Source: a virus (lineage: Duplodnaviria; Heunggongvirae; Uroviricota; Caudoviricetes). From it: DNA of 64,000 bases. The stretch covers positions 1 through 64,000 of the IMG/VR virus record IMGVR_UViG_3300003973_000001; one strand, written 5' to 3'. The stretch's first letter is position 1, and every line of letters begins with the position of its first letter. The notes below the pieces were generated by a model, which worked only from the letters and a program-made list of their open reading frames with translations, made no database searches and was not told where the DNA came from. Below are positions 1 through 64,000 of this stretch, piece after piece. Position numbers and translations under genes: made by a program.

Positions 1-51
1 AAAGATGATATTCTAACCAGCTTAACACGAGAAGACTCCTTGGAAGAATAA
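1..51 (+). CDS. 3' end of an upstream CDS (partial)
   Basis: Open frame from position 1 to a TAA at 49-51; no start inside the window. Confidence 0.3.
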   Translation, partial: KDDILTSLTREDSLEE

Positions 52-101
52 AGTATCGCTGCTCTTATTCCCCCTTTTCGGGGGGATGGGCAAAAACACC
101 C

Positions 102-359
102 ATGATGAAGGTTACCAGACAAGTGTGTATGGCAAGTATGCGCCTTGGTAGAAATGGCACTTTTATTGAAGGGAAGAAGTACTGGTGTAGACATTCAAGA
201 TTTGGAACTTCAATTTTGATGCTAAGCGAAGAGAAACAATGGATTAGAGTAATGGATTCTAAGATGACAACAGGCATTCAGCCTATATCTTACTTCACGT
301 TTACTGACATGTTCTTTGTAAAAGACAAGAAAGAGCTGAACGAATTAATTCAAAACTAA
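102..359 (+). CDS. hypothetical protein
   Basis: ORF track; weak RBS. Confidence 0.3.
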   Translation: MMKVTRQVCMASMRLGRNGTFIEGKKYWCRHSRFGTSILMLSEEKQWIRVMDSKMTTGIQPISYFTFTDMFFVKDKKELNELIQN

Positions 360-380
360 TATAAGTAGGAGGCAGTTATT

Positions 381-644
381 ATGAGGCTAAAATTAAATGA
401 TAAAAGAGAATATATAGCTAAAAAAGGTGATGTAATTGTTTATGGCATGTACAATTATCTAATTGTTCAAGAAGGTGACGGAGATTACACGCTACTGAAT
501 CTCAATGTTGGTAATGTAATGACTAATATTAAAGCTCAGACTATACCATCGCTAATGAAAGAAGCTCAAAATATATTGGGAAACTTAGGTTTTGCAGAAC
601 TCATACCAGAAGAAGAGATAGAGATGAGACGAGTAAAGGCTTAA
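381..644 (+). CDS. hypothetical protein
   Basis: ORF with TAGGAGG RBS at 365-371. Confidence 0.55.
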   Translation: MRLKLNDKREYIAKKGDVIVYGMYNYLIVQEGDGDYTLLNLNVGNVMTNIKAQTIPSLMKEAQNILGNLGFAELIPEEEIEMRRVKA

Positions 645-685
645 TAAAATCCATATTTTAATAATTATTACGGAGGTAAAGTGAT

Positions 686-838
686 ATGACAGTTGAAGAG
701 CTTATTGAGGAGCTAAAGCAATTAAATCCTAAGGAAACGCCTTTCTGGGTTGACGAGTATGGGAATAAGCGCATTATCAGCTCTGTGTCTGAAATTGATG
801 GCGACACAATGTTTGACTTAGATTACGAAGAAGAATAA
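686..838 (+). CDS. small hypothetical protein (50 aa)
   Basis: GGAGGT RBS at 673-678, then ATG at 686. Translation MTVEELIEELKQ... Too short for the ORF track. Confidence 0.4.
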   Translation: MTVEELIEELKQLNPKETPFWVDEYGNKRIISSVSEIDGDTMFDLDYEEE

Positions 839-849
839 ATCAAATTACA

Positions 850-868
850 TTAAACAAAAGTATTGCAC
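850..868 (+). promoter_or_regulatory. 19-bp conserved motif, class A (TTAAACAAAAGTATTGCAC); its TTGCAC followed 17 bp later by TATAAT (886-891)
   Basis: Exact-word repeat; see findings. Confidence 0.6.
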
Positions 869-896
869 AAAATAACAGGAAGAGGTATAATAACTT

Positions 897-1253
897 ATGA
901 AGACAAAAGCAGAACTTAAAAGAGAGCAGATTTTAACACGATTACGCAACCGAGGAGAGGTTGGAGCTACTAATGCAGAGCTTTCACACATCTCATTACG
1001 ATATGGTGCACATCTTGGAACACTGTATCAAATGGGTTACAAAATCGAGAAGGAATCTCTTGGAGAAGGTTTATACCGCTACATTTTAAAAGAAGAGCCA
1101 GAAGAAGGATTTGCTAAGATGCCAAAAGCATTAGAAGCTCTAAAGCAACATCTATTAGGACTTGGATATCCAGTTCTAACAAGCAACCTTGACTCTATTC
1201 TTGAAGATGTCGGCATTGCAGTAAAATACAAACCAAATACTTATAACAACTAA
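897..1253 (+). CDS. hypothetical protein
   Basis: ORF preceded by the 19-bp motif (850-868), a TATAAT at 886-891 and an RBS. Confidence 0.6.
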   Translation: MKTKAELKREQILTRLRNRGEVGATNAELSHISLRYGAHLGTLYQMGYKIEKESLGEGLYRYILKEEPEEGFAKMPKALEALKQHLLGLGYPVLTSNLDSILEDVGIAVKYKPNTYNN

Positions 1254-1269
1254 TCTGGAGGATGATAGT

Positions 1270-1548
1270 ATGAAACGCACTATGGATGATTTAACTAACT
1301 GTTTTAACGAAGCAAGTGAAGCAAATTCAAATTATGTATGTGTAGTAGTCAGTATGGCAGGTTTCCCAAAAGAAGAGGTTATTATTAACCAAAGAGAGAA
1401 CTTTGAAGCGAAGCTTAAATACTATCAAAACGTGTATGACAAAGGGTTAGACCACAAGCATGCCACAGGGGTTAAAATCATTGGATTCTCTCATGGCAAC
1501 ACATTTAATCAGATTCAAAAAGAGTTAGCTTTTAAAAACTTACTCTAA
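1270..1548 (+). CDS. hypothetical protein
   Basis: ORF with GGAGG RBS. Confidence 0.6.
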   Translation: MKRTMDDLTNCFNEASEANSNYVCVVVSMAGFPKEEVIINQRENFEAKLKYYQNVYDKGLDHKHATGVKIIGFSHGNTFNQIQKELAFKNLL

Positions 1549-1564
1549 AACAAAAGTATTGCAG
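1546..1564 (+). promoter_or_regulatory. 19-bp motif class A
   Basis: taaaacaaaagtattgcag overlapping the upstream stop codon; RBS follows directly. Confidence 0.55.
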
Positions 1565-1576
1565 AAGAGGTGTAAC

Positions 1577-1706
1577 ATGTTTTCAGCATTCGTACTTCTA
1601 GTGTTATTCATACTCCTTTTAACAGGGGTATGGTACACGCTAGGCAAATTAAACGTATTTGAGAAAATCGGAAACTTTATTTTAAATCTAAAAAATCTAT
1701 TTAACG
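1577..1706 (+). CDS. small hydrophobic membrane peptide (43 aa)
   Basis: AGAGGTG RBS then ATG. Translation MFSAFVLLVLFILLLTGVWYTLGKL... has a single TM segment. Lies immediately upstream of the SPFH gene. Confidence 0.35.
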
Positions 1707-1722
1707 AAAAGGAGTAATTATT

Positions 1723-2556
1723 ATGTCAATCAAAGCAAAAGTTGGAGCAGTAGTAGTAGCAGGAGGATTATTAGCAGGTGGAGTTTTAGGGATTATGTCT
1801 TTAACAGTTATTGACCAGGGACATGCAGGTGTTATCTATTCACGTTCAACAGGTGTACAGGAGCAAACATTAGGTCAAGGATGGCACATGGTTAGCCCAT
1901 TCGAGCGTGTAACAGAGTATCCAGTAGCAACAGAAACAGTTAAGGTAGACACATTTAAGGCTCAAACGAAAGATGGTAAGGCTTTAGAAGTTAGTATGTC
2001 TTATGACTACTCAAATGAATTAGAGAAGTTGCCACACATCTACAATAAATTCAAAGGTCAAGACCCAGATACTATTGAGGAAAGTTGGTTACAAACTCGT
2101 ATTAAGAAGGCTACATTGAATGTATTCTCTAAATACTCAGTTCTAGATGTATTCCAAAAGCAAGGTGAAATTAACGCTGAAGTCGAGAAAGAGTTCCGCG
2201 ACATGGTATCTAAACATGGATTCCGAGTTGATTCTGTAACAGTTGATTCTCCAACTCCAGATAAGAAGACTCGTGAAGCTATCCAAGCAGTAGTTAATGC
2301 ACAACAAGAACTTGAGCGTTCTGAAATCAAGAAGAAACAGGCTATCATCGATGCTGAAAAATCTGTAGAAGAAGCTCGTGGACAAGCTGAATCTGAGCGT
2401 GTTAAAGCTGAAGGCACTGCAAAAGCAAACCAATTACTACGTGAGTCATTAACTCCAGAAGTAATCCAGAACAAAACTATTGAGAAGTGGGACGGTAAAT
2501 TACCACAGGTAACTGGTGGTTCAACGCCAATGATTACAGTTCCACAAGCTAAGTAA
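1723..2556 (+). CDS. SPFH/band-7 (stomatin/prohibitin/HflC-like) membrane protein
   Basis: N-terminal TM segment followed by the SPFH-type block GVIYSRSTGVQEQTLGQGWHMVSPFERV, then a coiled-coil C-terminus. Confidence 0.75.
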   Translation: MSIKAKVGAVVVAGGLLAGGVLGIMSLTVIDQGHAGVIYSRSTGVQEQTLGQGWHMVSPFERVTEYPVATETVKVDTFKAQTKDGKALEVSMSYDYSNELEKLPHIYNKFKGQDPDTIEESWLQTRIKKATLNVFSKYSVLDVFQKQGEINAEVEKEFRDMVSKHGFRVDSVTVDSPTPDKKTREAIQAVVNAQQELERSEIKKKQAIIDAEKSVEEARGQAESERVKAEGTAKANQLLRESLTPEVIQNKTIEKWDGKLPQVTGGSTPMITVPQAK

Positions 2557-2663
2557 TGAAGAAGCGTAATAAGAGAAAGGGGAGCGCCATTGGGGCGTTC
2601 TTCGAATTTCTCGGAGCAATTCTAGAAGCTATATTCGAAGGATTATTTAAGATATTCGATTGA
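2556..2663 (+). CDS. small ORF (35 aa)
   Basis: ATG overlaps the SPFH stop. Basic N-terminus then a hydrophobic stretch. Confidence 0.25.
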   Translation: MKKRNKRKGSAIGAFFEFLGAILEAIFEGLFKIFD

Positions 2664-2673
2664 GGTGATTATA

Positions 2674-2832
2674 TTGGAAAAGACAGTAACAATGCAACTT
2701 AATAAGCAGGAGATACTTATTATCTCTAAAGCTCTAACTAAGGAGCAGTTATCAAAGATGCAATTTGACCCAGAGCTAGATGAGATTACAACTAAGATGG
2801 CTGTATCATATATGGAACTAACAAAAGAATAG
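2674..2832 (+). CDS. small hypothetical protein
   Basis: GAGGTGA RBS then a TTG start; in-frame ATG at 2692. Confidence 0.3.
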   Translation: MEKTVTMQLNKQEILIISKALTKEQLSKMQFDPELDEITTKMAVSYMELTKE

Positions 2833-2850
2833 AGAAGGGAGAGGAAGGCT

Positions 2851-3420
2851 CTGAAGCAGTTTTTAATACGCTATGATGAACTTCCTCCTTCTGTAAACAG
2901 CTACATTAAACCGAGTGCAAAGGTTATGGGTGGCAAGGCGATTGTACATATGTATGAAACGTCTCAAGCAAAGGATTTTAAAAAGAGATTTCAAGCTTAT
3001 TTAAAGCGAGAAGTGGCTAAACAGGGATGGGATAAGTCATCTACTGCAGAAGGACACTTTTACTTGGATTGCGTATTCTACCAGTCCAGAACAAATCAAG
3101 ATAACAATAACTACTACAAAATACTATGTGATGCACTAACTGGAATCGTAATTGAGGATGATAAGAACATTCTAGTCCGTACCCAATGGGTTATGTACGA
3201 TGCTAAGAATCCGCGTTTTATGGCTGTATTACGACCAGTTGAATACAAAGGAATATTTAGAAACCAAGAGTCCTATGGCAGATTCTTTGAGGATAACTGC
3301 TTCAATTGTAAGAAAGATAGCGAGAAATGTGCTATTCTTCGTAAGGCAAAAGAAGGTAGGGTTCAAGAAGATATCGAACAGGATAATAAGGGGTTTGTTT
3401 GCAAAAAGAGGAAGAGATAA
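2851..3420 (+). CDS. rusA: RusA-like Holliday-junction resolvase
   Basis: Motif YYKILCDALTGIVIEDDKNI matches the RusA catalytic region. The track ORF starts at ATG 2926, but the conserved RusA N-terminal motif (ELPPSVNSYIKP) is encoded in-frame upstream without an ATG. Start uncertain: CTG at 2851 or ATG at 2926. Confidence 0.7.
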   Translation: MKQFLIRYDELPPSVNSYIKPSAKVMGGKAIVHMYETSQAKDFKKRFQAYLKREVAKQGWDKSSTAEGHFYLDCVFYQSRTNQDNNNYYKILCDALTGIVIEDDKNILVRTQWVMYDAKNPRFMAVLRPVEYKGIFRNQESYGRFFEDNCFNCKKDSEKCAILRKAKEGRVQEDIEQDNKGFVCKKRKR

Positions 3421-3510
3421 TCTTTCTCTTTTTTTTATTGACTATAGTTGATTCTTGTGTGTTAGTGTGATACTATGTAATTAGAACATGAGGTTAGGAG
3501 AGGGTGATAA

Positions 3511-4548
3511 TTGGTAACAGAAATTGAGAAGATGCTACTCATCGATAATAGAACCAAGAAGAGAATCGGTAGCAATATCTTCTCTCGTGCATCTACAAGA
3601 AAAGGTGGGACTAACCAAGCGTTAAGAACGCCATATTTATATATGTCTACAAAAGAACGTAAAGCACTAAATGGGGAGGTTAAGAGATACAATATGAATG
3701 ATATTATTTCTTACAAAGACTTTAAAACAAAAGATTTACAAGAGAAAAAGAGGTTGATGAACTACTGGAGAGCTAATTATAAAGTTATTGATATCAAGAA
3801 GCAGATGGGTGGAATCACTGACTACATTTTCTACAAAATATTAGACGAGCTTGATATGGATAGAACTCCTTCTGGAGGCGGAGACCATAGAGAGATATTA
3901 GAGATTTCTCCAGAAGAACTTGAACAATATAAGAAGGAGTTTATAGATTATGAAATGTTCAAGCATCTCTCTAGAGAGACCCAATACGAATTGTTTAGTG
4001 TTTACTACGCGAAGACACCTGTTGTTAGTGAACTTGTTAGACAGTGGGAAGGCGCAGAGGCAGGTTATTTATACAACGTTAAAAGTAAGTGGATGAAATT
4101 TATGAAGGCGCAGAAAGCTGAAAAAGATACCAAAGAAGCTCCTAAATCAGAAGGAACTCCAGTTATCAAGGAAGAGAATCCTGCCAAAGAAGAGATTAAG
4201 GAACTGGGACAATCTATTGTAGAGAAATCTCCAGAAGTCTTTGAGAAGAAACCAGAGCCAGTAGCAGTAGTAGAAGAGCTTTCAGAAGATACAGTAGAGA
4301 TAAACGAACCTATAGGTACGGAAGAATCGTCCGAACCAGTAGTAGAAGTTCCAGAAGAGAAGGTAGTTGAGCAAGAAATCAAAGAAGATAAAGAAGATAA
4401 GTCTTCTTCAAATAAGAACAAGTTATCATTTGAGTTAAAAGGAAATTACAGTACAAGTGCTATTATGAAGTGTCTTCAATTTACTTTGGAAACGCTAGAG
4501 CAAGAAGAATCATTAACAGATATAGAAATCAAGGTTAAGAAGAAATAG
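3511..4548 (+). CDS. hypothetical acidic protein (345 aa)
   Basis: TTG start after AGGAGAGGGTGA RBS. Sigma-A-like promoter upstream (TTGACT at 3437, extended -10 TGTGATACT). E/K/P-rich low-complexity C-terminus. Confidence 0.55.
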   Translation: MVTEIEKMLLIDNRTKKRIGSNIFSRASTRKGGTNQALRTPYLYMSTKERKALNGEVKRYNMNDIISYKDFKTKDLQEKKRLMNYWRANYKVIDIKKQMGGITDYIFYKILDELDMDRTPSGGGDHREILEISPEELEQYKKEFIDYEMFKHLSRETQYELFSVYYAKTPVVSELVRQWEGAEAGYLYNVKSKWMKFMKAQKAEKDTKEAPKSEGTPVIKEENPAKEEIKELGQSIVEKSPEVFEKKPEPVAVVEELSEDTVEINEPIGTEESSEPVVEVPEEKVVEQEIKEDKEDKSSSNKNKLSFELKGNYSTSAIMKCLQFTLETLEQEESLTDIEIKVKKK

Positions 4549-4557
4549 GGGATAGAT

Positions 4558-4986
4558 ATGGTTGAAATACTGAGGATGAATTATGAAGAAAGTGTTAGAG
4601 TACACGAAGAGAATGGAATAATGTTAGAAAAGAAAATGTGCTACAACAATGTATTTAATGTATTATCTTATCATACTGGAAAGTTTCGCAGTGGAGAATG
4701 GCGCGTTGCATACGGATATTGGACTGCAATAGATGGTATTATGGCTAGACATTGTTATATAGTTGATAAGGATAATAATGTAATTGACCCTACAGCACCA
4801 CTTTCTACTGACGAAAATGTCAAAGATAAGAAGTATCTCACATTCAAAATAATTGACGGTCTAGATTCATATCTAGACCTTATAAATGAACATGACAGAG
4901 AACCTGCTCTATATAGAGCTTTCCTAGAAGAAGAAAAGGAAGCTCACGAATATGCTATGAAGAATAACTTAATTCTTATAACATGA
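4558..4986 (+). CDS. hypothetical protein
   Basis: ORF track. Confidence 0.55.
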   Translation: MVEILRMNYEESVRVHEENGIMLEKKMCYNNVFNVLSYHTGKFRSGEWRVAYGYWTAIDGIMARHCYIVDKDNNVIDPTAPLSTDENVKDKKYLTFKIIDGLDSYLDLINEHDREPALYRAFLEEEKEAHEYAMKNNLILIT

Positions 4987-5113
4987 GTATCATCTGTAGT
5001 CATCAATGTCATGAAGCCTATTGTATAAGAATTGGCTTTGTGACATAATATGGTTACAGATATACTATATAGTATATACTGTTACCATTAGAGACACTAA
5101 GGAGGATACGAGT

Positions 5114-5281
5114 ATGAGTAGCAAAAAGAGAGTACTCAATCCAGTAGAAATTAAAAAAGATGTAGATTACATTCCACTAGGAAGAGCATTCGATTTCTGG
5201 AACAACGAGGGAGACGATATTTATGACGAAGTCTATGGGGAAGACAGTGAATCAGGGCGAGGTATGGATAGCAAACGTTAA
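5114..5281 (+). CDS. small acidic ORF (55 aa), antitoxin candidate
   Basis: TAAGGAGG RBS at 5098-5105, ATG at 5114. Overlaps the MazF-like gene in another frame. Acidic C-terminus (DDIYDEVYGEDSESG). Confidence 0.3.
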   Translation: MSSKKRVLNPVEIKKDVDYIPLGRAFDFWNNEGDDIYDEVYGEDSESGRGMDSKR

Positions 5282-5567
5282 GTTCGTCCAAGATAATCAA
5301 ACCAAAGTCAGACCAGTCTTAGCAATAAGCTTAGAAATCGATGGGGATGACGATGTTGTCGTCCTCCCTGTCACTTCTCAGAATCCAAGAAATGACTACG
5401 ATGTAGAAGTTTCGGATTACAAAGGGACTGGATTGTTAAAACAACCATCGTACATAAGAACATCAAAGCCATTAACAATCGAAAAGAGAGAGCTTAAAAG
5501 AAAAATAGGCGAAATCAAAGATGTTGACCTAGCGAACGCATTGGAAAAGTTTCGTTCATTATTTTAA
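5223..5567 (+). CDS. MazF/PemK-like (CcdB/MazF fold) toxin endoribonuclease
   Basis: GEVWIANVKF...TKVRPVLAIS...VVVLPVTSQ...YIRTSKPLTIEKREL matches the MazF/PemK pattern (GDI-WxxxF...KxRPxLVxS...xxPxTS). Start is ATG 5223 or ATG 5235. Confidence 0.6.
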   Translation: MTKSMGKTVNQGEVWIANVKFVQDNQTKVRPVLAISLEIDGDDDVVVLPVTSQNPRNDYDVEVSDYKGTGLLKQPSYIRTSKPLTIEKRELKRKIGEIKDVDLANALEKFRSLF

Positions 5568-5573
5568 GCAGAA

Positions 5574-5612
5574 AAGATGGAAGATTCATAGTCTTTCATC
5601 TTTTTATTTTTC
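5574..5612 (+). terminator. rho-independent terminator after the MazF-like gene
   Basis: GATGGAAGA-ttcata-GTCTTTCATC stem followed by TTTTTATTTTT. Confidence 0.55.
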
Positions 5613-5616
5613 TCTG

Positions 5617-5728
5617 ATATCTCAAAAGACAAGTATTCTCTACTCTATGAGATATGATACCAATTTCATAATTATACTTAATATCTCATAAATATAAGTA
5701 ATCTTAACTTTCTGAGATGTCTTACAAC
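5617..5728. repeat. four operator-like half-site repeats (TGAGATAT / ATATCTCA) in alternating orientation
   Basis: gatatctca (5621), tgagatatg (5649), atatctcat (5685), tgagatgtc (5716). Confidence 0.4.
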
Positions 5729-5794
5729 CTCAAAAAATGACTACCTATAATAAAGCTTATGTAAACTAACTAAAAGTAAGTAGGTAAATAAAGC

Positions 5795-5831
5795 AAAACC
5801 CTCCTGCATGAACAGGAAGGCTGTTTTAGGA
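5795..5831 (-). terminator. rho-independent terminator for the small minus-strand gene
   Basis: CCTTCCTG-ttcatg-CAGGAGGG then TTTTGCTTTATTT on the minus strand. Confidence 0.5.
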
Positions 5832-5950
5832 TTCTGTATATTTTGTTGTATATTTGTTATGTAGATTTTACATAGCTATATGCTACCAGAGCGTCCTCTG
5901 GTGTATCGATACTCCCCTATTGTACTAAATGAGAGAGCGAATATCAATAT

Positions 5951-6112
5951 CTAATTTTTAGTTGCTTTCTTAGCAATATTATTAAATTTCTTAACTTCCT
6001 CAATATTCAAATCTTTTAGTTCTACATCTCTAACAGAACCATCCGTATATATCCCTACAGGTATAAGATGACCGTTCTCGTCTTTTCTTGCTCCAATAGT
6101 TACTCTAATCAT
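5951..6112 (-). CDS. small hypothetical protein (53 aa)
   Basis: Strong AGGAGAGG RBS, ATG at 6110-6112. Own rho-independent terminator at 5795-5831. Divergent from the XRE gene. Confidence 0.45.
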   Translation of the reverse strand: MIRVTIGARKDENGHLIPVGIYTDGSVRDVELKDLNIEEVKKFNNIAKKATKN

Positions 6113-6241
6113 TTATACTTCACCTCTCCTCATTTTATATAATAGCAAAAAATAGCCTCGCTCACTAACTTAACTTTTCTTGACCAATCGGTTAAGTTTT
6201 GTTAAGATAGCCTTACTATAATTTTACAAAGGAGAATCTAC

Positions 6242-6595
6242 ATGTCCGATATTGCTCATGTCACCGCAAAAAGAGTTAAAATGTTAAGATTAAAGAAAGG
6301 ATTGACTCAAAAGAGTCTTGGGGAATTGGTTGGGGTATCTGAAGCATTTATATCCATGATAGAATCTAGGTCATCTACTAACAAGAGACCATCTGGGAAA
6401 ACTATATCTCTTATAGCAGAAGCCTTAAACGTATCAACTGATTACTTATTAGGATTATCTAATACAGAAGATTTATTACCTTACTCTGATACAAGAAGAG
6501 AATTTGAAGCAATCATTGAAAAGGTCGAGCAGTTAGATGAGGATAAGCGTGTGATGGTCATAAAGATGATTCAATCTATGGTCAAAACATTATAA
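6242..6595 (+). CDS. XRE-family helix-turn-helix transcriptional regulator (CI/Cro-like)
   Basis: HTH block LTQKSLGELVGVSEAFISMIE. Sigma-A-like promoter upstream (TTGACC-17-TAAGAT and a TATAAT at 6216). Confidence 0.8.
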   Translation: MSDIAHVTAKRVKMLRLKKGLTQKSLGELVGVSEAFISMIESRSSTNKRPSGKTISLIAEALNVSTDYLLGLSNTEDLLPYSDTRREFEAIIEKVEQLDEDKRVMVIKMIQSMVKTL

Positions 6596-6651
6596 TTGCT
6601 GTTAGCGCATAATATTACGATACAATGGCTACACTTCTATTGGAGGTGTAT

Positions 6652-6889
6652 CATGTTATTTAAGAAGAGTAAGTCCCAGAAGGAAAAGGAGTTTAAGGCA
6701 ATTGAGGATATGTTAGTTAGCTCCAAGATAAAGTACGATGCGTATACTCTCGATTTGGTTAATGTCAAACATGATGAGACAAAGGAATTACTATCCAGAG
6801 AAATCGTTCATCTAAGAGAACTAATCGACACTCTGAAAATTACATATGTGGAATATGAGAAGAAGCATTTAAAGCGCAGAGAGAAATAG
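6652..6889 (+). CDS. hypothetical coiled-coil protein
   Basis: GGAGGTG RBS then ATG 6652. The track ORF from 6596 looks over-extended. Confidence 0.45.
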
Positions 6890-6926
6890 CATGGTATAAT
6901 ATGTATGAGTCGCGTCATTTTTCATT

Positions 6927-6958
6927 GCCTTGGCTAACCCCCAAGGTTTCTTTTTAAT
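6927..6958 (+). terminator. rho-independent terminator
   Basis: CCTTGG-ctaaccc-CCAAGG followed by TTTCTTTTTAATT. Confidence 0.55.
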
Positions 6959-7021
6959 TATCCCAATATTCTGAATAATATTGAAAAATAAGGCTATTTC
7001 ACTTTCGCTTCATTCTCCTAC

Positions 7022-7040
7022 TATATAATAGGAAGAAACA
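7022..7040 (+). promoter_or_regulatory. TATATAATAGGAAGAAAC promoter-like element (copy 1, upstream of rap)
   Basis: Perfect TATAAT plus conserved downstream AGGAAGAAAC. Same 18-mer at 10261 and (one base shorter) at 55133. Confidence 0.45.
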
Positions 7041-7071
7041 TGACATATATATATGGATGAAGGAGGATACT

Positions 7072-8166
7072 ATGAACGTCCCAGTCAAAGGAAACGAAAA
7101 GATTACGCAGTTATTAAACGAATGGTACATTGAAATTCGTGCCAGACGAATTGGTCAAGCTCATAGATTGAAAGAAGAGATTGATAAAAAGATTGATAGT
7201 ATAGAAAAAGACCAAACTCTACTATTGTATTACTCTCTCTTAGACTTTCGATACCAGTACATTTTAGACAATCTAGGAGTCTCTGTTAACAGCTTTGATA
7301 AGGTTGAAGAGTTTGAGATTCCAACGAACAACTTTTTAACTTATTACTACCACTTTTTTAAGGCTATTCATGCTTCTGGTATTGGTAACTACATGATAGC
7401 AAAAGAACACTTTGACAAAGCTGAATCTCTTCTTGAATTAGTTCCAGATGAGATTGAAAAAGCTGAGTTCTACTACAAATTAGGCGCTTTCCACTATGAC
7501 ATCTACGAATCACTTAACTCAGTTAAATATACTTCAAAGGCAAAGGAAATCTTTGAGCAACATGAAAATTACGAGCGAAACATAGGTTTCTGCGAGAATC
7601 TTCTTGGAACTGCTTGTACAAAGCTAAGAGAATGGGCTTTGTCAGAAGAGCATCTTATTAAGGCTATGGATATTTTCAGTAAGCATGGAGAAGAAAAATA
7701 TGTTCTAATGGTTAGACATAACTTAGGATATATGTATTCTAGTCAGAACTTATCTCCACTAGCAATTAGATATTTATCAGAGGTGACAAACCACAATCCT
7801 AGACATCACAAAGCTTTATTCTTACAAGCTAGAGAGCATTACAAATTAGATGAGCTTGATATCGCAAAAGATTTGGCTGATAGAGGATATAGTATCTGTC
7901 TTGAGTTGGGGAATATAGAGTATAAGCACCTTTTTGCAATTCTGAAATGTCTTATCTCGAATGTGTCTAGTGATGAATTGGAGAAGGTTACAATTGAAGG
8001 AATATCTTACTTTGAAGGCGAATCATTATATGAGTATATAGAAGAGAGTCAAGAGTATATGGCTGTTAAGTTCTATGAAGAAGGCAACCATACTAAATCT
8101 AGTGAATACTTCTATCTAGCTTCAAAAACGAGACAAAAAATTAAGGAAAGGGAGTCTTTAAAATGA
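7072..8166 (+). CDS. rap: Rap-family (RNPP) TPR quorum-sensing regulator/phosphatase
   Basis: About 365 aa. N-terminus ...KITQLLNEWYIEIRARRIGQAHRLKEEIDK...LLLYYSLLDFRYQYIL resembles Bacillus Rap N-termini. TPR-like repeats throughout. AAGGAGG RBS before ATG 7072. Confidence 0.8.
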   Translation: MNVPVKGNEKITQLLNEWYIEIRARRIGQAHRLKEEIDKKIDSIEKDQTLLLYYSLLDFRYQYILDNLGVSVNSFDKVEEFEIPTNNFLTYYYHFFKAIHASGIGNYMIAKEHFDKAESLLELVPDEIEKAEFYYKLGAFHYDIYESLNSVKYTSKAKEIFEQHENYERNIGFCENLLGTACTKLREWALSEEHLIKAMDIFSKHGEEKYVLMVRHNLGYMYSSQNLSPLAIRYLSEVTNHNPRHHKALFLQAREHYKLDELDIAKDLADRGYSICLELGNIEYKHLFAILKCLISNVSSDELEKVTIEGISYFEGESLYEYIEESQEYMAVKFYEEGNHTKSSEYFYLASKTRQKIKERESLK

Positions 8167-8297
8167 AAAAAGTAGCATTGGGCTTAATGGGAATTTTAAC
8201 AGCTTTAACTATGATTGTGAGCGTTCAGTCTAATAGTGATAGTAAGCCTGCATCTCCTACTATTATGATGATGGAACATGGAGACCATGGTGGTTGA
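8163..8297 (+). CDS. phr: Phr-like secreted signalling peptide precursor (44 aa)
   Basis: ATG overlaps the rap stop (ATGA). Translation MKKVALGLMGILTALTMIVSVQSNSDSKPASPTIMMMEHGDHGG has a signal peptide plus a short polar tail. Canonical rap-phr arrangement. Confidence 0.55.
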   Translation: MKKVALGLMGILTALTMIVSVQSNSDSKPASPTIMMMEHGDHGG

Positions 8298-8313
8298 TAA
8301 GAATATAAAATGA

Positions 8314-8365
8314 AATAGCCAACCCACATTATATAGAGTGGGATTGGCTATTATTTTCCTTAAAT
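8314..8365. terminator. bidirectional terminator between phr (+) and the papain-like gene (-)
   Basis: Long hairpin AATAGCCAACCCAC-(11 nt loop)-GTGGGATTGGCTATT with T-runs on both sides. The minus-gene stop codon sits in the loop. Confidence 0.55.
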
Positions 8366-8844
8366 TTCTTTACGTATTTTATAAAATCGTATAGTTGGTT
8401 TGGGGTCATATCTATTCCACGAGTTCCGCCTCTAAGAGAAAGTTCTTTTAAAGTTCCTGCCTCTTCCAATACGACAAATACTAGCTCGGAACATATGTAA
8501 TTATTAGGATTATTAAATTTATTCTTACCCTTTAGCCTTAATAACTTGCTAATCATATACCAGATAATTTGCATATAATCGTATTTTTTACCAACCATTT
8601 TCGTTCCTATATCTACTACCCTACTTCTCTCTTCTTTGTTAAGCTCTAAATCAATTACTTCTATTATATTATATTGTTCCCTATCGAATGGGACTATAGA
8701 AACTCTTGTATCAAAATCCGCCTCCAATATATGAGTATTAGACATGGCGATTGCTACGTGACTAAATGTTCCCTTATCGAAGAATCGTACAGCTTTTGAT
8801 ATAAAGCTTTTGCCTTGTAGAAATACTACGTCACCTTGTTTCAA
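8329..8844 (-). CDS. permuted papain-like (NlpC/P60 superfamily, YiiX/DUF830-like) putative peptidase
   Basis: Pattern MKxGDVVF...SxxI...SHVAIA...YICSELV is typical of permuted papain-fold amidases. Lies in the lysis neighbourhood. Confidence 0.45.
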   Translation of the reverse strand: MKQGDVVFLQGKSFISKAVRFFDKGTFSHVAIAMSNTHILEADFDTRVSIVPFDREQYNIIEVIDLELNKEERSRVVDIGTKMVGKKYDYMQIIWYMISKLLRLKGKNKFNNPNNYICSELVFVVLEEAGTLKELSLRGGTRGIDMTPNQLYDFIKYVKKFKENNSQSHSI

Positions 8845-8858
8845 AGGAATCTCCCTTT

Positions 8859-9140
8859 CTATTTGCGCTTACGATATTTTAATAGCAATGAAAATTCAAT
8901 CGAACATAAAGTTAATGCAATCGTATTTGTAATCATAAATGCCCCTGCTGTATGAAGCACAAACCACATGTAGATAGCATAAGCCTCCATAAATGCTACA
9001 CCTAAACAGATTCCGCCTAGATAGGTTACACTAAAGTCGTCTACCGATTTTGTACGAATGAATTTAATGATTTGAGGAATGTATCCGAAACTCAATATTA
9101 ATCCACCTATTAACTGTAAAGTATTAAAAAATTCTGTCAT
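8859..9140 (-). CDS. PQ-loop (SemiSWEET-like) small membrane protein, putative holin
   Basis: 93 aa with 3 predicted TM segments. GYIPQIIKFIRTK PQ-motif. Adjacent to the endolysin. Confidence 0.45.
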   Translation of the reverse strand: MTEFFNTLQLIGGLILSFGYIPQIIKFIRTKSVDDFSVTYLGGICLGVAFMEAYAIYMWFVLHTAGAFMITNTIALTLCSIEFSLLLKYRKRK

Positions 9141-9235
9141 TATTTATATATCTCCTTATCTTTTCTTCCATTTAAAAGGTTCGAACATAGCGTTAGCTAC
9201 ATCCGAACCAATAGATTAATAAAATCTAAGTTTTA

Positions 9236-10213
9236 TTACTTAACGTGTACGTATGAAGGACTTGCAGTAATGTAGAAATACTTACATCTGTACATCTTAG
9301 AACCGTTAACTGTTAATTCCTCAAGGATTGTAAATGCTTCGCCCTTCGGAACAGTTTTTTCTTTTGCATTCCAATCTGGAGCTGAGTAGACCCATAACTC
9401 TGGAGCATCTACTACAACTAATTTCCCTACATTGCTAGTTTGTCTACGTGCAAAACGAGTGTAGCTAGGGTCTCCATATATCCACTGGTCTCCACCAAGG
9501 TTTAGCCATCCATCCTTTTCTGCCCATACAACATAGTCTTCTGGAGAGTTTAAGTAGCGAATAAATTCTCCACTTGTGCTTGGAGACTTACGCAATTTAA
9601 TGTTAGTACCTTCGATATAAACGATACCTAAACCTTGCGTTCCTGCATCCCCACCGCCAGTTGGAGGAGCGATTGTGTTACCGCCACCAGAGCCATTGCT
9701 GCCTTGAACCATACTCTTGAATCCTTCGAATCCACCAGAACGATTTAAGATTGGTCGTGGGCAATATTTACCAGACCAACGTTGGTGAGGTACTACATTT
9801 CCAATGCCGATACCAGTCTGTCCCATTAAGAACTTAACTAATTTAGCACAGTTTGCTAATGCTTTCTCAAAGTTGCCATCTGAGTTTTCAGCAGTTTCGA
9901 TACCGATTGATTGGCGATTACCTGTTCCACTGCCACCATCTCCTGCATGCCAACCATTTTCATTAAGTGGTAAATGCTGAATGATACGTTTGTCATCTAC
10001 TGTAAAGTGCCAAGACACTCCTGCCGAACCGCCACCATTGTTAACAAAGTTAGAGTGAGCTAAAGCATCTGCTCCTTTGTCAGTGTTTTCAGTTGTATGA
10101 ACTGTAATGTACTTAGCTGTCATTGCATGTGCAGGACGATTACTATTACCCTTTGGAATTTCTCTAACTTCGAAAGGTACTCCACCAATGCTTGATACGT
10201 TTAAAAATGTCAT
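9236..10213 (-). CDS. endolysin: N-acetylmuramoyl-L-alanine amidase (Amidase_2/PGRP) with SH3b-like C-terminal binding domain
   Basis: Amidase_2 signature residues (H..H...E, CPRP) in the N-terminal 160 aa. C-terminal W/Y-rich SH3-like module. Confidence 0.85.
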   Translation of the reverse strand: MTFLNVSSIGGVPFEVREIPKGNSNRPAHAMTAKYITVHTTENTDKGADALAHSNFVNNGGGSAGVSWHFTVDDKRIIQHLPLNENGWHAGDGGSGTGNRQSIGIETAENSDGNFEKALANCAKLVKFLMGQTGIGIGNVVPHQRWSGKYCPRPILNRSGGFEGFKSMVQGSNGSGGGNTIAPPTGGGDAGTQGLGIVYIEGTNIKLRKSPSTSGEFIRYLNSPEDYVVWAEKDGWLNLGGDQWIYGDPSYTRFARRQTSNVGKLVVVDAPELWVYSAPDWNAKEKTVPKGEAFTILEELTVNGSKMYRCKYFYITASPSYVHVK

Positions 10214-10260
10214 ATAAATCTCCTTCTCTTGCTCTTTGGCAAGCTCTTATTTTTGTTTTA

Positions 10261-10292
10261 TATATAATAGGAAGAAACTCGGTTTAAATCGG
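10261..10292 (+). promoter_or_regulatory. TATATAATAGGAAGAAACTCGGTTTAAATCGG element (copy 2), antisense within the minus-strand late block
   Basis: 30-bp similarity to the copy at 55133. Preceded by hairpin CTTGC-TCTTTG-GCAAG plus a T-run. Confidence 0.4.
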
Positions 10293-10310
10293 CTCTCCCT
10301 ATTGATATCT

Positions 10311-10329
10311 CTGCAATACTTTTGTTTAA
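10311..10329 (-). promoter_or_regulatory. 19-bp motif class A (upstream of endolysin)
   Basis: Plus-strand ctgcaatacttttgtttaa. Confidence 0.55.
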
Positions 10330-10333
10330 TAAT

Positions 10334-10972
10334 CTATTTTGTATAAGTGATTTTTAACTGAGGCGCACCCCAATCACCATATCCATTGAAGATACCGTAG
10401 TATTCTCCGTTACCAGTATTAGCAAATATACTAACACCTTTATAATAGCCATCTCGAATCCCATAACCTAGAGCTACTGGAAGGTTAACCCATCCTGCAC
10501 TTCCGCGATTATAGAACTTCTGATAAGCTTTACCATATTCTGAATGGCTGAATGTATTTGGCTTACTGCCATGATTGTGGAATCCTGCGACTACAGTACC
10601 ACCTGCATAATAGTACCAATGCTCATTCTGTAAATACAACTCTACCTTATCGATACGCGCTCCTTGTAATTCGTTACGGATTCTTGAACCGTCATCAAAT
10701 CCAATTAGAGAACGCATGATTCCCCAAGGCTCATAAACATATCGACCTTGACAAATCTTTTCTGAGCGATAATCGGTACGTTTTGTACCTGCTTCACGAT
10801 AAGTTTGAGTAAATGTACAACCCCACGTTTTTGTATATGTTTGAGAGGTCATATTAGACCATCCAGAGCCATTCCATTTATACACTTTAGCATCTTGCCA
10901 ACTAGAGCCATTCCATGCCTTCACGCTTGCATCGTACCATTCAGAACCGCTCCATCTTTTGATATTACTCAC
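10334..10972 (-). CDS. hypothetical W/G/Y-rich protein (tail fibre or wall-binding associated)
   Basis: ORF. Repeated WNGS-type motifs. Confidence 0.5.
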   Translation of the reverse strand: MSNIKRWSGSEWYDASVKAWNGSSWQDAKVYKWNGSGWSNMTSQTYTKTWGCTFTQTYREAGTKRTDYRSEKICQGRYVYEPWGIMRSLIGFDDGSRIRNELQGARIDKVELYLQNEHWYYYAGGTVVAGFHNHGSKPNTFSHSEYGKAYQKFYNRGSAGWVNLPVALGYGIRDGYYKGVSIFANTGNGEYYGIFNGYGDWGAPQLKITYTK

Positions 10973-10987
10973 AACAACACTCCCTCT

Positions 10988-12358
10988 CTACACTTGAATC
11001 CAAATGTCTCCATAAGAAGCGCCAGATGGGGCATCCCCTCGAATATGAAGTCTTTTACCTTGTATTCTAATCTGGTTATTGAATTCCATCATGTTTTCAT
11101 TTCTGTTTGCAGTAAAGAAGTATCTGTCGTTATTCCAGTCGTACATGCCCAATTGTTTTGTATTATTGTTCATATAGAACCCCATACCCTTGTCGCCATC
11201 ATCTGCTCGGAACTTAAGGTCAGTTTCCTTATTCTTACTATTAAATTCCATTCCATACTCTGAAGTAATTACTCCATCATGTCGAACTCTCATATCTCCA
11301 TAGAATTGAGAACGCAGAACTAAAGTTCCGTTAGAATCAACGAATACACGACCAATTTCTCCATTACCGCCTTCTGCGAATACAAGGTCTCCAGAATTCA
11401 TAGAGCCTGCAGGCGCACGAAGAACGATGTCTTTACCATCTGTCATGATAAGATTCTTTTGGAAGTTAGGCTCTTCATCAACCCTAGCAAATTGATTAGC
11501 ATGAATGCCATCTAGCTTATCTGCATCTAAGCCACTTCCACTACCCATTTTCCCTGTATGCCAAACAGAATGTTCTTCTATTCCATCGTAGAACTTTAGA
11601 GTCTTTTTAGTATTAGTGTGAATGACTGTTTGAGCGCTCGTATCACCAATGATAACTGCATTGGCTACGCTGATTCTACCGATATTTATTGCTGAGCCAC
11701 CAGTATTTTTACCAGAGATTGACTGATTGTTTGCTACTGAAAGACCACCACTTAATGAACCGCCAGATAACTTAAGATAAGTATTATCGTGGTTATGATT
11801 AGTAGAATCCTTGCCCAATTGAGCGATAGCTGTCGCATTATCAGATGCTTTCTTTAGAGCTACATCTACCTCTGTTTGAACCTCATTTACTGCGCTTACA
11901 ACGCTAGTTTTATCAGAAGTTTTTAAGCTTGCTATTGAGCCGATGCTCGCATTGATAGTAGCAATTGCATCATTTGTTTTCTTACCGCCTGCGCTCCACG
12001 CACCAACTGTGTTGCCTACGATTGCTCTTTGGTGAGTATCGTTTCCTGCATGGTCGTAAAATGTTTGTAGAGCGACTGTATCTACAGCATCCACCTTCAT
12101 AAGATAAGTAGTTGTAGTCACCATACCAGACGGAGAATTTGTACAACCTTTAACTCGGTATAATCCATTCTCTTTGACTGTATTTAGGTTAACGCCTTGT
12201 AGTAGTTTACCTAGAAGGAACATTTCATTAAAATCTGATGTGATACCGCTAGTACCAACGATTTTAACCTGTTCCGCTTGTGTTTCATAATGGAGAGTAT
12301 CATAATCTGTTCCATTATGGATTTTAGCTTTAGACTTTTTAATTACCAAGTCTATCAT
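10988..12358 (-). CDS. putative tail fibre / receptor-binding protein
   Basis: 456 aa, G/S/T/N-rich beta-type sequence. Position is distal in the tail module. Confidence 0.5.
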   Translation of the reverse strand: MIDLVIKKSKAKIHNGTDYDTLHYETQAEQVKIVGTSGITSDFNEMFLLGKLLQGVNLNTVKENGLYRVKGCTNSPSGMVTTTTYLMKVDAVDTVALQTFYDHAGNDTHQRAIVGNTVGAWSAGGKKTNDAIATINASIGSIASLKTSDKTSVVSAVNEVQTEVDVALKKASDNATAIAQLGKDSTNHNHDNTYLKLSGGSLSGGLSVANNQSISGKNTGGSAINIGRISVANAVIIGDTSAQTVIHTNTKKTLKFYDGIEEHSVWHTGKMGSGSGLDADKLDGIHANQFARVDEEPNFQKNLIMTDGKDIVLRAPAGSMNSGDLVFAEGGNGEIGRVFVDSNGTLVLRSQFYGDMRVRHDGVITSEYGMEFNSKNKETDLKFRADDGDKGMGFYMNNNTKQLGMYDWNNDRYFFTANRNENMMEFNNQIRIQGKRLHIRGDAPSGASYGDIWIQV

Positions 12359-12367
12359 TCTCCTTTC

Positions 12368-12754
12368 TTATTCAATCTCTAATATTACGTTTATTGGCAT
12401 TTGCAATTCTTCATCCCATAACTGCTCTATAGAACTTACAATTCTATTTTCAACGTCATCATAGATATGGAACATATCTTGATTAATAGATGAGATTACG
12501 CCTTGAACAATCTTCTGGGCATTGTTATTTCCGATATCCTGCACGATTACAATGTCGTCAATATCAACAAATGAAACTAGATTATGAGGTATAATACATT
12601 CAGATTCACTGCCAAATACTTCAACTACACATCGTAAACCTTTTACATCTCTTACAATGCCAGTGTATGACTTTGTAAAGTTTACATTTTTAAGTCTTTC
12701 ACCTGCTAAAATCCGTACAGTTTCTAGCAGGCTATTTTGGATATCCTTCATCAC
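12368..12754 (-). CDS. hypothetical protein (paralog of the next gene)
   Basis: ORF. Shares the C..VE..G.E..C..P..L......D.V.VQD..NN..K..VQ pattern with 12751..13026. Confidence 0.5.
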   Translation of the reverse strand: MMKDIQNSLLETVRILAGERLKNVNFTKSYTGIVRDVKGLRCVVEVFGSESECIIPHNLVSFVDIDDIVIVQDIGNNNAQKIVQGVISSINQDMFHIYDDVENRIVSSIEQLWDEELQMPINVILEIE

Positions 12755-13026
12755 TGTTTCGTACCAATCTTACTTTGCACGAATTTTTTAACACTGTTGT
12801 TATACAGGTCTTGCACAATAACAATATCTCCTACACCTATTTCCGTATGGAGATGCTCTGGTACTTTGCATGTTTCCTCATTCCCATATAACTCTACAAT
12901 GCAATCAAAGCCCATTAATTTCTTAACAAGACCAACATGAGAAGATGTGTAAGATGTACTCTTAACCGCCTCATCTACCATGATTTGAATTGCATCTATT
13001 AAACTAGTTTGTAGGTTTTTGTCCAC
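12751..13026 (-). CDS. hypothetical protein (tandem paralog)
   Basis: ORF. Overlaps the previous gene by 4 nt. Confidence 0.5.
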   Translation of the reverse strand: MDKNLQTSLIDAIQIMVDEAVKSTSYTSSHVGLVKKLMGFDCIVELYGNEETCKVPEHLHTEIGVGDIVIVQDLYNNSVKKFVQSKIGTKQ

Positions 13027-13040
13027 CTTACATCACCTCT

Positions 13041-13733
13041 TTAGTCAATAATTTCAATCCACATTAGACCTTCTTGCTGAACAGCAGGAGCAGTTTTACT
13101 TGCAATAAATCTATCAAACAAGAACCAATACGTCACATCAGTAGGCGCTTTACCTGCTGTCGTGTCTTTAGAGCAATAGAATAAGTTCCCTTGATAAGAT
13201 ACTGCATCCCCTACTTTGTAAGTAGCAGTTGCGCTGTATTGCCCACGATAATAGGTATTTAATCCAACGTCACCCTTATCACCTTTTGTAGAAACCTTTT
13301 GCCAGTAGCCAGTGTTTGTTGGAACTGTACCTGCAGGCGTATTCTTTGTACATAAGTACAGGTCGCCATTATACGTAACCATATTTTGAAACTTGTATCC
13401 TACAGATGCACTGTATACGCCTTTATGAACAAAGTCATTTACGTATGTAGCCCACTCTGCTTGCTTCGTATTAATGTATCCATCTACCTTATCTTTAAAG
13501 AACGTTTCTACATTGACGATACAATCAGCCATCTTATTAAACGTTTCTGGAGTAATAATATAGCTATTTAATTGAGATGTTAAACCATTCAATTCATTTT
13601 GCTCCGTCTGATTTAACGTAGGCTTAAGCTTTAATTCTTGATATCGCTTAGCTTGATTAAACTTACTAGGAGGCATGTCAAAAAGTTCGACAAATGAATC
13701 TACTTTACTTGGAAATTGACTTCTATTAGCCAA
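13041..13733 (-). CDS. tail-associated protein
   Basis: TTG start after AAAGGA RBS. Preceded by motif, hairpin, motif. Confidence 0.5.
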   Translation of the reverse strand: MANRSQFPSKVDSFVELFDMPPSKFNQAKRYQELKLKPTLNQTEQNELNGLTSQLNSYIITPETFNKMADCIVNVETFFKDKVDGYINTKQAEWATYVNDFVHKGVYSASVGYKFQNMVTYNGDLYLCTKNTPAGTVPTNTGYWQKVSTKGDKGDVGLNTYYRGQYSATATYKVGDAVSYQGNLFYCSKDTTAGKAPTDVTYWFLFDRFIASKTAPAVQQEGLMWIEIID

Positions 13734-13748
13734 AATACTTCATCCTTT

Positions 13749-13767
13749 CTGCAAATCTTTCGTTTAA
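13749..13767 (-). promoter_or_regulatory. 19-bp motif class B (TTAAACGAAAGATTTGCAG)
   Basis: Plus-strand ctgcaaatctttcgtttaa, 15 nt before the TTG start. Confidence 0.55.
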
Positions 13768-13826
13768 TAACCTCCATACGACACTACTTAAATGTCTACT
13801 ACCATGATATCATATATTGGAGGTTA

Positions 13827-13846
13827 TTGCAATACTTTTGTTTTAA
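13827..13846 (-). promoter_or_regulatory. 19-bp motif class A, directly after the stop of the upstream gene
   Basis: ttgcaatacttttgttttaa. Separated from the class-B copy by a 9-bp-stem hairpin (13776-13826). Confidence 0.55.
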
Positions 13847-13848
13847 AT

Positions 13849-15966
13849 TTATGGACGGTCAAAATCAACAGAAAATCCATAAGATGTGATACCATTTGCT
13901 TCACTATTTTTGAAAATATCTTCAGCATTTAATGGAATTGTTCCGCGATGGTCTGAGCCACCGATTGAACCAGTATCTAATTCGTCACCTGTTAAATTTA
14001 GCGATACGCCTGTCTTTACATAATTAACTGCATTAGCAGAGAAGTTATTTACAAAGTCTGCAAATGTTCCAAACGGTGTATGAGCCACAATGGCATCCTT
14101 AATTAATTCATTCGCCTTATAACCCTTCTTATCAGAATCCTTTATGTGCTTCATAATATCCTTCATAGTTTTACCACTAGAAAGCTTCTTATCTAAATAC
14201 TTCATGATAATGTATCCTGCTCCATAATCATCTGATAAGCTTTCCCATTGTCCACCGTTCAACAACTTTGTAGCTCTTGTAATTAAAGCATCCAGTCTCG
14301 TGTCGGAAATTTTACCGCCCTCAACAATAATAGTCTTTAATCGCTCATCAGCCCCATGAATAAACTCACCAGAACCCTCTTTAAACCATTCTTGCATATA
14401 CATCGTTTTATCCATACCGAATGAGCTATTCATAACAGCATGAACCATTTCGTGACCGAGAATACGGTCATTGTGGTCGCCTTTGCCCAGTTCGTTATCT
14501 CCACTCTCTCCTACTCCTGTGCCGAAATCTGCTAGGTCAATAGTTAAGGTTTGGATATCGAACCCTAAGTACCCAGTTACATATGCTGTAGTGCCACCTA
14601 CTGATTGATGTTCGAATCTCACAAACATCTTGGAATTATTCCCTTCTAATCCATAGAAATCTTTAACTCTCTTTTCTCCTAATGAGAGCCATCCCTTATT
14701 TTCAATACCATCGATAACTAGTTCGATAGCTTCCTTGTATTTCTCAGAGGCATCTTCCCCATCAAAAGCAGTATCATAATACATCTTATGACAGCCTATC
14801 TGCATCGTGTCGCTAACTCCTAGACCAAGAGAAATTGAATCAATAAGATATTCTTCAAGTTCTTTCGTGGCATGGTTTGTTACGAGAATAATGTTATTAG
14901 CATCTAGGTAATAGATAGGTAGCGAATCAATATTTAGCTTTTCTTGCATATTACTATTCTTAAACAACTCAAATCTAGCGCGAGATTGACATTGCTCTGG
15001 AAGACTATAATTGCCATCAGATACAACCATCTTTCTTAATCCGATTTCATCCTCATGAAAAGGAGATTCTATATTCGTAATAGACGATTCTGCCTTAGGT
15101 GCAATGCCTGTTGTACTATTTACTTGACCAACTACAACCACTTTATTTTTGACACTCTTATACGAAAATGTTTCAGAGAAGCTCGTGATTAAATCACCTT
15201 CGTCTGAGAAATTCCACATAGTAGGCTCTCCGCCTTTTCTCTGGATTTTCATCTTTCTAAAAATGAACTTACCACTTACATCGTAGAAGGCTTCCCAATC
15301 CATATATAAGTCTCTTATTTTTGTAATCATGTCTACAACGTTTTGACCTTCATTAAACTCCAATGTGTAAGGAACTGTGAGGTCTGTCCACTCTATAGAC
15401 GTATTAAATTCTCCATTCTGATTCAACACCATGCTCATTGCAATATGAATAGGTGTACCTGCAGGAATTACAACTTTATTTTCTAAAGGTGAATCTTCCC
15501 ATTTCATCATATAATCCTGTAAGTTGATTGTGATTGAGCGACTGTCATTCCCAATACTTATGCTAGGCTCTGTAATAAAGAATGTTCCTAAACAGAAATG
15601 TGTAACTGTATTATCTTGTGTTGCCAAATTCTCGACACCTGCATAAACACGAAGTTTATTCGTCATCCATAAGAGACTCTGTCTTCTTGGAAGTAGAGAA
15701 TCAAAGAGGACGAAGGACAGAGAACCTGTCCGTCTAATTAAGCTACCGCCCTCAATATTGATATTCCCACCTGTCGATAAGCCTTGAATCGTCTCAATGA
15801 CCTTATCGCTCTTATCAATCACCTCTACAGTGATATGAAGTCTTCTAATGGATTGTAAATGCAAGTTCGCATATTCGACTATCTTACTATGAACATCTTG
15901 ATTGTTCATAACGATATTTCCTTGAATATAATTGCTAGATTGCACTCTCAATCTCTCCTTCGTCAT
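13849..15966 (-). CDS. tail protein with HExxH zinc-metallopeptidase motif (Tal-like / tail endopeptidase candidate)
   Basis: 705 aa. GHEMVHAV motif. Confidence 0.55.
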   Translation of the reverse strand: MTKERLRVQSSNYIQGNIVMNNQDVHSKIVEYANLHLQSIRRLHITVEVIDKSDKVIETIQGLSTGGNINIEGGSLIRRTGSLSFVLFDSLLPRRQSLLWMTNKLRVYAGVENLATQDNTVTHFCLGTFFITEPSISIGNDSRSITINLQDYMMKWEDSPLENKVVIPAGTPIHIAMSMVLNQNGEFNTSIEWTDLTVPYTLEFNEGQNVVDMITKIRDLYMDWEAFYDVSGKFIFRKMKIQRKGGEPTMWNFSDEGDLITSFSETFSYKSVKNKVVVVGQVNSTTGIAPKAESSITNIESPFHEDEIGLRKMVVSDGNYSLPEQCQSRARFELFKNSNMQEKLNIDSLPIYYLDANNIILVTNHATKELEEYLIDSISLGLGVSDTMQIGCHKMYYDTAFDGEDASEKYKEAIELVIDGIENKGWLSLGEKRVKDFYGLEGNNSKMFVRFEHQSVGGTTAYVTGYLGFDIQTLTIDLADFGTGVGESGDNELGKGDHNDRILGHEMVHAVMNSSFGMDKTMYMQEWFKEGSGEFIHGADERLKTIIVEGGKISDTRLDALITRATKLLNGGQWESLSDDYGAGYIIMKYLDKKLSSGKTMKDIMKHIKDSDKKGYKANELIKDAIVAHTPFGTFADFVNNFSANAVNYVKTGVSLNLTGDELDTGSIGGSDHRGTIPLNAEDIFKNSEANGITSYGFSVDFDRP

Positions 15967-16888
15967 TAAATGTAAACTTGCCTAATTCAGCAGTTGAAAT
16001 CAAATCGTTCTTCAGCATATTGCCAAAGTTTAATTCGCCAATCTCTGTATAGTCAAATGATACCGATGCCAAATCTCTTAAAGCGCCTTCCTTATGTTGA
16101 GATGAAACGTTTTGCGTAGCCACCAGAATAAGAACTCCACTATCCATTCGTAATACTTTTGCTTTATGGTTATTTAAGAAGTCAAGCCAGTCTTGACGAT
16201 TGATTTGCTCTGCCAACTTATCAATTCCTCCGCCTGCCATAGCAATTGTTTCTCTAGACAATGGTAAGGTTGATAAGTTACCGCTTCTGTAATTACTGTT
16301 ACCAAATGTTACAATTGGATACGCACCATTAATAGGTTGATTTATGCTAGAAGCTTGGTTGTACGCTACATCTCCTAGTGAGATGTCGTATTCAAGTCTC
16401 TTGTTTTCTTTTCTATCAGTCAGGAAGATACCTTCGTACTCAGACTTAATCTGGTCTGATTTAAGCATATCCCCAATAACTTCATTCGCTACTGGAACAA
16501 TTGCGTACTGGTATGTAGCTCCATTCTGGACATATCTATCAATGTAGTTGTATACATTATACTCTTTGTTGTAATCGAATTGTGCGACTAAGTCCCACTT
16601 GTTACTTCCGTATACAGAGCGATATAGCTGAATGTGAGTTACTTTAAATCCTTCTGCACCAATAGAACCTGCATCTAAGTCTCCTGTAAATTTGGAGTCC
16701 ATGATAGTAGTTAGCGTCCACATAAATGGCTTCGCTGTGTCATTCGCGATTTGCGTGTTTAAATCGATATAGATTTCATCGTAAGTACCTTCGTTGATAT
16801 TTAACTCATCCATCATATCTGTACACACTGGCGTATCAAATATAGTTCCACCATGCTCATAATTGAAGAAATTATATCCAATAATCAC
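15935..16888 (-). CDS. tail protein
   Basis: ORF in the tail module. Confidence 0.5.
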   Translation of the reverse strand: MIIGYNFFNYEHGGTIFDTPVCTDMMDELNINEGTYDEIYIDLNTQIANDTAKPFMWTLTTIMDSKFTGDLDAGSIGAEGFKVTHIQLYRSVYGSNKWDLVAQFDYNKEYNVYNYIDRYVQNGATYQYAIVPVANEVIGDMLKSDQIKSEYEGIFLTDRKENKRLEYDISLGDVAYNQASSINQPINGAYPIVTFGNSNYRSGNLSTLPLSRETIAMAGGGIDKLAEQINRQDWLDFLNNHKAKVLRMDSGVLILVATQNVSSQHKEGALRDLASVSFDYTEIGELNFGNMLKNDLISTAELGKFTFNDEGEIESAI

Positions 16889-16901
16889 ATTATCACCTCT
16901 C

Positions 16902-17996
16902 TTATAAAATCTTTAATTCTACATCAATTCTATGCTCTATTACTTTTACATAAAGCATGAAAGCTGTTCCTTTAGGGATTGTTACGATATTTGAACAATA
17001 TCTAGCTCTTACTCCCTTATATTCTTTGATGGCAAGAACTCTATCTTTATACTTCCATAGTTGGATAGGAAGGTCATTTTTAACGCCCTTCTGACTTATC
17101 TCTAGAAACATTTTATCGTCTGGGATATCTTTGCACCAAACCTTCATAACGAAGTCTGAGGCGCGATTCATGCCCAATCCTTTAAACATGATTGGTCTTT
17201 CTTTTGGAACAACAATCCAATCATTGTCGAGATATTTATAGTTGTTACTATCCATACCATCGTCATCTACTTGCGGTGTACCTTCTACTTGCGTACCAAG
17301 AATCTGCTTTAAGTTGGATGCAATTCTAACGAATCCCTCTTCAGAATCGTTTCTAGTAGATATGACACCATTGATAGAAGGAACGATATATAGGGGAATG
17401 AATCTCTCTCTGTGAGAGTGGATGAACCCATTCGTAGTTTCTACGATACATTCTATAAAGTATCCTTTACTCTTCTCTAAGCCAGTTACTGTTTCCGATA
17501 GTCGATTCGGAGAATTTGTAGGCATTCTTAAAGGGAATTTCTGAATTACATCTTCATGCTCATCATATAGAATGAATCTATAATTCTTTACAGCCTCACC
17601 ATTCGCTTGTGAATACTTCGCTATGAAAGTTACGTTAGCATTGTACACATGTCCCAAACCATCAATATTATCAATGTCGAGAATAGGAGTTTTGACTGTC
17701 GCAAACACTACTTCTTGTGAATAAGGAGAGTATGTTGAATCAGAGAACTTTACTCTGATTTTTGCTACATATTTTTTACCATTTTGTAATGCCCCATCTG
17801 GTATGTGATGAACTCGCTCAAAGCTACTCCACTCATGGTCGTATACAGCCATACCTGTACTCTTGTCGTAGATATGGAGATTATTAACCATCGATTGCTG
17901 ACTTCCAGTGTATGTAAAATAAACACTAGTACCCTTGGTTGCATCAAACGGTTCTATTCTTTGTAAAAATGGTTGAATCTCTTGAACCTCTGCCAT
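16902..17996 (-). CDS. distal tail protein (Dit)-like
   Basis: Immediately downstream of the TMP. 364 aa. Confidence 0.5.
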   Translation of the reverse strand: MAEVQEIQPFLQRIEPFDATKGTSVYFTYTGSQQSMVNNLHIYDKSTGMAVYDHEWSSFERVHHIPDGALQNGKKYVAKIRVKFSDSTYSPYSQEVVFATVKTPILDIDNIDGLGHVYNANVTFIAKYSQANGEAVKNYRFILYDEHEDVIQKFPLRMPTNSPNRLSETVTGLEKSKGYFIECIVETTNGFIHSHRERFIPLYIVPSINGVISTRNDSEEGFVRIASNLKQILGTQVEGTPQVDDDGMDSNNYKYLDNDWIVVPKERPIMFKGLGMNRASDFVMKVWCKDIPDDKMFLEISQKGVKNDLPIQLWKYKDRVLAIKEYKGVRARYCSNIVTIPKGTAFMLYVKVIEHRIDVELKIL

Positions 17997-18011
17997 TTAA
18001 ACACCCTTTCT

Positions 18012-18030
18012 CTGCAAATCTTTTGCTTAA
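18012..18030 (-). promoter_or_regulatory. 19-bp motif class B (upstream of the Dit-like gene)
   Basis: ctgcaaatcttttgcttaa; RBS begins immediately after. Confidence 0.55.
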
Positions 18031-18060
18031 GAGGAGTGATTAAACTCCCCTAAGCATCAA

Positions 18061-21000
18061 TTATAGTTTATTCTTGCTTTTTTGTAAAGCAATTTGTGGA
18101 AGAGATAGAATCGCATCCTTAATTCCGTCAGCAGTCTTAATATTAGGGAATTCAATATTGTCGATAGTGATTTGAGTTGGAGAACTCGCAACACTTCTAG
18201 ATACCGCCTGTCCATTAAATGTGTTCGGCATTCGAGAAAGTAATGCATCCGCGAACACTTTCCCTAGCTCACTGCTGATTTCAGTAAATGTCTTTTTCAA
18301 TTCATTGTTAAAGTCATTAGAAATAGGCTTCATAATGTCTTTTACTGGTAATTTAGACAATACATCTTCGTTGCCTTTGATATACTTAGAATACGCATCT
18401 ACCAGTTCTTTAACATAGTCTGATTGGATTTGTGGAAAGTCTCCTAAGATAGACTCAAATGCATCTCCAAGTTTTCCAATTGCATCTTCAAACTCTTTAA
18501 CAGATTCGTAGTCGCCCTCTTTAGCATTAGAAAGAATCTTATCTAACTGACTCAAGTAATCCTCTTTTGCCTTCTCCTCCATTTTCTGAAGTTCTAGCTG
18601 AGCTTTCTCAAGGTCTTCTTTAGCCTTATCAAGTTCCTTCTGGTCTGCTTCATAAACCCAGTCCCATTGACCCAATTCATTCTGCTTTAACGTCTGAACT
18701 TTCTTCTCTTGGTTAAGATTATTAATCTTATTCTGAAGCTCAACAATATCAAGCTGTTTGTTTAGATAGTCCATTTCGAACTTGCTTAGCTTTTCCTGCT
18801 TGTCAAGAAGTGCTAATTTATCCTCGTTAATACTAGTGCCAAGGTCAGCCATTCTCTTATACATTTTCTCTAATGCAATTTCTCGTTCTAAACCTTCTAT
18901 CCATAATTCTTGATGTTGCTTCCAAGCCTTCTGAGTCTTGCCTCCGAAGAACTCTTTCTCCATTCTTCCAGTGATATTATCGAATGAGTTATCCATAATA
19001 CTCTTGTTAATCTGAAGCAGTTCTTTATTACTATCATTAAGTTGCTTATTGTATTGCTCAACTTGTGCATTGATTAGATTCCACTCGAAACTTCCTTTTT
19101 CATACAGACCAAGCTGTTGATTCAAGTAGTTTAGGGATTTTTTAATTTCAGCATTCTTGTTTTGCTCCACATTAAGCTGTTCGCCTAGAATAGTACCCTT
19201 TGTTGCTGTATTATTCTTGTCTAGTAAGTTAACGATACTTGTGAGGTAATCTAGACTAGCAGATGCCTTGTCATACTCTTTAACAGCTTTGCTAAGTAAA
19301 CTAAATTCAAATTCAAATCGCTTTTTAATAGAATCTTTGATACTATTTTGAGCGCCTACATTATCCTTTTCATAATTAACAATTTGCTGTTTAATTTTCT
19401 CTACTTGGTCATCTGTTAAACTTGTATCTTGTAACTGACGATTTAACTCTTCAATTGCCTCATTATTGCCCATAATATTAGCTCTCAGATACTTTTCTTG
19501 TATCTTCATACTATCGATAATATATTTGTTTGTAAGGGATTCTTTGTCATCTGGGCTGAAAGCTGAGGCAAGATTGCGCTCATACTCTTTTAAAAGTGAC
19601 GATTGCTCTTTCTGAACCTCTTTTATATACTTCGTAAGCTGTCCTGCTACAAGAGTACCGTAGCCTCTATCAATCTTATTAATGTCTCCCATATCTCCTA
19701 GTACTGAATATGATATTTTTGACATCGAGAAGTCTTGACCATTCTTATAGGCATTCTCTAAGCTTAAAAGTTGATTATACATTTGTTTGTTGATATCCAA
19801 TGTAGAATTGGCAACCCACTCTGTTCTCTCAACGTTTTTCTTAGCATATCCTGCCAATGCTTCTTGGACTTCTTTTTCAAGATTAATGCGCTCTATAGCC
19901 ATCTGCTGAAGTCTATTGTCTCTAGATAGGTCAAGCTCAGTAATATTGGAGCTATATAAGTCTCCAACTCCTGTTCTGCTTAAAAGACCATCTTGCAAGT
20001 TCTTTACAACATTATCAATCTTAGAGTTATTTTCATCGATTGCAGAATTAAATTTAGTCATATCTTCAGTAACACGACTAATTTCAATATCATTCATCGC
20101 TTGACGATACTTCATAACAGCATCTGCCTGAGCTAGAATTGCAGAACTAACCTTCTGTAGCTGAGACTGAATTGTAGAGCCATTCTCCTTGAATTGTACC
20201 GACATGGTAGATAATCGATTGAACTCATTAATCAATTCAGACATGTTCTGCTTAGACTCATTTAAAGCTCTTGCATTAAGATGTAGAGCAAGCTCCTTAT
20301 CTTGTGAACCAACGAATCCAAGCTTCTTAGAAGTTATAGTGTCAGAGTTTGTTACTTTTGTAAGTACCGCATCTACTCTCTTCATTACAGGTTCAAGTTT
20401 TTTCAGTTCTTCAGCGATTCTAGATTTTTCAATCGTGTCATCTAAGCCTTTTATATTAGAGTTTAGAGTAGCAATTGTATCTTGTAAGCCATTCATCTCC
20501 CCAAACAAAGACTTCCATCTATTAAGAAGTTCCTCAGCCTTTTGAGCCGACTCCCCTTTGAGACCTCTAGCATGGTCAAGGTTATTGATTTTATTAGAGT
20601 TTGTATCTACTGAGAACCCATAACCTCTAAGCTTATTAAGGATATCATTCATCTCATTATCTTTACTGCTATATAAAGATTGATTATAAGAGATTTGTTG
20701 ACGCATCAGAGATTGCTGTTGTTTATAAAGCTGAATAAGTTTCGTTTGGTCGTCTTTTGCATCAGTGATTGCACGAGTAAGCTCTTTTAATTGCTTCTCA
20801 AGGTCTCCACCTCTATATGTTTCTTGCCCCCAGTAGCGCCAAACAGCTTCGCTCACCGTAGCATTCTCATTCGCAGAGTTATCTCTGTCTGAATTATATT
20901 TAGAAACACCAGATACGCTTCTACCAACGCCTTTTACTGGAACTCCATTGGCGCTTATAGAAGAGCTTCGACTAGAAGAGACATTTGCTACACTTGAAGA

Positions 21001-24000
21001 TTTACCTTGCTCTGGAGTAGCTGATACAGACTTGTCAACTTTCGCACCAGTTCCACTTCCTGCAACTTTGTCCAACCAACTCTTAGCCGATTTAGCCTGT
21101 TCGATTATCCAGTCAAGACCTTTAGCAACAACGGTAGTTACAACTTCTTTAGGAATTTCACCGTACTTTGTATTAAGAATACCAATCTTCTTTTCTGTTT
21201 CTGAGGCTTGCTTTCCGCTTCCCTTAATTTCCGCTTGAACCTCTTTCTCCGCACCTATATGATTACCAATGGCTATAAGAGCTTCTTCAGCAGTCTTAAT
21301 AGTTGTGCCTTTTTCTTTTATCTTAGCATCAATATTATTCTGAATTTCTTTTTGTAAATTTTTGTCAGCCGCGATTTTCTCTGGAGCAATACCTGCATAT
21401 TGTTGAAGTTCCGCACCTAAAAGTTCGGTTTCTTCTTTAGAAAGTGCAGTTCCTTCAGCAACCTTTTTCTGAACATTAGCTAAATCATCAGAAGATTTAC
21501 GCATATTGCGGTACTGAGCAATCATGGCAGGATAAACCGTAGTAGCTTGCTCTGCTGTTAAGTTAGAAGCCTTCATATTCTTACCTTGTTTTAAAAGTGC
21601 TTCCGCAGATGCATTGATAGAATGTTGTGCAGTTTCATATTCTTTACCTGCAGTGTTGATTTTCTTACCTAATCCATCGTATTCACCTTGCAAAGTCTTA
21701 AGTGTTGCTTGCCACATTTTACGCTTTTGGTCATCTTCTGGAGACGTTCCTAACTTGCCCATAGCCTCTTCAATCTCATTCATCTTCTTCTTGACGTTAT
21801 CTTGCTCACCTTTTAACTCTGCAATAGTTTGCTTGGATGTTTCAAGCTTTTCCCAGTCTCCAGTCATCTGGGAAACGATTTCAACAGTAGATTTCTCAGC
21901 TAACTTATCTTTTCTCTTTTGCAACTCATCTATCTTAGACTGAATTTCATCGTAGTTGTTAAATGTAAGCTTAATATCTATCCCAAGGTCTTGACCTTGT
22001 TTTTCTATCTCTTCTTTAATTTTCACAAACTCATCTTGTTCCAACCAAGATTGCGTACCTTCTTGGTTAGGGTCTTTATCGGTTTGTCTTGCCTTGTCTA
22101 GCTTCTCTTGTAACTTATCAAGGTTGGCTTGAGTCTTTTCAATCATACCGTTGACAATAAAGTTTGTTGCTTCGAATTTCTTAACCGACTGGTCGTACTC
22201 TAGAGCTTGTTTTTCAGCGCTCTTAAATAGGTTGTCGTAAGCCTTACCCATATTTTCAAATACAGGAACTCCAACGAAATCTAGTAATAGCAAGGCATCC
22301 CCAACTAAAGGAATCATGCCAAGTACCTTACCAATCCCCTTACCTACTGCAGAAATCTTGCTACTGGTCGCATCCAACGCTGTACTTGCATTTGTTGCGC
22401 TTTGAACAGCATTTCTAGTACCATTATTTCTGTCAGCATCAGCGTTGTTGTTACTATTATTATTTCTGCCACCAGAGTTAACGTTTCTTGAACCGCCATT
22501 ATTAATATCTACAGTAGATACATTGGCTAATCTTGCCTCTTGATTATATCTCCGCTGTGCATTTGTTGCATCGCCAATTTTACCTGTAAGAGTTCCAAAG
22601 TAATTACCTACTTGAGACAGGTCTCTCATAATATTACCTGCACCAGTTCTCATAGTGTCTGTTAACTGTCTCATACCATTGCTCATAGCATGGATACCAA
22701 CAGCAAATGCAGTGAACTTTAAAGCTTCCATGAACTTCTCATTCGTTGCTACATCTGCAAGCTTTTGAAGTGCCACAGTTACAGCATCAACTAATCCTGT
22801 AAGACCTGTAGAATTTCCGATATTATTCATTAATTCCATCCAAGCGTTCTTTAACTCTACTAACTTGAACTTAAGAGATGATGCCTGTTTCGCATGCTCT
22901 AGGTATGCAGAACCATTTGTACCTTGACCAAGTTGGTTATTCGTTTCTCCTGCAACCTGTTCAACTCGTTCCCATTGGTCGATGATACCACCAAGAATTT
23001 CGGCATGCTCCTTACCTGCTAGATAGAATTTTGCAGTACCTTTTTGTTCTTGAGAAAGAGAATCCCACTTTTTAACTAGGTCTCCTAAGATTGCATCACC
23101 TTCACGCATCTGACCATTAGAATCTTTAAAGTCTACTCCGATTTGTTTGAACCATCCAAATTTCTTTTGAGTATCTGGAGTCAACTGAGAAGTGATATTA
23201 GTCATGTTCATGGCAATCGTCTTAATACCTGTACCAATACGTTCCCCACCCTTACGAGTAGCCTCCTGCGCTCCTGTAATCATACCTGTTAAGTATCCAA
23301 AGTCGATACCAGTATCTTTTGCAGTATTTGCAGAACGAACATAAGCTTTCCCAAGGTCATCCATTTCGATGGCATGGTTATTGGCAGTTTCGTTCATTAC
23401 GTTGATTACGTCATTGGTTTCAAGACCCTGCTTTTTGAACGCGTTTAATGGAACTGACATGTATTTAACCATGTCGTCTGGCTTTAAGTTACCTACGAAA
23501 GAACCGACTAGCGATACTTTCGCTTTCTCTTGAGCCTGCATAAATGTCTCACCAGATGTTACCCACGTTTCTACAGCCTTCATATAATCAGAGGCAGTTA
23601 CCCCTAAAGTAGAACCTACATCAAAGGCTGTATCTTTAAAGCTATTTAAATCGGCTTCTGATGCCTGTGCAACCTTAGACACACCAATAAACGCTTCATC
23701 AAGCTCTTTCATTGGCTCTATAATAGCTCGAATAGCTTGCTCGGCATTTGCATATGCAGAATAGAAATCAATAACACCATGAGCATCGTTACTCATTCTA
23801 TCTCTCTCTCTGGCTTCCGAGCGAAGACGATTTAATCTTTGTTGGGCATCTTGAGCCTGTTCAATAGCATGAATTTCTCTCATTCGTTCTTGCACAAGTG
23901 AATTTTGGGCTGACAGTGATGCTTTCATTGCTTCAGCTTTTGACTTTTCTCCAGAAAGCGCTCTTTCAATCTCAGCTCTTTCTCTTGTGCCTGCGAAAGC

Positions 24001-25563
24001 TAAATCTCTACTAAGCTGATTAATGTTTCGCATTACAGTTTCATATTCTTTAAGTTTAGCAGTAACCGCATCTTGCTCTGCTCTATGTTTAGCTGTAATT
24101 TGGCTACGTTCCATCTCTCGCTGATTAATCTTGCCTGTCTCAGTTAATTGCTTCTGCATTTCGCGAGTAACAAGCTGAACACTTTCAAACATTTGTCTGT
24201 TTGCCTGTTGGTTTCGTTCTGCCAGTACAAGTTGTTCACGCAATGCTCTTAATTGAGAATTCTCTGCAACGCCTGCGTTCCCCATACTCTTTTTAGTATC
24301 TAACTCAGCAATTTTCATCTTTAAGCGATGAACATCTTGAAGGTCTGCTTTCATAACAGCTAGAGCTTCTTTTTGTTCCTGTTTGGTTTTTCTTTCTTCT
24401 TCAGTAAGCTTCTTGGCATCAGCCAATGCTTGCTTTTTAGCTTCAGCTTGTTGGACTTGCAACATACCAATCGTTCTGAGATTGTCCATCTCATCTTTTT
24501 GAGCAGAGGTCATCTTATCTTGGAGATTATGTTTCTCTTTAATCTTATTTTGAGCCTTCTCATAATAACCGAACAACTCTTGCTGAGAAGCCTTTTCTTT
24601 CTCTGTCGCATTAACCATTTGTACAGCAAGAGCATTTTTCTTAGCTTCTAATTGAGCAATTTTTGATACAGCCTGTGCAATTTCATTATTAGCTTGCTTC
24701 TCCTGTTGTTTTAACGCCAATAGCATCTTGGTTTCTAACGCAACCTCTTGTTGACGTTTAAGCTCCGCCATAGAGCCATGCTGAAGGTCGAGTGCGCCAT
24801 ACTGATATTTCTGTTTGAATTGGTCTGACAAGATTCCCAATTGCTCTTTTTGAATACCGCGTTCTCTCTCAAGTATTTGGAAATGTTTCCCTTGTGCGTT
24901 TACCTGTTCCATCTCAATCTGATGGATTCTTCTAGCAACACCTTCAAGTTCTTTCATGGCTTTTAATCTATCTTCAACAACCTTTACGTCACTTGTTCCA
25001 TCTGGTTTATTAGTTGTCGTCTTGGATACGCCAGAGCCAACATTCTCTGTTACAACTTTTGTTTTTAACGTTGTAGTACTGCCATCTTGATTTCTAACCT
25101 GTCTAGACAGAGTACTAATTTTTGCCCATGCGCCTGCTTGCTCTTTTAACGCTTCCGTTTCGCCCTTAGTTTTAGACTTAAGGCTGTCCATAGCATCATT
25201 CATTCGTTTTGCGTCACTAAGAACTTCTTTTAGAGGAGCGTCTAAATCAATGCCTTTGACATCTATTTTTAATTCACGCTTCTTGGTTAGCTCTTGGTCG
25301 AGCTGTTTCAACTCTCTATGGAAAGTGTTTACAGCTTTTAAAGCATCGCTAACATCTGCCTTTAATTTAATTTCAAAGGCATCTTCTTTCAAAGCTGTTT
25401 TAATTTTAGCTCTTGCACTTTTTAGACTATTACCATCAATGTCAATGTTAATCTTACCTTCGAAACCATTCTTAACTTTTGCCCATTTCTGAGCTAATTG
25501 AGCCTGTAGTTCTCCAACCGTAGGGAATTCGACACCGACTTCAATTCCTATCTTATTTGACAC
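18061..25563 (-). CDS. tail tape-measure protein (about 2500 aa)
   Basis: Giant coiled-coil Q/E/K-rich protein with a central hydrophobic/glycine region. The track start (TTG at 25590) lies inside the 19-bp motif. A GTG at 25561-63, 10 nt after an AGGAAGG RBS, is more plausible. Confidence 0.85.
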   Translation of the reverse strand: MSNKIGIEVGVEFPTVGELQAQLAQKWAKVKNGFEGKINIDIDGNSLKSARAKIKTALKEDAFEIKLKADVSDALKAVNTFHRELKQLDQELTKKRELKIDVKGIDLDAPLKEVLSDAKRMNDAMDSLKSKTKGETEALKEQAGAWAKISTLSRQVRNQDGSTTTLKTKVVTENVGSGVSKTTTNKPDGTSDVKVVEDRLKAMKELEGVARRIHQIEMEQVNAQGKHFQILERERGIQKEQLGILSDQFKQKYQYGALDLQHGSMAELKRQQEVALETKMLLALKQQEKQANNEIAQAVSKIAQLEAKKNALAVQMVNATEKEKASQQELFGYYEKAQNKIKEKHNLQDKMTSAQKDEMDNLRTIGMLQVQQAEAKKQALADAKKLTEEERKTKQEQKEALAVMKADLQDVHRLKMKIAELDTKKSMGNAGVAENSQLRALREQLVLAERNQQANRQMFESVQLVTREMQKQLTETGKINQREMERSQITAKHRAEQDAVTAKLKEYETVMRNINQLSRDLAFAGTRERAEIERALSGEKSKAEAMKASLSAQNSLVQERMREIHAIEQAQDAQQRLNRLRSEARERDRMSNDAHGVIDFYSAYANAEQAIRAIIEPMKELDEAFIGVSKVAQASEADLNSFKDTAFDVGSTLGVTASDYMKAVETWVTSGETFMQAQEKAKVSLVGSFVGNLKPDDMVKYMSVPLNAFKKQGLETNDVINVMNETANNHAIEMDDLGKAYVRSANTAKDTGIDFGYLTGMITGAQEATRKGGERIGTGIKTIAMNMTNITSQLTPDTQKKFGWFKQIGVDFKDSNGQMREGDAILGDLVKKWDSLSQEQKGTAKFYLAGKEHAEILGGIIDQWERVEQVAGETNNQLGQGTNGSAYLEHAKQASSLKFKLVELKNAWMELMNNIGNSTGLTGLVDAVTVALQKLADVATNEKFMEALKFTAFAVGIHAMSNGMRQLTDTMRTGAGNIMRDLSQVGNYFGTLTGKIGDATNAQRRYNQEARLANVSTVDINNGGSRNVNSGGRNNNSNNNADADRNNGTRNAVQSATNASTALDATSSKISAVGKGIGKVLGMIPLVGDALLLLDFVGVPVFENMGKAYDNLFKSAEKQALEYDQSVKKFEATNFIVNGMIEKTQANLDKLQEKLDKARQTDKDPNQEGTQSWLEQDEFVKIKEEIEKQGQDLGIDIKLTFNNYDEIQSKIDELQKRKDKLAEKSTVEIVSQMTGDWEKLETSKQTIAELKGEQDNVKKKMNEIEEAMGKLGTSPEDDQKRKMWQATLKTLQGEYDGLGKKINTAGKEYETAQHSINASAEALLKQGKNMKASNLTAEQATTVYPAMIAQYRNMRKSSDDLANVQKKVAEGTALSKEETELLGAELQQYAGIAPEKIAADKNLQKEIQNNIDAKIKEKGTTIKTAEEALIAIGNHIGAEKEVQAEIKGSGKQASETEKKIGILNTKYGEIPKEVVTTVVAKGLDWIIEQAKSAKSWLDKVAGSGTGAKVDKSVSATPEQGKSSSVANVSSSRSSSISANGVPVKGVGRSVSGVSKYNSDRDNSANENATVSEAVWRYWGQETYRGGDLEKQLKELTRAITDAKDDQTKLIQLYKQQQSLMRQQISYNQSLYSSKDNEMNDILNKLRGYGFSVDTNSNKINNLDHARGLKGESAQKAEELLNRWKSLFGEMNGLQDTIATLNSNIKGLDDTIEKSRIAEELKKLEPVMKRVDAVLTKVTNSDTITSKKLGFVGSQDKELALHLNARALNESKQNMSELINEFNRLSTMSVQFKENGSTIQSQLQKVSSAILAQADAVMKYRQAMNDIEISRVTEDMTKFNSAIDENNSKIDNVVKNLQDGLLSRTGVGDLYSSNITELDLSRDNRLQQMAIERINLEKEVQEALAGYAKKNVERTEWVANSTLDINKQMYNQLLSLENAYKNGQDFSMSKISYSVLGDMGDINKIDRGYGTLVAGQLTKYIKEVQKEQSSLLKEYERNLASAFSPDDKESLTNKYIIDSMKIQEKYLRANIMGNNEAIEELNRQLQDTSLTDDQVEKIKQQIVNYEKDNVGAQNSIKDSIKKRFEFEFSLLSKAVKEYDKASASLDYLTSIVNLLDKNNTATKGTILGEQLNVEQNKNAEIKKSLNYLNQQLGLYEKGSFEWNLINAQVEQYNKQLNDSNKELLQINKSIMDNSFDNITGRMEKEFFGGKTQKAWKQHQELWIEGLEREIALEKMYKRMADLGTSINEDKLALLDKQEKLSKFEMDYLNKQLDIVELQNKINNLNQEKKVQTLKQNELGQWDWVYEADQKELDKAKEDLEKAQLELQKMEEKAKEDYLSQLDKILSNAKEGDYESVKEFEDAIGKLGDAFESILGDFPQIQSDYVKELVDAYSKYIKGNEDVLSKLPVKDIMKPISNDFNNELKKTFTEISSELGKVFADALLSRMPNTFNGQAVSRSVASSPTQITIDNIEFPNIKTADGIKDAILSLPQIALQKSKNKL

Positions 25564-25584
25564 TAAGCTAACACCTTCCTTTTT

Positions 25585-25603
25585 CTGCAATACTTTAGTT
25601 TAA
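25585..25603 (-). promoter_or_regulatory. 19-bp motif class A variant (upstream of TMP)
   Basis: ctgcaatactttagtttaa. Confidence 0.5.
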
Positions 25604-25612
25604 GAGAGGATA

Positions 25613-26644
25613 TTACTCCTCCCTGTTTTTCTCTCTGAGCTTCTTCATCTTATCGCGAATCTCAGCCTTAGACTTAGGTTTCACATAATGTTTTTGAGTT
25701 GTGCTAACATCGGAATGGTTAAGAAATTCCTGAGCTAATGTTAAATCCCCTGTTTCATCAACGATTCTATTTCCTGCTGTTTTACGAAGACAGTGAGGGT
25801 GTAAGTCTGGTAATCCTAAGATAGTACCAATCTTTCTAACTCGCATATAAATTGAAGTCTGAGACATCTTTTTATATTCTCCATCTTTCTTAACAAGGAA
25901 AATTCCATCGCATTCTAGATTATCCATAGACTCACGTTTTACCTTCCACTCTTCTAGCAACTTAGCAGAACCTTCTTCAAAAGCAACCTCTACCATCTTA
26001 CCGCGCTTCTCTCTGATATCTAAGAACATCATATTCTCGGCATCTAAACTAGACCACGTAAGCTTAGAAATAGCTCCATTTCGGTTTCCACTTTCAATCA
26101 TGATATGCCAGATTAATAGGTCTTGAATATCAAACTTTCTTCCCTTTTCTTTCTGGTAATCTTCATGAAGATATTTTGTTACAACATCAATCTGCTCTTG
26201 ATTTAAGAAGTAGTGGTTAATAAGCTTTTCATCATTAGCACCCTTCATTCTGTCTAGCTTTCTATCAAATGGATGAGCCTCGATAATACCTCGCTTCATA
26301 GCCCATAAGTAGTAACTAGATACAGCAGAAAGCTTTGTGTTAATTACTTTCTTGTTATTACCAAGCGTATCTTGACAGAAGCCAATGTACCCTTCCATAA
26401 TATCTACAGCATTTTCCATATACTCTTCATCATGAATGAAAATGTTTTCCCATTCCTCTTCCATGTATACAAGGAATTGATTGAAGTAATTTTGGTAAAC
26501 CTTGTAAGTTGTCTCTTTCACATCTTTGTTCTTAATAATGTTGGAGCGAAGGTATTTTTCATAAGCTTTAACACTCTTCTGATTAACCTTTGCCAACTTA
26601 TCTTTTGTAAAATAACGTTTATAAACTCGTTTCTGAGCCATCAA
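25613..26644 (-). CDS. tyrosine site-specific recombinase/integrase
   Basis: Catalytic signature: R (GNRNGA), HxxR (LHPHCLRK), H...Y (QKHY). Confidence 0.8.
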   Translation of the reverse strand: MMAQKRVYKRYFTKDKLAKVNQKSVKAYEKYLRSNIIKNKDVKETTYKVYQNYFNQFLVYMEEEWENIFIHDEEYMENAVDIMEGYIGFCQDTLGNNKKVINTKLSAVSSYYLWAMKRGIIEAHPFDRKLDRMKGANDEKLINHYFLNQEQIDVVTKYLHEDYQKEKGRKFDIQDLLIWHIMIESGNRNGAISKLTWSSLDAENMMFLDIREKRGKMVEVAFEEGSAKLLEEWKVKRESMDNLECDGIFLVKKDGEYKKMSQTSIYMRVRKIGTILGLPDLHPHCLRKTAGNRIVDETGDLTLAQEFLNHSDVSTTQKHYVKPKSKAEIRDKMKKLREKNREE

Positions 26645-26685
26645 TACACCTCTATTCTTGAGTAGTATGATAGCCTCCTAAATTC

Positions 26686-27189
26686 CTAAAATACCTTTAC
26701 GTCCCATCCTTCTCTACGAAGAGCCATTGCTAACTCTTTAGGAATGTCAGCGTCTAATTTATGGTAAGATTTCTCCATATAATGAGCGCCATCTCTATCC
26801 CATAAAGAACCACTTGTACCTTCTTCAACCCACATTGGAATGTATTCGCTAGTATCTTCTGTATATGAAACATCCGCATGGGCATTCCATCCGACTCCAC
26901 CAAAAGCTCCATTTCTGTTATGAGCATTGATTTTATCTGTATCCATAATGATTTCAAATGTAGCGAATTTAGTTCCAATTTTCAGATTATCGATGGTCAC
27001 ACTATTCATTAATTCGAACGTTCTATCATAGGCGTATTCACCTTGAGGCACATACGTGTCATAAACATTCTTCTTTACATTCTCCTGCACAACTTTGATG
27101 CAGATGTTTGTAATCTGATTCTGTATAGTATCGATAATGGAACGTTTTAGGTGAGCATGAAGAGCAGAGACACTATCGAACTTCCGCAC
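26686..27189 (-). CDS. hypothetical protein
   Basis: GTG start with GAGGTA RBS. Overlaps the upstream gene by 17 nt. Confidence 0.5.
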   Translation of the reverse strand: MRKFDSVSALHAHLKRSIIDTIQNQITNICIKVVQENVKKNVYDTYVPQGEYAYDRTFELMNSVTIDNLKIGTKFATFEIIMDTDKINAHNRNGAFGGVGWNAHADVSYTEDTSEYIPMWVEEGTSGSLWDRDGAHYMEKSYHKLDADIPKELAMALRREGWDVKVF

Positions 27190-27820
27190 CGTCTGCTACC
27201 TCATATTCTGTTTTCCCAGTTTTTAATTGAATTGTATCTTCCATTTGAGTAATGCTTGATTCTGCATTTTTCAACTCTTCTTCTCTTCTTAACATCTCTG
27301 TTTTTGCAAGATTCTCAATGTCTTGTGTAGTCTTTTCAATCTTATCTAAGTTTTCTTTTACCTTTGGATTGTAATTAGCATGGTTTAATAATGCTGAAGG
27401 GATAGAATTGATTAGTTCTGATTGAGCCAAGATGCTATCTGCGCTTATGATTTCAGACTTCATATTTTCAGCATAAAGCTTATTAATCTCTGAGATAATT
27501 TGAGCTACGATATTTTGTGCAATCAATAGGTGAACTGAAGGATTGTCAATTGTCTTATTAATCTCTTCATCCGACATATCGCTAACGTCAATATTCGTTA
27601 GTAATGGGAATACATCTTTCATCATTGTCATTCCATCGAATATGATTTTGTCATTTTCTAAACCCATTCCTTTTGCGTTCTGCAAATCGATGATTGCATT
27701 CGCATCAACTAAAGTTGGTTCATAAATTTCAATATTTCCTTGTGGAGCGTTAACGTATTCGCGAATCTTTCGAACTCCCTCTTGAGCTACTTGAAGTGAA
27801 TCTAATTTAATTTTTGTCAT
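27173..27820 (-). CDS. hypothetical protein
   Basis: AGGAGG RBS. Preceded by a motif copy. Confidence 0.5.
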   Translation of the reverse strand: MTKIKLDSLQVAQEGVRKIREYVNAPQGNIEIYEPTLVDANAIIDLQNAKGMGLENDKIIFDGMTMMKDVFPLLTNIDVSDMSDEEINKTIDNPSVHLLIAQNIVAQIISEINKLYAENMKSEIISADSILAQSELINSIPSALLNHANYNPKVKENLDKIEKTTQDIENLAKTEMLRREEELKNAESSITQMEDTIQLKTGKTEYEVADGAEVR

Positions 27821-27839
27821 AATTATGTATCCTCCTTGT

Positions 27840-27858
27840 TTGCAAATCTTTTGCTTAA
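27840..27858 (-). promoter_or_regulatory. 19-bp motif class B
   Basis: ttgcaaatcttttgcttaa upstream of 27173..27820. Confidence 0.55.
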
Positions 27859-27917
27859 TTAAATAATATCAAAAAAGATGGCATGCGTCAACACATACCA
27901 CCAAACTTTTTGATATT

Positions 27918-27936
27918 CTGCAAATCTTTTGTTCAA
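27918..27936 (-). promoter_or_regulatory. 19-bp motif class B variant
   Basis: ctgcaaatcttttgttcaa. A terminator-like hairpin plus T-run (27860-27900) lies between the two copies. Confidence 0.5.
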
Positions 27937-28058
27937 CCTAACAGCTTACAACGCTCACCATAGTTCGCGCTTGGGTTTTCCCATATGTAATGAGGCAGGG
28001 TTACTGGTTTGTCGAACTACTAATACTAACCCTTTTTCGTAATAAAACCGCTCTTTTA

Positions 28059-28514
28059 TTAATTCTTATCGTTCATAGAATCAAATTTGCCATCTTTAAA
28101 ATTGGCGCGGTCTCCACCTTTTCCTTTAACCTGTGACAATCTGTCAACAATACCTTGAGGAATTGGAACTCCTAAAGACGCTAGGTTTTCTAATACAGAT
28201 ACTCCCTCTACGAAGATATAGAACCATACAGCAACTGTTCTAAGCAGTGGCGCGGTCTCTGGCATTAAACCATCGAACATTGTAGCTAACATAATTACAA
28301 TGAAGTATCCAATTTTAGTTGTGAATCCTTCTCTCATTCTTTGGCTAGAGAAACTCTTATCTCTCCATCCTTTTAGCATTCCTGTTAAAATATCCAGAAT
28401 AACACAAGCAACAATTACCTGTAATGGTTTATCCCATCCTCCAAGTAATGCTGTTAATCCTGTCATACCGCCTGCAAAAATAACAGATACCTCATTTAAG
28501 TTTTCGAACTTCAA
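28059..28514 (-). CDS. holin (3-TM Bacillus phage holin type)
   Basis: 151 aa. Three hydrophobic segments and a charged C-terminus. Confidence 0.65.
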   Translation of the reverse strand: MKFENLNEVSVIFAGGMTGLTALLGGWDKPLQVIVACVILDILTGMLKGWRDKSFSSQRMREGFTTKIGYFIVIMLATMFDGLMPETAPLLRTVAVWFYIFVEGVSVLENLASLGVPIPQGIVDRLSQVKGKGGDRANFKDGKFDSMNDKN

Positions 28515-28776
28515 ATCATAACACCCTTCCGTTTTATAATAACCATTTATCTCTTAATGGATATTAATGATTGCAGGGTCTCCTATATCTCGTTTACTTG
28601 CTACCGTTCTTTAATTGCTCAATCTCTTGTTGCTGTGTAAAGATAACCGCATCTTTAACAGCATTGTCTCTAGTCAATTCTGCAATCTTTACGCTTAAAT
28701 TTTCAACCACTACAGCAAGGTCAACATTCATATTCATCTGCACCTACGTCACCACCTTTCTGTTTTAAGGAAACTA

Positions 28777-29325
28777 CTATTCAGACTTCGTTAGAACTGC
28801 TTCCTTTTTCTCTTCTTCTTTCTTTGGTGGCTCATTCCAGTTGATAAGAACTATTTCTGCATGAGTTGTTGCATTGTTGATTTTTGTCTTGCGCTCGCTA
28901 TACTTAAATAACTGAGTTTTCTTATGCATAAACGCCTCTCTATACACGTTATTCAACCACTCGTCTCTTGAATGTTCAATGTAGTCAACATCTTCGGTTA
29001 GCCAAGGGATTACTTGAGTTTCTTTGTCGAAGAAGATTAGCTCATGAGCTTGCCCTATGAAGTTAATTTGGTCTTCATTTTTCATTCTATATGTGTGTCC
29101 ATTAGTGGACTTAAATCCCTTTACAATAGCATCGTCACATATTTCAGACAACATTTCACTCTTTAGCTTTTTATGATGATTTAATATATATCCTTCTGTG
29201 ATTTGTGAGAGGACTGCGCCCTCCTTTCTTGCCAGTGTCGTAATAAGTTCATTCTTTTGCTCCATTGTCATTCTATCGAATCCAATGTCTACTAGTGTCT
29301 TTTCAATCTGAGAATCGAACAACAC
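28777..29325 (-). CDS. hypothetical protein
   Basis: ORF. Confidence 0.5.
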   Translation of the reverse strand: MLFDSQIEKTLVDIGFDRMTMEQKNELITTLARKEGAVLSQITEGYILNHHKKLKSEMLSEICDDAIVKGFKSTNGHTYRMKNEDQINFIGQAHELIFFDKETQVIPWLTEDVDYIEHSRDEWLNNVYREAFMHKKTQLFKYSERKTKINNATTHAEIVLINWNEPPKKEEEKKEAVLTKSE

Positions 29326-29337
29326 TTAATCATCTCC

Positions 29338-32300
29338 TTATCTGTTGTTTAATTGGTTTTTAAGGTATCTCACCTGCTCCGAAAGCTCTTGTATTGCCTT
29401 CCAAGCTAATGTTGTCATCCCATAACCATCTACTGTTTTACCATCTTTCCCTTGAATTAATTTAGGTGCTTCTTCTGCAATTAATCCAATGTTCAACTTT
29501 TCACTGTCATCTTGACTATTGTAGTGGTATAGCCTAGCCTTAGAAGCATTGATTATATCTAATGCACTTCTTTCAAAAGCCGAGATATTCTTCTTATAAT
29601 CTCTAGAAGAAGTATTCTCTATAATACCTGCTAATCTCGCCCAATCAGTATCATTCCCATTACGAGTTTCAAAGCGACCCATAGTTTGTTGATACTTGAA
29701 GATTGCATGAGTGCCATACTGTTGCATGTAGTTAGCCCCTTGAATCCAATAACCCATTAAACGGCTTCCATTTTGGTTAAAAGATATACCGCCACCATAT
29801 GCGTTTATTTCAGTTGACTGGTCTGCATTCTTGCCAATACCAGTTAAGAACTTAACACGACCATTTGCATCCTTAATCGACCAAGTTGCATATTTATCTG
29901 AATTGGGATTACCTACAATATTTCCCCAACCATTAATAATTGCTGATTGATAGCTTTGAAATTGAATAGCAGGTTCGTCCGCATTCTTGCCATGAATCTC
30001 GATTCCTGATTCAGTGGTAAACATTAATCCTGCGCCCGAACCATTTGATAAACCTTGAAACTCAACCGTAGACTTTACAGACCCAACGCTAAATTCAAGA
30101 ATTGACGGAAAGACCTTCGTGTTTCGACTACCATGCGTAACAGTCATTACTGAAGGCTGTATAGCAGTACCTTTATCACCAAAAGGCGAGCCACTTTCAG
30201 CCATTTCAAAGACCTTAACAAGACCTTCTTTTAACTCAGCGTAGTTCTGCTTCGTACCATCAGAAGCACCGTAACTTTTAAATGTGTTACCCTCAATGAC
30301 AGCCTTAATTTTAGGATTTGAAGCGTTAATACTTTGATAAGTAACACCCTTAATCGTACCACCGACAACTTTATCACCACTGATATTCTGAGATTTAAGA
30401 TTATTGATAAAAGCAGTATGAGCGAATAGGCTTGCTACATCTAACTGTTGAGCCTTAATAGAGCCATCAACAATTAATTCTCCAGTGTATCGTTTGCGAA
30501 CTTCTATATCTCTAATATAGTAATATCCACTAGTTCCACCATCTTTTTCAAAGAATAATTGGATACGAGAAATTGTCTTCGTGTCATCTGGAGCAGTCGT
30601 AATCTTAAGGTTCTTAATTACACGAGTGTCTGCTGTTGTAGGAAGAGCAGATATCGCCCCTGCATTTACCCAAGTACCATCAGTGTAATGATATCGCATA
30701 ATTAGATTAAGACTTGTTACACCTGCATCACGATACCCATTGAAGGCAATGTAATACTCATCGTTAACCTTAAACTCAACATAAGTATTGTCCATTATTG
30801 TAAGTGAAGCATAAGCTCCATTCCCAATTTTGAAGAATCTCTTATTGCTTAATAGAACCGTAGGATATCCATTAGGATTTTTCTCTTCGTTAATCTGAGA
30901 CAAGTTAGTAAAGTCGCCAATCGCAATCTGCTGAGCGAAGATTGTATTTGTGGCAATTTTTCCACCATTGATTAACGTTGTCCCTGATTTCCAAGAGTCT
31001 AGTAGGCTCTTTGCACCATTCCAGTTAGAAGCAGAAGAGATTTGTGCATCAAGGATAGTTCCACTTAACTTACTTGAGTTAAATGTTCCATTAGAGTTGA
31101 TATTAGAAGCTCTGTCCCATGTAGCCTTGTTACTATTGATAGCATTGTTTGCTGTGTTTGCTGTATTATTTGCCGTATTGGCAGTTCCTTGAGCGCCATC
31201 AGCTAATGACTTAGCTTTCTGATTAATTACCTTGACTAACTGTGCTTTCTTATCATAATAGTCATCAAATTGACCTCGGAATGTAGCGCCAGTAACAGCA
31301 GAAGTCGTTGTCATATTCGTTAGAATACCGCCAGTACCATTAAGAACAGTGTTTAGAGTGTTATAGGAATTAACAAAGTTTGTCTTCTCTGTTGTGATAC
31401 CATATGTTGTAGCCAATACTTCGTACTGAGGTTTCTCAGAAAGCATTACAGCCCACTCTTTCTTCAATTGAACTTTTTCCACTGGAGTAATCTTACTGTC
31501 AGAAGACATGTCTGCGATAGAGTTTTTAGCCTCTTGAGCTTTTGCATCTGCCCCAGTTCCAATACTTCTAGACAATTCATTAATCTTTCTAACCAGTTGA
31601 GCCTTCTTATCATAGTAGTCATCAAACGTATTTCTAAATGTTTGACCATTGACATCGCTTGTTATAGTAATGTTAGAGATAAGAGGTGAAAGGAGAGTAT
31701 TTAACGCATTATAAGAATTAACGTAATTTGTCTTTTCAGTAGTGATGCCGAAAGTATTTGACAATGCCTCATACTGAGGTTTCTCTGCTGAAATCGTTGC
31801 CCACTCTTTTTTTAACTGTTGCTTCTCAAGTGGAGTTAACTTATTATCATTTGACATATCTGTGATAGAGTAGTCATAGTCTGTAGCATCAATAACTGTC
31901 GCGTATGCAACATGCCAAGTTAAAGGTAATGTTCCACCTTCTAGGTTGAAGAAGTTCGTTGAACTGAAAGTTCCTGCTGAACCGCATTCTATTCTAAATA
32001 AGTATTCTTCCCACTTACCTGTACCTGCTGTTGGAGTTAACCACTCTTGCTTACCGCCTGTTCCAGTTGAATTACTAGCAAATACAAGCTTAGAACCAAC
32101 AGGTATTTTCGCGACAATTCTAGTTATAAAAATAGCATTTGCTCTAGAAGCAGTTTGGAATGAGAACCCACCGTAAGCAGGAGAGATAGGTAATGCAAGA
32201 GATTTTATCTCCAAGACATGTGTTGAATTCGTTGGAGCATCACTTGGCTTAGCAACCCTAGTTACTGTTACGTTTGTATTAGCTGAGTTGTTATATACTT

Positions 32301-35300
32301 TAACGTCATTAAGTCCATTCTTAAACATTGGGTCGCTGTATAAGACTTTCCCATTTAACCCTTGAGTTAATGTTCTCGACAACTCATTAATCTTTCTGAC
32401 TAATTGAGATTTTCTATCGTAGTAATCATCAAACTGCGCTCTAAACGTTGCACCAGTTACACTAGAAGTTGTCGTCATGTTTGTAAGTATTCCGCCACTT
32501 CCATTTAATGCTGTATTCAGAGTGTTGTACGCGTTAACGTAATTATTCTTTTCGGTAGTAACACCAAATCCATTCCCCAAAGCTTCGAATTGAGGCTTCT
32601 CGGCGACCATCACAGCCCATTCCTTTTTAAGCTGAACCTTTTCTACAGGAGTGATTTTGCTATCGCTAGACATATCTGCAATAGAGTTCTGAGCTGTTTG
32701 AGCTTTACTGTCCGCATTAGTACCAATCGTTCTAGCTAGTTCATTAATCTTTTTAACCAATTGTGACATCTTGTCGTAATAATCATCAAATGTATTTCTG
32801 AATGTCGCTCCGTTGATATCACTAGTCACTGTTGTATTAGCGATGATAGGAGTAACTGCTGTATTCAAAGTATTATAAGCATTGACATAGTTCGTTTTCT
32901 CAGTAGTAATTCCATAGATAGTAGCAAGTGCTTCATACTGTGGCTTTTCCGCTACGATTGTCGCCCATTCCTTTTTCAACTGTTGTTTTTCTAAAGGAGT
33001 AGCTTTATTGTCGTTTGACATATCGGCAATAGCACTTTGACTACTTTGAGCCTTTTTATCAACGTCAGCAACTAACTTATCGTAATCCTCTGGAGCTAAA
33101 GTGAAATCAGTTTTTCTGTTACCTTTTTCGAGTTTCATTCTCTTAACATAGAATTCTACTCCATTAGCAAGTGCTGTCGTATAGAAGATGACTGTTCCAT
33201 TTCCTACACCAGTCCCCTTGAATGTATGAGAATATTCTCTCCAAGTAGTGTCAACGTCTACTGTTTTAACGTCAATACTCTCTGCGCCAATGTGAAGCTT
33301 ATGATTTCCTGTACTAGCCTTCATCATTACGCTAACAGTGTACTCTTGGTCTTTCTCAAATACTTTAGTAGCAGAAGAACCGCCACCCAATCTCTGATAA
33401 ATACCTGCTCTTCCTGCTCCAGTGTTAGGAGTAAACTTGAAAGCCTTATCCTCTCCATCGTCTACAACTGCAGTTTGAGCCACGTTTGAATACCAGTTAG
33501 TAGCACCTTGAAGCAATCCTGCATTTAGGAATATGTTCCTACCACCGACAGACATGTTGTCGAGATTTCCTTGAACTCTGGCAATAGCCTCATCAATATC
33601 CTCTTGAGCCAAGCTGTAATCTGTAACTACGTTTCCTAGCTCACCTTTTACATTTCTTATTTTAAACGTAACAGGCGCACCGCTATTATTAACTAATCCA
33701 ATGTTAGATTGGTCGTATAAATCACTAGTGTAGTTATCCTTGTTCTTCCAAGTAAACCAACATTTAGTCCACGTATTAGCTTTTAAGCTTTTGCTAGAAG
33801 TCTGTCTCAATGCAGTATCGTCATTATCATTAGATGTGGACGTTCCAGTCACAGGGAAGTTATTTACATCAGCATTCCAAGTAGTATCGATAGGAGAATA
33901 AATCTCAAAGCTAACCGCGAACCAACTCCCAATAGGAACTACAGAAGTTTTATCGATTATTCTTACGCCTGCACCCCATGAACCACCTGCTCCACTATTA
34001 GCAGTTAAAGTCCAAGTATTTGTAGCTTCATCATATGATGAAGAGGTTACGTTTATAGGAGATATCTGTTTCTTTCTAACAATGTTTTTCGCACCGAATT
34101 GCATTCCATCGATTTTATCCTTAGCATCAGTACCTGCGTTAACTTTACCTTGCATAGCAGGGTCTAAGCTTTGGAATGTAACAGCTCCTGTGATATCAAG
34201 ATGTTTGCCAAGGATTTTAACACCTTCTGCACTAGCGTTGATAGAAGTTTTTACATTACCCTTCTTAACAACATTGATAGCAATCTCTTCAGCGGTTTGT
34301 TTAATTTGAGTTCCTTGAGATTCAACAGTTGTTTTCATACCGTCTACATCTTTTTTAACATCAGTAACAGTCTGTGAAATCCCCTTAGTAGTAACTTCGA
34401 TTTCTGATTTCAACTTAGTCGCAGATTCAGTAATCTTCCCATTTGCTTGCTCTATCGTATATACTTTATCAGCTTCAGCTTTAAGTGCAATACTTTTGTT
34501 TAATAATGTAATAGATGTATTATGCTCTTCAATAGCTGTTCCTTGTTGTGTAACAGACTTACTTAAATCCGTTACGGACTGCCTAATCTTTCCTGCGTCC
34601 TGTTCGATTGCTGTTGTTTTCTTTCCTAAATTATCTAATTCAGTTACGGTAAGTGAAATTTTATCATTCGCGACTTTAAGTGCGCCTTCTGCAACTTCGA
34701 CTCTTCCGTTTAGTTTGTCAACTTTTTCATCAGATGCCTTAAGTTCAATAGATTCGTCTAGTTGCTCTAATTTTGTTTGTTGTGTAGAGTATTTATCATT
34801 CAACTCATCAAAGTCTTTTTTCTCTACCGTATTAACTATCTTACCTTCTAAAATTTCAACGCTAGATTCCGCAGTCTCTAATCTATTAGAGTACTCATTA
34901 AATCTTTCCGTTTCTACTTTGGATTTAATAGCATCGCTTAATACCTCCATAGAAGATGATTGTGACTCCACTTTATTACCTAGCTCTGTCACTTCATCTT
35001 TTGTAGCCATAAGCTTAATACTATCTTCTGTCTGTTTGAGAGATGTTTCAGCCTCTCTTAGTCGAGCATCATTCTTGTCCCCAACGCCAATCACTGCAGT
35101 TAGCTTATCGACCTGCGTAGATAATTTAACGCCTAGATTCATAACTGGCGCTCCTGTGCGATTCCCATGGAGAATATCCACTGTATTCCATCCTGCATTA
35201 AATCCAAGAGCAACTTTAGTTCCAATAGTACTCATATGAGCATTTTCGTATATTTTAGCTCCATTCATATAGATGGTCAAACTATCTTCATGAACAACAT

Positions 35301-35988
35301 TAAAGTATACGGTTTTTCTATCTTTTAAATTTACGTTAGTAAAATAATGAGTGATAATATTGTCACCTGCGAAAGCTACCATACTTGAAGCATCTGGGGA
35401 TTCATTTACTTCCTTTGCGTTAAGACCTTTGATTAAGGAAAAAGATGGAGCTGTATTATCGAAATCAGTTCCTGCAACTTCATATTTTGAAGCAACCCAC
35501 TTGTTTAAGCCTAAATCATGCTCATATGTAGTTCTACTTACCTTTTGCTCAAGCGCTCCATTAATATTCTCGACAGATACATTTAAATTATCAACATCTT
35601 TCCCTACTTTTTGAAACTCTGTTAAGTCAGCCTTGTCTCTTAACTTACTTGTTACGTCTTCATATTCTTTCTCGTAATCCTCAACGTTAACCTTACTGCC
35701 AATCTCTGACTCCATATCCGCAACTTTTCCTTTTAGCTCGTTCCCAACTGTCGATATAGCTTCAACTTCATTATTCAAGGTATTAATTAGGTCTTGTGCG
35801 GTTTTAATGAGTTCGGCTTGTTTAATTTGCTCATCTACTACATCAGCCATTCCACCATCAATTAATGAATTAATTGCTGTTACCACATCAGTCTTTGCTA
35901 ATGTTTTGAGTTTAGATATGTCTCCAACATCTTTTACTGAAGCGTACTTCCATTCATTATTTTCTTTGTAACGAATATAACGTGACAT
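29338..35988 (-). CDS. giant tail fibre (2216 aa) with C-terminal intramolecular-chaperone (S74-like) domain
   Basis: Four internal repeats of about 125 aa (DMSNDNKxTPLEKQQLKKEWA...YGITTEKTNYVN...). C-terminal ...GLIAEEAP...YGMTTLAWKAIQEL matches the self-cleaving chaperone domain. Confidence 0.75.
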   Translation of the reverse strand: MSRYIRYKENNEWKYASVKDVGDISKLKTLAKTDVVTAINSLIDGGMADVVDEQIKQAELIKTAQDLINTLNNEVEAISTVGNELKGKVADMESEIGSKVNVEDYEKEYEDVTSKLRDKADLTEFQKVGKDVDNLNVSVENINGALEQKVSRTTYEHDLGLNKWVASKYEVAGTDFDNTAPSFSLIKGLNAKEVNESPDASSMVAFAGDNIITHYFTNVNLKDRKTVYFNVVHEDSLTIYMNGAKIYENAHMSTIGTKVALGFNAGWNTVDILHGNRTGAPVMNLGVKLSTQVDKLTAVIGVGDKNDARLREAETSLKQTEDSIKLMATKDEVTELGNKVESQSSSMEVLSDAIKSKVETERFNEYSNRLETAESSVEILEGKIVNTVEKKDFDELNDKYSTQQTKLEQLDESIELKASDEKVDKLNGRVEVAEGALKVANDKISLTVTELDNLGKKTTAIEQDAGKIRQSVTDLSKSVTQQGTAIEEHNTSITLLNKSIALKAEADKVYTIEQANGKITESATKLKSEIEVTTKGISQTVTDVKKDVDGMKTTVESQGTQIKQTAEEIAINVVKKGNVKTSINASAEGVKILGKHLDITGAVTFQSLDPAMQGKVNAGTDAKDKIDGMQFGAKNIVRKKQISPINVTSSSYDEATNTWTLTANSGAGGSWGAGVRIIDKTSVVPIGSWFAVSFEIYSPIDTTWNADVNNFPVTGTSTSNDNDDTALRQTSSKSLKANTWTKCWFTWKNKDNYTSDLYDQSNIGLVNNSGAPVTFKIRNVKGELGNVVTDYSLAQEDIDEAIARVQGNLDNMSVGGRNIFLNAGLLQGATNWYSNVAQTAVVDDGEDKAFKFTPNTGAGRAGIYQRLGGGSSATKVFEKDQEYTVSVMMKASTGNHKLHIGAESIDVKTVDVDTTWREYSHTFKGTGVGNGTVIFYTTALANGVEFYVKRMKLEKGNRKTDFTLAPEDYDKLVADVDKKAQSSQSAIADMSNDNKATPLEKQQLKKEWATIVAEKPQYEALATIYGITTEKTNYVNAYNTLNTAVTPIIANTTVTSDINGATFRNTFDDYYDKMSQLVKKINELARTIGTNADSKAQTAQNSIADMSSDSKITPVEKVQLKKEWAVMVAEKPQFEALGNGFGVTTEKNNYVNAYNTLNTALNGSGGILTNMTTTSSVTGATFRAQFDDYYDRKSQLVRKINELSRTLTQGLNGKVLYSDPMFKNGLNDVKVYNNSANTNVTVTRVAKPSDAPTNSTHVLEIKSLALPISPAYGGFSFQTASRANAIFITRIVAKIPVGSKLVFASNSTGTGGKQEWLTPTAGTGKWEEYLFRIECGSAGTFSSTNFFNLEGGTLPLTWHVAYATVIDATDYDYSITDMSNDNKLTPLEKQQLKKEWATISAEKPQYEALSNTFGITTEKTNYVNSYNALNTLLSPLISNITITSDVNGQTFRNTFDDYYDKKAQLVRKINELSRSIGTGADAKAQEAKNSIADMSSDSKITPVEKVQLKKEWAVMLSEKPQYEVLATTYGITTEKTNFVNSYNTLNTVLNGTGGILTNMTTTSAVTGATFRGQFDDYYDKKAQLVKVINQKAKSLADGAQGTANTANNTANTANNAINSNKATWDRASNINSNGTFNSSKLSGTILDAQISSASNWNGAKSLLDSWKSGTTLINGGKIATNTIFAQQIAIGDFTNLSQINEEKNPNGYPTVLLSNKRFFKIGNGAYASLTIMDNTYVEFKVNDEYYIAFNGYRDAGVTSLNLIMRYHYTDGTWVNAGAISALPTTADTRVIKNLKITTAPDDTKTISRIQLFFEKDGGTSGYYYIRDIEVRKRYTGELIVDGSIKAQQLDVASLFAHTAFINNLKSQNISGDKVVGGTIKGVTYQSINASNPKIKAVIEGNTFKSYGASDGTKQNYAELKEGLVKVFEMAESGSPFGDKGTAIQPSVMTVTHGSRNTKVFPSILEFSVGSVKSTVEFQGLSNGSGAGLMFTTESGIEIHGKNADEPAIQFQSYQSAIINGWGNIVGNPNSDKYATWSIKDANGRVKFLTGIGKNADQSTEINAYGGGISFNQNGSRLMGYWIQGANYMQQYGTHAIFKYQQTMGRFETRNGNDTDWARLAGIIENTSSRDYKKNISAFERSALDIINASKARLYHYNSQDDSEKLNIGLIAEEAPKLIQGKDGKTVDGYGMTTLAWKAIQELSEQVRYLKNQLNNR

Positions 35989-36073
35989 CTTATAGCATTC
36001 CTCCTTTTCGATATTTTACGTGGACGAAAGTCCCATATATTCATATATTCATTATAGCAGTCTGACAAAGTTA

Positions 36074-36092
36074 CTGCAATACTTTTGTTTAA
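36074..36092 (-). promoter_or_regulatory. 19-bp motif class A (upstream of the giant fibre); TTGCAG-17-TATAAT
   Basis: ctgcaatacttttgtttaa. On the gene strand TTGCAG is followed by 17 nt then TATAAT. Confidence 0.6.
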
Positions 36093-36123
36093 TAAAATTC
36101 AGATTTTATTAGGTCAATATGAT

Positions 36124-36160
36124 ACAAAAAAAATTGGGAAGACACATTATTATGTCTTCC
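36124..36160 (-). terminator. rho-independent terminator after the major-tail-protein extension
   Basis: GGGAAGACA-taataatg-TGTCTTCCC then A-ATTTTTTTT on the minus strand. Confidence 0.6.
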
Positions 36161-36335
36161 CAAAATCCTACTTATCTTCAGTAATAATTGATTCTTTTTC
36201 GGATGCGGTTTTTACACCACCAGAATTCTCTTCCCCACTCGTATCAGAACCAGTTTCTGGCTCTGAAGGAGTAGTTTCCTCCTCTTCGATTGGTGGAGGA
36301 GTCGGAATTACAGGAGGAGAGACTGGCTCATCCTC

Positions 36336-37094
36336 TCATTCACCGATGATTTTGTAAGTAGCCATATTCTTGTCTTTATCTGGGAACAAGTCAAATGTTA
36401 CTTCAAGCTTTGTAGGCTCTGTAGCAGACATTGTGATTGTAAAGTTAGATTGTGGACGAGCGTTTGGATACTCAATTTGTACGAACTCATCAGTTCCAGT
36501 TTCTTTTTCACGCATTAAAGCATCAGCAACAATGCGGTAAGCTTTAGGGAACTTATCTGCTGAGATAGAGATAGTACGAGCTTGAGCGTCTTTTACTAAG
36601 TAGTAAATAGCGTAAGCGTCACCTACAACTGCATCTGTAGCGAAAGTGATGTCAGAACCAGTGATAGTGAACTGACCTGCTGTTGGAGAAGCAGTAACCT
36701 TGTTTAAAGGCTCATCGATATGCTCGATTTGGTCTCCACCAACTTTGATAATTGTTACAGAATCAGCTACTGGAGCGCCTGCTAATGTAACTTTCTTAGT
36801 AGAAGGAATACGCACAACTTCACGTTTAGCGATGTTAGTTTCACCCTTAACAATTTCTGAACCTGCTACCATAGCTAACCATTGTAGTTCGAATACTTCC
36901 ATTTCAACTTTTAACGTACCTTGACGGTCAGCGTCCCAAGCGATAGAACGTACTCCTTTTGCGTTTGCGAATACACGCTCTGCTTGCCATTCGTTAGTAG
37001 CAACGTTAGCATAGTCAGAGAATACTGCAGGTTTTCCTGTTGCTAATTCAAAAAGACTTAAATTAGCGCAATCTTTAATACCGTAAATAGCCAC
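36336..37094 (-). CDS. major tail (tube) protein
   Basis: GTG start with AGAGGTG RBS. 252 aa, beta-rich. Position between the head-tail genes and the tail. An open in-frame extension follows its TGA stop (see findings). Confidence 0.65.
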   Translation of the reverse strand: MAIYGIKDCANLSLFELATGKPAVFSDYANVATNEWQAERVFANAKGVRSIAWDADRQGTLKVEMEVFELQWLAMVAGSEIVKGETNIAKREVVRIPSTKKVTLAGAPVADSVTIIKVGGDQIEHIDEPLNKVTASPTAGQFTITGSDITFATDAVVGDAYAIYYLVKDAQARTISISADKFPKAYRIVADALMREKETGTDEFVQIEYPNARPQSNFTITMSATEPTKLEVTFDLFPDKDKNMATYKIIGE

Positions 37095-37131
37095 GAAACA
37101 ACACCTCTTGTTTTCTTATAATTTTTAGCTT

Positions 37132-37150
37132 CTGCAAATCTTTTGCTTAA
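37132..37150 (-). promoter_or_regulatory. 19-bp motif class B (upstream of the major tail protein)
   Basis: ctgcaaatcttttgcttaa. Confidence 0.55.
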
Positions 37151-37180
37151 GCGTTTATATAATAAAAGACATATAGTCTT

Positions 37181-37939
37181 TTACTTTCCGATTTTCAATG
37201 TTTCTGTCCAGTGTTTGATAGTATCTTTCATATCAAACTTTTGACTTAATTTGTAGCTCATATTAATGTTGAAAGAATCTAATCCTACAACACTCTTATA
37301 AGCGTTCTGCAATTGATAATAAGTCATAATATCAATCTGTGTGAGCGGTATAAATGTCGAACCGCCAAAAGCAGTAAAGTTTATAATATCTTGAAGATAT
37401 ATAGCTTCCCTTTCGGCTTTTCTTCTTCTACCCTTTTGAAGTTTATCCCAAATATCTTTCTGTCTAGGAGTCATATTTTTAGGAGGCTTTTCAACCTCAA
37501 TATCTTTACGCCCCACAACACTTTGAATAGCATTCCGAACTGTGTTAAACTCAGCCTCATCAATTAGATAAGAATTGTTAACAATTATCTTCATTCTATT
37601 CTCTAATATTTCGATATCGTCAGTCTTAAAGAAGAATTGAAGACTTTCTTTAAGTACGCCCAAAGCGCTCTTCCCATCAAAAATACCATCTAGAAATCCA
37701 CCCTCTTCAGTCTTAGCAAAGAATAACTGAAATACAGTAAACTTCTCTATTAACTCTTCTTCATTCTCAACGCCACTAAATATAGCATCTAGAGTCAAAG
37801 TGTAAGGCATAATATATTCACTAAAACCTTTTTCTCCAATGTCAACAACATCGCTGATTAATGGTTGGTGAATAAATATATTATGCTCTTCACTTACAGA
37901 GATAGGTCTTCCCATCAATAACTTTAACTTATCCATCAC
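37181..37939 (-). CDS. hypothetical head-tail/tail protein
   Basis: ORF. Confidence 0.5.
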   Translation of the reverse strand: MMDKLKLLMGRPISVSEEHNIFIHQPLISDVVDIGEKGFSEYIMPYTLTLDAIFSGVENEEELIEKFTVFQLFFAKTEEGGFLDGIFDGKSALGVLKESLQFFFKTDDIEILENRMKIIVNNSYLIDEAEFNTVRNAIQSVVGRKDIEVEKPPKNMTPRQKDIWDKLQKGRRRKAEREAIYLQDIINFTAFGGSTFIPLTQIDIMTYYQLQNAYKSVVGLDSFNINMSYKLSQKFDMKDTIKHWTETLKIGK

Positions 37940-37944
37940 ATCAC

Positions 37945-38460
37945 CTACTTAAAGTCAGTAACAGTGAATGCAATAGAGTAACCGCCAAACTTGTTATTAT
38001 GCATCCATAGTTCATTTACATATCGCATTTTTAGTTCGCCCATTCCTAGACCTTTCGTTCCTTCGAACATTTTAACGATTTCACCAAGCATTAAATCTTG
38101 TCTAACACCAGTGTCTGTACGCATTAAGTCGTGATGAGTAAATAAGTAGAAATATAGCTCTCCACTCAGATAGTCATCGAAGGTTTTAAATCCCTCTTGA
38201 TGTCGCCTAAAACCGTTAACACCCAACGTTAAAAACGTCTTCTGTTCATCAACGGTAGCAGGGACAAATCGATAAGGGAATACGTGCGTATGCATTAATT
38301 CGTATGGGTCTTCTAAACTAGGTTTGAATAAAGCATCTCTAGTGCTGTACTTTATTAATTTTGTCAATTTATCAGATTCAAGTACGCGATTTAAGATTTC
38401 CATCTTGTACTCGCTAAGTTTTTCAACTGTTGATAATCCAAGCTTTGTCAACTTTTTCAC
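37945..38460 (-). CDS. hypothetical head-tail protein
   Basis: ORF. Confidence 0.5.
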   Translation of the reverse strand: MKKLTKLGLSTVEKLSEYKMEILNRVLESDKLTKLIKYSTRDALFKPSLEDPYELMHTHVFPYRFVPATVDEQKTFLTLGVNGFRRHQEGFKTFDDYLSGELYFYLFTHHDLMRTDTGVRQDLMLGEIVKMFEGTKGLGMGELKMRYVNELWMHNNKFGGYSIAFTVTDFK

Positions 38461-38468
38461 CCTTTCTA

Positions 38469-39467
38469 CTAATATGGACTAACGATTCGAACCGTCTTAG
38501 AGCCAACTGTACCGTCCTTAGATGTGGCAACTACGTTAATAGTTAAGCCAACTTTTCTAAAGTCTTTGACAATTCTAAGCTTGATACTATTCGCTGTCTG
38601 CTCAACTATTTCAGCAGATGAATCTATATCGGCAATTGTCCAATCGACTTCTTCCTCGACCTCTTTTCCATCATGGAAAACCTTAGCCTCATACTGTACA
38701 AGAGCGCCTATTCTAGCATTGTCCGCACCACTAACAATAACTTCTTTAGCTACGTTAGAAGGCTTTTCCTCTACATCCTTATCTGGATTAACAACATCGT
38801 AATAATCCGCAATTTCAAGTTCAACATTATCTCTACTAGGATTAACGAAGTCTTGCTCTAAAAGATAGTTGATTAAACCTTTACGAGAAACATAATCTTT
38901 GAACATTACTTGGAACACCATGCCACCAATAAAGATACGTTGACCAATTTTAATAGCCATCGTTTCCGCATTGTTCTGCATGTACATCATCATCTTTCCG
39001 TTTACAATCCAAGAGTAGTAACCACTTGTACTAACCCCTAATGTGTATAGAGTCTGGTTCTGAATGAACGCAGGAACGCCACTACCATTACCACAAACTT
39101 TTCCATCGACCATCCATTTGATGACTTGGTTAGAAGACTTCATCTTCCCTTGCTTGTGTGAGTTAATAGTTTTATATTCTTCTGTGAAGACCATCCAAGT
39201 TTTATCTCGCCAATCAACATAAGAGCCAACTTTCATATTACTATCGTTTTCAGTGATGATATATTTATCATCCGACAGGTCTTTATTGTTGTTCTGGTTG
39301 ACATCTTGGAAAACAGCAGGTTGCTCAATCCCATCGATTCTAACCAATTCTCTATTAATTGTATTTTCGAAATATAGCCCAAATTCTCTTTTCTGTTGAT
39401 TTAAACTTCTTTCAAATGCAGTATTACCCTTAAGACTCATTCTCTTTCTAAAAGTAGAATAAGACAT
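38469..39467 (-). CDS. structural protein with C-terminal Ig-like domain
   Basis: C-terminal about 90 aa (VVSGADNARIGALVQYEAKV...VVATSKDGTVGSKTV) resembles bacterial Ig-like Big_2 domains. Confidence 0.5.
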   Translation of the reverse strand: MSYSTFRKRMSLKGNTAFERSLNQQKREFGLYFENTINRELVRIDGIEQPAVFQDVNQNNNKDLSDDKYIITENDSNMKVGSYVDWRDKTWMVFTEEYKTINSHKQGKMKSSNQVIKWMVDGKVCGNGSGVPAFIQNQTLYTLGVSTSGYYSWIVNGKMMMYMQNNAETMAIKIGQRIFIGGMVFQVMFKDYVSRKGLINYLLEQDFVNPSRDNVELEIADYYDVVNPDKDVEEKPSNVAKEVIVSGADNARIGALVQYEAKVFHDGKEVEEEVDWTIADIDSSAEIVEQTANSIKLRIVKDFRKVGLTINVVATSKDGTVGSKTVRIVSPY

Positions 39468-39468
39468 A

Positions 39469-39903
39469 TTACCACCCCTCTAGTGAGAAGTTTTTATATG
39501 TGTACTCAACTGCGTATCTACGAACCTCATCTTCCATGTCTTTATCAAGTTTAGATAGTTCCTTTAAATACGTAGTACCTTGCACAGCCTTAAAGTCTCT
39601 GTCGCCAACCGTTTTACTCATTAAGTCGGCACTATTCTTCTTAGTAGATAACCAAGCTCTTTTCATGCCAAGTGCTAAAATAAATTGCTCTTGAGAACTT
39701 AAATCCTCTGCAAATTCACCTATACCATTTTCTTCAACAATGTTTTCTAGGTCTTTTTTGCATTGAGGAAAATACAAGCTTCTAGCCGTATCAAGAAAAC
39801 CAAAGAGAACTTCGCTCAACTCAGCATCACCAAGCAAGCCAAATTCATAGTCATCGATAGAGCCTAGAAACTTGTCATAAATAGAATCAAAAGATGTCGC
39901 CAC
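39469..39903 (-). CDS. hypothetical head-tail connector-type protein
   Basis: ORF. Confidence 0.5.
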   Translation of the reverse strand: MATSFDSIYDKFLGSIDDYEFGLLGDAELSEVLFGFLDTARSLYFPQCKKDLENIVEENGIGEFAEDLSSQEQFILALGMKRAWLSTKKNSADLMSKTVGDRDFKAVQGTTYLKELSKLDKDMEDEVRRYAVEYTYKNFSLEGW

Positions 39904-39917
39904 TGCAACACCCCCTA

Positions 39918-40553
39918 TTAAATTTCAATTTCATCATCGATTTCAGTTTCTTCTGCATCATCGAATAGGTCTTCGTTAACATATTCTTCGATTACTTTCA
40001 TCTTTGTGTAATCTCCGAACTCATCAAGTTTGAATAGTTTAACAGATGTTTCAATAACTTTAGCGCGTAATTTAGGACTCATAGACTCCATGACTTCCTT
40101 AAATTTCTTCGCACTTGTTCTCTGAATGAAGTTTTTGATAGCGTCTGGGTCAGCATCTCCATTAGACAGTGCATATAGCTCATCGTATACTTTAGTCAAT
40201 CCAAGGTATCCAAGGACATCCTCTAACGTATATTCTGGGTCTAGCACCTCTGTAATAATGATTGAGAAACCTTCCAAGTTTTTTCTACCAGAGTTAACCA
40301 ATGCTCGTAAATCGCCTACTGAAACTTCTGTTTCATCACCATGTTTCTCCATATCAATTCGTTCAGTCATTCTAGCATTCTCATAGAAGAATTGACCAAA
40401 TGAATTGTTCACGACAATACACATAGTATCTCGGTCTACATTTACGCGTCTTCGAACTGGTTTCTTTTCTAATAGTTCACGATTCTGTCTTTCATTTGAT
40501 TGAAAGCGCCCTTTCGGCTTACTTTTATTGTTGCTATAATTACGTTTTTCCAT
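39918..40553 (-). CDS. hypothetical protein
   Basis: Start moved to ATG 40551-40553 (MEKRNYS), downstream of the motif copy and an AGAGGGAGAG RBS. The track start at 40580 lies inside the motif. Confidence 0.5.
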   Translation of the reverse strand: MEKRNYSNNKSKPKGRFQSNERQNRELLEKKPVRRRVNVDRDTMCIVVNNSFGQFFYENARMTERIDMEKHGDETEVSVGDLRALVNSGRKNLEGFSIIITEVLDPEYTLEDVLGYLGLTKVYDELYALSNGDADPDAIKNFIQRTSAKKFKEVMESMSPKLRAKVIETSVKLFKLDEFGDYTKMKVIEEYVNEDLFDDAEETEIDDEIEI

Positions 40554-40574
40554 AACACAACTCTCCCTCTCTTT

Positions 40575-40593
40575 GTGCAATACTTTTGTTTAA
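40575..40593 (-). promoter_or_regulatory. 19-bp motif class A
   Basis: gtgcaatacttttgtttaa, 21 nt before ATG 40553. Confidence 0.55.
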
Positions 40594-40652
40594 ATATAGA
40601 GGGGCTGTATTGTTTAACCCCTCTATGATAGAATACCACAAACTTTCAAAGC

Positions 40653-40671
40653 CTGCAATACTTTTGTTTAA
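40653..40671 (-). promoter_or_regulatory. 19-bp motif class A, 2 nt after the MCP stop
   Basis: ctgcaatacttttgtttaa. Hairpin 40597-40625 lies between the two copies. Confidence 0.55.
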
Positions 40672-40673
40672 AA

Positions 40674-41657
40674 CTATTGGATTTTGTACATTCCGTAAAC
40701 TGCAGAACGAACTACACCAAGACCGAATTTCTTCATTAATTGGTGTTCCATTTGTTGGTCGTTACGCGCTCCTGCTTCAGCAGTTTCAAGCATAATAGAC
40801 TCACCCTCAACAACAACCTTGATTAATTTTTCCCCTTGAGGAACAACTAATAGCATATTGTCGTCTACAGCGAATTCTTCTGTACCAACTTTGTAAGCTT
40901 GTGGAAGCAAGATTAAATCAGTTCCAGAGAAAGTACCAATGTAACCAACTTGGTTCATTTTATCTTTCATACCGTCTGAAAGGTCTAACGCTTTAGAAAT
41001 CTTACGTAAAGCTTTCTTAGTTCCCATTACAACAGCTTTCTTCCCTGACTTCGTTTCAACGTGTTGAATCATGTTGAATAACTTGTCTTCATCGTAAGCT
41101 CCAGTTACACCGAAAGTAGCATTTAGTGTAGTGTAAGACTTAGCGATACCTTCATAGATACGAGTACCCATGTCGTTAACGTAAGATTGAGCAATACGGT
41201 CAACCATAGCAGTCCAATCAACTAAACCTGCGATGAACATCTCAAGTTCAGAGTAGATTTTCGTACCGAACCAGTCAGTGTCTACAGTGAAGTTACCGTT
41301 TAGTAATTTCTGTCTACGGAAGTCGTTGTTTCCGCCTGCTACACGCGAGATACGGAATAGAGATTTATCTTCCACAGTAAATACTAATTTGTCGCCAGTA
41401 GCGATATTACGTACTTCTGCTAAGCTATCAAATTGATTTGTTACAATGATTCCAGTTACTACGTCTACTGCTTCCGTGATAACGCGGAATAATTTGTATT
41501 TGTTTTCTTGGTAGTTGTAGAAGTTAAATTCTCCACCTACTGCGTCAAGAATAATATTGCGAAGTGCATCTTCGCCTGTTACATCATTAAATTTAACGTT
41601 TTTGCCTTGATATACATCTAAAGCTAAGCGCTGTAATTCAGTCATTTTTGCTTTCAT
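40674..41657 (-). CDS. major capsid protein (HK97-fold type)
   Basis: 327 aa. Position after the protease-scaffold and a decoration-like gene. Confidence 0.7.
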   Translation of the reverse strand: MKAKMTELQRLALDVYQGKNVKFNDVTGEDALRNIILDAVGGEFNFYNYQENKYKLFRVITEAVDVVTGIIVTNQFDSLAEVRNIATGDKLVFTVEDKSLFRISRVAGGNNDFRRQKLLNGNFTVDTDWFGTKIYSELEMFIAGLVDWTAMVDRIAQSYVNDMGTRIYEGIAKSYTTLNATFGVTGAYDEDKLFNMIQHVETKSGKKAVVMGTKKALRKISKALDLSDGMKDKMNQVGYIGTFSGTDLILLPQAYKVGTEEFAVDDNMLLVVPQGEKLIKVVVEGESIMLETAEAGARNDQQMEHQLMKKFGLGVVRSAVYGMYKIQ

Positions 41658-41767
41658 AAAGCGTATTCACCTTCCGTTGTTAAATATAGTTTTATTATTT
41701 TTTTACAGGAGTTACCCCAAACCTACTATTCTTTCACTTCTGGAGGAGTAGTAGGTTCTTCAGTAAT

Positions 41768-42211
41768 TCACTTAGTAGAAATGCGGATAACAGCCATTTC
41801 TCCTGCATACATGTCTTTATCGATAGCGATAACTTCACCATGTAAGCCTGCAGGTGTACCAACTTTGAATCCATTAGCATCTGGAACTACAAGAGCGCCT
41901 TTTGCTAGAGCGCCAGAAACGCCTTTCTTCTCAATAGAGATAACGTCTCCTTCTTCAAGAACGAACGCACGACCAACTTTTCCTTTTTCAAGAACGAAGT
42001 CTAGTTCATTTTGGCGTTCCCAGTAAGTTAATGGTACAGAAACGTGGAATACTAATTTCTTAGTAACATCTCCAGATGGAGTAACTTTGCGAGCCTCTCC
42101 GTCAGCTTCTAATGCTCCAAGAGCAAGGAATTGACCATTCACTAAATCTGTATCAGCGATAACAGACTCGATGTGGGCAGTTGATTTAATCTTGTCTAAA
42201 ATTACGTACAC
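41768..42211 (-). CDS. hypothetical head protein (decoration/auxiliary)
   Basis: ORF between the scaffold and the MCP. Confidence 0.45.
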   Translation of the reverse strand: MYVILDKIKSTAHIESVIADTDLVNGQFLALGALEADGEARKVTPSGDVTKKLVFHVSVPLTYWERQNELDFVLEKGKVGRAFVLEEGDVISIEKKGVSGALAKGALVVPDANGFKVGTPAGLHGEVIAIDKDMYAGEMAVIRISTK

Positions 42212-42239
42212 TAATATGCACCCTTTCTAATCTTCTAAA

Positions 42240-43631
42240 TTATTTTGTGAAATATGTTGATAGCGAACCATACGGTTGATTTGCATCTGTATTAGTCGCA
42301 TGAACACGATTTCGAGTCTCTTGCGTATTAGCAGAGAATTTATCTTTCTTAAGAAGCATGAATCCAATTTCTTTCTCGATTTCTACCATAGAGAAAGTAG
42401 CTAGATTTGCTTCAATTGCCTCAAACTCATCCTTAGATAAAGCAGACGCATAACTAGCAAGCTTGTCTTTCTTCTCAGCCAATTCAACATTAGCTTTGAA
42501 GGTACGAAGTTCATTAGCTTCGTCCGTTAAAGTCTGATACTTAGCTTTTAAATCAGCTAATTCAGTCTCTACAGCTTCAAACTTTTTCTTCTCTTCGTCT
42601 TCTTTAGACTTGTCAGCCTTAGACTTTTTCTCGTCCTCATCTTCCTCATCGTCAGAAGCAAACTTTTTCTTTTCGTCCTCATCTTCGTCCTCAGACTCAT
42701 TAGATTTAGAAGCTTTTTTAGCCTCTTTATCTTTCTCGTCTTCGTCATCATCAGCAAACTTTTTCTTAGCCTTCTCTTTTTCTTTTTCTTCTTCCTCTTT
42801 TGCTTTAGCTTTCGCTTCTTCTTCATCGGAATTAGCTTCTGGAGATTTAGCTTTGGCTTTCTCAGCCTCTAATTTTTTCTTTTCTTCCTCATCCTTCGTA
42901 GTGAAGTCTGGGTTAGTATTCAGTTTTGTCAAAGTTACACCACCTTCGGAATTGTTATTTGCAGAGAAGTGACTATTAAACTCTGCAAGAAGTTCTTTCA
43001 TCTCAGATTTAACATTGTTAGCAACTGAGAATCGCTCAACGGTACTTGATACCATTGCAGGAGTAACACCTTCACCCAAAATGCAAGCGCCTTCAAACTT
43101 AGCTTGTGTAAACACAAATAAGCCTTCATCATCAACGTAACCTTTGATGCTTGAAGGAGATAACTCCATTGACTGTGACTTTAAGCCACCGTCTCTATCA
43201 AAAATCTCAGATACCTCTTTGAATTTGTTCCAAAGAACTCCATCAACAACAAGGTATTCTCTTTCAATGCCATCTTCACCATATTTGGTTTCAAATCTAG
43301 CATTGTTTGCCTCTGGAATTACACCGTAGGCATGACCGACATATTTGATGTGAAACTCTCCACCTTCTATTACAAGTCGCTCTTCGTGACCTGCAAAATC
43401 AGTGCCAATCTCCTCTGTTGAAGTTAAATATCCAAGAATAGGAGTATTGGCGAGGGATGGAATCATAGATTCTAAAACCTGCTTTGAGAAGATGGAATTG
43501 TTTCTGTTTTCACCAACATGTGCAATCCAAATTTTCACTGTCATGAATCTGTCATCTAGAACATTTTTCATCTGTTCAAATTTAATTGGTAGACTAGTAT
43601 TAACTAATTTCACCATTTCACCACCCTTCAC
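42240..43631 (-). CDS. prohead protease fused to scaffold-like coiled-coil/KE-rich domain
   Basis: N-terminal about 180 aa resemble HK97-family prohead proteases. The rest is extremely acidic/lysine-rich low complexity plus coiled coil. Confidence 0.6.
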   Translation of the reverse strand: MKGGEMVKLVNTSLPIKFEQMKNVLDDRFMTVKIWIAHVGENRNNSIFSKQVLESMIPSLANTPILGYLTSTEEIGTDFAGHEERLVIEGGEFHIKYVGHAYGVIPEANNARFETKYGEDGIEREYLVVDGVLWNKFKEVSEIFDRDGGLKSQSMELSPSSIKGYVDDEGLFVFTQAKFEGACILGEGVTPAMVSSTVERFSVANNVKSEMKELLAEFNSHFSANNNSEGGVTLTKLNTNPDFTTKDEEEKKKLEAEKAKAKSPEANSDEEEAKAKAKEEEEKEKEKAKKKFADDDEDEKDKEAKKASKSNESEDEDEDEKKKFASDDEEDEDEKKSKADKSKEDEEKKKFEAVETELADLKAKYQTLTDEANELRTFKANVELAEKKDKLASYASALSKDEFEAIEANLATFSMVEIEKEIGFMLLKKDKFSANTQETRNRVHATNTDANQPYGSLSTYFTK

Positions 43632-45163
43632 TATTCGGCATCTTTAATACGAACAGTGGTATCAGTTGGCTTTTCTGATTGCGGTCTTCCCTTCTCTTTT
43701 TCTTGAGCTTCGTTTCCGCTCATTGTATGAGAAGTCTGTTTCGCAATCATAAGGTCATCAATCGTTAGAACTTGCTGTTCAAAGACTAATATCATAGCAA
43801 ATTCTATTGGAGTCATTCCGCAATAAGCTAAGTACTCCATACGAGAACCACCAAATGAAAGTTGGTCTTTAGCAGTCTTAATTGCTTCATCTCTATCGAA
43901 GTGTGAAATATTTAAGAATTTCGTTTTCCAAGTGACTGACTTTTTGCTTGCCTTCTTCAGTTCATAATTGTAATAATTAGTAAACATAGGAAGCAGGAAA
44001 CTGTACAGCCATTGGCAATCTACTTGAATAGAACGTTCTAAAGCTTGAGAGCTAGAGTTGTCGTCCGCGAATAACTGAGGTGATACACCTGCACCCTTAT
44101 AAAGTTGCTCAGATGTTTTATCTAGCAACGAGAATTTACCGTCTTTACCAGTTCCGTTAAGCGTAATACCTCTCGTATCGAAAGGATTCGTAATCGCTAC
44201 AGAACCTTCTGGTAAACTCTTTTTAAGAGCATTATGATATTCGTGAACTACTGGAAGCTCCATTAAAGGTCTTCCCTTGTCATCGGTCTCAATTTTAGAA
44301 TGAACAATTTTGGAATTATCCAGTTTATCTGTATCTTCCATTTTGTCTTTTGCATTCTCAATCTTGATTGCATCGATAAGAGCGTTGGCAATCGGTGGCA
44401 AAGCCATACCTCCGTTAGCTAAAACATCGGTATCGATTGTGAATGCTACACCTTTATCCGATACTTGATACCATCGTCCTTCAATCAACTTTTCAGTTTG
44501 ACCGTTTTTGTAAGACGTATAAGCATTCTGTAGCTCTTTTGGAAATACTTCAAAAGTAGCATCAGAAATCTTTGTTACGTCAAATTGGAATCGATATACG
44601 CCATCTTCCACGTATCCAACGCGACAGAAAGCAGGAGCAATATCTTGATAAACAACACCCTTTGAATCTTCCAATTTATACTGATATGTAACACCAGTAG
44701 TAAACAGTTTTTCTGTAAAGATTGGAAGATTGTACTTAGGGTTTAATCTATCTAAATAGACTGCTGTATTAACAAATGATTCCTGCGTTTTCTTCATATC
44801 GCTAGATTTAATCTTCATAGGATTCGTAAGAATTGGGTAAAGCACATGGTCAAATGTTAGCAAGCTACTCATATACTTTATGATTCTCTTGTACATACCA
44901 TTGACCTGTTTCATAGAAGACGATAGCCCTGCAACTTGCACAGCACTCTTAGCAGGGTCTTGAAGCATTGTCTTGAGACGAGATTCGCTCATACCTCTTG
45001 CTCCGTTATTACCACCACTAGAGCCTTTAAAGTTTGCTGAGGCTGATGCGAACTTAGAATGTTCTAGCACCGAATTCGGCTTCTCGCTATTATTCTTGCG
45101 TCTTCGCTTGTAATAATTGTTAGTATTACGATTATTCAACGCTTCTTCACCTACCATAAGCAA
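43631..45163 (-). CDS. portal protein
   Basis: 510 aa, immediately downstream of TerL. Confidence 0.65.
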   Translation of the reverse strand: MLMVGEEALNNRNTNNYYKRRRKNNSEKPNSVLEHSKFASASANFKGSSGGNNGARGMSESRLKTMLQDPAKSAVQVAGLSSSMKQVNGMYKRIIKYMSSLLTFDHVLYPILTNPMKIKSSDMKKTQESFVNTAVYLDRLNPKYNLPIFTEKLFTTGVTYQYKLEDSKGVVYQDIAPAFCRVGYVEDGVYRFQFDVTKISDATFEVFPKELQNAYTSYKNGQTEKLIEGRWYQVSDKGVAFTIDTDVLANGGMALPPIANALIDAIKIENAKDKMEDTDKLDNSKIVHSKIETDDKGRPLMELPVVHEYHNALKKSLPEGSVAITNPFDTRGITLNGTGKDGKFSLLDKTSEQLYKGAGVSPQLFADDNSSSQALERSIQVDCQWLYSFLLPMFTNYYNYELKKASKKSVTWKTKFLNISHFDRDEAIKTAKDQLSFGGSRMEYLAYCGMTPIEFAMILVFEQQVLTIDDLMIAKQTSHTMSGNEAQEKEKGRPQSEKPTDTTVRIKDAE

Positions 45164-46902
45164 TATTGAAGTAAGTCATCGTTTCCACCAGTTTTTAAGA
45201 TGTCATTCTCTAATAGAGTCGCTACATAGTTTCCATATCCAATAGAGGAGTATCTATCCTTTGTAGTTGTTCCGACTTCTTTAATCTTGATGTAACCATT
45301 TCTAACTTCGTATACAAGGTTAACTAGCTCGTTCGTTAAAGCAGTTGTCTGCATAAACGGTCTTAGCATGTGAACCTGTTCTTCCGTTGTTTTCTTCATA
45401 TAACCCTTGCGCTCGATTAAATCTTCTTTCGCTTCAATATCATTGATAAGTAAGCGAATTTTGCGCTTCTCAAAAGCAATTCGTAATCCTGTAGCAACCT
45501 TATGGTTTAACTCAGAATTACCTTTAATGGAATAGATGATTGGAATGGCGTTAGCGTCAATTTTACGCTCATCCATTGCCTCATCATTAATTACTGTCCA
45601 AGCAGGATATTCTTCATCTCTATCTTTGTCATAGAGTATTTTTGTACAAGAATCATAGATTGCTATACCATTACCATTTGTATCCATGCCAACAAAGTCA
45701 GCTTCGAAATCATAGAATAGTTGTTTTAATCTAATTGCTTGAAGTTCAGCATGTTGTCCTGCCATACTCTCTAAGTAAACTACGTCGCGTCTAAATTCTT
45801 CGCCTTGTGGCAATAATCTCATTAACGTGAAAGCAGTTGTATCATTTCTAACCGATTTACTGCTACCCATTAAGGCAATATCCATACTTACAATACGGAT
45901 TTCTCCTGCCTGTTTAGGCATGTTCGTAAGTTTCTTCCTACTACCCTTGTTTTCTACAAACTCTCGGTCTGTAGGAGGATAGAAAGGTTTAGGAAGTGTT
46001 CTACACTTCTGAATATCATCTAATTTGTAGTAAGCGTTCTCATTTTCACCAACGAAAAGCGCCTCATATTCCATGTCCCAGCTCATCTGGTCAAAGTCTT
46101 CTTCTGTTCTTTGCTGTTCTACACGCTTCTTAGATAAGAGCTTGTGATACACAGATAACTGCCAAGGCAGTACAGCAACGAAGTAATCTTTGCCTGCCAT
46201 CATTTGTTTTATATACGAATTGAAAGATTCATATATCCAATGATTTTTATACCACGCTGAAGAGATATAAATTTCCTTATTCTCTTCTTCTAAGTGTTGG
46301 TATTTTGGATTTGCTAAGTACGGTGGAGTACGGTTTACGTTCAAGAATGGACGTAAAATAGTATCGATTGTTTCTTTTGATATCAACCTAAACTCGTCAA
46401 CTATTAATATATTAGCGCGGTATCCGCGAGCTGAGTCGCCTGACGTTACGGCTGTAATTTTAGAGCCATTAAAGAAGACTACGTAACATTCGTTAGCACT
46501 AGTCTTGAATTCTTTTATTTCTCGCTCAACATTTTTAGAGTTGTTTTTAAGAGCGAATATCTTCTCTGTGATTATTAATCTCGCTTGTCCTTTTGTACCA
46601 GATGCAAGCACGATATTAGAGCCTGGGAAAAGTATAGCCCTAATTACACAGTAAACTGCGATTAGGTAAGACTTCCCTTGTCCGCGCGCCGCCAAATACA
46701 TAAAGAAACCATAGTGGTTCATCGCCCACAATAGAATCTTCTGATATAGAAACAAGTGTATTCCGAGATAATCCTTTGCAAATCGTTGTGGATTTGCTCT
46801 ATAGAACGATGTCCATAATTTAAAGCCATCTCTCAGCTTATCTGTTTTTGTTTTAGTTTCTTGGGAATTTTTAGTAACCTTAGACATATCAGTCTTCACC
46901 AT
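45151..46902 (-). CDS. terL: terminase large subunit
   Basis: Walker A (AARGQGKS), ATPase then nuclease domain order. 583 aa. Confidence 0.85.
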   Translation of the reverse strand: MVKTDMSKVTKNSQETKTKTDKLRDGFKLWTSFYRANPQRFAKDYLGIHLFLYQKILLWAMNHYGFFMYLAARGQGKSYLIAVYCVIRAILFPGSNIVLASGTKGQARLIITEKIFALKNNSKNVEREIKEFKTSANECYVVFFNGSKITAVTSGDSARGYRANILIVDEFRLISKETIDTILRPFLNVNRTPPYLANPKYQHLEEENKEIYISSAWYKNHWIYESFNSYIKQMMAGKDYFVAVLPWQLSVYHKLLSKKRVEQQRTEEDFDQMSWDMEYEALFVGENENAYYKLDDIQKCRTLPKPFYPPTDREFVENKGSRKKLTNMPKQAGEIRIVSMDIALMGSSKSVRNDTTAFTLMRLLPQGEEFRRDVVYLESMAGQHAELQAIRLKQLFYDFEADFVGMDTNGNGIAIYDSCTKILYDKDRDEEYPAWTVINDEAMDERKIDANAIPIIYSIKGNSELNHKVATGLRIAFEKRKIRLLINDIEAKEDLIERKGYMKKTTEEQVHMLRPFMQTTALTNELVNLVYEVRNGYIKIKEVGTTTKDRYSSIGYGNYVATLLENDILKTGGNDDLLQYCLW

Positions 46903-47725
46903 CTAGCTTAACTATGTCTTCATCTTTAATTAATCCGAATACACGCTTGATTTGCGTTACGAACCATCGGTCAACGTATTTCTTAATACCGTCAACATCT
47001 CTTAGGTCTTCGGATGCTTCTGGAATAGGCTCGGTTTCCTCAATTTTCTTTACCCAAGAACCCCAGTCATTCAGTCCACTATCTTGAGCGTTACCTGTAT
47101 CTTGAACTGGTTTTAAGTTAGCATCATTCATCTGCTTCGATAAAGTATTCATTAACTTCTCGAACTTGCTTACGTCACCGTCATCTAGTGCGGTGTTAGC
47201 TAACCATTGAGTGCGTGCCATATTCTTATAGATGTTCTCTTGGATTGGGGTATCACATCCATATGCGATTGCGAGTCTATCGAACTCTTCTTGTAAGAAC
47301 ATATAATCGTCCTTTTGCAAGTTTCTTCCCCATCTCTTGACAATAGTTTCGGTTACCTCGAAATCTTTATATTCGATTTCGGTCAGTTCGGCTCTATTTG
47401 TTCTTCCTGTTAAATCATCACTATCTTTGAATCTCTTTTCTTGATTCTGTTTCAGTGAATTGATATTTTTGAAGTAAGTGCCGACTGTCTCTGTACTAGC
47501 GTCATTCGCTACTTTCCATTGTGATTTGAAATACGGAATATCCATTGTCCGTAAGAAATCAACCATTGTGTCCATGTCGTCTAAATCGACATTCTCTTTC
47601 ACACATTTTTTACAGAATCCAAATTGTTCATTTATTAACGGATTCCTGTGTGAATAAAACGAAGAAACCGCATATTCTTTACCGCATTTCAAACAAGTCT
47701 TTTTTTCTGATGGCTGTCGTGCCAT
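46889..47725 (-). CDS. putative terminase small subunit / zinc-ribbon DNA-binding protein
   Basis: CxxC...CxxC N-terminus. Sits directly upstream of TerL. Confidence 0.4.
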   Translation of the reverse strand: MARQPSEKKTCLKCGKEYAVSSFYSHRNPLINEQFGFCKKCVKENVDLDDMDTMVDFLRTMDIPYFKSQWKVANDASTETVGTYFKNINSLKQNQEKRFKDSDDLTGRTNRAELTEIEYKDFEVTETIVKRWGRNLQKDDYMFLQEEFDRLAIAYGCDTPIQENIYKNMARTQWLANTALDDGDVSKFEKLMNTLSKQMNDANLKPVQDTGNAQDSGLNDWGSWVKKIEETEPIPEASEDLRDVDGIKKYVDRWFVTQIKRVFGLIKDEDIVKLDGED

Positions 47726-47779
47726 ACTATCACCGCCTTGTGAAACACGAATAAAAAGAAAGGAGATTACTCCCCTTCC

Positions 47780-48220
47780 TTAAATGTTTTCTGAAATATT
47801 TATTACATCTGTTAATGCTTCATAAACAGATTCTAGTTTTAATTCAATTCTAAATTTACTACCACTACCAAAGTGTTCTTTAACCTCTTGCGGTAAGTAA
47901 TGCGGTAGAATCATAATGTCTGACTCATGGTCAATGTATTTCTTGTTAACGCCTTTGATATCATCTGCGTAAAAGGCATTGCCTTCTTCTCCAATATCAG
48001 AGGTAACAAGAAAGTATTCTTTAGCGCCTAAGTCAATAGCCTTTTCATCATATAATGATAGGTCGATTACTTTTAAAAGCTCAAGCGTATCATTCTTATC
48101 TAAGACGATTGCAATATTGCGCTTTGTTTCTCCATATGGATGTCCACCAATGAAGTAAGCGATATGTTCCATCGCTATTTTATGTGAGTCTACTGGCATT
48201 TCATATTTAACTTGGTTCAC
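47780..48220 (-). CDS. hypothetical protein
   Basis: ORF. Confidence 0.5.
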   Translation of the reverse strand: MNQVKYEMPVDSHKIAMEHIAYFIGGHPYGETKRNIAIVLDKNDTLELLKVIDLSLYDEKAIDLGAKEYFLVTSDIGEEGNAFYADDIKGVNKKYIDHESDIMILPHYLPQEVKEHFGSGSKFRIELKLESVYEALTDVINISENI

Positions 48221-48410
48221 CGTTAAGTAACCTCCCTGCTTCTAAATGATAAGAAGATTCTGCAATATTTTTCTGCATTTCAACATATCGTTGCATATCA
48301 GAGATTTGTTTAATATCAATGTTTTCGTGACTCTTAATGTCATTAATTTTCTCTTGAACGAATTCCCAGTTTGAATCTAGGGACTCTTTTTTTGTTTTAA
48401 TGTCTTTCAT
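48207..48410 (-). CDS. hypothetical protein
   Basis: ORF. Confidence 0.4.
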   Translation of the reverse strand: MKDIKTKKESLDSNWEFVQEKINDIKSHENIDIKQISDMQRYVEMQKNIAESSYHLEAGRLLNGEPS

Positions 48411-48429
48411 GTCTGTGTTCCCTCTCTCT

Positions 48430-48660
48430 CAATAAGACATTTCTACAGTGCGTTAGGCTGTGAAGCACGAGACTTCACAAGATAAACACAAAGGAGTGTG
48501 CGAGAATAACGAGTGCAACTAAAGATAAATAACTTAAATACACAAAGGATTGGTGTACTACACACCCTAACGCACTGCAGAATGCTTTGGTCTAATACGA
48601 TTTAAAAGACCCAGATAATAAGACCTCTCTTGGAGGAATTCAAAGCACCGCATAGCAGTG
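48430..48660. other. structured non-coding region between the late operon and the tRNA island
   Basis: 12-bp long-range inverted repeat CAGTGCGTTAGG (48446) / CCTAACGCACTG (48567) enclosing local hairpins (TGTGAAG-cacgaga-CTTCACA, GGTGT-actac-ACACC) and repeated ACACAAAGGA words. Confidence 0.35.
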
Positions 48661-48682
48661 CAACATAATATTTAGTTGTCAA

Positions 48683-48753
48683 CAGGGGTTGTAGGAATCG
48701 AACCCACACTGGAGGTTTTGGAGACCTCTGTTCTACCGTTAAACTAAACCCCT
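48683..48753 (-). tRNA. tRNA-Trp (anticodon CCA)
   Basis: Hand-folded cloverleaf. Acceptor AGGGGTT/AACCCCT, anticodon loop CTCCAAA, T-loop GGTTCGATTCC. CCA not encoded. Confidence 0.75.
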
Positions 48754-48757
48754 AAGA

Positions 48758-48834
48758 TGGCATCCCATACAGGATTCGAACCTGCGAATGCTCGATAGAA
48801 AGTCGAGTGTGTTAGCCAATTTCACCAATGGGAC
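48758..48834 (-). tRNA. tRNA-Glu (anticodon TTC), CCA encoded
   Basis: Cloverleaf with anticodon stem CTCGA/TCGAG and loop CTTTCTA. Position 37 is U, which is unusual. Confidence 0.6.
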
Positions 48835-48965
48835 ATAAAGCACAAGGGTTGTTTACGTTTTTTGTTTTGGACACCCAAGAAACATAAAACTTTCTATAAT
48901 TAGTGACGAATCAAGGCATTGCCTTTGCGTTTTTTTGAATAGAAAGAAACGTATTAAGTCCATAA

Positions 48966-49039
48966 TGCCGACTGTAGGAATCGAACCCACGACCTGTTGC
49001 TTACAAGGCAACCGCTCTAACCTGCTGAGCTAAGTCGGC
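48966..49039 (-). tRNA. tRNA-Thr (anticodon TGT)
   Basis: Acceptor GCCGACT/AGTCGGC. Anticodon stem-loop GTTGC CTTGTAA GCAAC. Confidence 0.75.
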
Positions 49040-49094
49040 AAAACTGAGGACTAGCCTCAGAAATCATAGTAAGGAGGGCTTACAAATGAATAAA

Positions 49095-49166
49095 AGGGAC
49101 ATGAGGGAATCGAACCCTCGTCATCTGGTTGGAAGCCAGAGATAATAGCCTCTATACGAATGCCCC
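49095..49166 (-). tRNA. tRNA-Gly (anticodon TCC)
   Basis: Anticodon stem-loop TCTGG CTTCCAA CCAGA. T-loop GGTTCGATTCC. Confidence 0.7.
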
Positions 49167-49167
49167 A

Positions 49168-49244
49168 TGGAGGAGAGAGTGAGATTCAAACTCACGAATA
49201 ATAGGGTTGCAACCTATCGCGTTAAGCCACTTCGCCATCTCTCC
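49168..49244 (-). tRNA. tRNA-Cys (anticodon GCA), CCA encoded
   Basis: Acceptor GGAGAGA/TCTCTCC. Anticodon stem-loop ATAGG TTGCAAC CCTAT. Confidence 0.7.
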
Positions 49245-49247
49245 ATA

Positions 49248-49334
49248 TGGTGGGAAAGGTAGGATTCGAACCTACGAAACTTGTAAGGTAACAGATTTAC
49301 AGTCTGCCTGCTTTAACCCCTTGCATACTCGCCC
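49248..49334 (-). tRNA. tRNA-Tyr (anticodon GTA), long variable arm, CCA encoded
   Basis: Anticodon loop CTGTAAA. 87 nt, class II. Confidence 0.7.
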
Positions 49335-49342
49335 AAATAAAA

Positions 49343-49372
49343 TAGCGCCCATATTTCAGAGCGCTGTTATGT
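49343..49372 (-). terminator. hairpin terminator after 49374..49637, immediately upstream of tRNA-Tyr
   Basis: AGCGC-(12 nt)-GCGCT followed by ATTTTATTT. Confidence 0.45.
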
Positions 49373-49373
49373 T

Positions 49374-49637
49374 TTAATCTAATTCTACAAATTTATTAAT
49401 CTTGGCTTTAAATCGAGCATTTTGCTCTTTGCCTGCTTTTGCACTATTTACAGAAGATTGAAGTTTATCAATTTCGGCTTGCTTCTTGGCGATTTCGCCT
49501 TGGGCATCCTTAATAATAACGTCAAATTCAGCATCTGATTTATCTACTGATGCAATCGCATCTGCAAAAACCGTTTGTGCATTTTTAAAAGTATTTTCTG
49601 CTTTCGCAATCTTTTGTTCATGATTCATCTTTAGCAT
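49374..49637 (-). CDS. hypothetical coiled-coil protein embedded in the tRNA island
   Basis: ORF with a downstream hairpin terminator (49343-49372). Confidence 0.5.
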   Translation of the reverse strand: MLKMNHEQKIAKAENTFKNAQTVFADAIASVDKSDAEFDVIIKDAQGEIAKKQAEIDKLQSSVNSAKAGKEQNARFKAKINKFVELD

Positions 49638-49660
49638 AACTCTCTCATTCTCCCTTGTTT

Positions 49661-49735
49661 GCTAATTTAATGGTACAGGTGGCAGGATTTGAACCTGCGT
49701 GACCTCCGCCCCAAACGGAGTGACTGACCTCTAGC
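49661..49735 (-). tRNA. tRNA-Pro (anticodon TGG), CCA encoded
   Basis: Anticodon stem-loop CTCCG TTTGGGG CGGAG. Acceptor has two G-U pairs. Confidence 0.6.
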
Positions 49736-49851
49736 CTACACCCATATAATAAAAGCTACCGTTATTTTAAGCTTCTATAGTCCTCTTAATAAGAGTCCAG
49801 AAGTGTGCTTTCATGAGAACCGTAGCGAAACTCAGTGTGTGTGAAAAATAT

Positions 49852-49938
49852 AAGTAAGGAAAGGAGAATACAGGATTCGAACCTGTGGGAGCATTCAGTC
49901 TCCACTTCTTTAGCAAAGAAGCACAATAAGCCACTCTG
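49852..49938 (-). tRNA. tRNA-Ser (anticodon GCT), class II
   Basis: Acceptor GGAGAAT/ATTCTCC. Anticodon stem-loop CTTCT TTGCTAA AGAAG. Long variable arm. Confidence 0.7.
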
Positions 49939-50017
49939 ACAATTCTCCACGTTGGTACTCGTTTTATTCGGAACACGAGTATACATTCCACTCATCGATG
50001 ACAATGCTAGGTGAGCA

Positions 50018-50091
50018 ATCGCATAAGCTTCGGAGGAAGGGGTCGAACCTCCACGTTCTTGGGTCAAAGCCAAGTGACTTTACCAATTTGT
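50018..50091 (-). tRNA. tRNA-Gln (anticodon TTG)
   Basis: Acceptor TTCGGAG/CTCCGAA. Anticodon stem-loop CTTGG CTTTGAC CCAAG. Confidence 0.65.
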
Positions 50092-50097
50092 CTACTC

Positions 50098-50187
50098 CGA
50101 AATAATGTGGCGGAGAGTGAGGGACTTGAACCCCCATCGGCTTTCACACCTACGCTAGTTTTCAAGACTAGTCTCTTACCAATTAGA
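50098..50187 (-). tRNA. tRNA-Ser (anticodon TGA), class II, CCA encoded
   Basis: Acceptor GGAGAGT/ACTCTCC. Anticodon stem-loop CTAGT CTTGAAA ACTAG. Confidence 0.7.
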
Positions 50188-50192
50188 GTAAC

Positions 50193-50267
50193 TCTCCACA
50201 TTTGGCGAGGATAACGAGATTCGAACTCGTGCTACATGGTAGACAGCCATGTGTGTTGACCACTACA
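50193..50267 (-). tRNA. tRNA-Asp (anticodon GTC), CCA encoded
   Basis: Acceptor GGGGATA/TATCCTC. Anticodon stem-loop CATGG CTGTCTA CCATG (U37 again). Confidence 0.65.
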
Positions 50268-50374
50268 CTATATCCCCAAAGCTGTTCTAGCCACCACAGC
50301 TAGAACAGGAGGTAGGAGGTTTTAAAATGAACCAAGATTTAGGTGTTTATAGATTGGATTTAACCAATGCCTAA

Positions 50375-50455
50375 ACATATTAAGAGCCGAGTGCAGGAAT
50401 CGAACCTGCGACCAAAAGTCTGTTACTGAGCGCTCCTTATCGCTTTACCACTAAG
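50375..50455 (-). pseudogene. tRNA-like element (81 nt) lacking a canonical anticodon arm
   Basis: Perfect acceptor GCCGAGT/ACTCGGC, D-arm GCTT/AAGC and T-arm GCAGG-TTCGATT-CCTGC. The 31 nt between them contain a GAGCGCTC palindrome and no 5-7-5 anticodon hairpin. Confidence 0.4.
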
Positions 50456-50521
50456 CTAACTCGGCATAATGTGGAGCAGGAAGTGAGGGACGACCTCATA
50501 GACAATCGTTAATTGCAACCT

Positions 50522-50618
50522 GCATATGGAGTTCTGTAGGTGGGAGTCGAACCCACATGACAAATACTTGACCCTTTCTTTCCCATTTGGGATTACTCGA
50601 ACCTTTCAATATCGCTGA
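50522..50618 (-). ncRNA. oversized tRNA-like element (about 97-100 nt)
   Basis: Acceptor-type terminal pairing GTTCTGT(G)/(C)ACAGAAC and perfect T-arm GTGGG-TTCGACT-CCCAC (the selC-type T-loop). The internal region is too long for a standard tRNA and I could not fold it by eye. Confidence 0.35.
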
Positions 50619-50624
50619 CCTTCA

Positions 50625-50701
50625 CAGAACATAATGGCGTGTCTAGATGGACTTGAACCAACGACCCTCCGCTTAACAGGCGGATGCTCTAACCAACTGA
50701 G
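50625..50701 (-). tRNA. tRNA-Asn (anticodon GTT), CCA encoded
   Basis: D-arm GCTCAGTTGGTTAGAGC. Anticodon stem-loop TCCGC CTGTTAA GCGGA. Confidence 0.7.
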
Positions 50702-50921
50702 CTACAGACACAAATTTGAGGATAGTACCGTTCCTATCCTCAATAACATATATAGTAGGAGGAAAATACATGTCGAGAAAAACAAGCAGGTTGTAACTGG
50801 ATTTGCACCAGTCATCATCCATCTAGGACAACCATGAAAAGAAGCCACGCCAATCAGCATGACTCCTTGGGTATGTTTTGGGGAGTAGCTATCGCATTTC
50901 CCCAGTTATGTTTGTTTTAAA

Positions 50922-51191
50922 TTAGAATTTACGTAATGATTTTGCTAATTTAGCAGATGCTTTACGGTGAGCAGGAACAGTGATTGCTTCGCCAGTTTGT
51001 GGATTACGACCAGTGCCTTCAGCAACTTCTTTTGATACGAATGAAGCTAAACCTTTAAGTTCTACATCTTCTCCGCGAGTTACAGCGCCAACAATTACTT
51101 CTTTAAAAGCATCGAAATGTGCCTTCGCGTCTTTCTTAGTTCCACCTGTAATTTCTGCCATTGCGTTTACTACTTCTGTTGTTTTCATCAT
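50922..51191 (-). CDS. HU/IHF-family histone-like DNA-binding protein (SPO1 TF1-like)
   Basis: MMKTTEVVNAMAEITGGTKKDAKAHFDAFKEVI...GRNPQTGEAITVPA matches the HU fold signature (GRNPQTGE). Start set at ATG 51189-91 after an AAAGGGAGAT RBS. Confidence 0.8.
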   Translation of the reverse strand: MMKTTEVVNAMAEITGGTKKDAKAHFDAFKEVIVGAVTRGEDVELKGLASFVSKEVAEGTGRNPQTGEAITVPAHRKASAKLAKSLRKF

Positions 51192-51275
51192 AATTTGATA
51201 TCTCCCTTTCTCTCTCATTCCATTATGAGATTTAATAAAATATTTGTTTTATTAGTTTTGTAATAATTTTGTTTG

Positions 51276-51346
51276 AGCCGAAGGTGGGAATCGAACCCAC
51301 TCTACCACCTTGCGATGATAAGCTTTCCATATACTTCTCTTTCGGC
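51276..51346 (-). pseudogene. tRNA-like element (71 nt) with a degenerate anticodon arm
   Basis: Acceptor GCCGAAA/CTTCGGC and T-arm GTGGG-TTCGATT-CCCAC are intact. No convincing D or anticodon stems. Confidence 0.35.
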
Positions 51347-51445
51347 ATAATAAGAAGCCCAAGCTAGGAGACTTGGGCAAATTTGAGATACAACGATTTA
51401 GGAGGCAATCATTAATTGCTAAGTTTTTAAATCCATTAACCACTT

Positions 51446-51464
51446 CTGCAAATCTTTTGCTTAG
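51446..51464 (-). promoter_or_regulatory. 19-bp motif class B variant (downstream of the sigma gene, upstream of the tRNA/HU unit)
   Basis: ctgcaaatcttttgcttag. Confidence 0.5.
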
Positions 51465-51525
51465 TGGCTTACACTATATATAGCAGTAGCCTCCAAAATA
51501 GTTCGTATCATTTCTCATATTTTTT

Positions 51526-52584
51526 TTATTTATTTTTGATGGCGATTTTATAAAGCTCTTTAACGTAGAATTCTGCTGACTTTTTAGCGATTCGTGTAAT
51601 CGTCTCTGAAACAGTATTCTTCTTGATTCCCAGTAATTCCTCTAGTTCTTCTTGTGCATATCCCTGTCTGAATAAGTCAACAATACTTTGCTCACGAACA
51701 GTCAGAACCATTCTATCTAGCATTCTATTGTAGTCATATATAATGATTCCTAATCCATCTTCATCCATCATATCTTCTCTATTAAGCATTCTGAGAAGCT
51801 CTTTGTTATTTACAATATCAGCGAAATCAATAACATCTAACTTGTTTGCCACACCCTCATCCTTAAGTAGATTCTTAAATTCGATAGGACGCTTGATAGC
51901 TTTCTTGATAGCAATCTGATTATCTTTCGCCTCGCGAATCCAACGAGTTACATAGCCTTTGACGTTTTTGCGAATCTTTAGGAGCTTCGCACGAGCCTCT
52001 TCTTCCATTATAATAGGAAGAGATGCGTCAATTCGATTTTCAATCATCTTCACAAACGAGTCGTCTCCTGCCTTTTCGACTAAGTCTTGCAGTCTGCCAA
52101 TCTCTACTATTTCTCTAATATCCTTAGAAAGTATACTCATACCCTTGACTAGCTTCTGATTTTTATCTTCATTAGAATAGAACATATCGAATACTTCTAC
52201 TTCTGAATTGCCATCTCCACTTTCAAATGCTGAAGCTACAACGTTCTCAGACTCTTTATATTGCTTGAACTCTCTCTCACTCTTCCAAAATCGGTACTCT
52301 ACCTTTCTGTTAGTGTCGATATCTTTTGCATTAAGAAGATATGTACCTAGCATCTCTAACGTTCGGCATACAGCATCCTGCTCAGCCATCCAACCTTGTT
52401 GCGTTGGGCTTACATCGTAATATTCACCAAAGTATGCAGAGAAGAATTCATGTACATTCCCTTCTCCATCACCAATCACTTCATTTATTACCTCTAATCT
52501 ATCATGAAACTTCTCAACTGAATAATCCTGCTGTTGGAAATCCACCAATTTTTTACCTGCAATTGAACTACTGAAGTACTTCAC
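51526..52584 (-). CDS. phage-encoded sigma-70-family sigma factor
   Basis: C-terminal region-4 HTH (QSIVDLFRQGYAQEELEELLGIKKNTVSETITRIAKK). 352 aa. Confidence 0.6.
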   Translation of the reverse strand: MKYFSSSIAGKKLVDFQQQDYSVEKFHDRLEVINEVIGDGEGNVHEFFSAYFGEYYDVSPTQQGWMAEQDAVCRTLEMLGTYLLNAKDIDTNRKVEYRFWKSEREFKQYKESENVVASAFESGDGNSEVEVFDMFYSNEDKNQKLVKGMSILSKDIREIVEIGRLQDLVEKAGDDSFVKMIENRIDASLPIIMEEEARAKLLKIRKNVKGYVTRWIREAKDNQIAIKKAIKRPIEFKNLLKDEGVANKLDVIDFADIVNNKELLRMLNREDMMDEDGLGIIIYDYNRMLDRMVLTVREQSIVDLFRQGYAQEELEELLGIKKNTVSETITRIAKKSAEFYVKELYKIAIKNK

Positions 52585-52789
52585 GTTTCATCTCTCCTTG
52601 TGCTTTTCTATATGTTTTCATCTTTGTAATAAATCTAGCTGTTGCTTGTAGTTGTTTTTCTCGCTCAATATCGTCATACATTTTATCTAGCTCTCCACTA
52701 AGATATAATTCATTCATCTCATCTGGTGACAATGTCCCTAGATAGTTCTCTAATGGTATGTATGAACCAAACTCTCTCATCATTTCCAT
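52568..52789 (-). CDS. hypothetical protein
   Basis: ORF overlapping the sigma start by 17 nt. Confidence 0.4.
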   Translation of the reverse strand: MEMMREFGSYIPLENYLGTLSPDEMNELYLSGELDKMYDDIEREKQLQATARFITKMKTYRKAQGEMKREVLQ

Positions 52790-52871
52790 ACTTTTGTTTA
52801 ACTCCTTTGTTTAAAATTCACCTTTGTTTTATTCGCCTTTGTGTGTACATTATATAACGTTTCTTTAATTT

Positions 52872-52890
52872 CTGCAATACTTTTGTTTAA
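52872..52890 (-). promoter_or_regulatory. 19-bp motif class A
   Basis: ctgcaatacttttgtttaa. Confidence 0.55.
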
Positions 52891-52926
52891 GGTGAAACTA
52901 GCCAGAAGCTCAAGGCTTCTATAGGC

Positions 52927-53313
52927 TTATTTCATCTTCGGTTCTTTAAGAATTCCCATCTCTTTAAGCTGTTCAGTAGATTTTAGATATGTCTCTCTAT
53001 CCATTCTAAGCTCTTTATGGAACATTTCTTTACCATACTCATCTCTCTTAACAGATTTATTCGTATTCTTATCTGTAGAACGGTAAGCGAAAATCATTTC
53101 GTACATTCTCTCAGTTGGTGTCTGTATATATTCAATCAACTTTTGTACTAGCACTCCACTTGGCGCACTTCTGTTCCCAATACAGTTCATATAGTAGTTA
53201 TAGTTAACCTCGAAAACGTCAGTAAACTCTCTCTTAGATACGTTTTCTGCAGTACGTTTAATTTCTCCTAATCGAAGAATTTCTCTTCCATCCATTGTTT
53301 CTAGTAAGTTCAT
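52927..53313 (-). CDS. hypothetical protein
   Basis: ORF. Confidence 0.5.
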   Translation of the reverse strand: MNLLETMDGREILRLGEIKRTAENVSKREFTDVFEVNYNYYMNCIGNRSAPSGVLVQKLIEYIQTPTERMYEMIFAYRSTDKNTNKSVKRDEYGKEMFHKELRMDRETYLKSTEQLKEMGILKEPKMK

Positions 53314-53372
53314 TTGTAATTCCTCCGTTAACCTTATGTGTTATAGTGTTAGTGTAACACAATCACACTAGA

Positions 53373-53822
53373 TTAACAACTGCTTTTTTGGATTACTTTT
53401 CTTAATTCCTCAATTTCTTTCTCGCGGTTCTTTATTTCCTTCTCAGCTTTAACCTTAATTCCTTTTAATATAATGAATCTAAGATTCTCCATTATATATA
53501 GAAACTTCTCGTCATCAAGGAAACTAGCATATATCTCATTAGCAATGATATGACTAACCTTATGAAGAATGAAATCATCTTTACTATTATGGTAAGGAAG
53601 CTCCTCATAATCTTCTCTAGACATTGGATATACGGAATCTACAAATTCATAAAATCCGTCTTCCATATCGTATACGCCTGCAAGGTCGATAATTTCAAAT
53701 ACACGTTTAACTCGTGTATCTTTTAGGTCTCGATATTCGTCCATGAAAGTTGTCCATAGTTCTAATATCTCACCTTTCTTCTGTTTATATTGCTTTGTCG
53801 TTCCATTTTTAATTACTGCCAA
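53373..53822 (-). CDS. hypothetical protein
   Basis: ORF. Confidence 0.5.
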   Translation of the reverse strand: MAVIKNGTTKQYKQKKGEILELWTTFMDEYRDLKDTRVKRVFEIIDLAGVYDMEDGFYEFVDSVYPMSREDYEELPYHNSKDDFILHKVSHIIANEIYASFLDDEKFLYIMENLRFIILKGIKVKAEKEIKNREKEIEELRKVIQKSSC

Positions 53823-54593
53823 CTATTCCACCTCATTAATAGGATTGTTATTTCTATCTAATACTTGGATATAATGAGTCTCATTACTATAGCCCAGTTT
53901 ATCCATAGCATCTTGAATATAGATAAAAATTGATTTTGCACTATCCCCTACTCTCCAGTAGAAGTTGTGCGTCTTAGAAATGCTCTTGCCTTTAATTTGC
54001 TTCTTGGCTGTAAATCTCATCTTTCTAAAGTCAATGACACTGAGTTCATCTTTTAATATGTAGATGTACTTTGATACGGTTTTGTCACTAATGCCTGTTT
54101 CAAACTGAATTGTTCCTTGAGAAATCCAAGACACCTTGCAACTTGATTCGCTCTCGAATATAGGAGATACGATACTAGCATATACAGAGAATACTCCAAA
54201 CTTCTTCTTCTTATCCAACGTCATGAACTTCTTGATAATATCCACATCAAACATTGTGAAGTATCCACCCTTGTTAGGCTCTACCATTTTAATAAAGTAT
54301 AGTGTAGAAGGTCTCATCTTAGATGCCTCTATCCTGCACATTTCCGCTTGGTCTTCGTATACTTCAATAAATTGATGAACTTCTAGATTAGTAACGAATC
54401 CTTTCATCTTAGATTTATTTCTACTGTCCGAATGATTCATTCCCATCTGTTTGAGAAGATTTGTAATACTAACCGTTGCAGAGCCAGTTGGATTATTGGC
54501 TCGAATGACAGCGTATGTAAATTTCTCTTCTGATGTAATTACTTCGTGTTTAATTAGGGAGTCGCTAATTTTAATAAAGTTATTATTTTTCAA
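53823..54593 (-). CDS. hypothetical protein adjacent to the iteron region (possible DNA-binding/replication function)
   Basis: ORF. Motif copy 14 nt upstream. Confidence 0.5.
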   Translation of the reverse strand: MKNNNFIKISDSLIKHEVITSEEKFTYAVIRANNPTGSATVSITNLLKQMGMNHSDSRNKSKMKGFVTNLEVHQFIEVYEDQAEMCRIEASKMRPSTLYFIKMVEPNKGGYFTMFDVDIIKKFMTLDKKKKFGVFSVYASIVSPIFESESSCKVSWISQGTIQFETGISDKTVSKYIYILKDELSVIDFRKMRFTAKKQIKGKSISKTHNFYWRVGDSAKSIFIYIQDAMDKLGYSNETHYIQVLDRNNNPINEVE

Positions 54594-54613
54594 ATTCTAT
54601 CATATTCTCCTTC

Positions 54614-54632
54614 CTGCAATACTTTTATTTAA
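54614..54632 (-). promoter_or_regulatory. 19-bp motif class A variant
   Basis: ctgcaatacttttatttaa, 20 nt before the start of 53823..54593. Confidence 0.55.
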
Positions 54633-54649
54633 TGAAGTGTGTGAAAGTC

Positions 54650-54740
54650 GAAAGCGCCACTGCGCGCGACCACCCACTTATCTCTCTCTTCTTAATATGG
54701 TTCTTTTCTGCTTAAATGGTTCTCTTTTATTAGACCCCCA
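54650..54740. repeat. GC-rich segment (GCGCCACTGCGCGCGACCACCCAC...TTAGACCCCCA) duplicated at 54948-55016
   Basis: About 80-bp imperfect direct repeat preceding each iteron array. GC-rich, unlike the flanking AT-rich DNA. Confidence 0.5.
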
Positions 54741-54862
54741 GATTTACACCAATAGGGGGTGTGTATTTCCGTATACCTGTCGGAGATTTACACCCCCTAT
54801 TGGTGTAAAAATCCGTATACCCTCGGAGATATACACTAGCAGGGGGTGTAAATCTCCGTATA
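54741..54862. repeat. iteron array 1: at least 3 copies of a ~22-bp unit TATACGGAGATTTACACCCCCT (some as inverted pairs)
   Basis: Direct and inverted copies of GGTGTAAATCTCCGTAT / TACACCCCCTATTGGTGTA. Confidence 0.6.
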
Positions 54863-54903
54863 CTTTAACTCATGGATAAATTTTAACAGAGAATAAGAAA
54901 TAC

Positions 54904-54922
54904 TGCAATACTTTTGTTTAAA
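54904..54922 (-). promoter_or_regulatory. 19-bp motif class A heading the first iteron unit
   Basis: ctgcaatacttttgtttaa. Confidence 0.55.
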
Positions 54923-55016
54923 GGAATACGTTTCAGTAGTGGGAAAAGAGCGCCACCGCGCGACCCCACTACTATCTCTCTCTGCTTCGTCTGGTTCTCT
55001 TATTATTAGACCCCCA

Positions 55017-55094
55017 CATTTACACCCCCTAGTGGTGTAAATCTCCGTATGGTATGCGGAAATACGCACCCCTAGAGGGTGTAAATCTCCGTAT
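55017..55094. repeat. iteron array 2: 2-3 copies of the same unit
   Basis: atttacaccccctagtggtgtaaatctccgtat ... agagggtgtaaatctccgtat. Confidence 0.6.
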
Positions 55095-55132
55095 CAGTGA
55101 GATGTATAGAAATTTGGGTGAGTGATTTTTGC

Positions 55133-55165
55133 TATATAATAGAAGAAACTCGATTTGAATCGAAT
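55133..55165 (+). promoter_or_regulatory. TGCTATATAATAGAAGAAACTCGATTTGAATCGA element (copy 3), upstream of the winged-helix gene
   Basis: Extended -10-like TGCTATATAAT plus a hairpin TCGATT-TG-AATCGA. Confidence 0.45.
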
Positions 55166-55410
55166 GAACCAGAAATTTATTGTCAGATTGAAGGGGATTC
55201 TGCTACAATGAATACAACAAACAAATCTTGAAAAAGCAAAAACGCCCTATCCTTTGTAAGTTTGGCGACCTGCAAGGATAAAGCGTTCGAAAGATAAAAC
55301 ATAGAATTCAGTTTTTTGTTACCTCAATAATATCATACATATAATATGTATGCAAAGGAATTCTATGATTTTTTCTTCCTGCTTTTTCTATAAAAATGGG
55401 GGAATTGAAT

Positions 55411-56445
55411 ATGGCTAGACCAGATGGTTATGATGTAGAAGGTTACATCCACTTTATTAAGAAGAGAGTAGATGGGACTCATTGGGTTGGCAAAGGAGAG
55501 AGTGCTAGAGAGATGCCTAATAAAGAAGCGTATGAAGTGCCTTTTGAATCTATCGAAAACTTAGACCTTAATAGGATTGGTAATGAGATTTCTTATCTTA
55601 ATAGCAATGTCTGGAATGTAGAAAGATATATGGCTTATTTCTGGAAGCAAATAATGGATGCTGATTCTATTTTCGTTTGGAAGCATCTGTGGGAATATGC
55701 AAATGAAGCAGAGAATATTGATATGTGTTATCCGAAAATGTCTGAATTGATGCAGAGATGCGGATTATCGAGACCCACCCTAATTGACAAGATAAAGAAA
55801 CTGGAAGAGAACAACTTCCTTATTCAAATACATAGATTAAACAAGAAGTCCGATAATAAAAAAGAAGACAGCCCATTATTCAAATTAAGAAGAACTATAC
55901 CTCTGCTGTCGAAAGAACAGGTTGAAAAGCTTACTCCTTTTATGAAGAAAAAGCATGACGATTACATGAATAAGTTTGCTAGTAAATCTAGTCTAGAATG
56001 GTTCTCTGCGAGCGGTAAAGAAACTGTTGATAATCTTATAGAGACTTCTGGAGACAGAATCGTATCTAGCAAGGCAAGACAGGAAATCAAGAATCTGCTA
56101 AAGAACGAGGAAGAAGAAGGTTATATAATTGTGAACCTCCCTCCTCATATGCAGGACACATTAAAAGATTCTAATTCACTACATGAGGCTCTTATGAAGA
56201 ACGGATTTAGTAAACCGTCAGTAGAATTGCTATTTGGAGACGTAATGTCTACATATGATAGTGAGACATCTACTGCACATATTATTACCAGAAAAAGTTC
56301 TCAGAAAGAGTATTATGAGAAAAATATGGAAGATAAGTATAAAGACATGCTATTCTCATCACTAATTGAAATGTACGATTCTGTTGGAGATATAAAGTAC
56401 TTCACTACAGAACAATATATAATTACAATTCTGAAGGGCAAATAA
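55411..56445 (+). CDS. winged-helix DNA-binding protein flanked by repeat arrays (replication initiator / origin-binding candidate)
   Basis: HTH-like segment PKMSELMQRCGLSRPTLIDKIKKLEENNFL. Iterons upstream, DnaA-box/palindrome array downstream. Start moved to ATG 55411 (GGGGGA RBS). Confidence 0.55.
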   Translation: MARPDGYDVEGYIHFIKKRVDGTHWVGKGESAREMPNKEAYEVPFESIENLDLNRIGNEISYLNSNVWNVERYMAYFWKQIMDADSIFVWKHLWEYANEAENIDMCYPKMSELMQRCGLSRPTLIDKIKKLEENNFLIQIHRLNKKSDNKKEDSPLFKLRRTIPLLSKEQVEKLTPFMKKKHDDYMNKFASKSSLEWFSASGKETVDNLIETSGDRIVSSKARQEIKNLLKNEEEEGYIIVNLPPHMQDTLKDSNSLHEALMKNGFSKPSVELLFGDVMSTYDSETSTAHIITRKSSQKEYYEKNMEDKYKDMLFSSLIEMYDSVGDIKYFTTEQYIITILKGK

Positions 56446-56493
56446 GCCCTTCTTTTTTTTATCTATTTTCGTTCACATTTTAGACACATTTGG

Positions 56494-56720
56494 TTATCCG
56501 CCTAGTGTAAAGAAATTTTATACTATGATTTTCGCCTAGTATAAAGAAATTTTATACTATACCATAAAGAAATTTTATACTATAGTGTAAAGAAATTTTA
56601 CACTATAGAAACACTCACTTATCCCCAGATTCTGTGGATAACCTAGTATAAAGTTTTTTTATACTATAAAACCCTAGTGTAAAATTTCTTTATAGTCCCC
56701 CTAAAGAATCTTTACACCCT
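56494..56720. repeat. array of at least 6 palindromic 24-bp repeats (TAGTRTAAAGAAATTTTATACTAT) flanked by three DnaA-box-like 9-mers
   Basis: TTATCCGCC at 56494, TTATCCCCA at 56619, perfect TTATCCACA (complement) at 56634-56642. Each repeat is itself an inverted repeat TAGTATAAA/TTTATACTA. Confidence 0.6.
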
Positions 56721-56979
56721 ATATCTTTATGATTCTATATATCTTTTTATTATTAATTAATATAAGATTCCATAAGAATCATTAGTGTAGAATTTTCAGA
56801 AAATACAAGTCTCCAGAAATACGAATCTCGAATCGGTAGACATATAGACCCTCCAGAATACTCCTCTCACCTCCATACTGACTCACTGACACGTTCTACG
56901 AACGAAGTAATCCAAATATATCTGTAAAAATAGCCCCTCCCCTACGGAGCGCTACCTATCTTAAAATTTATTATTTTTA

Positions 56980-56998
56980 TTAAACAAAAGTATTGCAA
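56980..56998 (+). promoter_or_regulatory. 19-bp motif class A (upstream of the antirepressor)
   Basis: ttaaacaaaagtattgcaa. Confidence 0.55.
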
Positions 56999-57053
56999 AG
57001 ATATAGGGTTATGGTGTAGTATGAAAACAACAACAAAACACAGGAGGTTCTAT

Positions 57054-57818
57054 ATGGACAAATTACAAGTATTCAACAATGACGAACTCGGACAGGTTCG
57101 AACGGTTACTATCGGAGAGGAAGCTTGGTTCGTAGCGAAAGATGTTTGCGATGTCTTATCAATCGGCAATATTACAAAAACGATTTCGCGACTGGATGAA
57201 GATGAGTTTACTACTAGTAAAGTCACCGATTCTACAGGAAGAAACCAAGATACATTCGTTGTAAACGAAAGTGGTCTTTACTCTATTATTATGACTAGTC
57301 GTAAACCGCAGGCAAAAGTATTTAAGAAGTGGGTTACATCAGAAGTGTTGCCGATGATTCGCAAAACTGGCGGTTACGTAAATAACGATGAGATATTCGT
57401 TAATACATATCTGGCTCATGCGGATGAAATGACAAAGACATTATTTAAATCAACATTAGAAACGGTGCGTAAGCAAAACGAAAAGATTGCTGTACTAGAA
57501 CCGAAAGCCGAATATCACGACAATGTACTTGATAGCAAAAACTCATTTACAATCACAGAGATTGCTAATGACTTGGGAATGACAGCTCGTAAATTGAACT
57601 CCCTACTACACCAATTAGGAGTGCAGAGAAAAGTTGGGGCAACATGGGTGTTGTACGCGGAACATCAGAATAAAGGCTACATCGATACAAAGACTTATGT
57701 ATATGATGGCGGTAACGAAGGATTCCAAACAGCCATGCATACACGATGGACTCAGAAAGGTCGCAAGTTCATTATTGATTTAATGACTGAGATGGGTCTT
57801 CAAAAAACATTTTACTAA
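57054..57818 (+). CDS. antirepressor (Bro-N N-terminal domain + KilA-C/ANT C-terminal domain)
   Basis: Bro-N-like LQVFNNDELGQVRTV...WFVAKDVCDVL...ESGLYSIIM...KVFKKWVTSEVLP. C-terminal TITEIANDLGMTARKLNSLL. AGGAGG RBS before ATG 57054. Confidence 0.75.
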   Translation: MDKLQVFNNDELGQVRTVTIGEEAWFVAKDVCDVLSIGNITKTISRLDEDEFTTSKVTDSTGRNQDTFVVNESGLYSIIMTSRKPQAKVFKKWVTSEVLPMIRKTGGYVNNDEIFVNTYLAHADEMTKTLFKSTLETVRKQNEKIAVLEPKAEYHDNVLDSKNSFTITEIANDLGMTARKLNSLLHQLGVQRKVGATWVLYAEHQNKGYIDTKTYVYDGGNEGFQTAMHTRWTQKGRKFIIDLMTEMGLQKTFY

Positions 57819-57833
57819 ACAAAAGTATTGCAG
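57815..57833 (+). promoter_or_regulatory. 19-bp motif class A overlapping the antirepressor stop (upstream of the helicase)
   Basis: ctaaacaaaagtattgcag. Confidence 0.55.
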
Positions 57834-57885
57834 AAAATGTGACGATGTGTTAGTATAACATTAACGATAACTAGGAGGAATCATT

Positions 57886-59850
57886 ATGAAATTAACAACA
57901 GAACAACAATTGGCAGTAGATACTATTGACGGAAACGTTTGTACAATCGCGAGTGCAGGCTCTGGAAAAACTAGCGCCTTCACTACTCGTATTGCGAACA
58001 TGGTAAACAATCACTATATCAATCCTACATGTATTCTAGGAATCACGTTTACGAAGAAGGCATCCGAGGAAATGCAGAAGCGACTTGCCAAGCTTATTGG
58101 TAAGGAAACAGCAAAGAAGGTCGTGCTTAGTACATTCCACAGCATCGCTTACCGATTACTAAAGGTTTTAGATTCAGAGTTTGATAAATTACAAATTGCC
58201 CCAGATTGGTGGAAGATGTCGCGCCTTAACGACTTGTGTAAGCCTCGCGATGAGCGAAACCATTTAGGTATGAATCTAGGAATCAAGGCAGGCGAACTTG
58301 CCCAGTTTATTTCTTACCAGAAAGCGAATATGGTGAAGCCGACTGACAATCTCATTATCAATGAGCAAGTCGAATTTGTAGACGGAGTGTCAGAACCACT
58401 TCTCAGAGAGGCATACGCCACGTATGAGCGACTTAAAACAGAATCTAGACAAGTAGACTTCGATGACATGTTATTGCGATTCTACGAGAAACTGAGAGAC
58501 GACAGCGTATTCCGTTCTCGCATTGCTAAACAGTATCAGTACATCATGATAGACGAATACCAAGATACTTCAACTATCGTGCTTGAAATTGTTAAGCTTA
58601 TCAACTCTCGAAACGTATTCGTAGTTGGCGATTTCCGCCAATCCATCTATGCATTCATCAATGCGAATGTTGAGAATATCCTTAACTTCAAAGATGAATT
58701 TGAGAATGTTAAGCTAATTGAATTGAACAAAAATTTCCGCTCAACGCAGAATATTGTTCACCTATCAAACAAAATTATTGAAAACAGTTCGATTGAAAAA
58801 TACAAGCAATTCAAGCCATCCGAGAGTGTTGGCGAAGTTGGAGATAAAGTTAAGTTTTCTCTATACCAAGACGAAGGAAAACAGATTCTTGGAATCGCTA
58901 ATCAGATTCAAGATTTAGTAGATGGCGGTATGCCATATAAGGAGATTGCTATTCTAGTTCGCGCAAATGCGGATACAGCAATCATTGAGGAAGTACTGGC
59001 AGATAAGGATATTCCTTACGATGTATCCAAATCCCTATCCTTCTTCGACAGAAAGGAAATCTTAGATTTACTAAGCTACGGAAGACTTGTAGTAGATAGC
59101 GAAGACGACAGCAGTTTCCGCAGAATCATCAATTCACCGAATCGATATTTAGGAAAGCAGTTTGTCGAGGAACTGGAGCGATTTGCAGGTTCGCACGATA
59201 TGAACTTAATGCAGGCGCTACGCGTAACTCCTCAGAATGGTGAGTGGAAATTCAAGCGAGGAATCGATAACTTCACTAAGATTATTAGCGATTTGCACTA
59301 TCAATCTAATTCTAGTACGAATGCAGGGCGATTCCTTCGCAATGTAATTAAAGCGACTCGCTACATTGAGTTTGTGAATGAGACGACTCCTAACGCATCT
59401 TCTATTGATGAGAAATTGGAATCTATCGAAAAGCTTTGCACTATGGCTTCTAAATTCCCTAATATCAAAGCGTTCTTGGCTCACGTTTCTACCATTAAAG
59501 ACAAACAAGCGAAGTCTAAAGGTAAAGATGCGGTGCAGGTAATGACTAGCCATGCATCTAAAGGATTGGAATTTGACGCGGTATTCGTTCCGAATGCTAA
59601 TGAAGGGCTTATTCCTCACAAGATGAATCCAGACGAGGAAGAAGAGCGAAGACTGTTTTACGTATCATGTTCTCGCCCTCGTAAGCACCTATATATCAGT
59701 TGGTTCTTTTACGATGCCGAAGCCATGCTTCAAAATGAGAGTATCTTCGTACAGGAATTGCTTGGAGAAGATACGATTCTAGAAATGAAGAAAGACCTCT
59801 TCCGAGGCAAATCGGAGACCCATGTGTGGTATCCTTCAAAAACTAGCTAA
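57886..59850 (+). CDS. UvrD/PcrA-like superfamily-1 DNA helicase
   Basis: Walker A AGSGKT. Motif II DEYQD. 654 aa. Confidence 0.8.
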   Translation: MKLTTEQQLAVDTIDGNVCTIASAGSGKTSAFTTRIANMVNNHYINPTCILGITFTKKASEEMQKRLAKLIGKETAKKVVLSTFHSIAYRLLKVLDSEFDKLQIAPDWWKMSRLNDLCKPRDERNHLGMNLGIKAGELAQFISYQKANMVKPTDNLIINEQVEFVDGVSEPLLREAYATYERLKTESRQVDFDDMLLRFYEKLRDDSVFRSRIAKQYQYIMIDEYQDTSTIVLEIVKLINSRNVFVVGDFRQSIYAFINANVENILNFKDEFENVKLIELNKNFRSTQNIVHLSNKIIENSSIEKYKQFKPSESVGEVGDKVKFSLYQDEGKQILGIANQIQDLVDGGMPYKEIAILVRANADTAIIEEVLADKDIPYDVSKSLSFFDRKEILDLLSYGRLVVDSEDDSSFRRIINSPNRYLGKQFVEELERFAGSHDMNLMQALRVTPQNGEWKFKRGIDNFTKIISDLHYQSNSSTNAGRFLRNVIKATRYIEFVNETTPNASSIDEKLESIEKLCTMASKFPNIKAFLAHVSTIKDKQAKSKGKDAVQVMTSHASKGLEFDAVFVPNANEGLIPHKMNPDEEEERRLFYVSCSRPRKHLYISWFFYDAEAMLQNESIFVQELLGEDTILEMKKDLFRGKSETHVWYPSKTS

Positions 59851-59866
59851 AACAAAAGTATTGCAC
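59847..59866 (+). promoter_or_regulatory. 19-bp motif class A overlapping the helicase stop
   Basis: ctaaaacaaaagtattgcac. Confidence 0.55.
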
Positions 59867-59883
59867 AAGAAAAGGAGAATCGC

Positions 59884-60130
59884 TATGAAAATTATTCCAG
59901 TGTTAGCGCCAAGCTACCAAGAGTTCAGATATTTTGTTCAAGACAATCAATTGAAGTTTCAGCAATTTGCTTATATCACAACGGAAGATAACCTTAGAGG
60001 ATATGGCGGTATCGTCATAGTTCTACCTAATTGGAAGAGAAATGATAAGTATGACGTAAACTTCAGACGTAGGCTGATTGAAATGGAAGTATTAAAACAT
60101 ATCTTTTTATCGAGACATGTAGAAATCTAG
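59884..60130 (+). CDS. hypothetical protein
   Basis: AAGGAGA RBS then ATG 59884. The track start at 59822 lies inside the upstream gene/motif. Confidence 0.5.
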
Positions 60131-60196
60131 GGAGGTGTGGGCAATTCGCCCTCCCCTGTCCTTCAATACTTTTGCTCTATAAATCTCTATTTTTTG

Positions 60197-60247
60197 GACG
60201 AAAGTATTGCGAGGCATTTTATACAATTAAACTAAACTATTGCGAGG
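60197..60247 (+). promoter_or_regulatory. two degenerate tandem motif copies (GACGAAAGTATTGCGAGG and AAACTAAACTATTGCGAGG)
   Basis: Upstream of 60257..60520. Confidence 0.35.
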
Positions 60248-60256
60248 ACTGATAGA

Positions 60257-60520
60257 ATGGAAACGACAAAAAATATAATGATGACAGCTATATTAGTAGA
60301 TGGTAGAAATGTAGTAATACGCCCATCCCCTACTAGCAATGAAGAAATGCTATGGAGATTTACGAATGGATTTGACGATGAAGAGAATGCAGGCATTGCA
60401 TTTATCTATCAATGGAACAAAGCTAAAATCATGGGCAAGGCTAAGGTATTTAAGAATACTACAACCTGCTACATTGAAATTAAAGGCAACAATATCGTAC
60501 TTAACTTGCTAGAGGACTAG
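60257..60520 (+). CDS. hypothetical protein
   Basis: ORF. Confidence 0.5.
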   Translation: METTKNIMMTAILVDGRNVVIRPSPTSNEEMLWRFTNGFDDEENAGIAFIYQWNKAKIMGKAKVFKNTTTCYIEIKGNNIVLNLLED

Positions 60521-60711
60521 AAATAGTCTTCTTTTTTATTTTGTACCACTTTTAGACCAATAATTGGTACATAGGGTGGTCAATCTATTATTTTTTCTAT
60601 ATTTTTTTCATCTATCAAACTCTTCAGTACCAAGGCTTGGCACTGAGGGTGGTCTAATTTCTGTCTTTCGGGTATTGCAAAGTAGAGAAATGCGTGATTT
60701 AATATAGACAA
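60521..60711. repeat. repeat sites upstream of the ParM-like gene: two palindromes each followed by AGGGTGGTC(A/T)AAT
   Basis: GACCAATAATTGGTACATAGGGTGGTCAATC and ACCAAGGCTTGGCACTGAGGGTGGTCTAATTTC. Confidence 0.45.
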
Positions 60712-60738
60712 ATGGTAAATGAAGGAGAGATTGGCAAA

Positions 60739-61878
60739 ATGGTCAAGAAAACTGCGTTAAAAGTTACTATGAAATACGATAGAGTTATTGGAATCGACTT
60801 AGGTAACGGTCTTGTAAAGATTAGAAGTGTTTACAAAAGCGGTGAATTATATGAACTGACTCTTCCAAGCGCATTCGGAAAACTGATTGATGTAGGGAAC
60901 AGTGTTGGGGGAGAAGAGCTAGATTTAGATACATATAGAATTAATGGCATCGATTATGTATGGGGAGAAGATATCACTAGACTTCGAGACAAGATGAAGC
61001 CTTGCTACGGTCATCAAGGAAGATATGAATCTGAAGCATATAAGATTATGGCTCAAATCGCTATGTCTAGAGTTGTAAAGGATTTAGGAATCGATGCAAC
61101 GGAAAAGGTTTTAGTAGTAACTGGAGTTCCTTCTATTGAAACTGATACAGAGTGCGAGACTGATATAGCGAATGCTTTCTATGGAGAAAGCTCTGGATTC
61201 TTCGAAACAGTAGTAAATGGACAAGAGTACAGCTACAGATTAGCTCACGTACAGGTTACAGCACAGGCTCTGGCAACTGTAATTGGAAGATATATAGATG
61301 AGGTTGGAAGAGTATTAAATTCGGATTATGAGAAGATTAAGGTAGCTGTAGTTGATATCGGTGCAGGCACAACGGATTTAGATGCTGTATTTGAGCTTCG
61401 TAGACAATCGAACTACCATAGTATCCAACGAGGATTCAGAGATGTTTATGAGGATATCAGAACGTATATTAGAAAGTATCATCCTTCTCATGTTGTTACG
61501 GACTACGATATCTTAGAAATCATCGAAGAAGTAGGGGATATGAGGAAGAGGCAGGAACTTGAAGCTTCTATTAGCAAGAAGAAGAAAGAGGATATTCGAT
61601 ATGAATACACTCCTTCAAAGAGAAGCGCACCAGTAGATTTCACTGATGTATTCCTTAATTCATTATATGAGCTTGCAATGGATATTCAGCAGGCTATACT
61701 TGATAAGTGGAAGAATACACTTGAATTTGATGAAATATTAATCGTTGGAGGAAGCGCAGAACACTTCTCTGACATGATGTTAAAGATTGTTAAGGATGCA
61801 ATTATCCCAGAGAACAATGGAGATAGTAACGTAGAGGGTTATTACAGATTGGGCGTAAGTATCGCACTGGCAGGATAA
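60739..61878 (+). CDS. ParM/StbA-like actin-fold partition ATPase
   Basis: N-terminal phosphate-1 motif VIGIDLGNGLVKI. DIGAGTTD phosphate-2 motif. GAAGGAGAG RBS then ATG 60739. Confidence 0.7.
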   Translation: MVKKTALKVTMKYDRVIGIDLGNGLVKIRSVYKSGELYELTLPSAFGKLIDVGNSVGGEELDLDTYRINGIDYVWGEDITRLRDKMKPCYGHQGRYESEAYKIMAQIAMSRVVKDLGIDATEKVLVVTGVPSIETDTECETDIANAFYGESSGFFETVVNGQEYSYRLAHVQVTAQALATVIGRYIDEVGRVLNSDYEKIKVAVVDIGAGTTDLDAVFELRRQSNYHSIQRGFRDVYEDIRTYIRKYHPSHVVTDYDILEIIEEVGDMRKRQELEASISKKKKEDIRYEYTPSKRSAPVDFTDVFLNSLYELAMDIQQAILDKWKNTLEFDEILIVGGSAEHFSDMMLKIVKDAIIPENNGDSNVEGYYRLGVSIALAG

Positions 61879-61890
61879 GGAGTGTAAAGA

Positions 61891-62178
61891 ATGTCTATAT
61901 ATAAGCTACCATTAGATGATGATGTTGATGTGGATATACAGAAGTGGATGGACAAGATACCTAGAAACAAGAAGGCTGAAGTTATACGACACGCTATAAG
62001 GCTGTATAAGAGCCAACTGAAAGAAGGGGAATTCTTCTATTATCCTACTGGAGAAGGCGTGTATAAGGTCAATAATACGCAAGAGGAAGTTATTGAAGAG
62101 GAAGAGATAGAAGAAGAGAGACCGATGGCTAATCCTGCATTCTTAGCTAGTATGCACAAGGCGAAGGGTGATAAATAA
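61891..62178 (+). CDS. ParR-like ribbon-helix-helix adaptor (putative)
   Basis: 95 aa. KKAEVIRHAIRLY RHH-like N-terminus, acidic C-terminus. Immediately downstream of the ParM-like gene. Confidence 0.45.
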   Translation: MSIYKLPLDDDVDVDIQKWMDKIPRNKKAEVIRHAIRLYKSQLKEGEFFYYPTGEGVYKVNNTQEEVIEEEEIEEERPMANPAFLASMHKAKGDK

Positions 62179-62384
62179 TGAGAAGAGTCTTTTATGAAAT
62201 GAACGTTATGACCAAGGGTGAGACGTTCACTAAGAAATTCTCTATAGAATACGATAGGGAAGAGTACGATAGTAATTCTGAGAATTTAGATGCTGAGATT
62301 ATTTCATATAAATGGAGCGAACTAGTTAAGGAGTACGGTATAGATGCATTTCTAGTTAGCTATTCAATAGAAAGAGAACTTTAA
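62178..62384 (+). CDS. hypothetical protein
   Basis: ORF. ATG overlaps the upstream stop. Terminator hairpin at 62388-62420. Confidence 0.45.
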   Translation: MRRVFYEMNVMTKGETFTKKFSIEYDREEYDSNSENLDAEIISYKWSELVKEYGIDAFLVSYSIEREL

Positions 62385-62387
62385 GTC

Positions 62388-62420
62388 GAGTAGAGATACT
62401 CGGCTTTTGTTTATGTTTGG
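62388..62420 (+). terminator. rho-independent terminator
   Basis: CGAGTA-gaga-TACTCG followed by GCTTTTGTTTATGTTT. Confidence 0.55.
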
Positions 62421-62478
62421 ATATATTTGGGTAGTATAAATAATGCGATTTATATAATGAAAAAGGGGAGGGATTTAC

Positions 62479-62739
62479 TTGCTTAGCGATAAGGAGATAG
62501 TGATTGCAAACTTTGCATTTAATGATATTCGCAAGAATTGTTTTGAGGAAGATAGTCCTATGACTGCATACGCAGGCGAGAAATTGATAAAGGACTTGTG
62601 TAATTCGTTATTTAAAAGAGGTGCTACAGTAGAAGAGATAGAGATTATTATGAAAAATAATGGATTCGACATGATAATAAATGTTAAAGATGTAGATGAG
62701 TTAACAATGAAAAGGTTGAAGAAGACAGAGGAGATGTAG
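62479..62739 (+). CDS. hypothetical protein
   Basis: TTG start after GGGGAGGGA RBS. Confidence 0.45.
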   Translation: MLSDKEIVIANFAFNDIRKNCFEEDSPMTAYAGEKLIKDLCNSLFKRGATVEEIEIIMKNNGFDMIINVKDVDELTMKRLKKTEEM

Positions 62740-62741
62740 GT

Positions 62742-62990
62742 ATGAATTTTCCAGTTGGTCTTACAAGTGGGGCTAAATATCTATTAGAACTTTACACTGA
62801 CAGAAATAGAGATAAGATGGATATCTCTCTAGCTGAGTTGGTGGGTAAGTATTATGATGGAGAATCTGCGATGGATTACTCTGCGGTGATGCTTGGAAAT
62901 CATGTCTTGGTAGGGTATGAGAACAAAGAAGGCAAGTTTATGGCTGAAACTCTTGATGAAATTGTAATGAGAATGAAGGAAACTGGCTAA
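62742..62990 (+). CDS. hypothetical protein
   Basis: ORF. Confidence 0.45.
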   Translation: MNFPVGLTSGAKYLLELYTDRNRDKMDISLAELVGKYYDGESAMDYSAVMLGNHVLVGYENKEGKFMAETLDEIVMRMKETG

Positions 62991-62999
62991 AATATAGCA

Positions 63000-64000
63000 A
63001 ACCGAGACGATTTTGTGGTAAAATTGTAGCAAATAATGCTGTGATAAGCCCAGATTCGTCTTATTTTTGTTATTATGAGTCGAAACAGGGTTAAAAAGGT
63101 GTAAAAGCGTGACAAAAGTGCTAAATAACGCTTAATAAGGCTTATTTATGGCTTATTATAGGCGTATCGGTGAATATATGATGAAATATCGTTAAAATAG
63201 CTTTCGAACGACCTTAACGTACAGAGGTAGATGGTAGAAGGGGTTAGTTGTATTTAAGTACCTATTTTATGTCGTAAATAACCCCTCTGGATGGTTAAAT
63301 AGGGTAGGGGAAGTAAGGATGTTGACGAGACGCTTTACGAGAGGGATAAAATAGCAAAAAAGTCAATGGTTGGTAAGATTAGGGTAGGATTAGTGGAGAT
63401 TCGTATCGGAATCGGTAAAATATTTGTGGTGTGTGGATGAGGGTACATAGGTCGGTTGGCTAGGAAAAGTCCCCCTAATATGTGGTAAATAGCCCCCCTA
63501 CGCCTGTCATCCTATTTCCTATTAGTGCGACACGTACACGCCACACATGCAGGCAGGCGCACACATACGCGCACACGTACACGCGCGAGCGCATGGAAGG
63601 AAATGGAAAAGTTGAGAGACTCCTTACAATGGGAATCATTTACTATACATTGTTTATGCATACGCTGAATAGCGCGCAGGAGGAGAGGGAAAATTCCACC
63701 GACCCAATAGGGATAGGCTTCTCGGTAAGGAATGCATGCGGTGTGGAACATGGAGCTACCATACATATTTATTCATTCTTACCACTCACCACGACACCAT
63801 ACAACCTCAATTAATCCCACGCTTTCCAACACCACAAACCCACTAATACCAATACTTCAACCACTATGACAACATACCATACAACTAACATCAATCACCA
63901 CTGTATAAACACTGCATATACAACGTTATACATTCCAACAATTACCAACAAGACTATATCAACTATACAACCTACTTGTATACATGGCATCATCGAATAC
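63000..64000. other. ORF-free region with extreme, polarity-switching strand composition and a (CA/CG)n core
   Basis: 63000-63500 is C-poor and G/T/A-rich on the plus strand. 63520-63600 has CACGTACACGC/CACACATACGCGCACACG microsatellite-like words. 63780-64000 is almost G-free and C/A-rich. No credible ORF. Confidence 0.5.

Follow-up and report, generated by a model that had tools for sequence, protein, structure and literature searches.

The window, by which we mean the whole 64,000-nt stretch of DNA analysed (positions 1 to 64,000 of the IMG/VR record IMGVR_UViG_3300003973_000001), is part of an SPbeta-like Bacillus phage or phage-plasmid. It contains a 19-bp repeat in two sequence classes, A and B, which is real and strongly conserved. 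The search of the window, allowing up to 3 mismatches, returned 20 class A and 11 class B matches that partly overlapped. Merging these gave 21 strong copies (15 class A and 6 class B), where 0.07 were expected (0.07-0.09 from shuffled sequence), in agreement with the original prediction of about 20 copies in two classes. Degenerate copies were identified at 52783, 51258, 60227, 60161, 58765 and 3723.

All 21 strong copies were co-oriented with their flanking genes (p ~ 1e-6), as predicted for the downstream gene, and 60 of the 62 copies in the related plasmid pSR52 were co-oriented with transcription. Using a deliberately crude ORF mask, 16/21 copies were intergenic (binomial p = 1.6e-11), and 20/21 were intergenic by inspection. 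Contrary to the original claim, the element is not strictly intergenic, since the copy at 34485 lies in frame inside a gene encoding 2216 amino acids. The distance from motif to start codon was 10-98 nt (first given as 10-95 nt), but overlap with the preceding stop codon, described as frequent, was present at only three copies (1546, 57815 and 59848). Of three called ORF starts thought to fall inside the element, 25590 and 40580 do so, on its own TTG, but 59822 lies upstream of it. The likely true starts replacing these over-long calls are GTG 25563, ATG 40553 and ATG 59885, respectively.

The copies occur in two main contexts. Approximately 40% form the upstream half of an ordinary promoter (P-type), and approximately 40% lie directly before a ribosome-binding site (R-type). 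The element precedes early/replication, late structural and immunity-operon genes alike, and the putative immunity operon of relatives also contains copies. The plasmid-maintenance, toxin-antitoxin and MerR genes of pSR52 carry no copies. The features of the window are as follows (SD, Shine-Dalgarno sequence):

850..891, plus strand: P-type, class A; 19-mer 850-868, 17-bp spacer, −10 box TATAAT 886-891; upstream of gene 897-1253
1546..1564, plus strand: R-type, class A; overlaps the stop codon of 1270-1548; SD AAGAGG adjoins; ATG 12 nt past the motif
10311..10329, minus strand: other type, class A; 98 nt separate it from the endolysin gene 9236-10213 downstream; a long hairpin follows; no −10 box
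13749..13767, minus strand: R-type, class B; immediately followed by the SD and by the TTG that starts the tail-fibre gene 13041-13733
13804..13845, minus strand: P-type, class A; motif 13827-13845, TG-extended −10 box TATCAT 13804-13809; upstream member of a 78-bp tandem pair
18012..18030, minus strand: R-type, class B; follows the hairpin behind the tape-measure gene; ATG of 16902-17996 15 nt past the motif
25585..25603, minus strand: R-type, class A; before the tape-measure gene; likely start GTG 25563, called TTG 25590 inside the motif
27840..27858, minus strand: R-type, class B; followed by SD AAGGAGG; ATG of 27173-27820 19 nt past the motif
27918..27936, minus strand: class B; precedes 27840 by 78 bp; its −10 box (TGGTAT) is weak and overlaps a terminator-like hairpin
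34485..34503, minus strand: intragenic, class A (18/19 bases); in frame within gene 29338-35988 (tail/adsorption, 2216 aa); may be a weak internal promoter (TGaTAAAGT, 16-bp spacer)
36051..36092, minus strand: P-type, class A; motif 36074-36092, TGcTATAAT with −10 hexamer 36051-36056; predicted promoter of the 2216-aa gene
37132..37150, minus strand: class B; 37 nt upstream of the GTG start of the virion structural gene 36336-37094; no properly spaced −10 box
40575..40593, minus strand: R-type, class A; follows a 5' leader hairpin; then SD and ATG 40553, 21 nt past the motif
40630..40671, minus strand: P-type, class A; motif 40653-40671, TGgTATTCT with −10 hexamer 40630-40635; upstream member of a 78-bp tandem pair
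51446..51464, minus strand: class B; lies 10 nt past a conserved TGcTATATA box, in the gap that separates the HU gene from the sigma-like gene
51526..52584, minus strand: gene for a 352-aa "sigma-like" protein with a C-terminal LuxR/sigma-4-type helix-turn-helix
52783-52801: degenerate copy, 89 bp downstream of the P-type copy 52872
52849..52890, minus strand: P-type, class A; motif 52872-52890, −10 box TATAAT 52849-52854; predicted promoter of a small ORF and the sigma-like gene
54614..54632, minus strand: R-type, class A variant; follows a GC hairpin; then SD GAAGGAG and conserved TTG start 54593
54880..54921, minus strand: P-type, class A; motif 54903-54921, TGtTAAAAT with −10 hexamer 54880-54885; in a divergent control region
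56980..57022, plus strand: P-type, class A; motif 56980-56998, −10 box TAGTAT after 18 bp; predicted promoter of the antirepressor-like gene 57021-57818
57815..57856, plus strand: P-type, class A; motif 57815-57833, TGtTAGTAT; overlaps the stop codon of 57021-57818; predicted promoter of the UvrD-like helicase gene
59848..59866, plus strand: R-type, class A; overlaps the helicase stop codon; then SD AAGGAG and ATG 59885, 18 nt past the motif

Class B copies were said to sit mostly in front of tail genes, and four of the six stand before genes for tail or virion components: the tail fibre gene 13041-13733, the gene directly behind the tape-measure gene, 27173-27820 and gene 36336-37094 for a virion structural protein. 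P-type and R-type copies favour different bases at positions 11-13. The class difference seen in the window generalises to pSR52, where position 11 is preferentially G in promoter-type copies and T in those abutting an SD (Fisher p = 0.006).

In eight window copies, the motif provides an A-tract and a −35 hexamer (TTGCAx) 17-18 bp upstream of a −10 box, with a TG extension in five. The original prediction had recognised a −10 box at only two copies (850 and 36074). A perfect TATAAT is also present at 52872, and the remaining boxes are imperfect (TATCAT at 13827, TATTCT at 40653, TAAAAT at 54903, and TAGTAT at 56980 and 57815); the description as an UP-element plus the −35 of a sigma-A-type promoter holds, and for more copies than first seen. 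Among 124 non-redundant copies from the phage family, 23 had at least a 5/6 match to TATAAT at exactly the 17-bp spacer, compared with 0-4 at each of the other offsets from 5 to 39, and 15 of these 23 carried the TG extension. The exact phasing shows that the hexamer works as a −35 element. Some relatives carry the canonical TTGACA, solely in promoter contexts. With a 4-5/6 match at −35, the 17-bp spacer and the TG-extended −10 box, the P-type copies look like sigma-A promoters that would be strong and constitutive.

Eight or nine window copies lack a −10 box and directly abut an SD. No −10-like signal was found at any fixed distance from the R-type copies, and they therefore cannot be sigma-70-family promoters. 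In R-type copies, 0-8 nt separate the motif from the SD, and the start codon lies 9-24 nt past the motif in 40/67 non-promoter copies, a tight placement that hints at a role in the mRNA 5' leader or in translation. In tandem pairs, the R copy lies approximately 30-50 nt into the predicted transcript, behind a 5' hairpin. At 51446, the motif is the loop of a hairpin, and the stem shows covariation among relatives, which suggests that the motif is read at the RNA level too. A 5'-leader or processing signal, the alternative first offered, is a live rival for the SD-abutting copies, but leaves the promoter-embedded copies without an account. The element might instead have a dual use, with P-type copies as promoter halves and R-type copies as an unstructured mRNA leader 5' of the SD, bound or cleaved by a phage RNA-acting protein that controls translation, processing or stability, in the manner of the start-associated sequences of Cluster K mycobacteriophages. 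The SD and start-codon spacing, the tandem arrangement, the displayed loop at 51446 and the differing base preferences at positions 11-13 would all fit. However, one sequence would then have two unrelated functions although both contexts switch variant together in each lineage, and for several copies (10311 and 37132) the start codon is 37-98 nt away. Upstream hairpins were not commoner at R-type than at P-type copies (26% vs 21%, p = 0.38), no Rfam family matched and no candidate RNA-binding protein was identified. We consider the dual use unlikely.

Some R-type copies lie directly behind hairpins that could terminate upstream transcription. This, together with the high conservation and strict orientation of the 19-bp element, the purine right after the motif in most copies and the adjoining SD or 5' hairpin, would suit a complete non-canonical promoter without a −10 box, at which transcription starts just past the 19-mer. 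The R-type copies, perhaps all copies, would then resemble the promoters of single-subunit RNA polymerases and be driven by an unrecognised phage enzyme or factor. We regard this as very unlikely: the 17-bp phasing shows a −35 role, and the RNA hairpin at 51446 includes sequence upstream of the motif, so the transcript there starts before it. Furthermore, tblastn searches of the window, the related loci and pSR52 found no homologue of YonO, the late-gene RNA polymerase of SPbeta, and no RNA polymerase is named in the annotation of pSR52.

Compared with a 90%-identical relative, the motif was 97.7% identical (297/304) and its flanks 87-89%. The 16-bp core was nearly invariant across relatives just 67-72% identical in DNA, with C6, G11 and T12 near-invariant, and purifying selection acts on the motif. 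R-type copies were kept at orthologous junctions across relatives of 67-90% identity, such as that before the tape-measure gene (site 25585 is also present in L171, approximately 70% identical). In other lineages, all copies had changed in concert (GT to CC or TT; TTGCAA to TTGAAA), even within B. cereus-group hosts, and P-type and R-type copies switched together. The window, the UViG relative and contigs from B. subtilis, Viridibacillus and B. paranthracis carried the form AAAAGTATTGCAA, and two B. cereus-group contigs carried AAAACCATTGAAA. B. gaemokensis had AAAACCATTGCAA, B. wiedmannii pSR52 had both AAAAGTATTGAAA and AAAATTATTGAAA, and L254 had AAAATTATTGCA. As several of these hosts are members of a single group, the B. 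cereus group, the switches cannot be explained by host RNA polymerase alone, and a phage-encoded reader of the motif is implied by the sequences.

These observations already disfavour the view that the element is merely an optimal UP-element and −35 module for host RNA polymerase, with no phage factor and with the R-type copies as decayed promoters or chance by-products. The proximal UP subsite has the consensus AAAAAARNR, which AAACAAAAG matches at 8/9 positions when TTGCAx is taken as the −35, and strong Bacillus phage promoters have a similar A-tract-GT-TTGAC architecture. However, the concerted switching within phages of one host group, the near-invariant C6, G11 and T12, not required of an A/T-rich UP element, and the retention of R-type copies at orthologous positions make this view highly improbable.

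The phage sigma factor first named as the reader is the product of 51526-52584, whose "sigma" label rests on PHROG annotation. Pfam (GerE, E = 0.007), profile comparison with the PDB and AlphaFold/Foldseek detected a C-terminal LuxR/GerE/sigma-4-type helix-turn-helix only, and no sigma region 2. This protein, or another activator, could bind the 19-mer at −35 and direct or activate host RNA polymerase; the element would then mark phage-specific promoters, with copies lacking a −10 box as secondary binding sites. The gene occupies the position held by yonO in SPbeta, its type of helix-turn-helix is the kind that reads −35-type sequences, and the hexamer departs from TTGACA lineage by lineage. 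The L247 gene is nearer to the L252 gene (80%) than to the L250 gene (75%), which runs counter to the genome-wide trend; TTGAAA is common to L247 and L252, and this is a weak hint in favour of this protein. However, the recognition helix varies freely among genomes with an identical motif (NTVSETITRIAKK, SNLNNTLNRIADK, QNVNTYVSRIVKK and ASVRKMEYRISEK), and conversely P0040 and P0049 share a helix but differ at motif positions 11-12. Approximately 40% of the copies lack a −10 element at any fixed distance, the P-type copies are near-consensus for sigma-A and should need no activator, and the element precedes early, late and immunity-region genes. The sigma-like protein is thus a poorly supported candidate, its helix not tracking the motif and region 2 not being detected, and we view this reading as somewhat unlikely.

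We tentatively prefer the reading, which may well prove wrong, that the 19-mer is an operator or "stoperator"-like site for a sequence-specific phage DNA-binding regulator, most likely the lysogeny (lytic-cycle) repressor. A temperate element needs its strong P-type promoters repressed, and the 19-mer is the sole sequence they have in common, which favours a repressor site. The site would be superimposed on the upstream half of the promoter, the A-tract/proximal UP subsite and the −35 hexamer. At P-type copies, binding of the protein would mask the −35/UP region; at R-type copies, we infer that it would block elongation, as an orientation-specific barrier to read-through transcription, and might cooperate with the promoter copy approximately 78 bp upstream. 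Approximately 20 sites in the window, and approximately 60 in a complete relative, would together silence the entire lytic programme while the element persists as a prophage or plasmid. Some copies (51446 in the window, L180:5650) closely follow a −10 box, which is a classical operator position.

The candidate reader is an MrpR-like protein whose gene lies outside the window. The phage family has a conserved gene module of the MrpR family (pSR52, UViG L180, L210), and the window holds no candidate repressor gene. The MrpR-like gene of the UViG relative has a promoter with the TTGCAA hexamer only and not the 19-mer. Covariation of the motif variants with a particular protein was looked for and none was established. 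The immunity-operon copies of relatives require a repressor to be assumed to autoregulate. The 9-24 nt spacing to the start codon is not required of a roadblock.

The element resembles the stoperators of mycobacteriophage L5 and the SPBRE of SPbeta. Repressors of the L5 type bind over 20 asymmetric 13-mers, which lie in promoters and short intergenic spaces, with orientation tied to transcription and lineage-specific motifs (PMC9283540, PMC6550527). The SPbeta MrpR binds the repeated SPBRE (PMC10516654). MrpR of SPbeta has only approximately 10 sites and none in late genes, so that a network of 60 sites would be an extrapolation. The SPBRE was found in the same two contexts as the 19-mer, inside TAGACA-17-TATAAT promoters and directly abutting SDs.

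At up to three mismatches, the class A 19-mer (TTAAACAAAAGTATTGCAG) gave 20 matches in the window and the class B version (TTAAGCAAAAGATTTGCAG) gave 11, where shuffled sequences predicted 0.07-0.09. Merging left 21 strong copies (15 of class A and six of class B), with a few degenerate ones besides. Under a deliberately crude ORF mask, 16 of the 21 were non-coding against 12% expected (p = 1.6e-11), which agrees with the enrichment between genes in the original prediction. The stricter wording, that the element occurs only in intergenic DNA, held on inspection for 20 of the 21, the exception being the copy at 34485, in frame within the gene of a 2216-aa tail protein. All 21 were co-oriented with their neighbouring genes, as had been claimed (plus strand at 850-1546 and 56980-59848, minus strand from 10311 to 54903). 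The frequent overlap with a preceding stop codon was found for three copies only and not for the rest.

Strong copies of the 19-mer in the window, with strand and context (P-type, forming the UP/-35 half of a sigma-A-type promoter; R-type, without a -10 element and mostly abutting the SD)
850 (+), P-type
1546 (+), R-type
10311 (-), neither type, 98 nt before the endolysin gene and followed by a hairpin
13749 (-), R-type
13827 (-), P-type
18012 (-), R-type
25585 (-), R-type
27840 (-), R-type
27918 (-), neither type
34485 (-), intragenic
36074 (-), P-type
37132 (-), added to the R-type copies (37 nt)
40575 (-), R-type
40653 (-), P-type
51446 (-), neither type
52872 (-), P-type
54614 (-), R-type
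54903 (-), P-type
56980 (+), P-type
57815 (+), P-type
59848 (+), R-type

The 21 comprise eight promoter copies, eight or nine intergenic or leader copies without a -10 element, and four others (three intergenic, one intragenic). The intragenic copy (34485-34503, minus strand) matches at 18 of 19 positions, is read in frame in the tail/adsorption gene (..LLNKSIAL..) and is followed at a 16-bp spacer by TGaTAAAGT; it may serve as a promoter within the gene, or the match may arise by chance from coiled-coil coding sequence. Degenerate copies on both strands, in two orientations, cluster at 60130-60260, the sole place in the window with a copy facing against the neighbouring genes. They include a minus-strand copy at 60161, which is followed by a GC hairpin and kept in the related locus L255, and plus-strand copies at ~60205 and 60227.

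The called ORF starts at 25590 and 40580 are probably wrong, as suspected: the longest-ORF start is in each case the TTG of the 19-mer itself, and better, SD-preceded starts are present at GTG 25563 and ATG 40553, respectively. The suspicion about the called start at 59822 was borne out in part, with a better start at ATG 59885. The 19-mer is a reliable marker of operon and gene starts, with at least three ORF starts corrected in the window, and marks promoters in a large uncharacterised Bacillus phage-plasmid family.

The surroundings of the element were analysed in 124 non-redundant copies from the window and its relatives. Motif positions 3-18 were conserved at 93-100%; the search core comprised positions 4-18 with at most two mismatches allowed, so that their conservation is partly built in, and positions 1-3, outside the core, were likewise conserved. 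The pooled downstream signal (T34 G35, T37 A38 n n A41 T42) is a TG-extended -10 box exactly 17 bp past the hexamer at positions 14-19. A match of at least 5/6 to TATAAT occurred at the 17-bp spacer in 23 of the 124 copies, 15 of them with the TG extension, and in 0-4 copies at every other offset. The canonical TTGACA hexamer was present in a few copies, exclusively in the P-type promoter context. With TTGCAx as the -35 element, AAACAAAAG spans -46 to -38, and it matches the consensus of the proximal UP subsite at eight of nine positions. Eight window copies have -35-like and -10 hexamers 16-18 bp apart, as in a sigma-A promoter. A generic sigma-70 consensus scan returned 48 sites against 58.7 expected and was uninformative, as it misses TTGCAG-type hexamers.

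Thirty-nine R-type copies showed a purine-rich SD signal at +1 to +10 only and no information at +17 to +22, and thus lack the -10 element at a fixed distance that a sigma-A promoter has. Their SD begins 0-8 nt past the motif, and a start codon follows 9-24 nt past the motif in 40 of 67 non-promoter copies. Upstream hairpins do not define this type (26% compared with 21% at P-type copies, p = 0.38), and -10 boxes were not enriched at any fixed distance upstream of the motif, save at the spacing of tandem pairs. In these recurrent pairs a P copy is followed by an R copy 75-102 bp further on; the window pairs (13827/13749, 27918/27840 and 40653/40575) are all spaced by exactly 78 bp, and many more are found in relatives. 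A resemblance to sigma-54 -24/-12 elements (AAACAA-N5-TTGCA) was dismissed, since the GG is absent, the start would fall in the SD and no sigma-54-like protein was found.

Other arrangements were observed in relatives. Upstream of the sigma-like gene, four loci (L231:3008-3046, L248:9098-9136, L249:9730 and L251:9728) carry two abutting copies, the second mutated to ...TTGCTATAAT and supplying the -10 box of the first. Inverted copies, back to back or overlapping at a palindromic TTGCAA/TTGAAA, are present at L246:4255-4290, L247:6094-6131, L248:5441-5478 and position 118087 of plasmid pSR52; several relatives keep this pair, which lies between the helicase and initiator genes, and the window lacks it. 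At L180:12039-12080, the spacer of a P-type promoter contains a perfect Bacillus SOS (LexA/DinR) box, AGAACAAACGTTCT.

A nucleotide search of INPHARED found no relative of the window except at the tRNA genes. The window terminase is 47% identical to SPbeta YonF, and homologues of YonG, YonN (HU) and the tape-measure protein are present. Pfam, PHROGs and tblastn further identified genes for an endolysin, a tail fibre, a large tail/adsorption protein, a UvrD-type helicase, an antirepressor, a replication initiator, an Alp7A-type actin and a tyrosine recombinase, and 13 tRNA genes lie at 48.7-50.7 kb. The recombinase gene (25613-26644, minus strand; 80% identical to that of pSR52) lies within the tail module and immediately precedes the tape-measure gene, a position like that of yomM in SPbeta. 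Just downstream of the replication-initiator-like gene (55396-56445), five direct repeats of AAGAAATTTTA... at 56508-56690, spaced by 23-34 bp with one larger gap, are probably origin iterons.

The closest relative is a 126-kb IMG/VR contig, ~90% identical to the window. Remoter relatives (DNA 67-72% identical, or sigma-like protein 43-65% identical) are 115-145 kb contigs from the B. cereus group, B. subtilis, Viridibacillus and Peribacillus. The complete circular 137.6-kb plasmid pSR52 of B. wiedmannii (NZ_CP032366.1) carries plasmid genes for replication and partition alongside phage genes for structure and lysis; this gene mix, together with the relatives, indicates a family of SPbeta-like phage-plasmids or prophages. 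Five IMG/VR loci with one exact 19-mer each (L001, L004, L007, L008 and L013) share the same apparently coding sequence and were set aside as chance matches. A contig scan with the degenerate 18-mer gave single chance-like matches in unrelated taxa and no extra relatives, and one with sigma-like peptide patterns found nothing.

Throughout pSR52, 62 copies were found, 60 of them co-oriented with transcription, preceding structural, lysis, replication and nucleotide-metabolism genes; there were none at the genes for the partition actin, RepA-type initiator, MerR-type regulator or MazF toxin-antitoxin. At motif position 11, P-type copies of pSR52 had 15 G and 3 T, and R-type copies 6 G and 12 T (Fisher p = 0.006). 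In the window, class A accounts for the promoter copies and class B for about half of the R-type ones. As the two splits run in parallel, the division into two sequence classes made in the original prediction is real and general. A second start-associated repeat in pSR52, GAATTGGAGAGATTA, includes the SD (61607, 102250, 104784, 105806, 106302 and 108517); it belongs to a small-gene block at 101-108.5 kb, in which one copy of the 19-mer was found.

Between the window and its 90%-identical relative, the motif was identical at 297 of 304 positions, compared with 87-89% in the flanks; the bases of the -35/-10 spacer change freely and the -10 boxes persist. In ~70%-identical relatives, R-type copies occupy the same gene junctions, for example before the tape-measure and tail-fibre genes. 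The decisive comparative result is that each lineage has its own version of the motif, uniform over all copies of a genome, P-type and R-type alike. Six lineage-specific variants were found.

Lineage-specific versions of the motif
..AAAAGTATTGCAA, window lineage and contigs from B. subtilis, Viridibacillus and B. paranthracis
..AAAACCATTGAAA, two B. cereus-group contigs
..AAAACCATTGCAA, B. gaemokensis
..AAAAGTATTGAAA and ..AAAATTATTGAAA, pSR52
..AAAATTATTGCA, related locus L254
TTAATnnAAAGTATTGCAA, Peribacillus

Since several of the variant hosts fall within a single species group, neither host RNA polymerase nor host ribosomes can account for the switches, and the pattern implies a phage-encoded, sequence-specific reader that co-evolves with its sites. 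The same comparison bears on one alternative, a plain host UP/-35 module. P-type copies do resemble sigma-A promoters in the A-tract from -46 to -38, the TTGCAx, TTGAAA or TTGACA at -35, the 17-bp spacer and the TGnTAnnnT; they differ in that the upstream half is conserved far past the needs of RNA polymerase, ~40% of copies have no -10 element, and the motif follows the phage lineage rather than the host. We regard this alternative as highly improbable. The natural variants (GT, CC or TT at positions 11-12; C or A at 17) already provide a series of specificities, with which one could identify the reader and follow how immunity specificity evolves.

The original prediction had proposed a phage sigma factor, the 352-aa protein encoded at 51526-52584 (minus strand), as the reader. 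This protein matches PHROG 5767 'sigma factor' (1e-36) and, at ~25% identity, proteins of Staphylococcus 6ec/SEP9-type phages. Its C-terminal LuxR/GerE/sigma-4 helix-turn-helix alone was supported (Pfam, a 14-sequence profile against the PDB, and AlphaFold with Foldseek); the AlphaFold model was of moderate quality (pLDDT 69, pTM 0.33), with no significant whole-fold match, and whole-model matches to sigma-28 and sigma-E had E > 1. The proposal fared poorly, as the recognition helix does not covary with the motif: helices differ widely among genomes with an identical motif, and two homologues (P0040 and P0049) have identical helices and different bases at motif positions 11-12. A weak hint in its favour is that the L247 and L252 proteins, both from genomes with TTGAAA, are closer than the genome-wide trend predicts, a grouping that would suit the sigma-like protein as reader. 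That the 19-mer is a -35 element for this protein or another activator seems unlikely.

No YonO homologue was detected by tblastn in the window, the related loci or pSR52, and the syntenic slot of YonO, just upstream of the HU gene, is occupied by the sigma-like gene. The -10-less copies might be imagined as a new kind of initiation or loading site, recognised by the sigma-4/LuxR-like protein whose gene replaces that of YonO in this family, at which host RNA polymerase would start, or become termination-resistant, immediately upstream of genes. We consider this very improbable; if true, a single 19-bp signal would act as an ordinary -35 region and also as a signal for starting or loading without a -10 element. 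A separate rival, -10-independent initiation just downstream of the motif, is very improbable too.

A putative small RNA lies between the sigma-like and HU genes (~51258-51484, minus strand). Its elements are a TGcTATATA(G)TGTAAG box, which is conserved; a 5' hairpin with the 19-mer in its loop, the stem of which covaries in L177, L231 and L246-L254; an intrinsic terminator (51357-51378); and a minihelix resembling a tRNA acceptor/T-arm (GGTTCGATTCCCACC), after which comes a degenerate 19-mer. Neither ARAGORN nor Rfam called it; with Rfam only the 13 tRNAs reached the gathering score in the window, and nothing was significant at 51150-51560. SPbeta has an unannotated ncRNA at the start of its YonO-dependent late operon (PMC5467207).

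Two neighbouring regulators were considered as readers. The MerR-like protein is excluded, being 97-98% identical among genomes with different motif variants. The HTH_36-like protein (window 53823-54593) is hypervariable, with 27-35% identity among relatives, and the palindromes of the divergent region differ between the window and L254, the two genomes read; it is thus a likelier reader of the palindromes than of the 19-mer. In the window, a ~290-bp module made of five such palindromes of ~40 bp (CGGAGATTTACACCCCC..GGGGGTGTAAATCTCCG) is duplicated in tandem at 54633-55100 (minus strand), adjacent to the gene of the HTH_36-like protein, each module ending with a GC hairpin and T-run and then a 19-mer copy. 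At this place L254 has different palindromes. The duplication probably represents either an array of operators or a structured RNA in the divergent control region.

Relatives also encode a YopP-like/146-aa/MrpR-like module, the last protein matching PF22822/PF22823 in Pfam under the name 'phage lytic cycle repressor MrpR family'. It was found in L180 of the 90% relative (44% identical to the MrpR-like protein of pSR52, E = 2e-84), in L210 and in pSR52. No match to an MrpR-family gene was obtained within the 64-kb window, and the window phage's gene is presumably located outside it. The MrpR-like gene of the 90% relative has the promoter TTGCAA-17-TACAAT, with no other part of the 19-mer. Few genomes with an assigned motif variant yielded an MrpR-like sequence.

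The element itself is well established and well conserved and lends itself to experiment; what reads it, and how it acts, we infer. A DNA-binding regulator would read an asymmetric site over the UP/-35 half of phage promoters, and also at promoterless positions between genes. By analogy with known systems, an operator/stoperator-type repressor may be tentatively put forward as the best-supported single mechanism. The promoters look constitutive for sigma-A, yet the prophage or plasmid persists, which makes a repressor the most economical reader. Counting against a repressor are the R-type copies tight against the SD, the copies within the immunity operon of relatives, and the motif at 51446, which forms the loop of a hairpin with a covarying stem. 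With ~60 oriented sites, possibly read by an MrpR-family repressor of recombinase origin, a genome-wide operator/stoperator network would, if confirmed, have no described precedent in a Firmicute phage-plasmid, judging by the searched literature. Such a network would also account for the silence of dozens of strong host-type promoters in an SPbeta-like element that has no YonO gene.

A literature search for the motif sequence returned nothing relevant, and comparison was made with known systems by kind. In the phage-plasmid P1, the C1 repressor controls separate operons through dispersed, asymmetric 17-bp operators. The lifestyle and the many dispersed asymmetric sites are shared with the 19-mer; the P1 operators are promoter-associated, are not known to have an SD-abutting class, and differ in both proteins and sequences.

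The start-associated sequences (SAS) of Cluster K mycobacteriophages contain the ribosome-binding site itself and are not known to be part of promoters. They are short, conserved, multi-copy motifs just upstream of translation starts, with function unproven (PMC3203893). The 19-mer is similarly gene-oriented and multi-copy, and lies immediately 5' of starts; a position immediately upstream of many start codons was found for R-type copies only. Unlike SAS, it precedes the SD and also serves as a -35 region. A dual use, in which R-type copies would act in the mRNA leader in the manner of SAS, is quite unlikely.

The gp71-type stoperators of L5 and other Cluster A mycobacteriophages are asymmetric 13-bp sites that are lineage-specific and whose orientation follows transcription (PMC9283540, PMC6550527). 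The layout of the 19-mer matches this system feature by feature: a short asymmetric site (13 bp there, 16-19 bp here), 20-60 copies per genome (21 in the window and 62 in pSR52), placement in promoters, overlapping the -35 element, and in short intergenic gaps, orientation tied to transcription (21/21 in the window, 60/62 in pSR52), a motif that varies by lineage, and a temperate host element. In such networks the immunity repressor binds the sites and halts elongation depending on orientation, with each motif suited to its own repressor; the 19-mer would be predicted to work likewise. The two differ in host phylum and phage lineage, in the tightness of the non-promoter 19-mer copies against the SD, and in copy number, which is ~2x here.

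In SPbeta, MrpR (YopR) binds the repeated SPBRE and maintains lysogeny (PMC10516654). The lineage is related (terminase 47% identical, YonG/YonD/YonB/HU synteny kept), SPBRE is likewise an oriented intergenic repeat, and the window's relatives encode an MrpR-family protein. SPBRE copies, derived from the SPbeta sequence as ..ACAAAtACAAAaAATATGTATATA, occur in the same two contexts as the 19-mer, namely within TAGACA-17-TATAAT promoters (yonP, yorZ and yorE) and directly abutting SDs (yopM, yopV and the second yonX copy). The sequences are unrelated ((ACAAAtACAAAa)AATATGTATATA compared with TTAAACAAAAGTATTGCAG), and the 19-mer was absent from the scanned 50 kb of SPbeta (L014, record positions 22001-72000). 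SPBRE lies over the spacer and -10 box, whereas the 19-mer lies over the UP region and -35. SPbeta has ~10-12 SPBRE copies in early regions only, with YonO transcribing the late genes; the 19-mer precedes late genes too, in a lineage in which no YonO homologue was found. SPBRE/MrpR and the stoperators are thus the known kinds that the 19-mer resembles, and relative to both the distinguishing features are its sequence, its UP/-35 position, the ~60 copies per genome, the coverage of late genes without a YonO gene, and the SD-abutting sub-class.

Follow-up and report, generated by a model that had tools for sequence, protein, structure and literature searches.

A predicted minimal antitoxin whose motif codons contain the start of a PemK/MazF-family toxin gene on an SPbeta-like phage element

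Toxin–antitoxin (TA) pairs borne by phages and by plasmids are well known. On a low-copy replicon such a pair is the classical addiction module, and it is just as common to consider abortive infection, directed against phages that compete with the resident one. The closest described systems to the locus presented here are Bacillus MazEF (EndoA–EndoAI, also YdcE–YdcD; PDB 4ME7) and Bacillus anthracis PemK/MoxT (PDB 4HKE), whose toxins belong to the same Pfam family as the toxin of this locus. The EndoAI antitoxin has 93 residues and carries an N-terminal ribbon–helix–helix DNA-binding domain. Shorter MazF antitoxins in which no N-terminal domain can be identified, including the 56-residue Staphylococcus aureus MazE, have been validated experimentally (PMC3879964). 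The small proteins AimX and YosL of SPbeta-type phages (phi3T and SPbeta) mimic MazE and bind MazF through one helix, and EndoAI (MazE), AimX and YosL each place a short segment or helix in the groove of the MazF dimer, with conserved Met, Tyr, Glu and Met residues (PMC10769878).

We analyzed a stretch of 64,000 nucleotides from a tailed phage (IMG/VR record IMGVR_UViG_3300003973_000001, positions 1 to 64,000; referred to here as the window) and consider it quite probable that its positions 5038-5612 form a self-contained type II TA operon, which would combine a MazF/PemK RNase with a disordered peptide and would likely serve in addiction. This reading builds on the domain identity and conserved residues of the toxin, the pairing of the two genes, the motif family to which the upstream product belongs, the embedding of the toxin start in that motif, the terminator and the phage-plasmid context. 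The two genes are co-oriented, with the antitoxin 5' of the toxin, and are flanked by a promoter-like site and a terminator. Bacillus MazEF has the same gene order, antitoxin then toxin in one operon. The pair described here differs from it in that the toxin is ~30% identical, the genes overlap out of frame by 59 nt, and the antitoxin has only 55 residues, with no ribbon–helix–helix domain detected and no detectable sequence similarity to EndoAI. S. aureus MazEF likewise joins a minimal antitoxin of ~55 residues to a Gram-positive MazF, but its antitoxin is unrelated in sequence to ours. The pair is fairly ordinary; what is new, and modestly so, is the embedded toxin start and an antitoxin motif family that has very divergent PemK partners and is able to stand almost alone in a protein of 55 residues.

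The 114-residue product of 5223..5567 (plus strand, ATG 5223 to TAA 5567) is, as judged by profile comparisons, a full-length member of the PemK/MazF toxin family. It matches Pfam PemK_toxin (PF02452) with an E-value of 4.2e-15 and a score of 56.3 bits, for a cut-off of 23.1 bits, over model positions 2-108 of 109, and it matches PHROG 1936, annotated as 'MazF-like growth inhibitor', with an E-value of 1e-17. A profile comprising the toxin and its relatives retrieves solved MazF/PemK/EndoA structures from the PDB at E-values of 8e-8 to 1e-4, namely B. anthracis PemK (4hke), B. subtilis EndoA (1ne8/4mdx/4me7) and S. aureus MazF, the EndoA and B. anthracis PemK structures being the best matches. 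The toxin residues Arg30 (within 'VRP') and Thr52 (within 'VTSQ') align with Arg25 and Thr48 of 4hke/7bxy, which we take to be the catalytic residues of B. subtilis and B. anthracis MazF, and an arginine and a threonine or serine are retained at these two positions in all 12 aligned toxins. These findings bear out the preliminary description, which had recognized a MazF/PemK-like protein from peptide strings that are indeed present in the translation, and they make the toxin a routine member of the family and a predicted endoribonuclease. An AlphaFold2 model computed from a shallow alignment of four sequences is poor (pLDDT 43), and the assignment of an SH3-like barrel fold rests on sequence homology for this reason. 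Weak matches to pPIWI_RE_REase fell under threshold and were disregarded.

The 55-codon open reading frame (ORF) located upstream (5114..5281, plus strand, ATG 5114 to TAA 5281) is a real gene, the product of which is MSSKKRVLNPVEIKKDVDYIPLGRAFDFWNNEGDDIYDEVYGEDSESGRGMDSKR. Its length, frame and stop are unchanged in relatives whose toxins are 83%, 84% and 60% identical to the one in the window, and the small protein itself is 80% and 59% identical in relatives, the lower value occurring where the toxin is 60% identical. A 55-residue ORF with an identical stop is found in L002, L004, L006 and the B. wiedmannii plasmid L008, and the antitoxin and toxin genes are kept together in five related elements (L002, L004, L006, L007 and L008), where the preliminary description had suggested looking for the pair. 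A 3-nt indel within the overlap in L005/L006 leaves both frames intact. Outside of the overlap, the small ORF has dN/dS values of 0.37-0.46 in comparisons with L006/L008, at dS values of 0.7-0.9. The initial proposal thus finds the two elements on which it had been made to depend, a structural-family match of the toxin and conservation of the small ORF in homologous loci. The acidic stretch DDIYDEVYGEDSESG, which had been described as the end of the small protein, is present, but the actual C-terminal tail, GRGMDSKR, is basic.

The toxin gene, which is read in the +1 frame of the antitoxin gene, shares 59 nt with it (5223..5281). All close relatives keep ATG 5223, and the Shine–Dalgarno sequence that lies 9 nt before it, GAGGGAG in the window (5207..5213, plus strand), has conserved purine-rich equivalents in relatives. 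A second ATG at position 5235 was considered as the toxin start and rejected, since it is replaced by TAC in L002 and L004. The earlier account of the overlap, as out of frame and spanning about 47 nt, therefore holds for the frame but not for the length, which becomes 59 nt because ATG 5223 is conserved and ATG 5235 is not. The toxin ATG and its Shine–Dalgarno sequence both fall within the codons of the family motif FDFWNNEGDDIYD (5189..5227, plus strand; defined from a 30-protein alignment), a putative toxin-binding segment that occurs only once in the window. The motif codons thereby double as the translation initiation region of the toxin, with GAGGGAG spelled by the Glu-Gly-Asp codons of the antitoxin motif. 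A programmed frameshift that would fuse both products was discarded, as the toxin has its own conserved Shine–Dalgarno sequence and ATG and no fused homologue occurs among the matches.

The intergenic region preceding the small ORF, which is kept in an alignment with L002 and L004, contains candidate control elements. A putative promoter, TTGTGA-17-TATACT (5038..5066, plus strand; 9/12 matches), is situated in the 127-nt gap 3' of the preceding gene; promoter-like sites around it are no commoner than in shuffled sequence, which makes this site weak evidence taken alone. Overlapping its -10 hexamer is an operator-like perfect 18-bp palindrome, ATATACTAT/ATAGTATAT (5060-5077, in a feature annotated at 5060..5080), that can alternatively be read as 3 x ATATACT and is almost unchanged in L002 and L004, with a single change in L002. 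The upstream sequence of the L005/L006 clade differs, and an alignment read by eye places an inverted repeat, CCATCT...AGATGG, near the -10 hexamer there. A palindrome at this position suggests repression by a DNA-binding protein, and no such domain is visible in the antitoxin. Translation of the small ORF would start from the Shine–Dalgarno sequence AAGGAGG (5099..5105, plus strand), with an 8-nt spacer to ATG 5114, in keeping with the strong ribosome-binding site initially ascribed to it.

Downstream of the toxin gene, RNA folding identifies an intrinsic terminator (5571..5612, plus strand) made of a 16-bp stem (5571-5605), a 3-nt loop and a T run, with a dG of -16.5 kcal/mol and a z-score of -3.9 (none of 200 shuffles was equally stable), as had been noticed by inspection. 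A hairpin of different sequence occupies the equivalent place in L006, in which the toxin is 60% identical, with a folding energy of -18.6 kcal/mol. The mRNA around the overlap shows no significant structure (z -0.66), so that coupling of the two genes through RNA structure is unsupported, and a model in which a hairpin hides the toxin ribosome-binding site was dropped because this segment folds no better than chance. The closest pair of minus-strand promoter and terminator lies >190 nt downstream of the toxin's terminator. No Rfam family was detected in 4900-6300 below an E-value of 0.8 and there are no ToxI-like tandem repeats, the sole tandem repeat near the locus being the 3 x 7 nt in the promoter. 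The locus accordingly displays neither the tandem RNA repeats nor the antisense RNA by which type III (ToxIN-like) and type I RNA antitoxins are recognized.

The window covers about half of a ~128-kb element and has the makeup of a large tailed-phage genome. It encodes a YonF-like large terminase (45151-46902), a ParM/Alp7A-like segregation actin (60712-61878), ORFs of 2509 and 2216 residues, 13 tRNA genes, RusA and an antirepressor, and no integrase was found among the scanned ORFs of this half of the element. The closest relatives of the actin and the terminase reside on non-mobilizable 'plasmids' that are closed and circular, measure 118-148 kb and come from B. wiedmannii, B. velezensis and B. 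subtilis (yonF), and remoter terminase relatives are found on 108-139-kb plasmids from Limosilactobacillus, Ligilactobacillus and Vagococcus. On the B. wiedmannii plasmid (137.6 kb, L008), the TA pair recurs within the same gene neighbourhood, and contigs with the TA pair measure 126-129 kb or 139 kb in several independent assemblies. Because of the ParM/Alp7A-like actin and of these relatives on closed circular plasmids, we think that the element most likely belongs among the SPbeta-like phage-plasmids of the B. cereus group. The same observations lend support to plasmid-prophage maintenance, one of the roles that had been put forward for the pair. The module would provide a likely stability or defence function to widespread SPbeta-like elements of ~130 kb that are deposited as circular Bacillota plasmids.

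By analogy with the C-terminal segments of MazE, AimX and YosL, we propose that the antitoxin motif FDFWNNEGDDIYDEVY, rich in aromatic and acidic residues, would fold over the dimeric toxin and obstruct its RNA-binding groove, with the FDFW...IYDEVY segment acting as the dimer binder that shuts out RNA. Ribosomes coming from the stronger antitoxin site (AAGGAGG) would pass over the toxin initiation region and, as this region is inside the antitoxin ORF, antitoxin output could be kept above toxin output. The antitoxin peptide is presumed to be labile and to be outlasted by the toxin. Upon loss of the element or shut-off of its expression, the peptide would decay and the stable RNase would arrest the cell, resulting in post-segregational killing and possibly in abortive infection of other phages. 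On a probable phage-plasmid, post-segregational killing, abortive infection or both are the likely role of the module.

The location of the operon, ~0.7 kb upstream of an Xre-type repressor-like helix-turn-helix gene and of a rap-phr quorum-sensing cassette, invites another explanation, in which the TA pair works but is mainly used for lysis–lysogeny control of the phage, a private MazF favouring lysogeny and the peptide freeing the lytic cycle. A precedent exists in the SPbeta-type phage phi3T, which is steered towards lysogeny when the host MazF is active and whose small proteins AimX and YosL bind MazF and thereby inactivate it (PMC10769878), and the element of the window is itself SPbeta-like, with a large terminase resembling YonF. 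We nevertheless judge this explanation clearly unlikely. The rap-phr cassette is missing from relatives that retain the TA pair, the same type of pair also occurs on non-phage plasmids and on chromosomes, a promoter-like site and a terminator belong to the operon itself, and no link connects its expression with the Xre or Rap genes. AimX and YosL target the host chromosomal MazF and have no adjoining toxin gene, whereas the phage in the window encodes both partners.

Returning to an addiction-type TA operon as the preferred reading, we infer from gene linkage and analogy that the small ORF encodes the cognate antitoxin, rather than this function being fulfilled by an RNA or by a distant gene. 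A profile search of a set of 5.8 billion proteins retrieved, as did HMMER run exhaustively over 1.8 billion representatives, small proteins with the core motif [FY]DFWxNxxDx[IV]YD, most of them 47-85 residues long (P0037 has 117 residues). In an alignment of 30 motif sequences, Asp34, Tyr37 and Asp38 are invariant and Asp27, Phe28 and Trp29 are at least 90% conserved. The N-terminal parts preceding the motif vary: the window's clade has almost none, with only ~22 residues of the antitoxin standing before the motif, P0015 has an AbrB-like 'KGQVTIP' sequence, P0019 and P0022 have a weak AF2212-like start (E-values of 0.002-0.005), and those of P0016, P0018, P0020, P0021 and P0024 match no assigned family and look helical. 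The motif, in the form FDFWxNxxDDIYD, was not found in the PDB, Pfam or NCBIfam, and motif strings gave no match in the searchable literature. A PDB match of the motif profile to subunit 6 of cytochrome bc1 (E 0.24) was put down to chance, as was the match of P0025 (1322 residues), which involves surface-protein repeats.

We inspected the context of the motif gene in eight unrelated loci, corresponding to six motif proteins and to plasmids of Alicyclobacillus (L011) and Pseudanabaena (L014), and found a PemK gene directly downstream in seven of them. PemK_toxin is called right after the motif gene in L016, L019 and L021; a PemK-like N-terminus follows it in L022, where the contig ends, and a truncated PemK follows it beside an IS element in L018. 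L020 is the only one of the eight loci with no PemK downstream. The PemK protein of the Alicyclobacillus plasmid is 38.5% identical to that of the window, and the 54-residue ORF upstream of it reads ILGDEFRFLLNEDDAIYDETFG. The partner toxins are as low as 25% identical to the toxin of the window, which indicates that the motif is an old and modular PemK partner. The antitoxin role initially given to the small ORF is upheld by this recurrence of its motif family directly upstream of PemK in unrelated bacteria, as well as by its conservation in homologous loci.

The initiation signals of the toxin are written into the antitoxin motif beyond the window. The toxin Shine–Dalgarno sequence is formed by Glu/Lys-Gly/Glu-Asp codons before the toxin ATG, the purine-rich runs equivalent to GAGGGAG being AAGGGAG in L002/L004, GAAGGGGA in L006/L008 and AAGGAGG in L018. 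Of the 12 loci compared, 10 have their toxin in the +1 frame; in L021 (the P0015 locus), it begins past the antitoxin stop and in a different frame. Its ATG lies within TAT-GAC, the Tyr-Asp codons of the motif, in eight loci, which come from Bacillus, an unknown metagenomic host, another bacterium and a cyanobacterium. In L018/L019, the ATG is instead within GAT-GCC, two codons further upstream, and in L011 it is within GAT-GAA or is one of the ATGs just upstream. Most family members stop two codons past the motif, yielding a 14-nt overlap, and in the loci examined those ending in ...YDxL* overlap the called toxin by 14-23 nt, or by 14-20 nt when counted from the embedded ATG. The number of codons read past the Tyr-Asp pair rises to 8 in L022, 17 in the window's clade and 25 in Alicyclobacillus.

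The 59-nt overlap is hence a lineage-specific lengthening of an architecture common to most loci examined, and the writing of the toxin ribosome-binding site and start into the antitoxin motif explains its unusual extent. The preliminary description had seen in this overlap a hint that the antitoxin might lie elsewhere or be an RNA. As the toxin start is embedded in the antitoxin motif across most loci, the overlap is no such sign, and with neither ToxI-like repeats nor an Rfam RNA at the locus we abandon that suggestion. A survey of MazF systems took only pairs with an overlap or spacing of at most 30 nt (PMC3879964); pairs with a 59-nt overlap exceed this limit and would have been dropped, so that TA censuses may undercount them.

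The P0015 and P0016-P0024 proteins provide the nearest comparison in sequence, as they share the motif with the antitoxin of the window and are followed directly by PemK in most loci examined, with a +1-frame toxin start that lies inside the motif codons, except in L021 (P0015). One of them bears the JGI label 'predicted DNA-binding antitoxin AbrB/MazE fold protein'. They differ from the window's clade in possessing a structured N-terminal part, of which the latter has almost none, in stopping 2 to 6 residues past the Tyr-Asp pair of the motif, as compared with a 17-codon tail, and, in the loci examined, in genes that range from overlapping by 23 nt to standing 3 nt apart, as compared with a 59-nt overlap. 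In its sequence, the antitoxin of the window bears no relation to MazE, PemI, EndoAI or DUF3018 partners. In function, it would come closest to the class of the 56-residue S. aureus MazE and to AimX/YosL; it resembles the latter two as a small protein of an SPbeta-type phage, a likeness that is not one of established sequence similarity. The YMEM residues in the MazF-binding helix of EndoAI (...RRGYMEMAKI...) are loosely echoed by YDEV in our antitoxin (Y-D-E-[LVI] in the family), which is only suggestive.

The small ORF has no match in Pfam, NCBIfam, PADLOC or the PDB, and searches for a DNA-binding domain against Pfam, NCBIfam and the PDB returned none even at E-values up to 1 or 10. The antitoxin therefore shows no N-terminal DNA-binding domain (AbrB/SpoVT, RHH/CopG or DUF3018) of the sort through which MazEF-type operons are usually autoregulated, which makes it a minimal antitoxin comparable to the 56-residue S. 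aureus MazE. AlphaFold2 yields a model with a pLDDT of 58 that contains no folded domain and a single helix at residues 35-41 (DIYDEVY), and we predict that the protein is mostly disordered apart from this helix. Within the overlap, the toxin frame has a dN/dS of 0.22-0.37 and the antitoxin frame is almost neutral, with a dN/dS of 0.7-1.0, so that the 17-codon tail may be functionless; its apparent conservation (GR.M.S.R) is due to the conserved QGE[VI]W...ANV of the toxin, as read by eye from the codons.

This nearly neutral tail, along with the location of the toxin initiation region inside the small ORF and the lack of a detected DNA-binding or known antitoxin domain, could also be reconciled with a translated leader that tunes the toxin, the neutralizer residing elsewhere, for instance in the form of a host MazE, of a different phage protein or of an RNA. 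We deem such an arrangement very unlikely, given that conservation extends beyond a mere open frame to an amino-acid motif, a peptide sequence that one would hardly see preserved in a pure leader. The motif also recurs with AbrB-like and AF2212-like N-termini beside PemK toxins that are only 25% identical, as well as in lytic phages without an adjoining PemK, and neither tandem repeats nor an Rfam RNA occur nearby.

Relatives of the toxin are rare and fall into four clusters at 90% identity, all of them from the B. cereus group. Scanning genome contigs with the toxin alignment revealed no relative, the same scan of IMG/VR recovered one near-identical contig only, and megablast searches with the locus gave no match to phage records and, among plasmids, matched only a 171-nt non-coding stretch. 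Even less likely than a leader is a domesticated RNase with a PemK fold that would process phage or host transcripts with the small protein as an accessory factor, for although the family is rare, the toxin is only ~30% identical to characterised MazF proteins and its toxicity is predicted only, the arginine and threonine or serine at the Bacillus MazF catalytic positions are kept, the toxin is under purifying selection (dN/dS ~0.18), and the motif-bearing gene that is strictly paired with it upstream is the hallmark of a toxin that needs neutralisation.

The motif was also encountered in strictly lytic Herelleviridae of the B. cereus group, inside otherwise unrelated proteins. A tblastn search with the family consensus detected it as LLGPSYDFWNNPVDDIYD in QKE56500 of YungSlug (E 2e-4), as LGSEYDWWNNKEDDIYDKGVGKDE* at the C-terminus of CP-51 gp206 (E 8e-3), and as a weak match in Shanette (E 0.9); no relative of the window's toxin was detectable in these three phages. 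The occurrences offer a lead on antitoxin mimicry, for which Dmd of phage T4 is a comparable case. FDFWxNxxDDIYD could then be a portable MazF-neutralising module, captured by lytic phages as a counter-defence, although we rate this as rather unlikely; if true, it would point to an arms race between the abortive-infection toxin of a phage-plasmid and invading lytic phages equipped with antitoxin mimics. There is also a C-terminal match between PHROG 25282 and the small ORF, with an E-value of 0.004.

A perfect 18-bp palindrome (3 × ATATACT) at positions 5060-5080 of the window overlaps the -10 hexamer of the promoter-like site preceding the toxin–antitoxin pair and looks like an operator. Despite this operator-like element, no DNA-binding domain is visible in the 55-aa antitoxin. 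Small ORFs are also found 5' of more distant relatives of the PemK toxin, in four loci from Bacillus thuringiensis Bt407 pBTB_502p, P. larvae pPLP3, a C. perfringens plasmid and Geobacillus phage GR1 (L009, 1329-1499; L010, 1295-1498; L015, 1308-1493; L001, 2889-3014). These upstream ORFs encode 41-67 aa with acidic and aromatic C-terminal tails, and none of them carries the FDFW...IYD motif of the window antitoxin. Judging by these ORFs, short antitoxins devoid of recognizable domains seem to be common around the PemK branch to which the window toxin belongs.

The antitoxin motif recurs, in the form LGxxYD[FW]WNNxxDDIYD, in lytic Herelleviridae of the B. cereus group, within proteins that are otherwise unrelated. 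It is present in CP-51 gp206 (L012, 1201-1581), in YungSlug QKE56500 (L013, 1378-1746) and, as a weak match, in Shanette (KC595513.2, 19914-19988). No PemK gene adjoins the motif-bearing genes of these phages, and no relative of the window toxin was detected in any of the three. The motif-bearing proteins may be antitoxin mimics.

Upstream of the pair, the window encodes an SPFH/Band 7 protein (1723-2556) and a RusA resolvase (2926-3420), and the order RusA, 345-aa ORF, 142-aa ORF and toxin–antitoxin pair is kept in all close relatives, the two intervening proteins being without family assignment. A rap-phr quorum-sensing cassette comprises a rap gene (7057-8166), whose product has RapH_N and TPR domains, and a 44-aa signal-peptide ORF (8163-8297) overlapping the rap stop by 4 nt. 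The cassette is missing from the close-relative loci L002 and L004 and is therefore a variable accessory gene.

The nearest relatives of both the ParM/Alp7A-like segregation actin (60712-61878) and the large terminase (45151-46902) reside on circular plasmids of 118-148 kb from B. wiedmannii, B. velezensis and B. subtilis, with remoter terminase relatives on 108-139 kb plasmids of Limosilactobacillus, Ligilactobacillus and Vagococcus, which points to membership of the window element in an SPbeta-like phage-plasmid family. The 95-aa ORF following the actin gene (61891-62178) may encode its adaptor. Two giant minus-strand ORFs of 2509 aa (18061-25590) and 2216 aa (29338-35988) presumably encode tail or tape-measure-type structural proteins of an SPbeta-like virion, and an array of 13 tRNA genes occupies 48683-50711, also on the minus strand.

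Downstream of the toxin–antitoxin pair, the non-coding stretch 5657-5827 shares 78% identity with unannotated DNA of the B. thuringiensis plasmid NZ_CP097261.1. Within this stretch, bases 5797-5822 form a terminator-like hairpin that can be read on either strand, and a promoter-like site lies on the minus strand at 5947-5919; this region could harbor a small RNA.

Follow-up and report, generated by a model that had tools for sequence, protein, structure and literature searches.

The 64,000-nucleotide stretch of DNA analysed here (the window) very probably represents about half of a ~127-129 kb temperate siphovirus of the Bacillus cereus group, which has an SPbeta-type virion and is carried as a circular plasmid prophage, presumably at low copy number. 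Such an element is a phage-plasmid. Existence as a free circular plasmid in the host, without chromosomal insertion, is an already-known phage lifestyle; we found no description of the present clade. An earlier note on this DNA had proposed the same lifestyle from a MazF-like toxin, an XRE repressor, a Rap-Phr cassette, a tyrosine recombinase, a Bro-N/KilA-C antirepressor, a ParM-like gene, a tRNA island and a giant virion module, and all of these were located at or near the places it gave (Table 1). It had also called the structural module lytic-sized; in the SPbeta-type family, neither a large size nor tRNAs imply virulence, and SPbeta itself is a temperate, integrated prophage of 134 kb.

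Table 1. Features of the window, with positions, strands and supporting evidence.
Feature	Position	Strand	Evidence or remarks
55-aa ORF, candidate PemI/MazE-type antitoxin	5114..5281	+	overlaps toxin start
PemK/MazF-family toxin	5223..5567	+	Pfam PemK_toxin PF02452, E 4e-15
Cargo island	5600..8300	+	53-aa ORF, XRE regulator, 97-aa ORF, Rap, Phr pre-peptide
53-aa ORF of cargo island	5951-6112	-	
XRE regulator	6242-6595	+	HTH_3, E 2e-13
Rap	7057-8166	+	RapH_N and TPR
Phr pre-peptide candidate, 44 aa	8163-8297	+	overlaps rap; hydrophobic N-terminus
Lysis genes: C92 peptidase, PQ-loop protein, N-acetylmuramoyl-L-alanine amidase	8329..10213	-	Pfam
Virion module	~10.3-47.7 kb	-	includes 2509-aa tape measure and 2216-aa tail fibre
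Distal tail and baseplate proteins	10334..17996	-	CBM_5_12, DUF5048 domains; pSR52-collinear, 51-70% aa identity
Tail tape measure protein, 2509 aa	18061..25590	-	PhageMin_Tail, E 7e-27
Tyrosine recombinase	25613-26644	-	Phage_integrase, E 1e-21
Holin	28059..28514	-	Phage_holin_4_1, E 3e-32
Tail fibre, 2216 aa	29338..35988	-	C-terminal Peptidase_S74 chaperone domain
SPbeta-type head, connector, tail tube and packaging genes	36336..47725	-	precomputed Pfam families
Large terminase	45151-46902	-	within the 36336..47725 head/packaging block
13 tRNA genes	48682..50711	-	ARAGORN, Rfam
HU-like DNA-binding protein	50922-51218	-	Bac_DNA_binding, E 3e-22
Sigma-factor-like protein	51526-52584	-	PHROG sigma factor, E 1e-36
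256-aa family-conserved protein	53823..54593	-	divergent from rep
Two direct-repeat blocks, ~290 bp	54614..55100		five palindromic units, 35-41 nt, core ATTTACACC...GGTGTAAAT
Conserved hairpin upstream of rep	55237..55315	-	invariant loop GTCGCCAAACT
Rep (replication initiator), winged-helix domain	55396..56445	+	HTH_36; phrog_26369 'replication initiation protein', E 1e-26
Origin-like region	56499..56720		6-7 iterons TAGTGTAAAGAAATTTTATACTA, 23-nt phasing, around convergent DnaA-box pair; AT-rich DNA next
Bro-N / KilA-C (ANT) antirepressor-type protein	57021..57818	+	Pfam ANT E 3e-31, Bro-N E 2e-25
UvrD/PcrA-type helicase	57886..59850	+	UvrD-helicase, UvrD_C, E 1e-60
Two palindrome-containing sites, 26-27 nt, 73 nt apart	60555..60654		upstream of parM
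Actin-like segregation ATPase (ParM/Alp7A-like)	60712..61878	+	ALP_N, Alp7A_like_C
Candidate ParR-type adaptor, 95 aa	61891..62178	+	directly after parM; conserved in pSR52, pBvelV314_2

Extrachromosomal relatives

The search for an extrachromosomal replicon, suggested in the earlier note, was positive: the nearest annotated relatives are complete circular plasmids, accompanied by many isolate contigs. Plasmid pSR52 of B. wiedmannii SR52 (complete, circular, 137,592 bp) is collinear with the window: 51 of the 83 window ORFs have a match there and keep their order, among them those for the toxin, recombinase, helicase, ParM and its small partner. Complete circular plasmids of B. velezensis (129.7-148 kb) are also collinear, and pBvelV314_2 (circular, 129,705 bp) has the same layout, its terminase, Rep and ParM being 77%, 52.5% and 51% identical to those of the window.

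Versions 86-99.9% identical to the window form stand-alone contigs of 126-129 kb in at least 12 B. cereus-group assemblies. Relatives were grouped by 90%-identity clusters, and the members of the terminase, capsid and toxin clusters came from assemblies of B. cereus, B. mycoides, B. thuringiensis and Bacillus sp. The longest cluster contigs measured 126,155, 126,404, 126,464, 126,941, 127,625, 127,640, 127,992, 128,019, 128,034, 128,049, 128,524 and 129,129 bp. The two ends of Logan contig SRR28553319_52 (127,625 bp) fall at one point of the window, the start at about 48,720 and the end at 48,693. Likewise, the ends of IMG/VR contig 2529292751_000001 (126,404 bp) map to about 34,908 and to 35,002, and the contig closes on itself. 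The 129,129-bp contig of B. mycoides was present in two assemblies at the same length with differing linearisation points, and none of the contigs with checkable ends showed a chromosomal flank. Together with the collinear plasmids, these contigs support the phage-plasmid reading. The right-hand quarter of the window (~51.5-64 kb: Rep, Bro-N, helicase, ParMR) had no exact copy in the searched collections; the circularity thus applies to close relatives and not to the exact window variant.

The phiCD211/phiCD5763 group of C. difficile siphoviruses, likewise ~130 kb in size and with terminases 43-44% identical to that of the window, has been reported to be extrachromosomal, circular and parM-carrying (PMC5786514).

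Virion module

Judged by its gene content and order, the virion module is of SPbeta type. The gene order of the window is that of SPbeta, the tape measure protein matches SPbeta YomI as well as the pSR52 tape measure, and the large terminase shares 47% identity with SPbeta YonF and 44% with the phiCD211 terminase. The Pfam families YomU_Tube, YomV, YomW, YomX_C, YonB, YonD_N, YonG_N and Terminase_6N come from precomputed assignments on contigs that share 98-99.98% identity with the window. In pSR52, the counterpart of the amidase is 84% identical, and the 'tail fiber domain-containing protein' is 75% identical to the C-terminal half of the window tail fibre.

No isolate in the phage collection has DNA-level similarity to the window, and the close copies all come from bacterial assemblies or IMG/VR contigs, as would be expected of a domesticated or defective plasmid-borne prophage that kept plasmid replication and segregation and no longer makes infectious particles. 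We consider such a loss improbable: the whole late region is uninterrupted, including the ORFs of 2509 and 2216 aa, the order of the late genes is kept in the relatives, with amino-acid identities of 40-84% that indicate purifying selection on the virion genes, and the related phage phiCD5763 was reported to be inducible (PMC5786514). As a phage-plasmid, the element would still form infectious particles.

Probable replication origin

The N-terminal domain of Rep resembles 'helix-turn-helix' and 'DnaA N-terminal domain-containing' proteins encoded by numerous plasmids of Bacillus and Paenibacillus; the gene for one such protein lies at base 276 of its own record. The iteron/DnaA-box repeats claimed earlier lie directly after the Rep gene. 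The six to seven iterons, each of 22-23 nt, enclose the only perfect DnaA box of the window (56633-56641, minus strand) and a second, convergent box with one mismatch (56619-56627). In the window as a whole, DnaA-box-like 9-mers were no more frequent than expected (19 vs 18.8 expected); weight can be given only to the pair described, whose position is conserved. Across the window, L004, pBvelV314_2 and phage PJN02, the iteron sequence varies with the Rep allele, whereas the DnaA-box pair and the layout are constant; the last three have divergent Rep alleles, with the origin likewise downstream of rep. The cassette type also occurs in genomes deposited as phages (PJN02, FADO), so that the Rep-origin cassette, although real, is weaker evidence for a plasmid than had been assumed and alone does not prove plasmid maintenance. 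Rep would bind the iterons downstream of its own gene and, jointly with host DnaA bound to the box pair among them, open the AT-rich DNA alongside to start theta-type replication, probably assisted by the neighbouring UvrD-like helicase.

Upstream of rep, the 256-aa protein had no family match in Pfam, PHROG or NCBIfam and is 29-31% identical to syntenic proteins of pSR52 and pBvelV314_2. The relatives carry a different palindrome, GAGACGATTATCGTCTC, at the position where the window has its direct-repeat blocks. The hairpin is common to the window, pSR52 and pBvelV314_2 and gave a weak CopA-like Rfam match (28.3 bits, E 0.008; gathering score 60). It is possible that it represents an antisense or leader RNA, a suggestion that three sequences can raise but not establish.

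Probable partition cassette

The ParM-like protein scored 190 bits with NCBIfam ParM, under the 417-bit cut-off, matched a PHROG partition protein (E 1e-40) and had 3js6, 'ParM protein', as its best solved structure. It is 61% identical to the pSR52 protein, 51% to that of B. velezensis and 33% to the ParM annotated on small plasmids of the B. cereus group. The family is found mostly on plasmids (159 plasmid records vs 11 weak phage matches). The profile of the 95-aa protein encoded next to it gave 2q2k, which we take to be the pSK41 ParR ribbon-helix-helix domain, as the best solved-structure match (E 0.028) over the motif PRxxKAxxxRxALRxY, and a low-confidence single-sequence model (pLDDT 63) placed two helices in residues 10-41, which hints at a ParR. 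The motif pair CCAAGGCTTGG ... AGGGTGGTC of the palindromic sites also precedes pSR52 parM, with ~72-nt spacing, and was not found in pBvelV314_2; the sites might be a centromere or an operator. If so, the actin-like protein and its ParR-like adaptor could act on them to push sister copies apart. An actin-like protein is also encoded by the lytic phage SPO1.

Toxin, candidate antitoxin and cargo island

At the syntenic place, pSR52 has an annotated PemK/MazF toxin with 58% identity to that of the window. The 55-aa ORF had no Pfam family match; a gene of this length is also called on related contigs, and the ORF preceding the pSR52 PemK gene is 55% identical to it. The position of the window ORF suggests an antitoxin. 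The pair may act as an addiction module, by which cells losing the element would be killed or arrested.

The cargo island (2.7 kb) is absent from pSR52. The Rap-Phr pair (7033-8296) is 84.7% identical at the nucleotide level to B. thuringiensis plasmid pd and also matches ~90 other Bacillus plasmids; it was acquired from B. thuringiensis plasmids. The pair is real, yet with this origin it says less about lifestyle than had been thought. The same applies to the XRE repressor: the HTH_3 gene is there, but it lies in the island beside Rap-Phr and is only a candidate phage repressor. No master repressor was identified within the window. Rap-Phr and the Bro-N/KilA-C protein would be accessory cargo, probably modulating host development or competing prophages.

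Stand-alone or circular contigs could in principle also derive from replicating or packaged, circularly permuted DNA contaminating the sequencing of isolates, if the phage were virulent or pseudolysogenic and maintained in a carrier state, with the 'plasmid' genes as accessories. The Rep-origin cassettes of deposited phage genomes, the actin-like protein of SPO1, and the tRNA island together with the nucleotide-metabolism genes of the relatives, which resemble those of large lytic phages, are in line with this explanation. We nevertheless judge it quite improbable, because near-identical elements recur across many isolates obtained independently from several species, as well as in closed genomes whose depositors listed them as plasmids, and the toxin module and ParMR are conserved from B. 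cereus to the distant B. velezensis. Moreover, the exchange of Rap-Phr with resident B. thuringiensis plasmids (85% nucleotide identity) implies long co-residence, and the conserved DnaA boxes of the origin point to host-controlled replication.

Tyrosine recombinase

The tyrosine recombinase retains all catalytic residues (R188, H284, R287, H310, Y320). It is 78-95% identical across relatives, in which the catalytic R, H-x-x-R, H and Y are conserved, and it is Xer-like in NCBIfam, with scores below the cut-offs. Its position in the late region is that of SPbeta yomM, although BLASTP aligned it with YomM at only 27% over 109 aa. SPbeta integrates by the serine recombinase SprA, and yomM is not known to serve in its integration. 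The gene had been put forward as a sign of a temperate phage; it is real, but its place in the yomM slot makes it a core family gene and not a demonstrated integrase, and thus weaker evidence.

It is very improbable that the element inserts into the chromosome as SPbeta does, by this enzyme or by an integrase outside the window, with Rep and ParM serving lytic replication only: the SPbeta-like virion module and gene order, the intact catalytic residues and one terminase-cluster member on a 199,350-bp record would agree with insertion, but the relatives are separate circular replicons in closed assemblies, the draft contigs are not chromosome-sized, their ends meet without chromosomal flank, the annotations of pSR52 and of the first 100 kb of pBvelV314_2 include no serine recombinase, and yomM is not known to be the SPbeta integrase. 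For a phage-plasmid, the recombinase is a candidate for resolving multimers and/or circularising incoming DNA, roles performed by Cre in P1; with the toxin pair and ParMR, it would serve maintenance.

Other genes

Assemblies of the relatives break inside the tRNA island, in tRNA-Trp. The HU-like and sigma-factor-like genes are syntenic in pSR52 and pBvelV314_2, and the former also with SPbeta yonN. Both plasmids lack the Bro-N/KilA-C gene and have a MerR-family gene in the corresponding region. The UvrD/PcrA-type helicase is 67% identical to that of pSR52.

Gene layout and virion module

The element from which the window derives is probably a plasmid prophage (phage-plasmid) of the Bacillus cereus group. 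Judged from its sequence, it unites properties of such elements: a virion gene set, a Rep gene with a candidate origin, predicted partition genes and an autonomous replicon, the last of these shown for its relatives. All the elements on which the earlier note had based its preference for a phage-plasmid over a strictly virulent phage were located within the window. The G+C content is ~37%, and the genes lie in strand-consistent blocks.

Positions of gene blocks and features (window coordinates unless a relative is named)
Feature	Position	Strand	Content
Plus-strand block	1-8.3 kb	+	SPFH protein, RusA, PemK/MazF toxin, XRE regulator, Rap-Phr
Long block	8.3-54.6 kb	-	lysis, tail, head and packaging genes, 13 tRNAs, HU-like, sigma-like gene
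Right-hand block	from 55.4 kb	+	Rep, Bro-N/KilA-C, UvrD-type helicase, actin-like ParM, small partner gene
Rap-Phr cassette	7033-8296		
Tyrosine recombinase	25613-26644		
tRNA-Trp	48682-48754		
Palindrome blocks	54614-55100		
Rep-upstream hairpin	55237-55315	-	
Rep-upstream hairpin, pSR52	L003:19470-19575		
Rep-upstream hairpin, pBvelV314_2	L012:545-650		
Iterons	56499-56720		

The virion, packaging and lysis set was complete, with intact ORFs for the terminase, the portal-to-tube proteins of the Yon and Yom families, tape measure, fibre, holin and amidase. The length of the tape measure protein, 2509 aa, suggests a siphovirus with a long tail. Precomputed annotations of contigs 98-99.98% identical to the window listed the SPbeta-named Pfam families YonG_N, YonD_N, YonB, YomX_C, YomW, YomV and YomU_Tube. 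The late genes followed the SPbeta order (HU-like, terminase, head, tube, fibre, tyrosine recombinase, tape measure, lysis). Identity of the large terminase was 47% with SPbeta YonF; its counterparts in Lysinibacillus phage LC76P1 and in the Clostridioides difficile phiCD211 group reached 51% and 43-44%, respectively. By its protein families and gene order, the virion module is of the SPbeta type. The large genome and the tRNA island are both normal in this temperate lineage and are no sign of a virulent lifestyle.

At the DNA level, megablast of both window ends against the phage collection returned almost nothing beyond tRNA genes and a short Bcp1 match in the tRNA region. The same search of the plasmid collection returned only the Rap-Phr cassette and the amidase, helicase and ParM regions of pSR52, the circular "plasmid unnamed1" of B. 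wiedmannii SR52. The window is therefore not a phage or plasmid deposited in the collections searched. With Rfam at gathering thresholds, tRNAs alone were found in the window, and no master repressor was identified within it.

Circular relatives

The prediction that the element would occur as an extrachromosomal replicon was borne out for its relatives, by collinear closed circular plasmids, stand-alone contigs and contigs whose ends meet. The closest annotated relative was pSR52 (NZ_CP032366.1; complete, circular, 137,592 bp), to which 51 of the 83 window ORFs matched in conserved order, including the toxin and its upstream ORF, the recombinase (80%), the helicase (67%), ParM (61%) and its small partner. 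Three circular plasmids of B. velezensis (NZ_CP097785.1, NZ_CP097781.1 and NZ_CP069392.1; 129.7-148 kb) carried a terminase 77%, a Rep 52.5% and a ParM 51% identical to those of the window; pBvelV314_2, the one compared in detail, had the layout of the window. These plasmids and the window have lysis, tail, tape measure, recombinase, holin, fibre, head, terminase, tRNA gap, HU, sigma-like, Rep, helicase and ParM-partner genes in the same order, and the PemK toxin of pSR52 lies at the toxin position of the window. They differ in sequence, with 30-84% amino-acid identity and almost no similarity at the DNA level, and the Rep of pSR52, a 'replication initiator protein A', is unrelated to ours. 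The pSR52 and B. velezensis records are annotated as plasmids, and a description of them as phages was not found in the literature.

The terminase, capsid-protein and toxin clusters at 90% identity drew their members from assemblies of B. cereus, B. mycoides, B. thuringiensis and other Bacillus. The longest contigs with cluster proteins fell into the narrow range of 126-129 kb in at least a dozen instances, next to a few fragments of 113-115 kb and one 199-kb record. Logan contig SRR28553319_52 (127,625 bp) started at about window position 48,720 and ended at 48,693; both points fall within tRNA-Trp, so the contig ends overlap. IMG/VR contig 2529292751_000001 (126,404 bp) had its ends at about window positions 34,908 and 35,002, within the tail-fibre gene, and a B. 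mycoides contig of 129,129 bp was present in two assemblies with different linearisation points. None of the contigs with checkable ends had flanking chromosomal sequence. Meeting ends together with the lack of such flanks indicate that the window represents about half of a circle of ~127-129 kb. The closure applies to relatives 86-99.9% identical over the stretches compared, and not to this exact variant. No exact copy of the right-hand quarter (~51.5-64 kb) was present in the collections searched, and exact look-ups of ParM, its 95-aa partner, the helicase, the sigma-like gene and two small ORFs found none on record. A scan of species-representative genomes brought up only one relative, a B. 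gaemokensis scaffold of 120 kb.

The short-read assemblies of two relatives broke at the identical point inside the tRNA-Trp gene. A sequence that occurs a second time in the sample, e.g. in a host tRNA gene, is the likely cause, and such a break can give a circular element a linear look.

Rep-iteron cassette

Rep matched phrog_26369 (E 1e-26), and iterons with a DnaA-box pair followed directly downstream of its gene. Six to seven iterons of 22-23 nt, several at 23-nt spacing, flank the convergent DnaA boxes (one perfect, one near-perfect) and are followed by AT-rich DNA; the G+C content was 30% across the 576 bp downstream of rep. The rep-adjacent repeats, DnaA box and AT-rich stretch have the layout of an iteron-type theta-replication origin, and we regard the region as a candidate for one. 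DnaA-box-like 9-mers were not enriched across the window (19 found vs 18.8 expected); the meaningful ones are only the pair inside the iteron array, which is conserved by position.

A near-identical relative (L004) was 98.3% identical to the window over 35151-55403 and switched abruptly at the start of rep. Beyond this point (window 55403-56760, L004:1-1461) its Rep was only 28% identical and the iteron sequence differed, with the layout and the convergent DnaA boxes kept. Compared in this way, the two sequences look as though the entire rep-origin cassette had been cleanly exchanged, possibly with a change of incompatibility group as well; if so, the swap would let related prophages co-reside. 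In four elements (the window, L004, pBvelV314_2 and phage vB_BsuS_PJN02) the iteron sequence varied with the Rep allele under a constant layout. This recurring joint change implies that Rep and iterons move as one cassette, and the co-variation is good in silico evidence for the repeats as putative Rep binding sites. PJN02 and related records were deposited as phage genomes, so the Rep-origin cassette alone is not diagnostic of plasmid maintenance.

The siphoviruses PJN02 (NC_071050.1), FADO, 2S-4 and PK-3 (~142-166 kb) have the Rep-iteron-DnaA-box cassette in common, with Rep 44-45% identical. The same Rep is also found in B. amyloliquefaciens and B. subtilis elements filed as 'plasmids' of 162-166 kb (NZ_CP076118.1 and NZ_CP106792.1), and PJN02 also encodes an Xer-type recombinase. 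This second, PJN02-type lineage may consist of plasmid prophages too.

Two further features lie upstream of rep. A hairpin of ~55 nt with the invariant loop GTCGCCAAACT was found there in three elements, one of which has an unrelated Rep. Its match to the CopA-like Rfam family was weak and sub-threshold (28.3 bits, E 0.008); the hairpin could act in replication control, as an antisense or leader RNA. Between rep and a 256-aa gene that is transcribed divergently and kept across the family lie two ~290-bp direct-repeat blocks with five palindromic units, each 35-41 nt long (ATTTACACC...GGTGTAAAT); relatives have another palindrome, GAGACGATTATCGTCTC, at this position.

Predicted partition genes

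ParM comprised the ALP_N, Alp7A_like_C and MreB-like_C domains. It scored 190 bits against the 417-bit cut-off of the NCBIfam ParM model and is thus not an equivalog. Its homologues were mostly plasmid-borne; the phage collection gave only weak matches, to SPO1-group phages, and none in the SPbeta or phiCD211 genomes at E 1e-5. The 95-aa gene downstream of parM was conserved in three elements. A profile of its product matched 2q2k, which we take to be the ribbon-helix-helix domain of pSK41 ParR, weakly (E 0.028) over the motif PRxxKAxxxRxALRxY. The single sequence gave no direct match to a solved structure, and a low-confidence model built from it (pLDDT 63) had two helices and no strand. Upstream of parM we observed two palindrome-bearing sites, 73 nt apart, which are common to pSR52 and were not seen in pBvelV314_2.

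A ParM/Alp7A-like ATPase with a conserved small downstream gene makes up a predicted partition system. Its arrangement is that of the type II ParMR system of pSK41, in which the actin-like ATPase gene is likewise followed by a small partner gene (DNA-binding in pSK41), and besides 2q2k the solved ParM 3js6 was matched (E 5e-14). It differs from pSK41 in its low similarity and in having two candidate binding sites instead of an array.

Tyrosine recombinase

The recombinase gene is embedded in the tail-gene block, in the slot that yomM occupies in SPbeta. The catalytic residues R188, H284, R287, H310 and Y320 were conserved in eight relatives, whereas SPbeta YomM has a Lys at the position of the second catalytic Arg. 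The gene is among the most conserved of the family (78-95% identity) and among the top three in the comparison with pSR52. Its strong conservation and full catalytic set lead us to propose that it would act in multimer resolution or circularisation. A role as tail-fibre invertase was discarded, since there were no convincing inverted repeats in 25.0-37.2 kb.

SPbeta is an integrated prophage and integrates via the serine recombinase SprA. Neither the scanned window ORFs, nor the precomputed Pfam matches on related contigs, nor the annotation of pSR52 contained a serine recombinase, and SprA-type integration thus has no counterpart in this set. Counted earlier as part of a temperate toolkit, the tyrosine recombinase is indeed present with intact catalytic residues, but it deserves less weight, as it sits in the yomM slot and is not of the integrase type of SPbeta.

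Comparison with known phage-plasmids

The phage-plasmid concept is already established, and plasmid prophages are well documented in B. cereus sensu lato (PMC8026635) and known in C. difficile (PMC5786514). The C. difficile phages phiCD211/phiCDIF1296T, phiCD5763 and phiCD2955 are ~130 kb circular extrachromosomal siphoviruses that turn up in assemblies of isolates as circular contigs. Their gene content includes parM-like genes, antirepressors, toxin-antitoxin genes and a tyrosine recombinase, and induction is reported for phiCD5763 (PMC5786514). We compared them by terminase and a ParM search. Their large terminase resembles that of the window at the 43-44% level, their host belongs to a different class, and the window ParM went undetected in them at the E 1e-5 threshold, so the partition genes are not close homologues.

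SPbeta (SPBc2) and phi3T agree with the window in virion families, late-gene order, the HU-like gene, the yomM-slot recombinase, the giant tape measure and a genome of ~130 kb. They differ in that SPbeta-group genomes gave no match to the window Rep, as to ParM, at E 1e-5, and that the SPbeta late region matched just five window proteins (tblastn). The nucleotide similarity expected within the genus Spbetavirus was not found either, with no megablast phage match beyond the tRNA region and a terminase at 47%.

Among the plasmid prophages of B. cereus sensu lato, vB_BtS_B83, IEBH, pBtic235 and the groups described by Piligrimova et al. 2021 (PMC8026635) encode a ParM-like protein, a small adaptor, an Xer-type recombinase and a replication initiator. 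The host group and maintenance logic are those of the window; the virion lineage and size differ, as these are siphoviruses of ~50-62 kb or, in the case of pBtic235, a 235-kb element with a myovirus-type tail. The accessible text of that paper neither mentions an SPbeta-type element of ~127-137 kb nor cites CP032366. We found no description of this SPbeta-type plasmid-prophage clade in the literature, and the paper on B. tropicus phage RBClin15 concerns a different lineage.

We tentatively suggest that the window belongs to a largely undescribed clade of SPbeta-type plasmid prophages of ~127-148 kb, spread across the B. cereus and B. subtilis groups and switching lifestyle and incompatibility by module exchange. 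Perhaps, within the same reading, one virion design is combined with either chromosomal integration, as in SPbeta, or plasmid maintenance by Rep and ParMR, and phage-plasmids 98% identical over the 20 kb compared exchange the whole rep-iteron cassette but retain the DnaA-box pair. The element itself indicates that virions of the SPbeta type, familiar chiefly from a prophage integrated in B. subtilis, probably also circulate as stable plasmids of ~127 kb. Phage-plasmids are vehicles of gene transfer between phages and plasmids and are frequently classed wrongly as plasmids; the closed representatives of this clade are filed as GenBank "plasmids", a label that a prophage annotation could replace. 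In practical terms the value is modest, with the rep-iteron-DnaA-box cassette and ParMR as possible vector parts or incompatibility determinants.

Toxin, cargo and defence genes

The PemK/MazF toxin matched PF02452 over its full length (E 4e-15), and the toxin and its upstream ORF were syntenic in pSR52. This 55-aa ORF, a candidate antitoxin gene, overlaps the toxin gene, is conserved in pSR52 and had no family match.

Rap contained RapH_N (E 2e-23) and TPR_12, and a 44-aa ORF across its stop codon, starting with MKKVALGLMGILTALTMIVSV, is the candidate Phr pre-peptide. In B. thuringiensis plasmid records, the homologues of the two genes are labelled as a Rap-family protein and, next in line, a small hypothetical protein; NCBIfam gave no match for the cassette. 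A receptor gene overlapped by a small pre-peptide gene is the arrangement of a putative Rap-Phr cassette. Together with the XRE gene it forms a 2.7-kb island that pSR52 lacks. The cassette had ~85% nucleotide identity to cassettes on ~90 Bacillus plasmids, among them plasmids from B. thuringiensis kurstaki HD-1 and YBT-1520, while the rest of the window had almost no DNA-level match, which suggests recent exchange of this quorum-sensing cargo with resident B. thuringiensis plasmids. Such identity to many of these plasmids also argues for long co-residence and a cargo role. Phage phi3T likewise has a Rap-Phr system, for which a cargo role was described (PMC8027211).

The Bro-N/KilA-C gene is variable cargo as well, being absent from both pSR52 and pBvelV314_2. 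The XRE, Rap-Phr and Bro-N/KilA-C genes, cited in the earlier note as evidence of lifestyle, are thus present, but as island or variable cargo they carry less weight than they were given.

The cargo slot of pBvelV314_2 held a TPR regulator differing from that of the window (24% identical) and a Pycsar cyclase-effector pair (L011:7103-8436). In a 95%-identical relative, a gene of the Acb2/Tad1-hairpin anti-defence family (L008:3600-3848, upstream of the window) lay beside nrdEF and thioredoxin.
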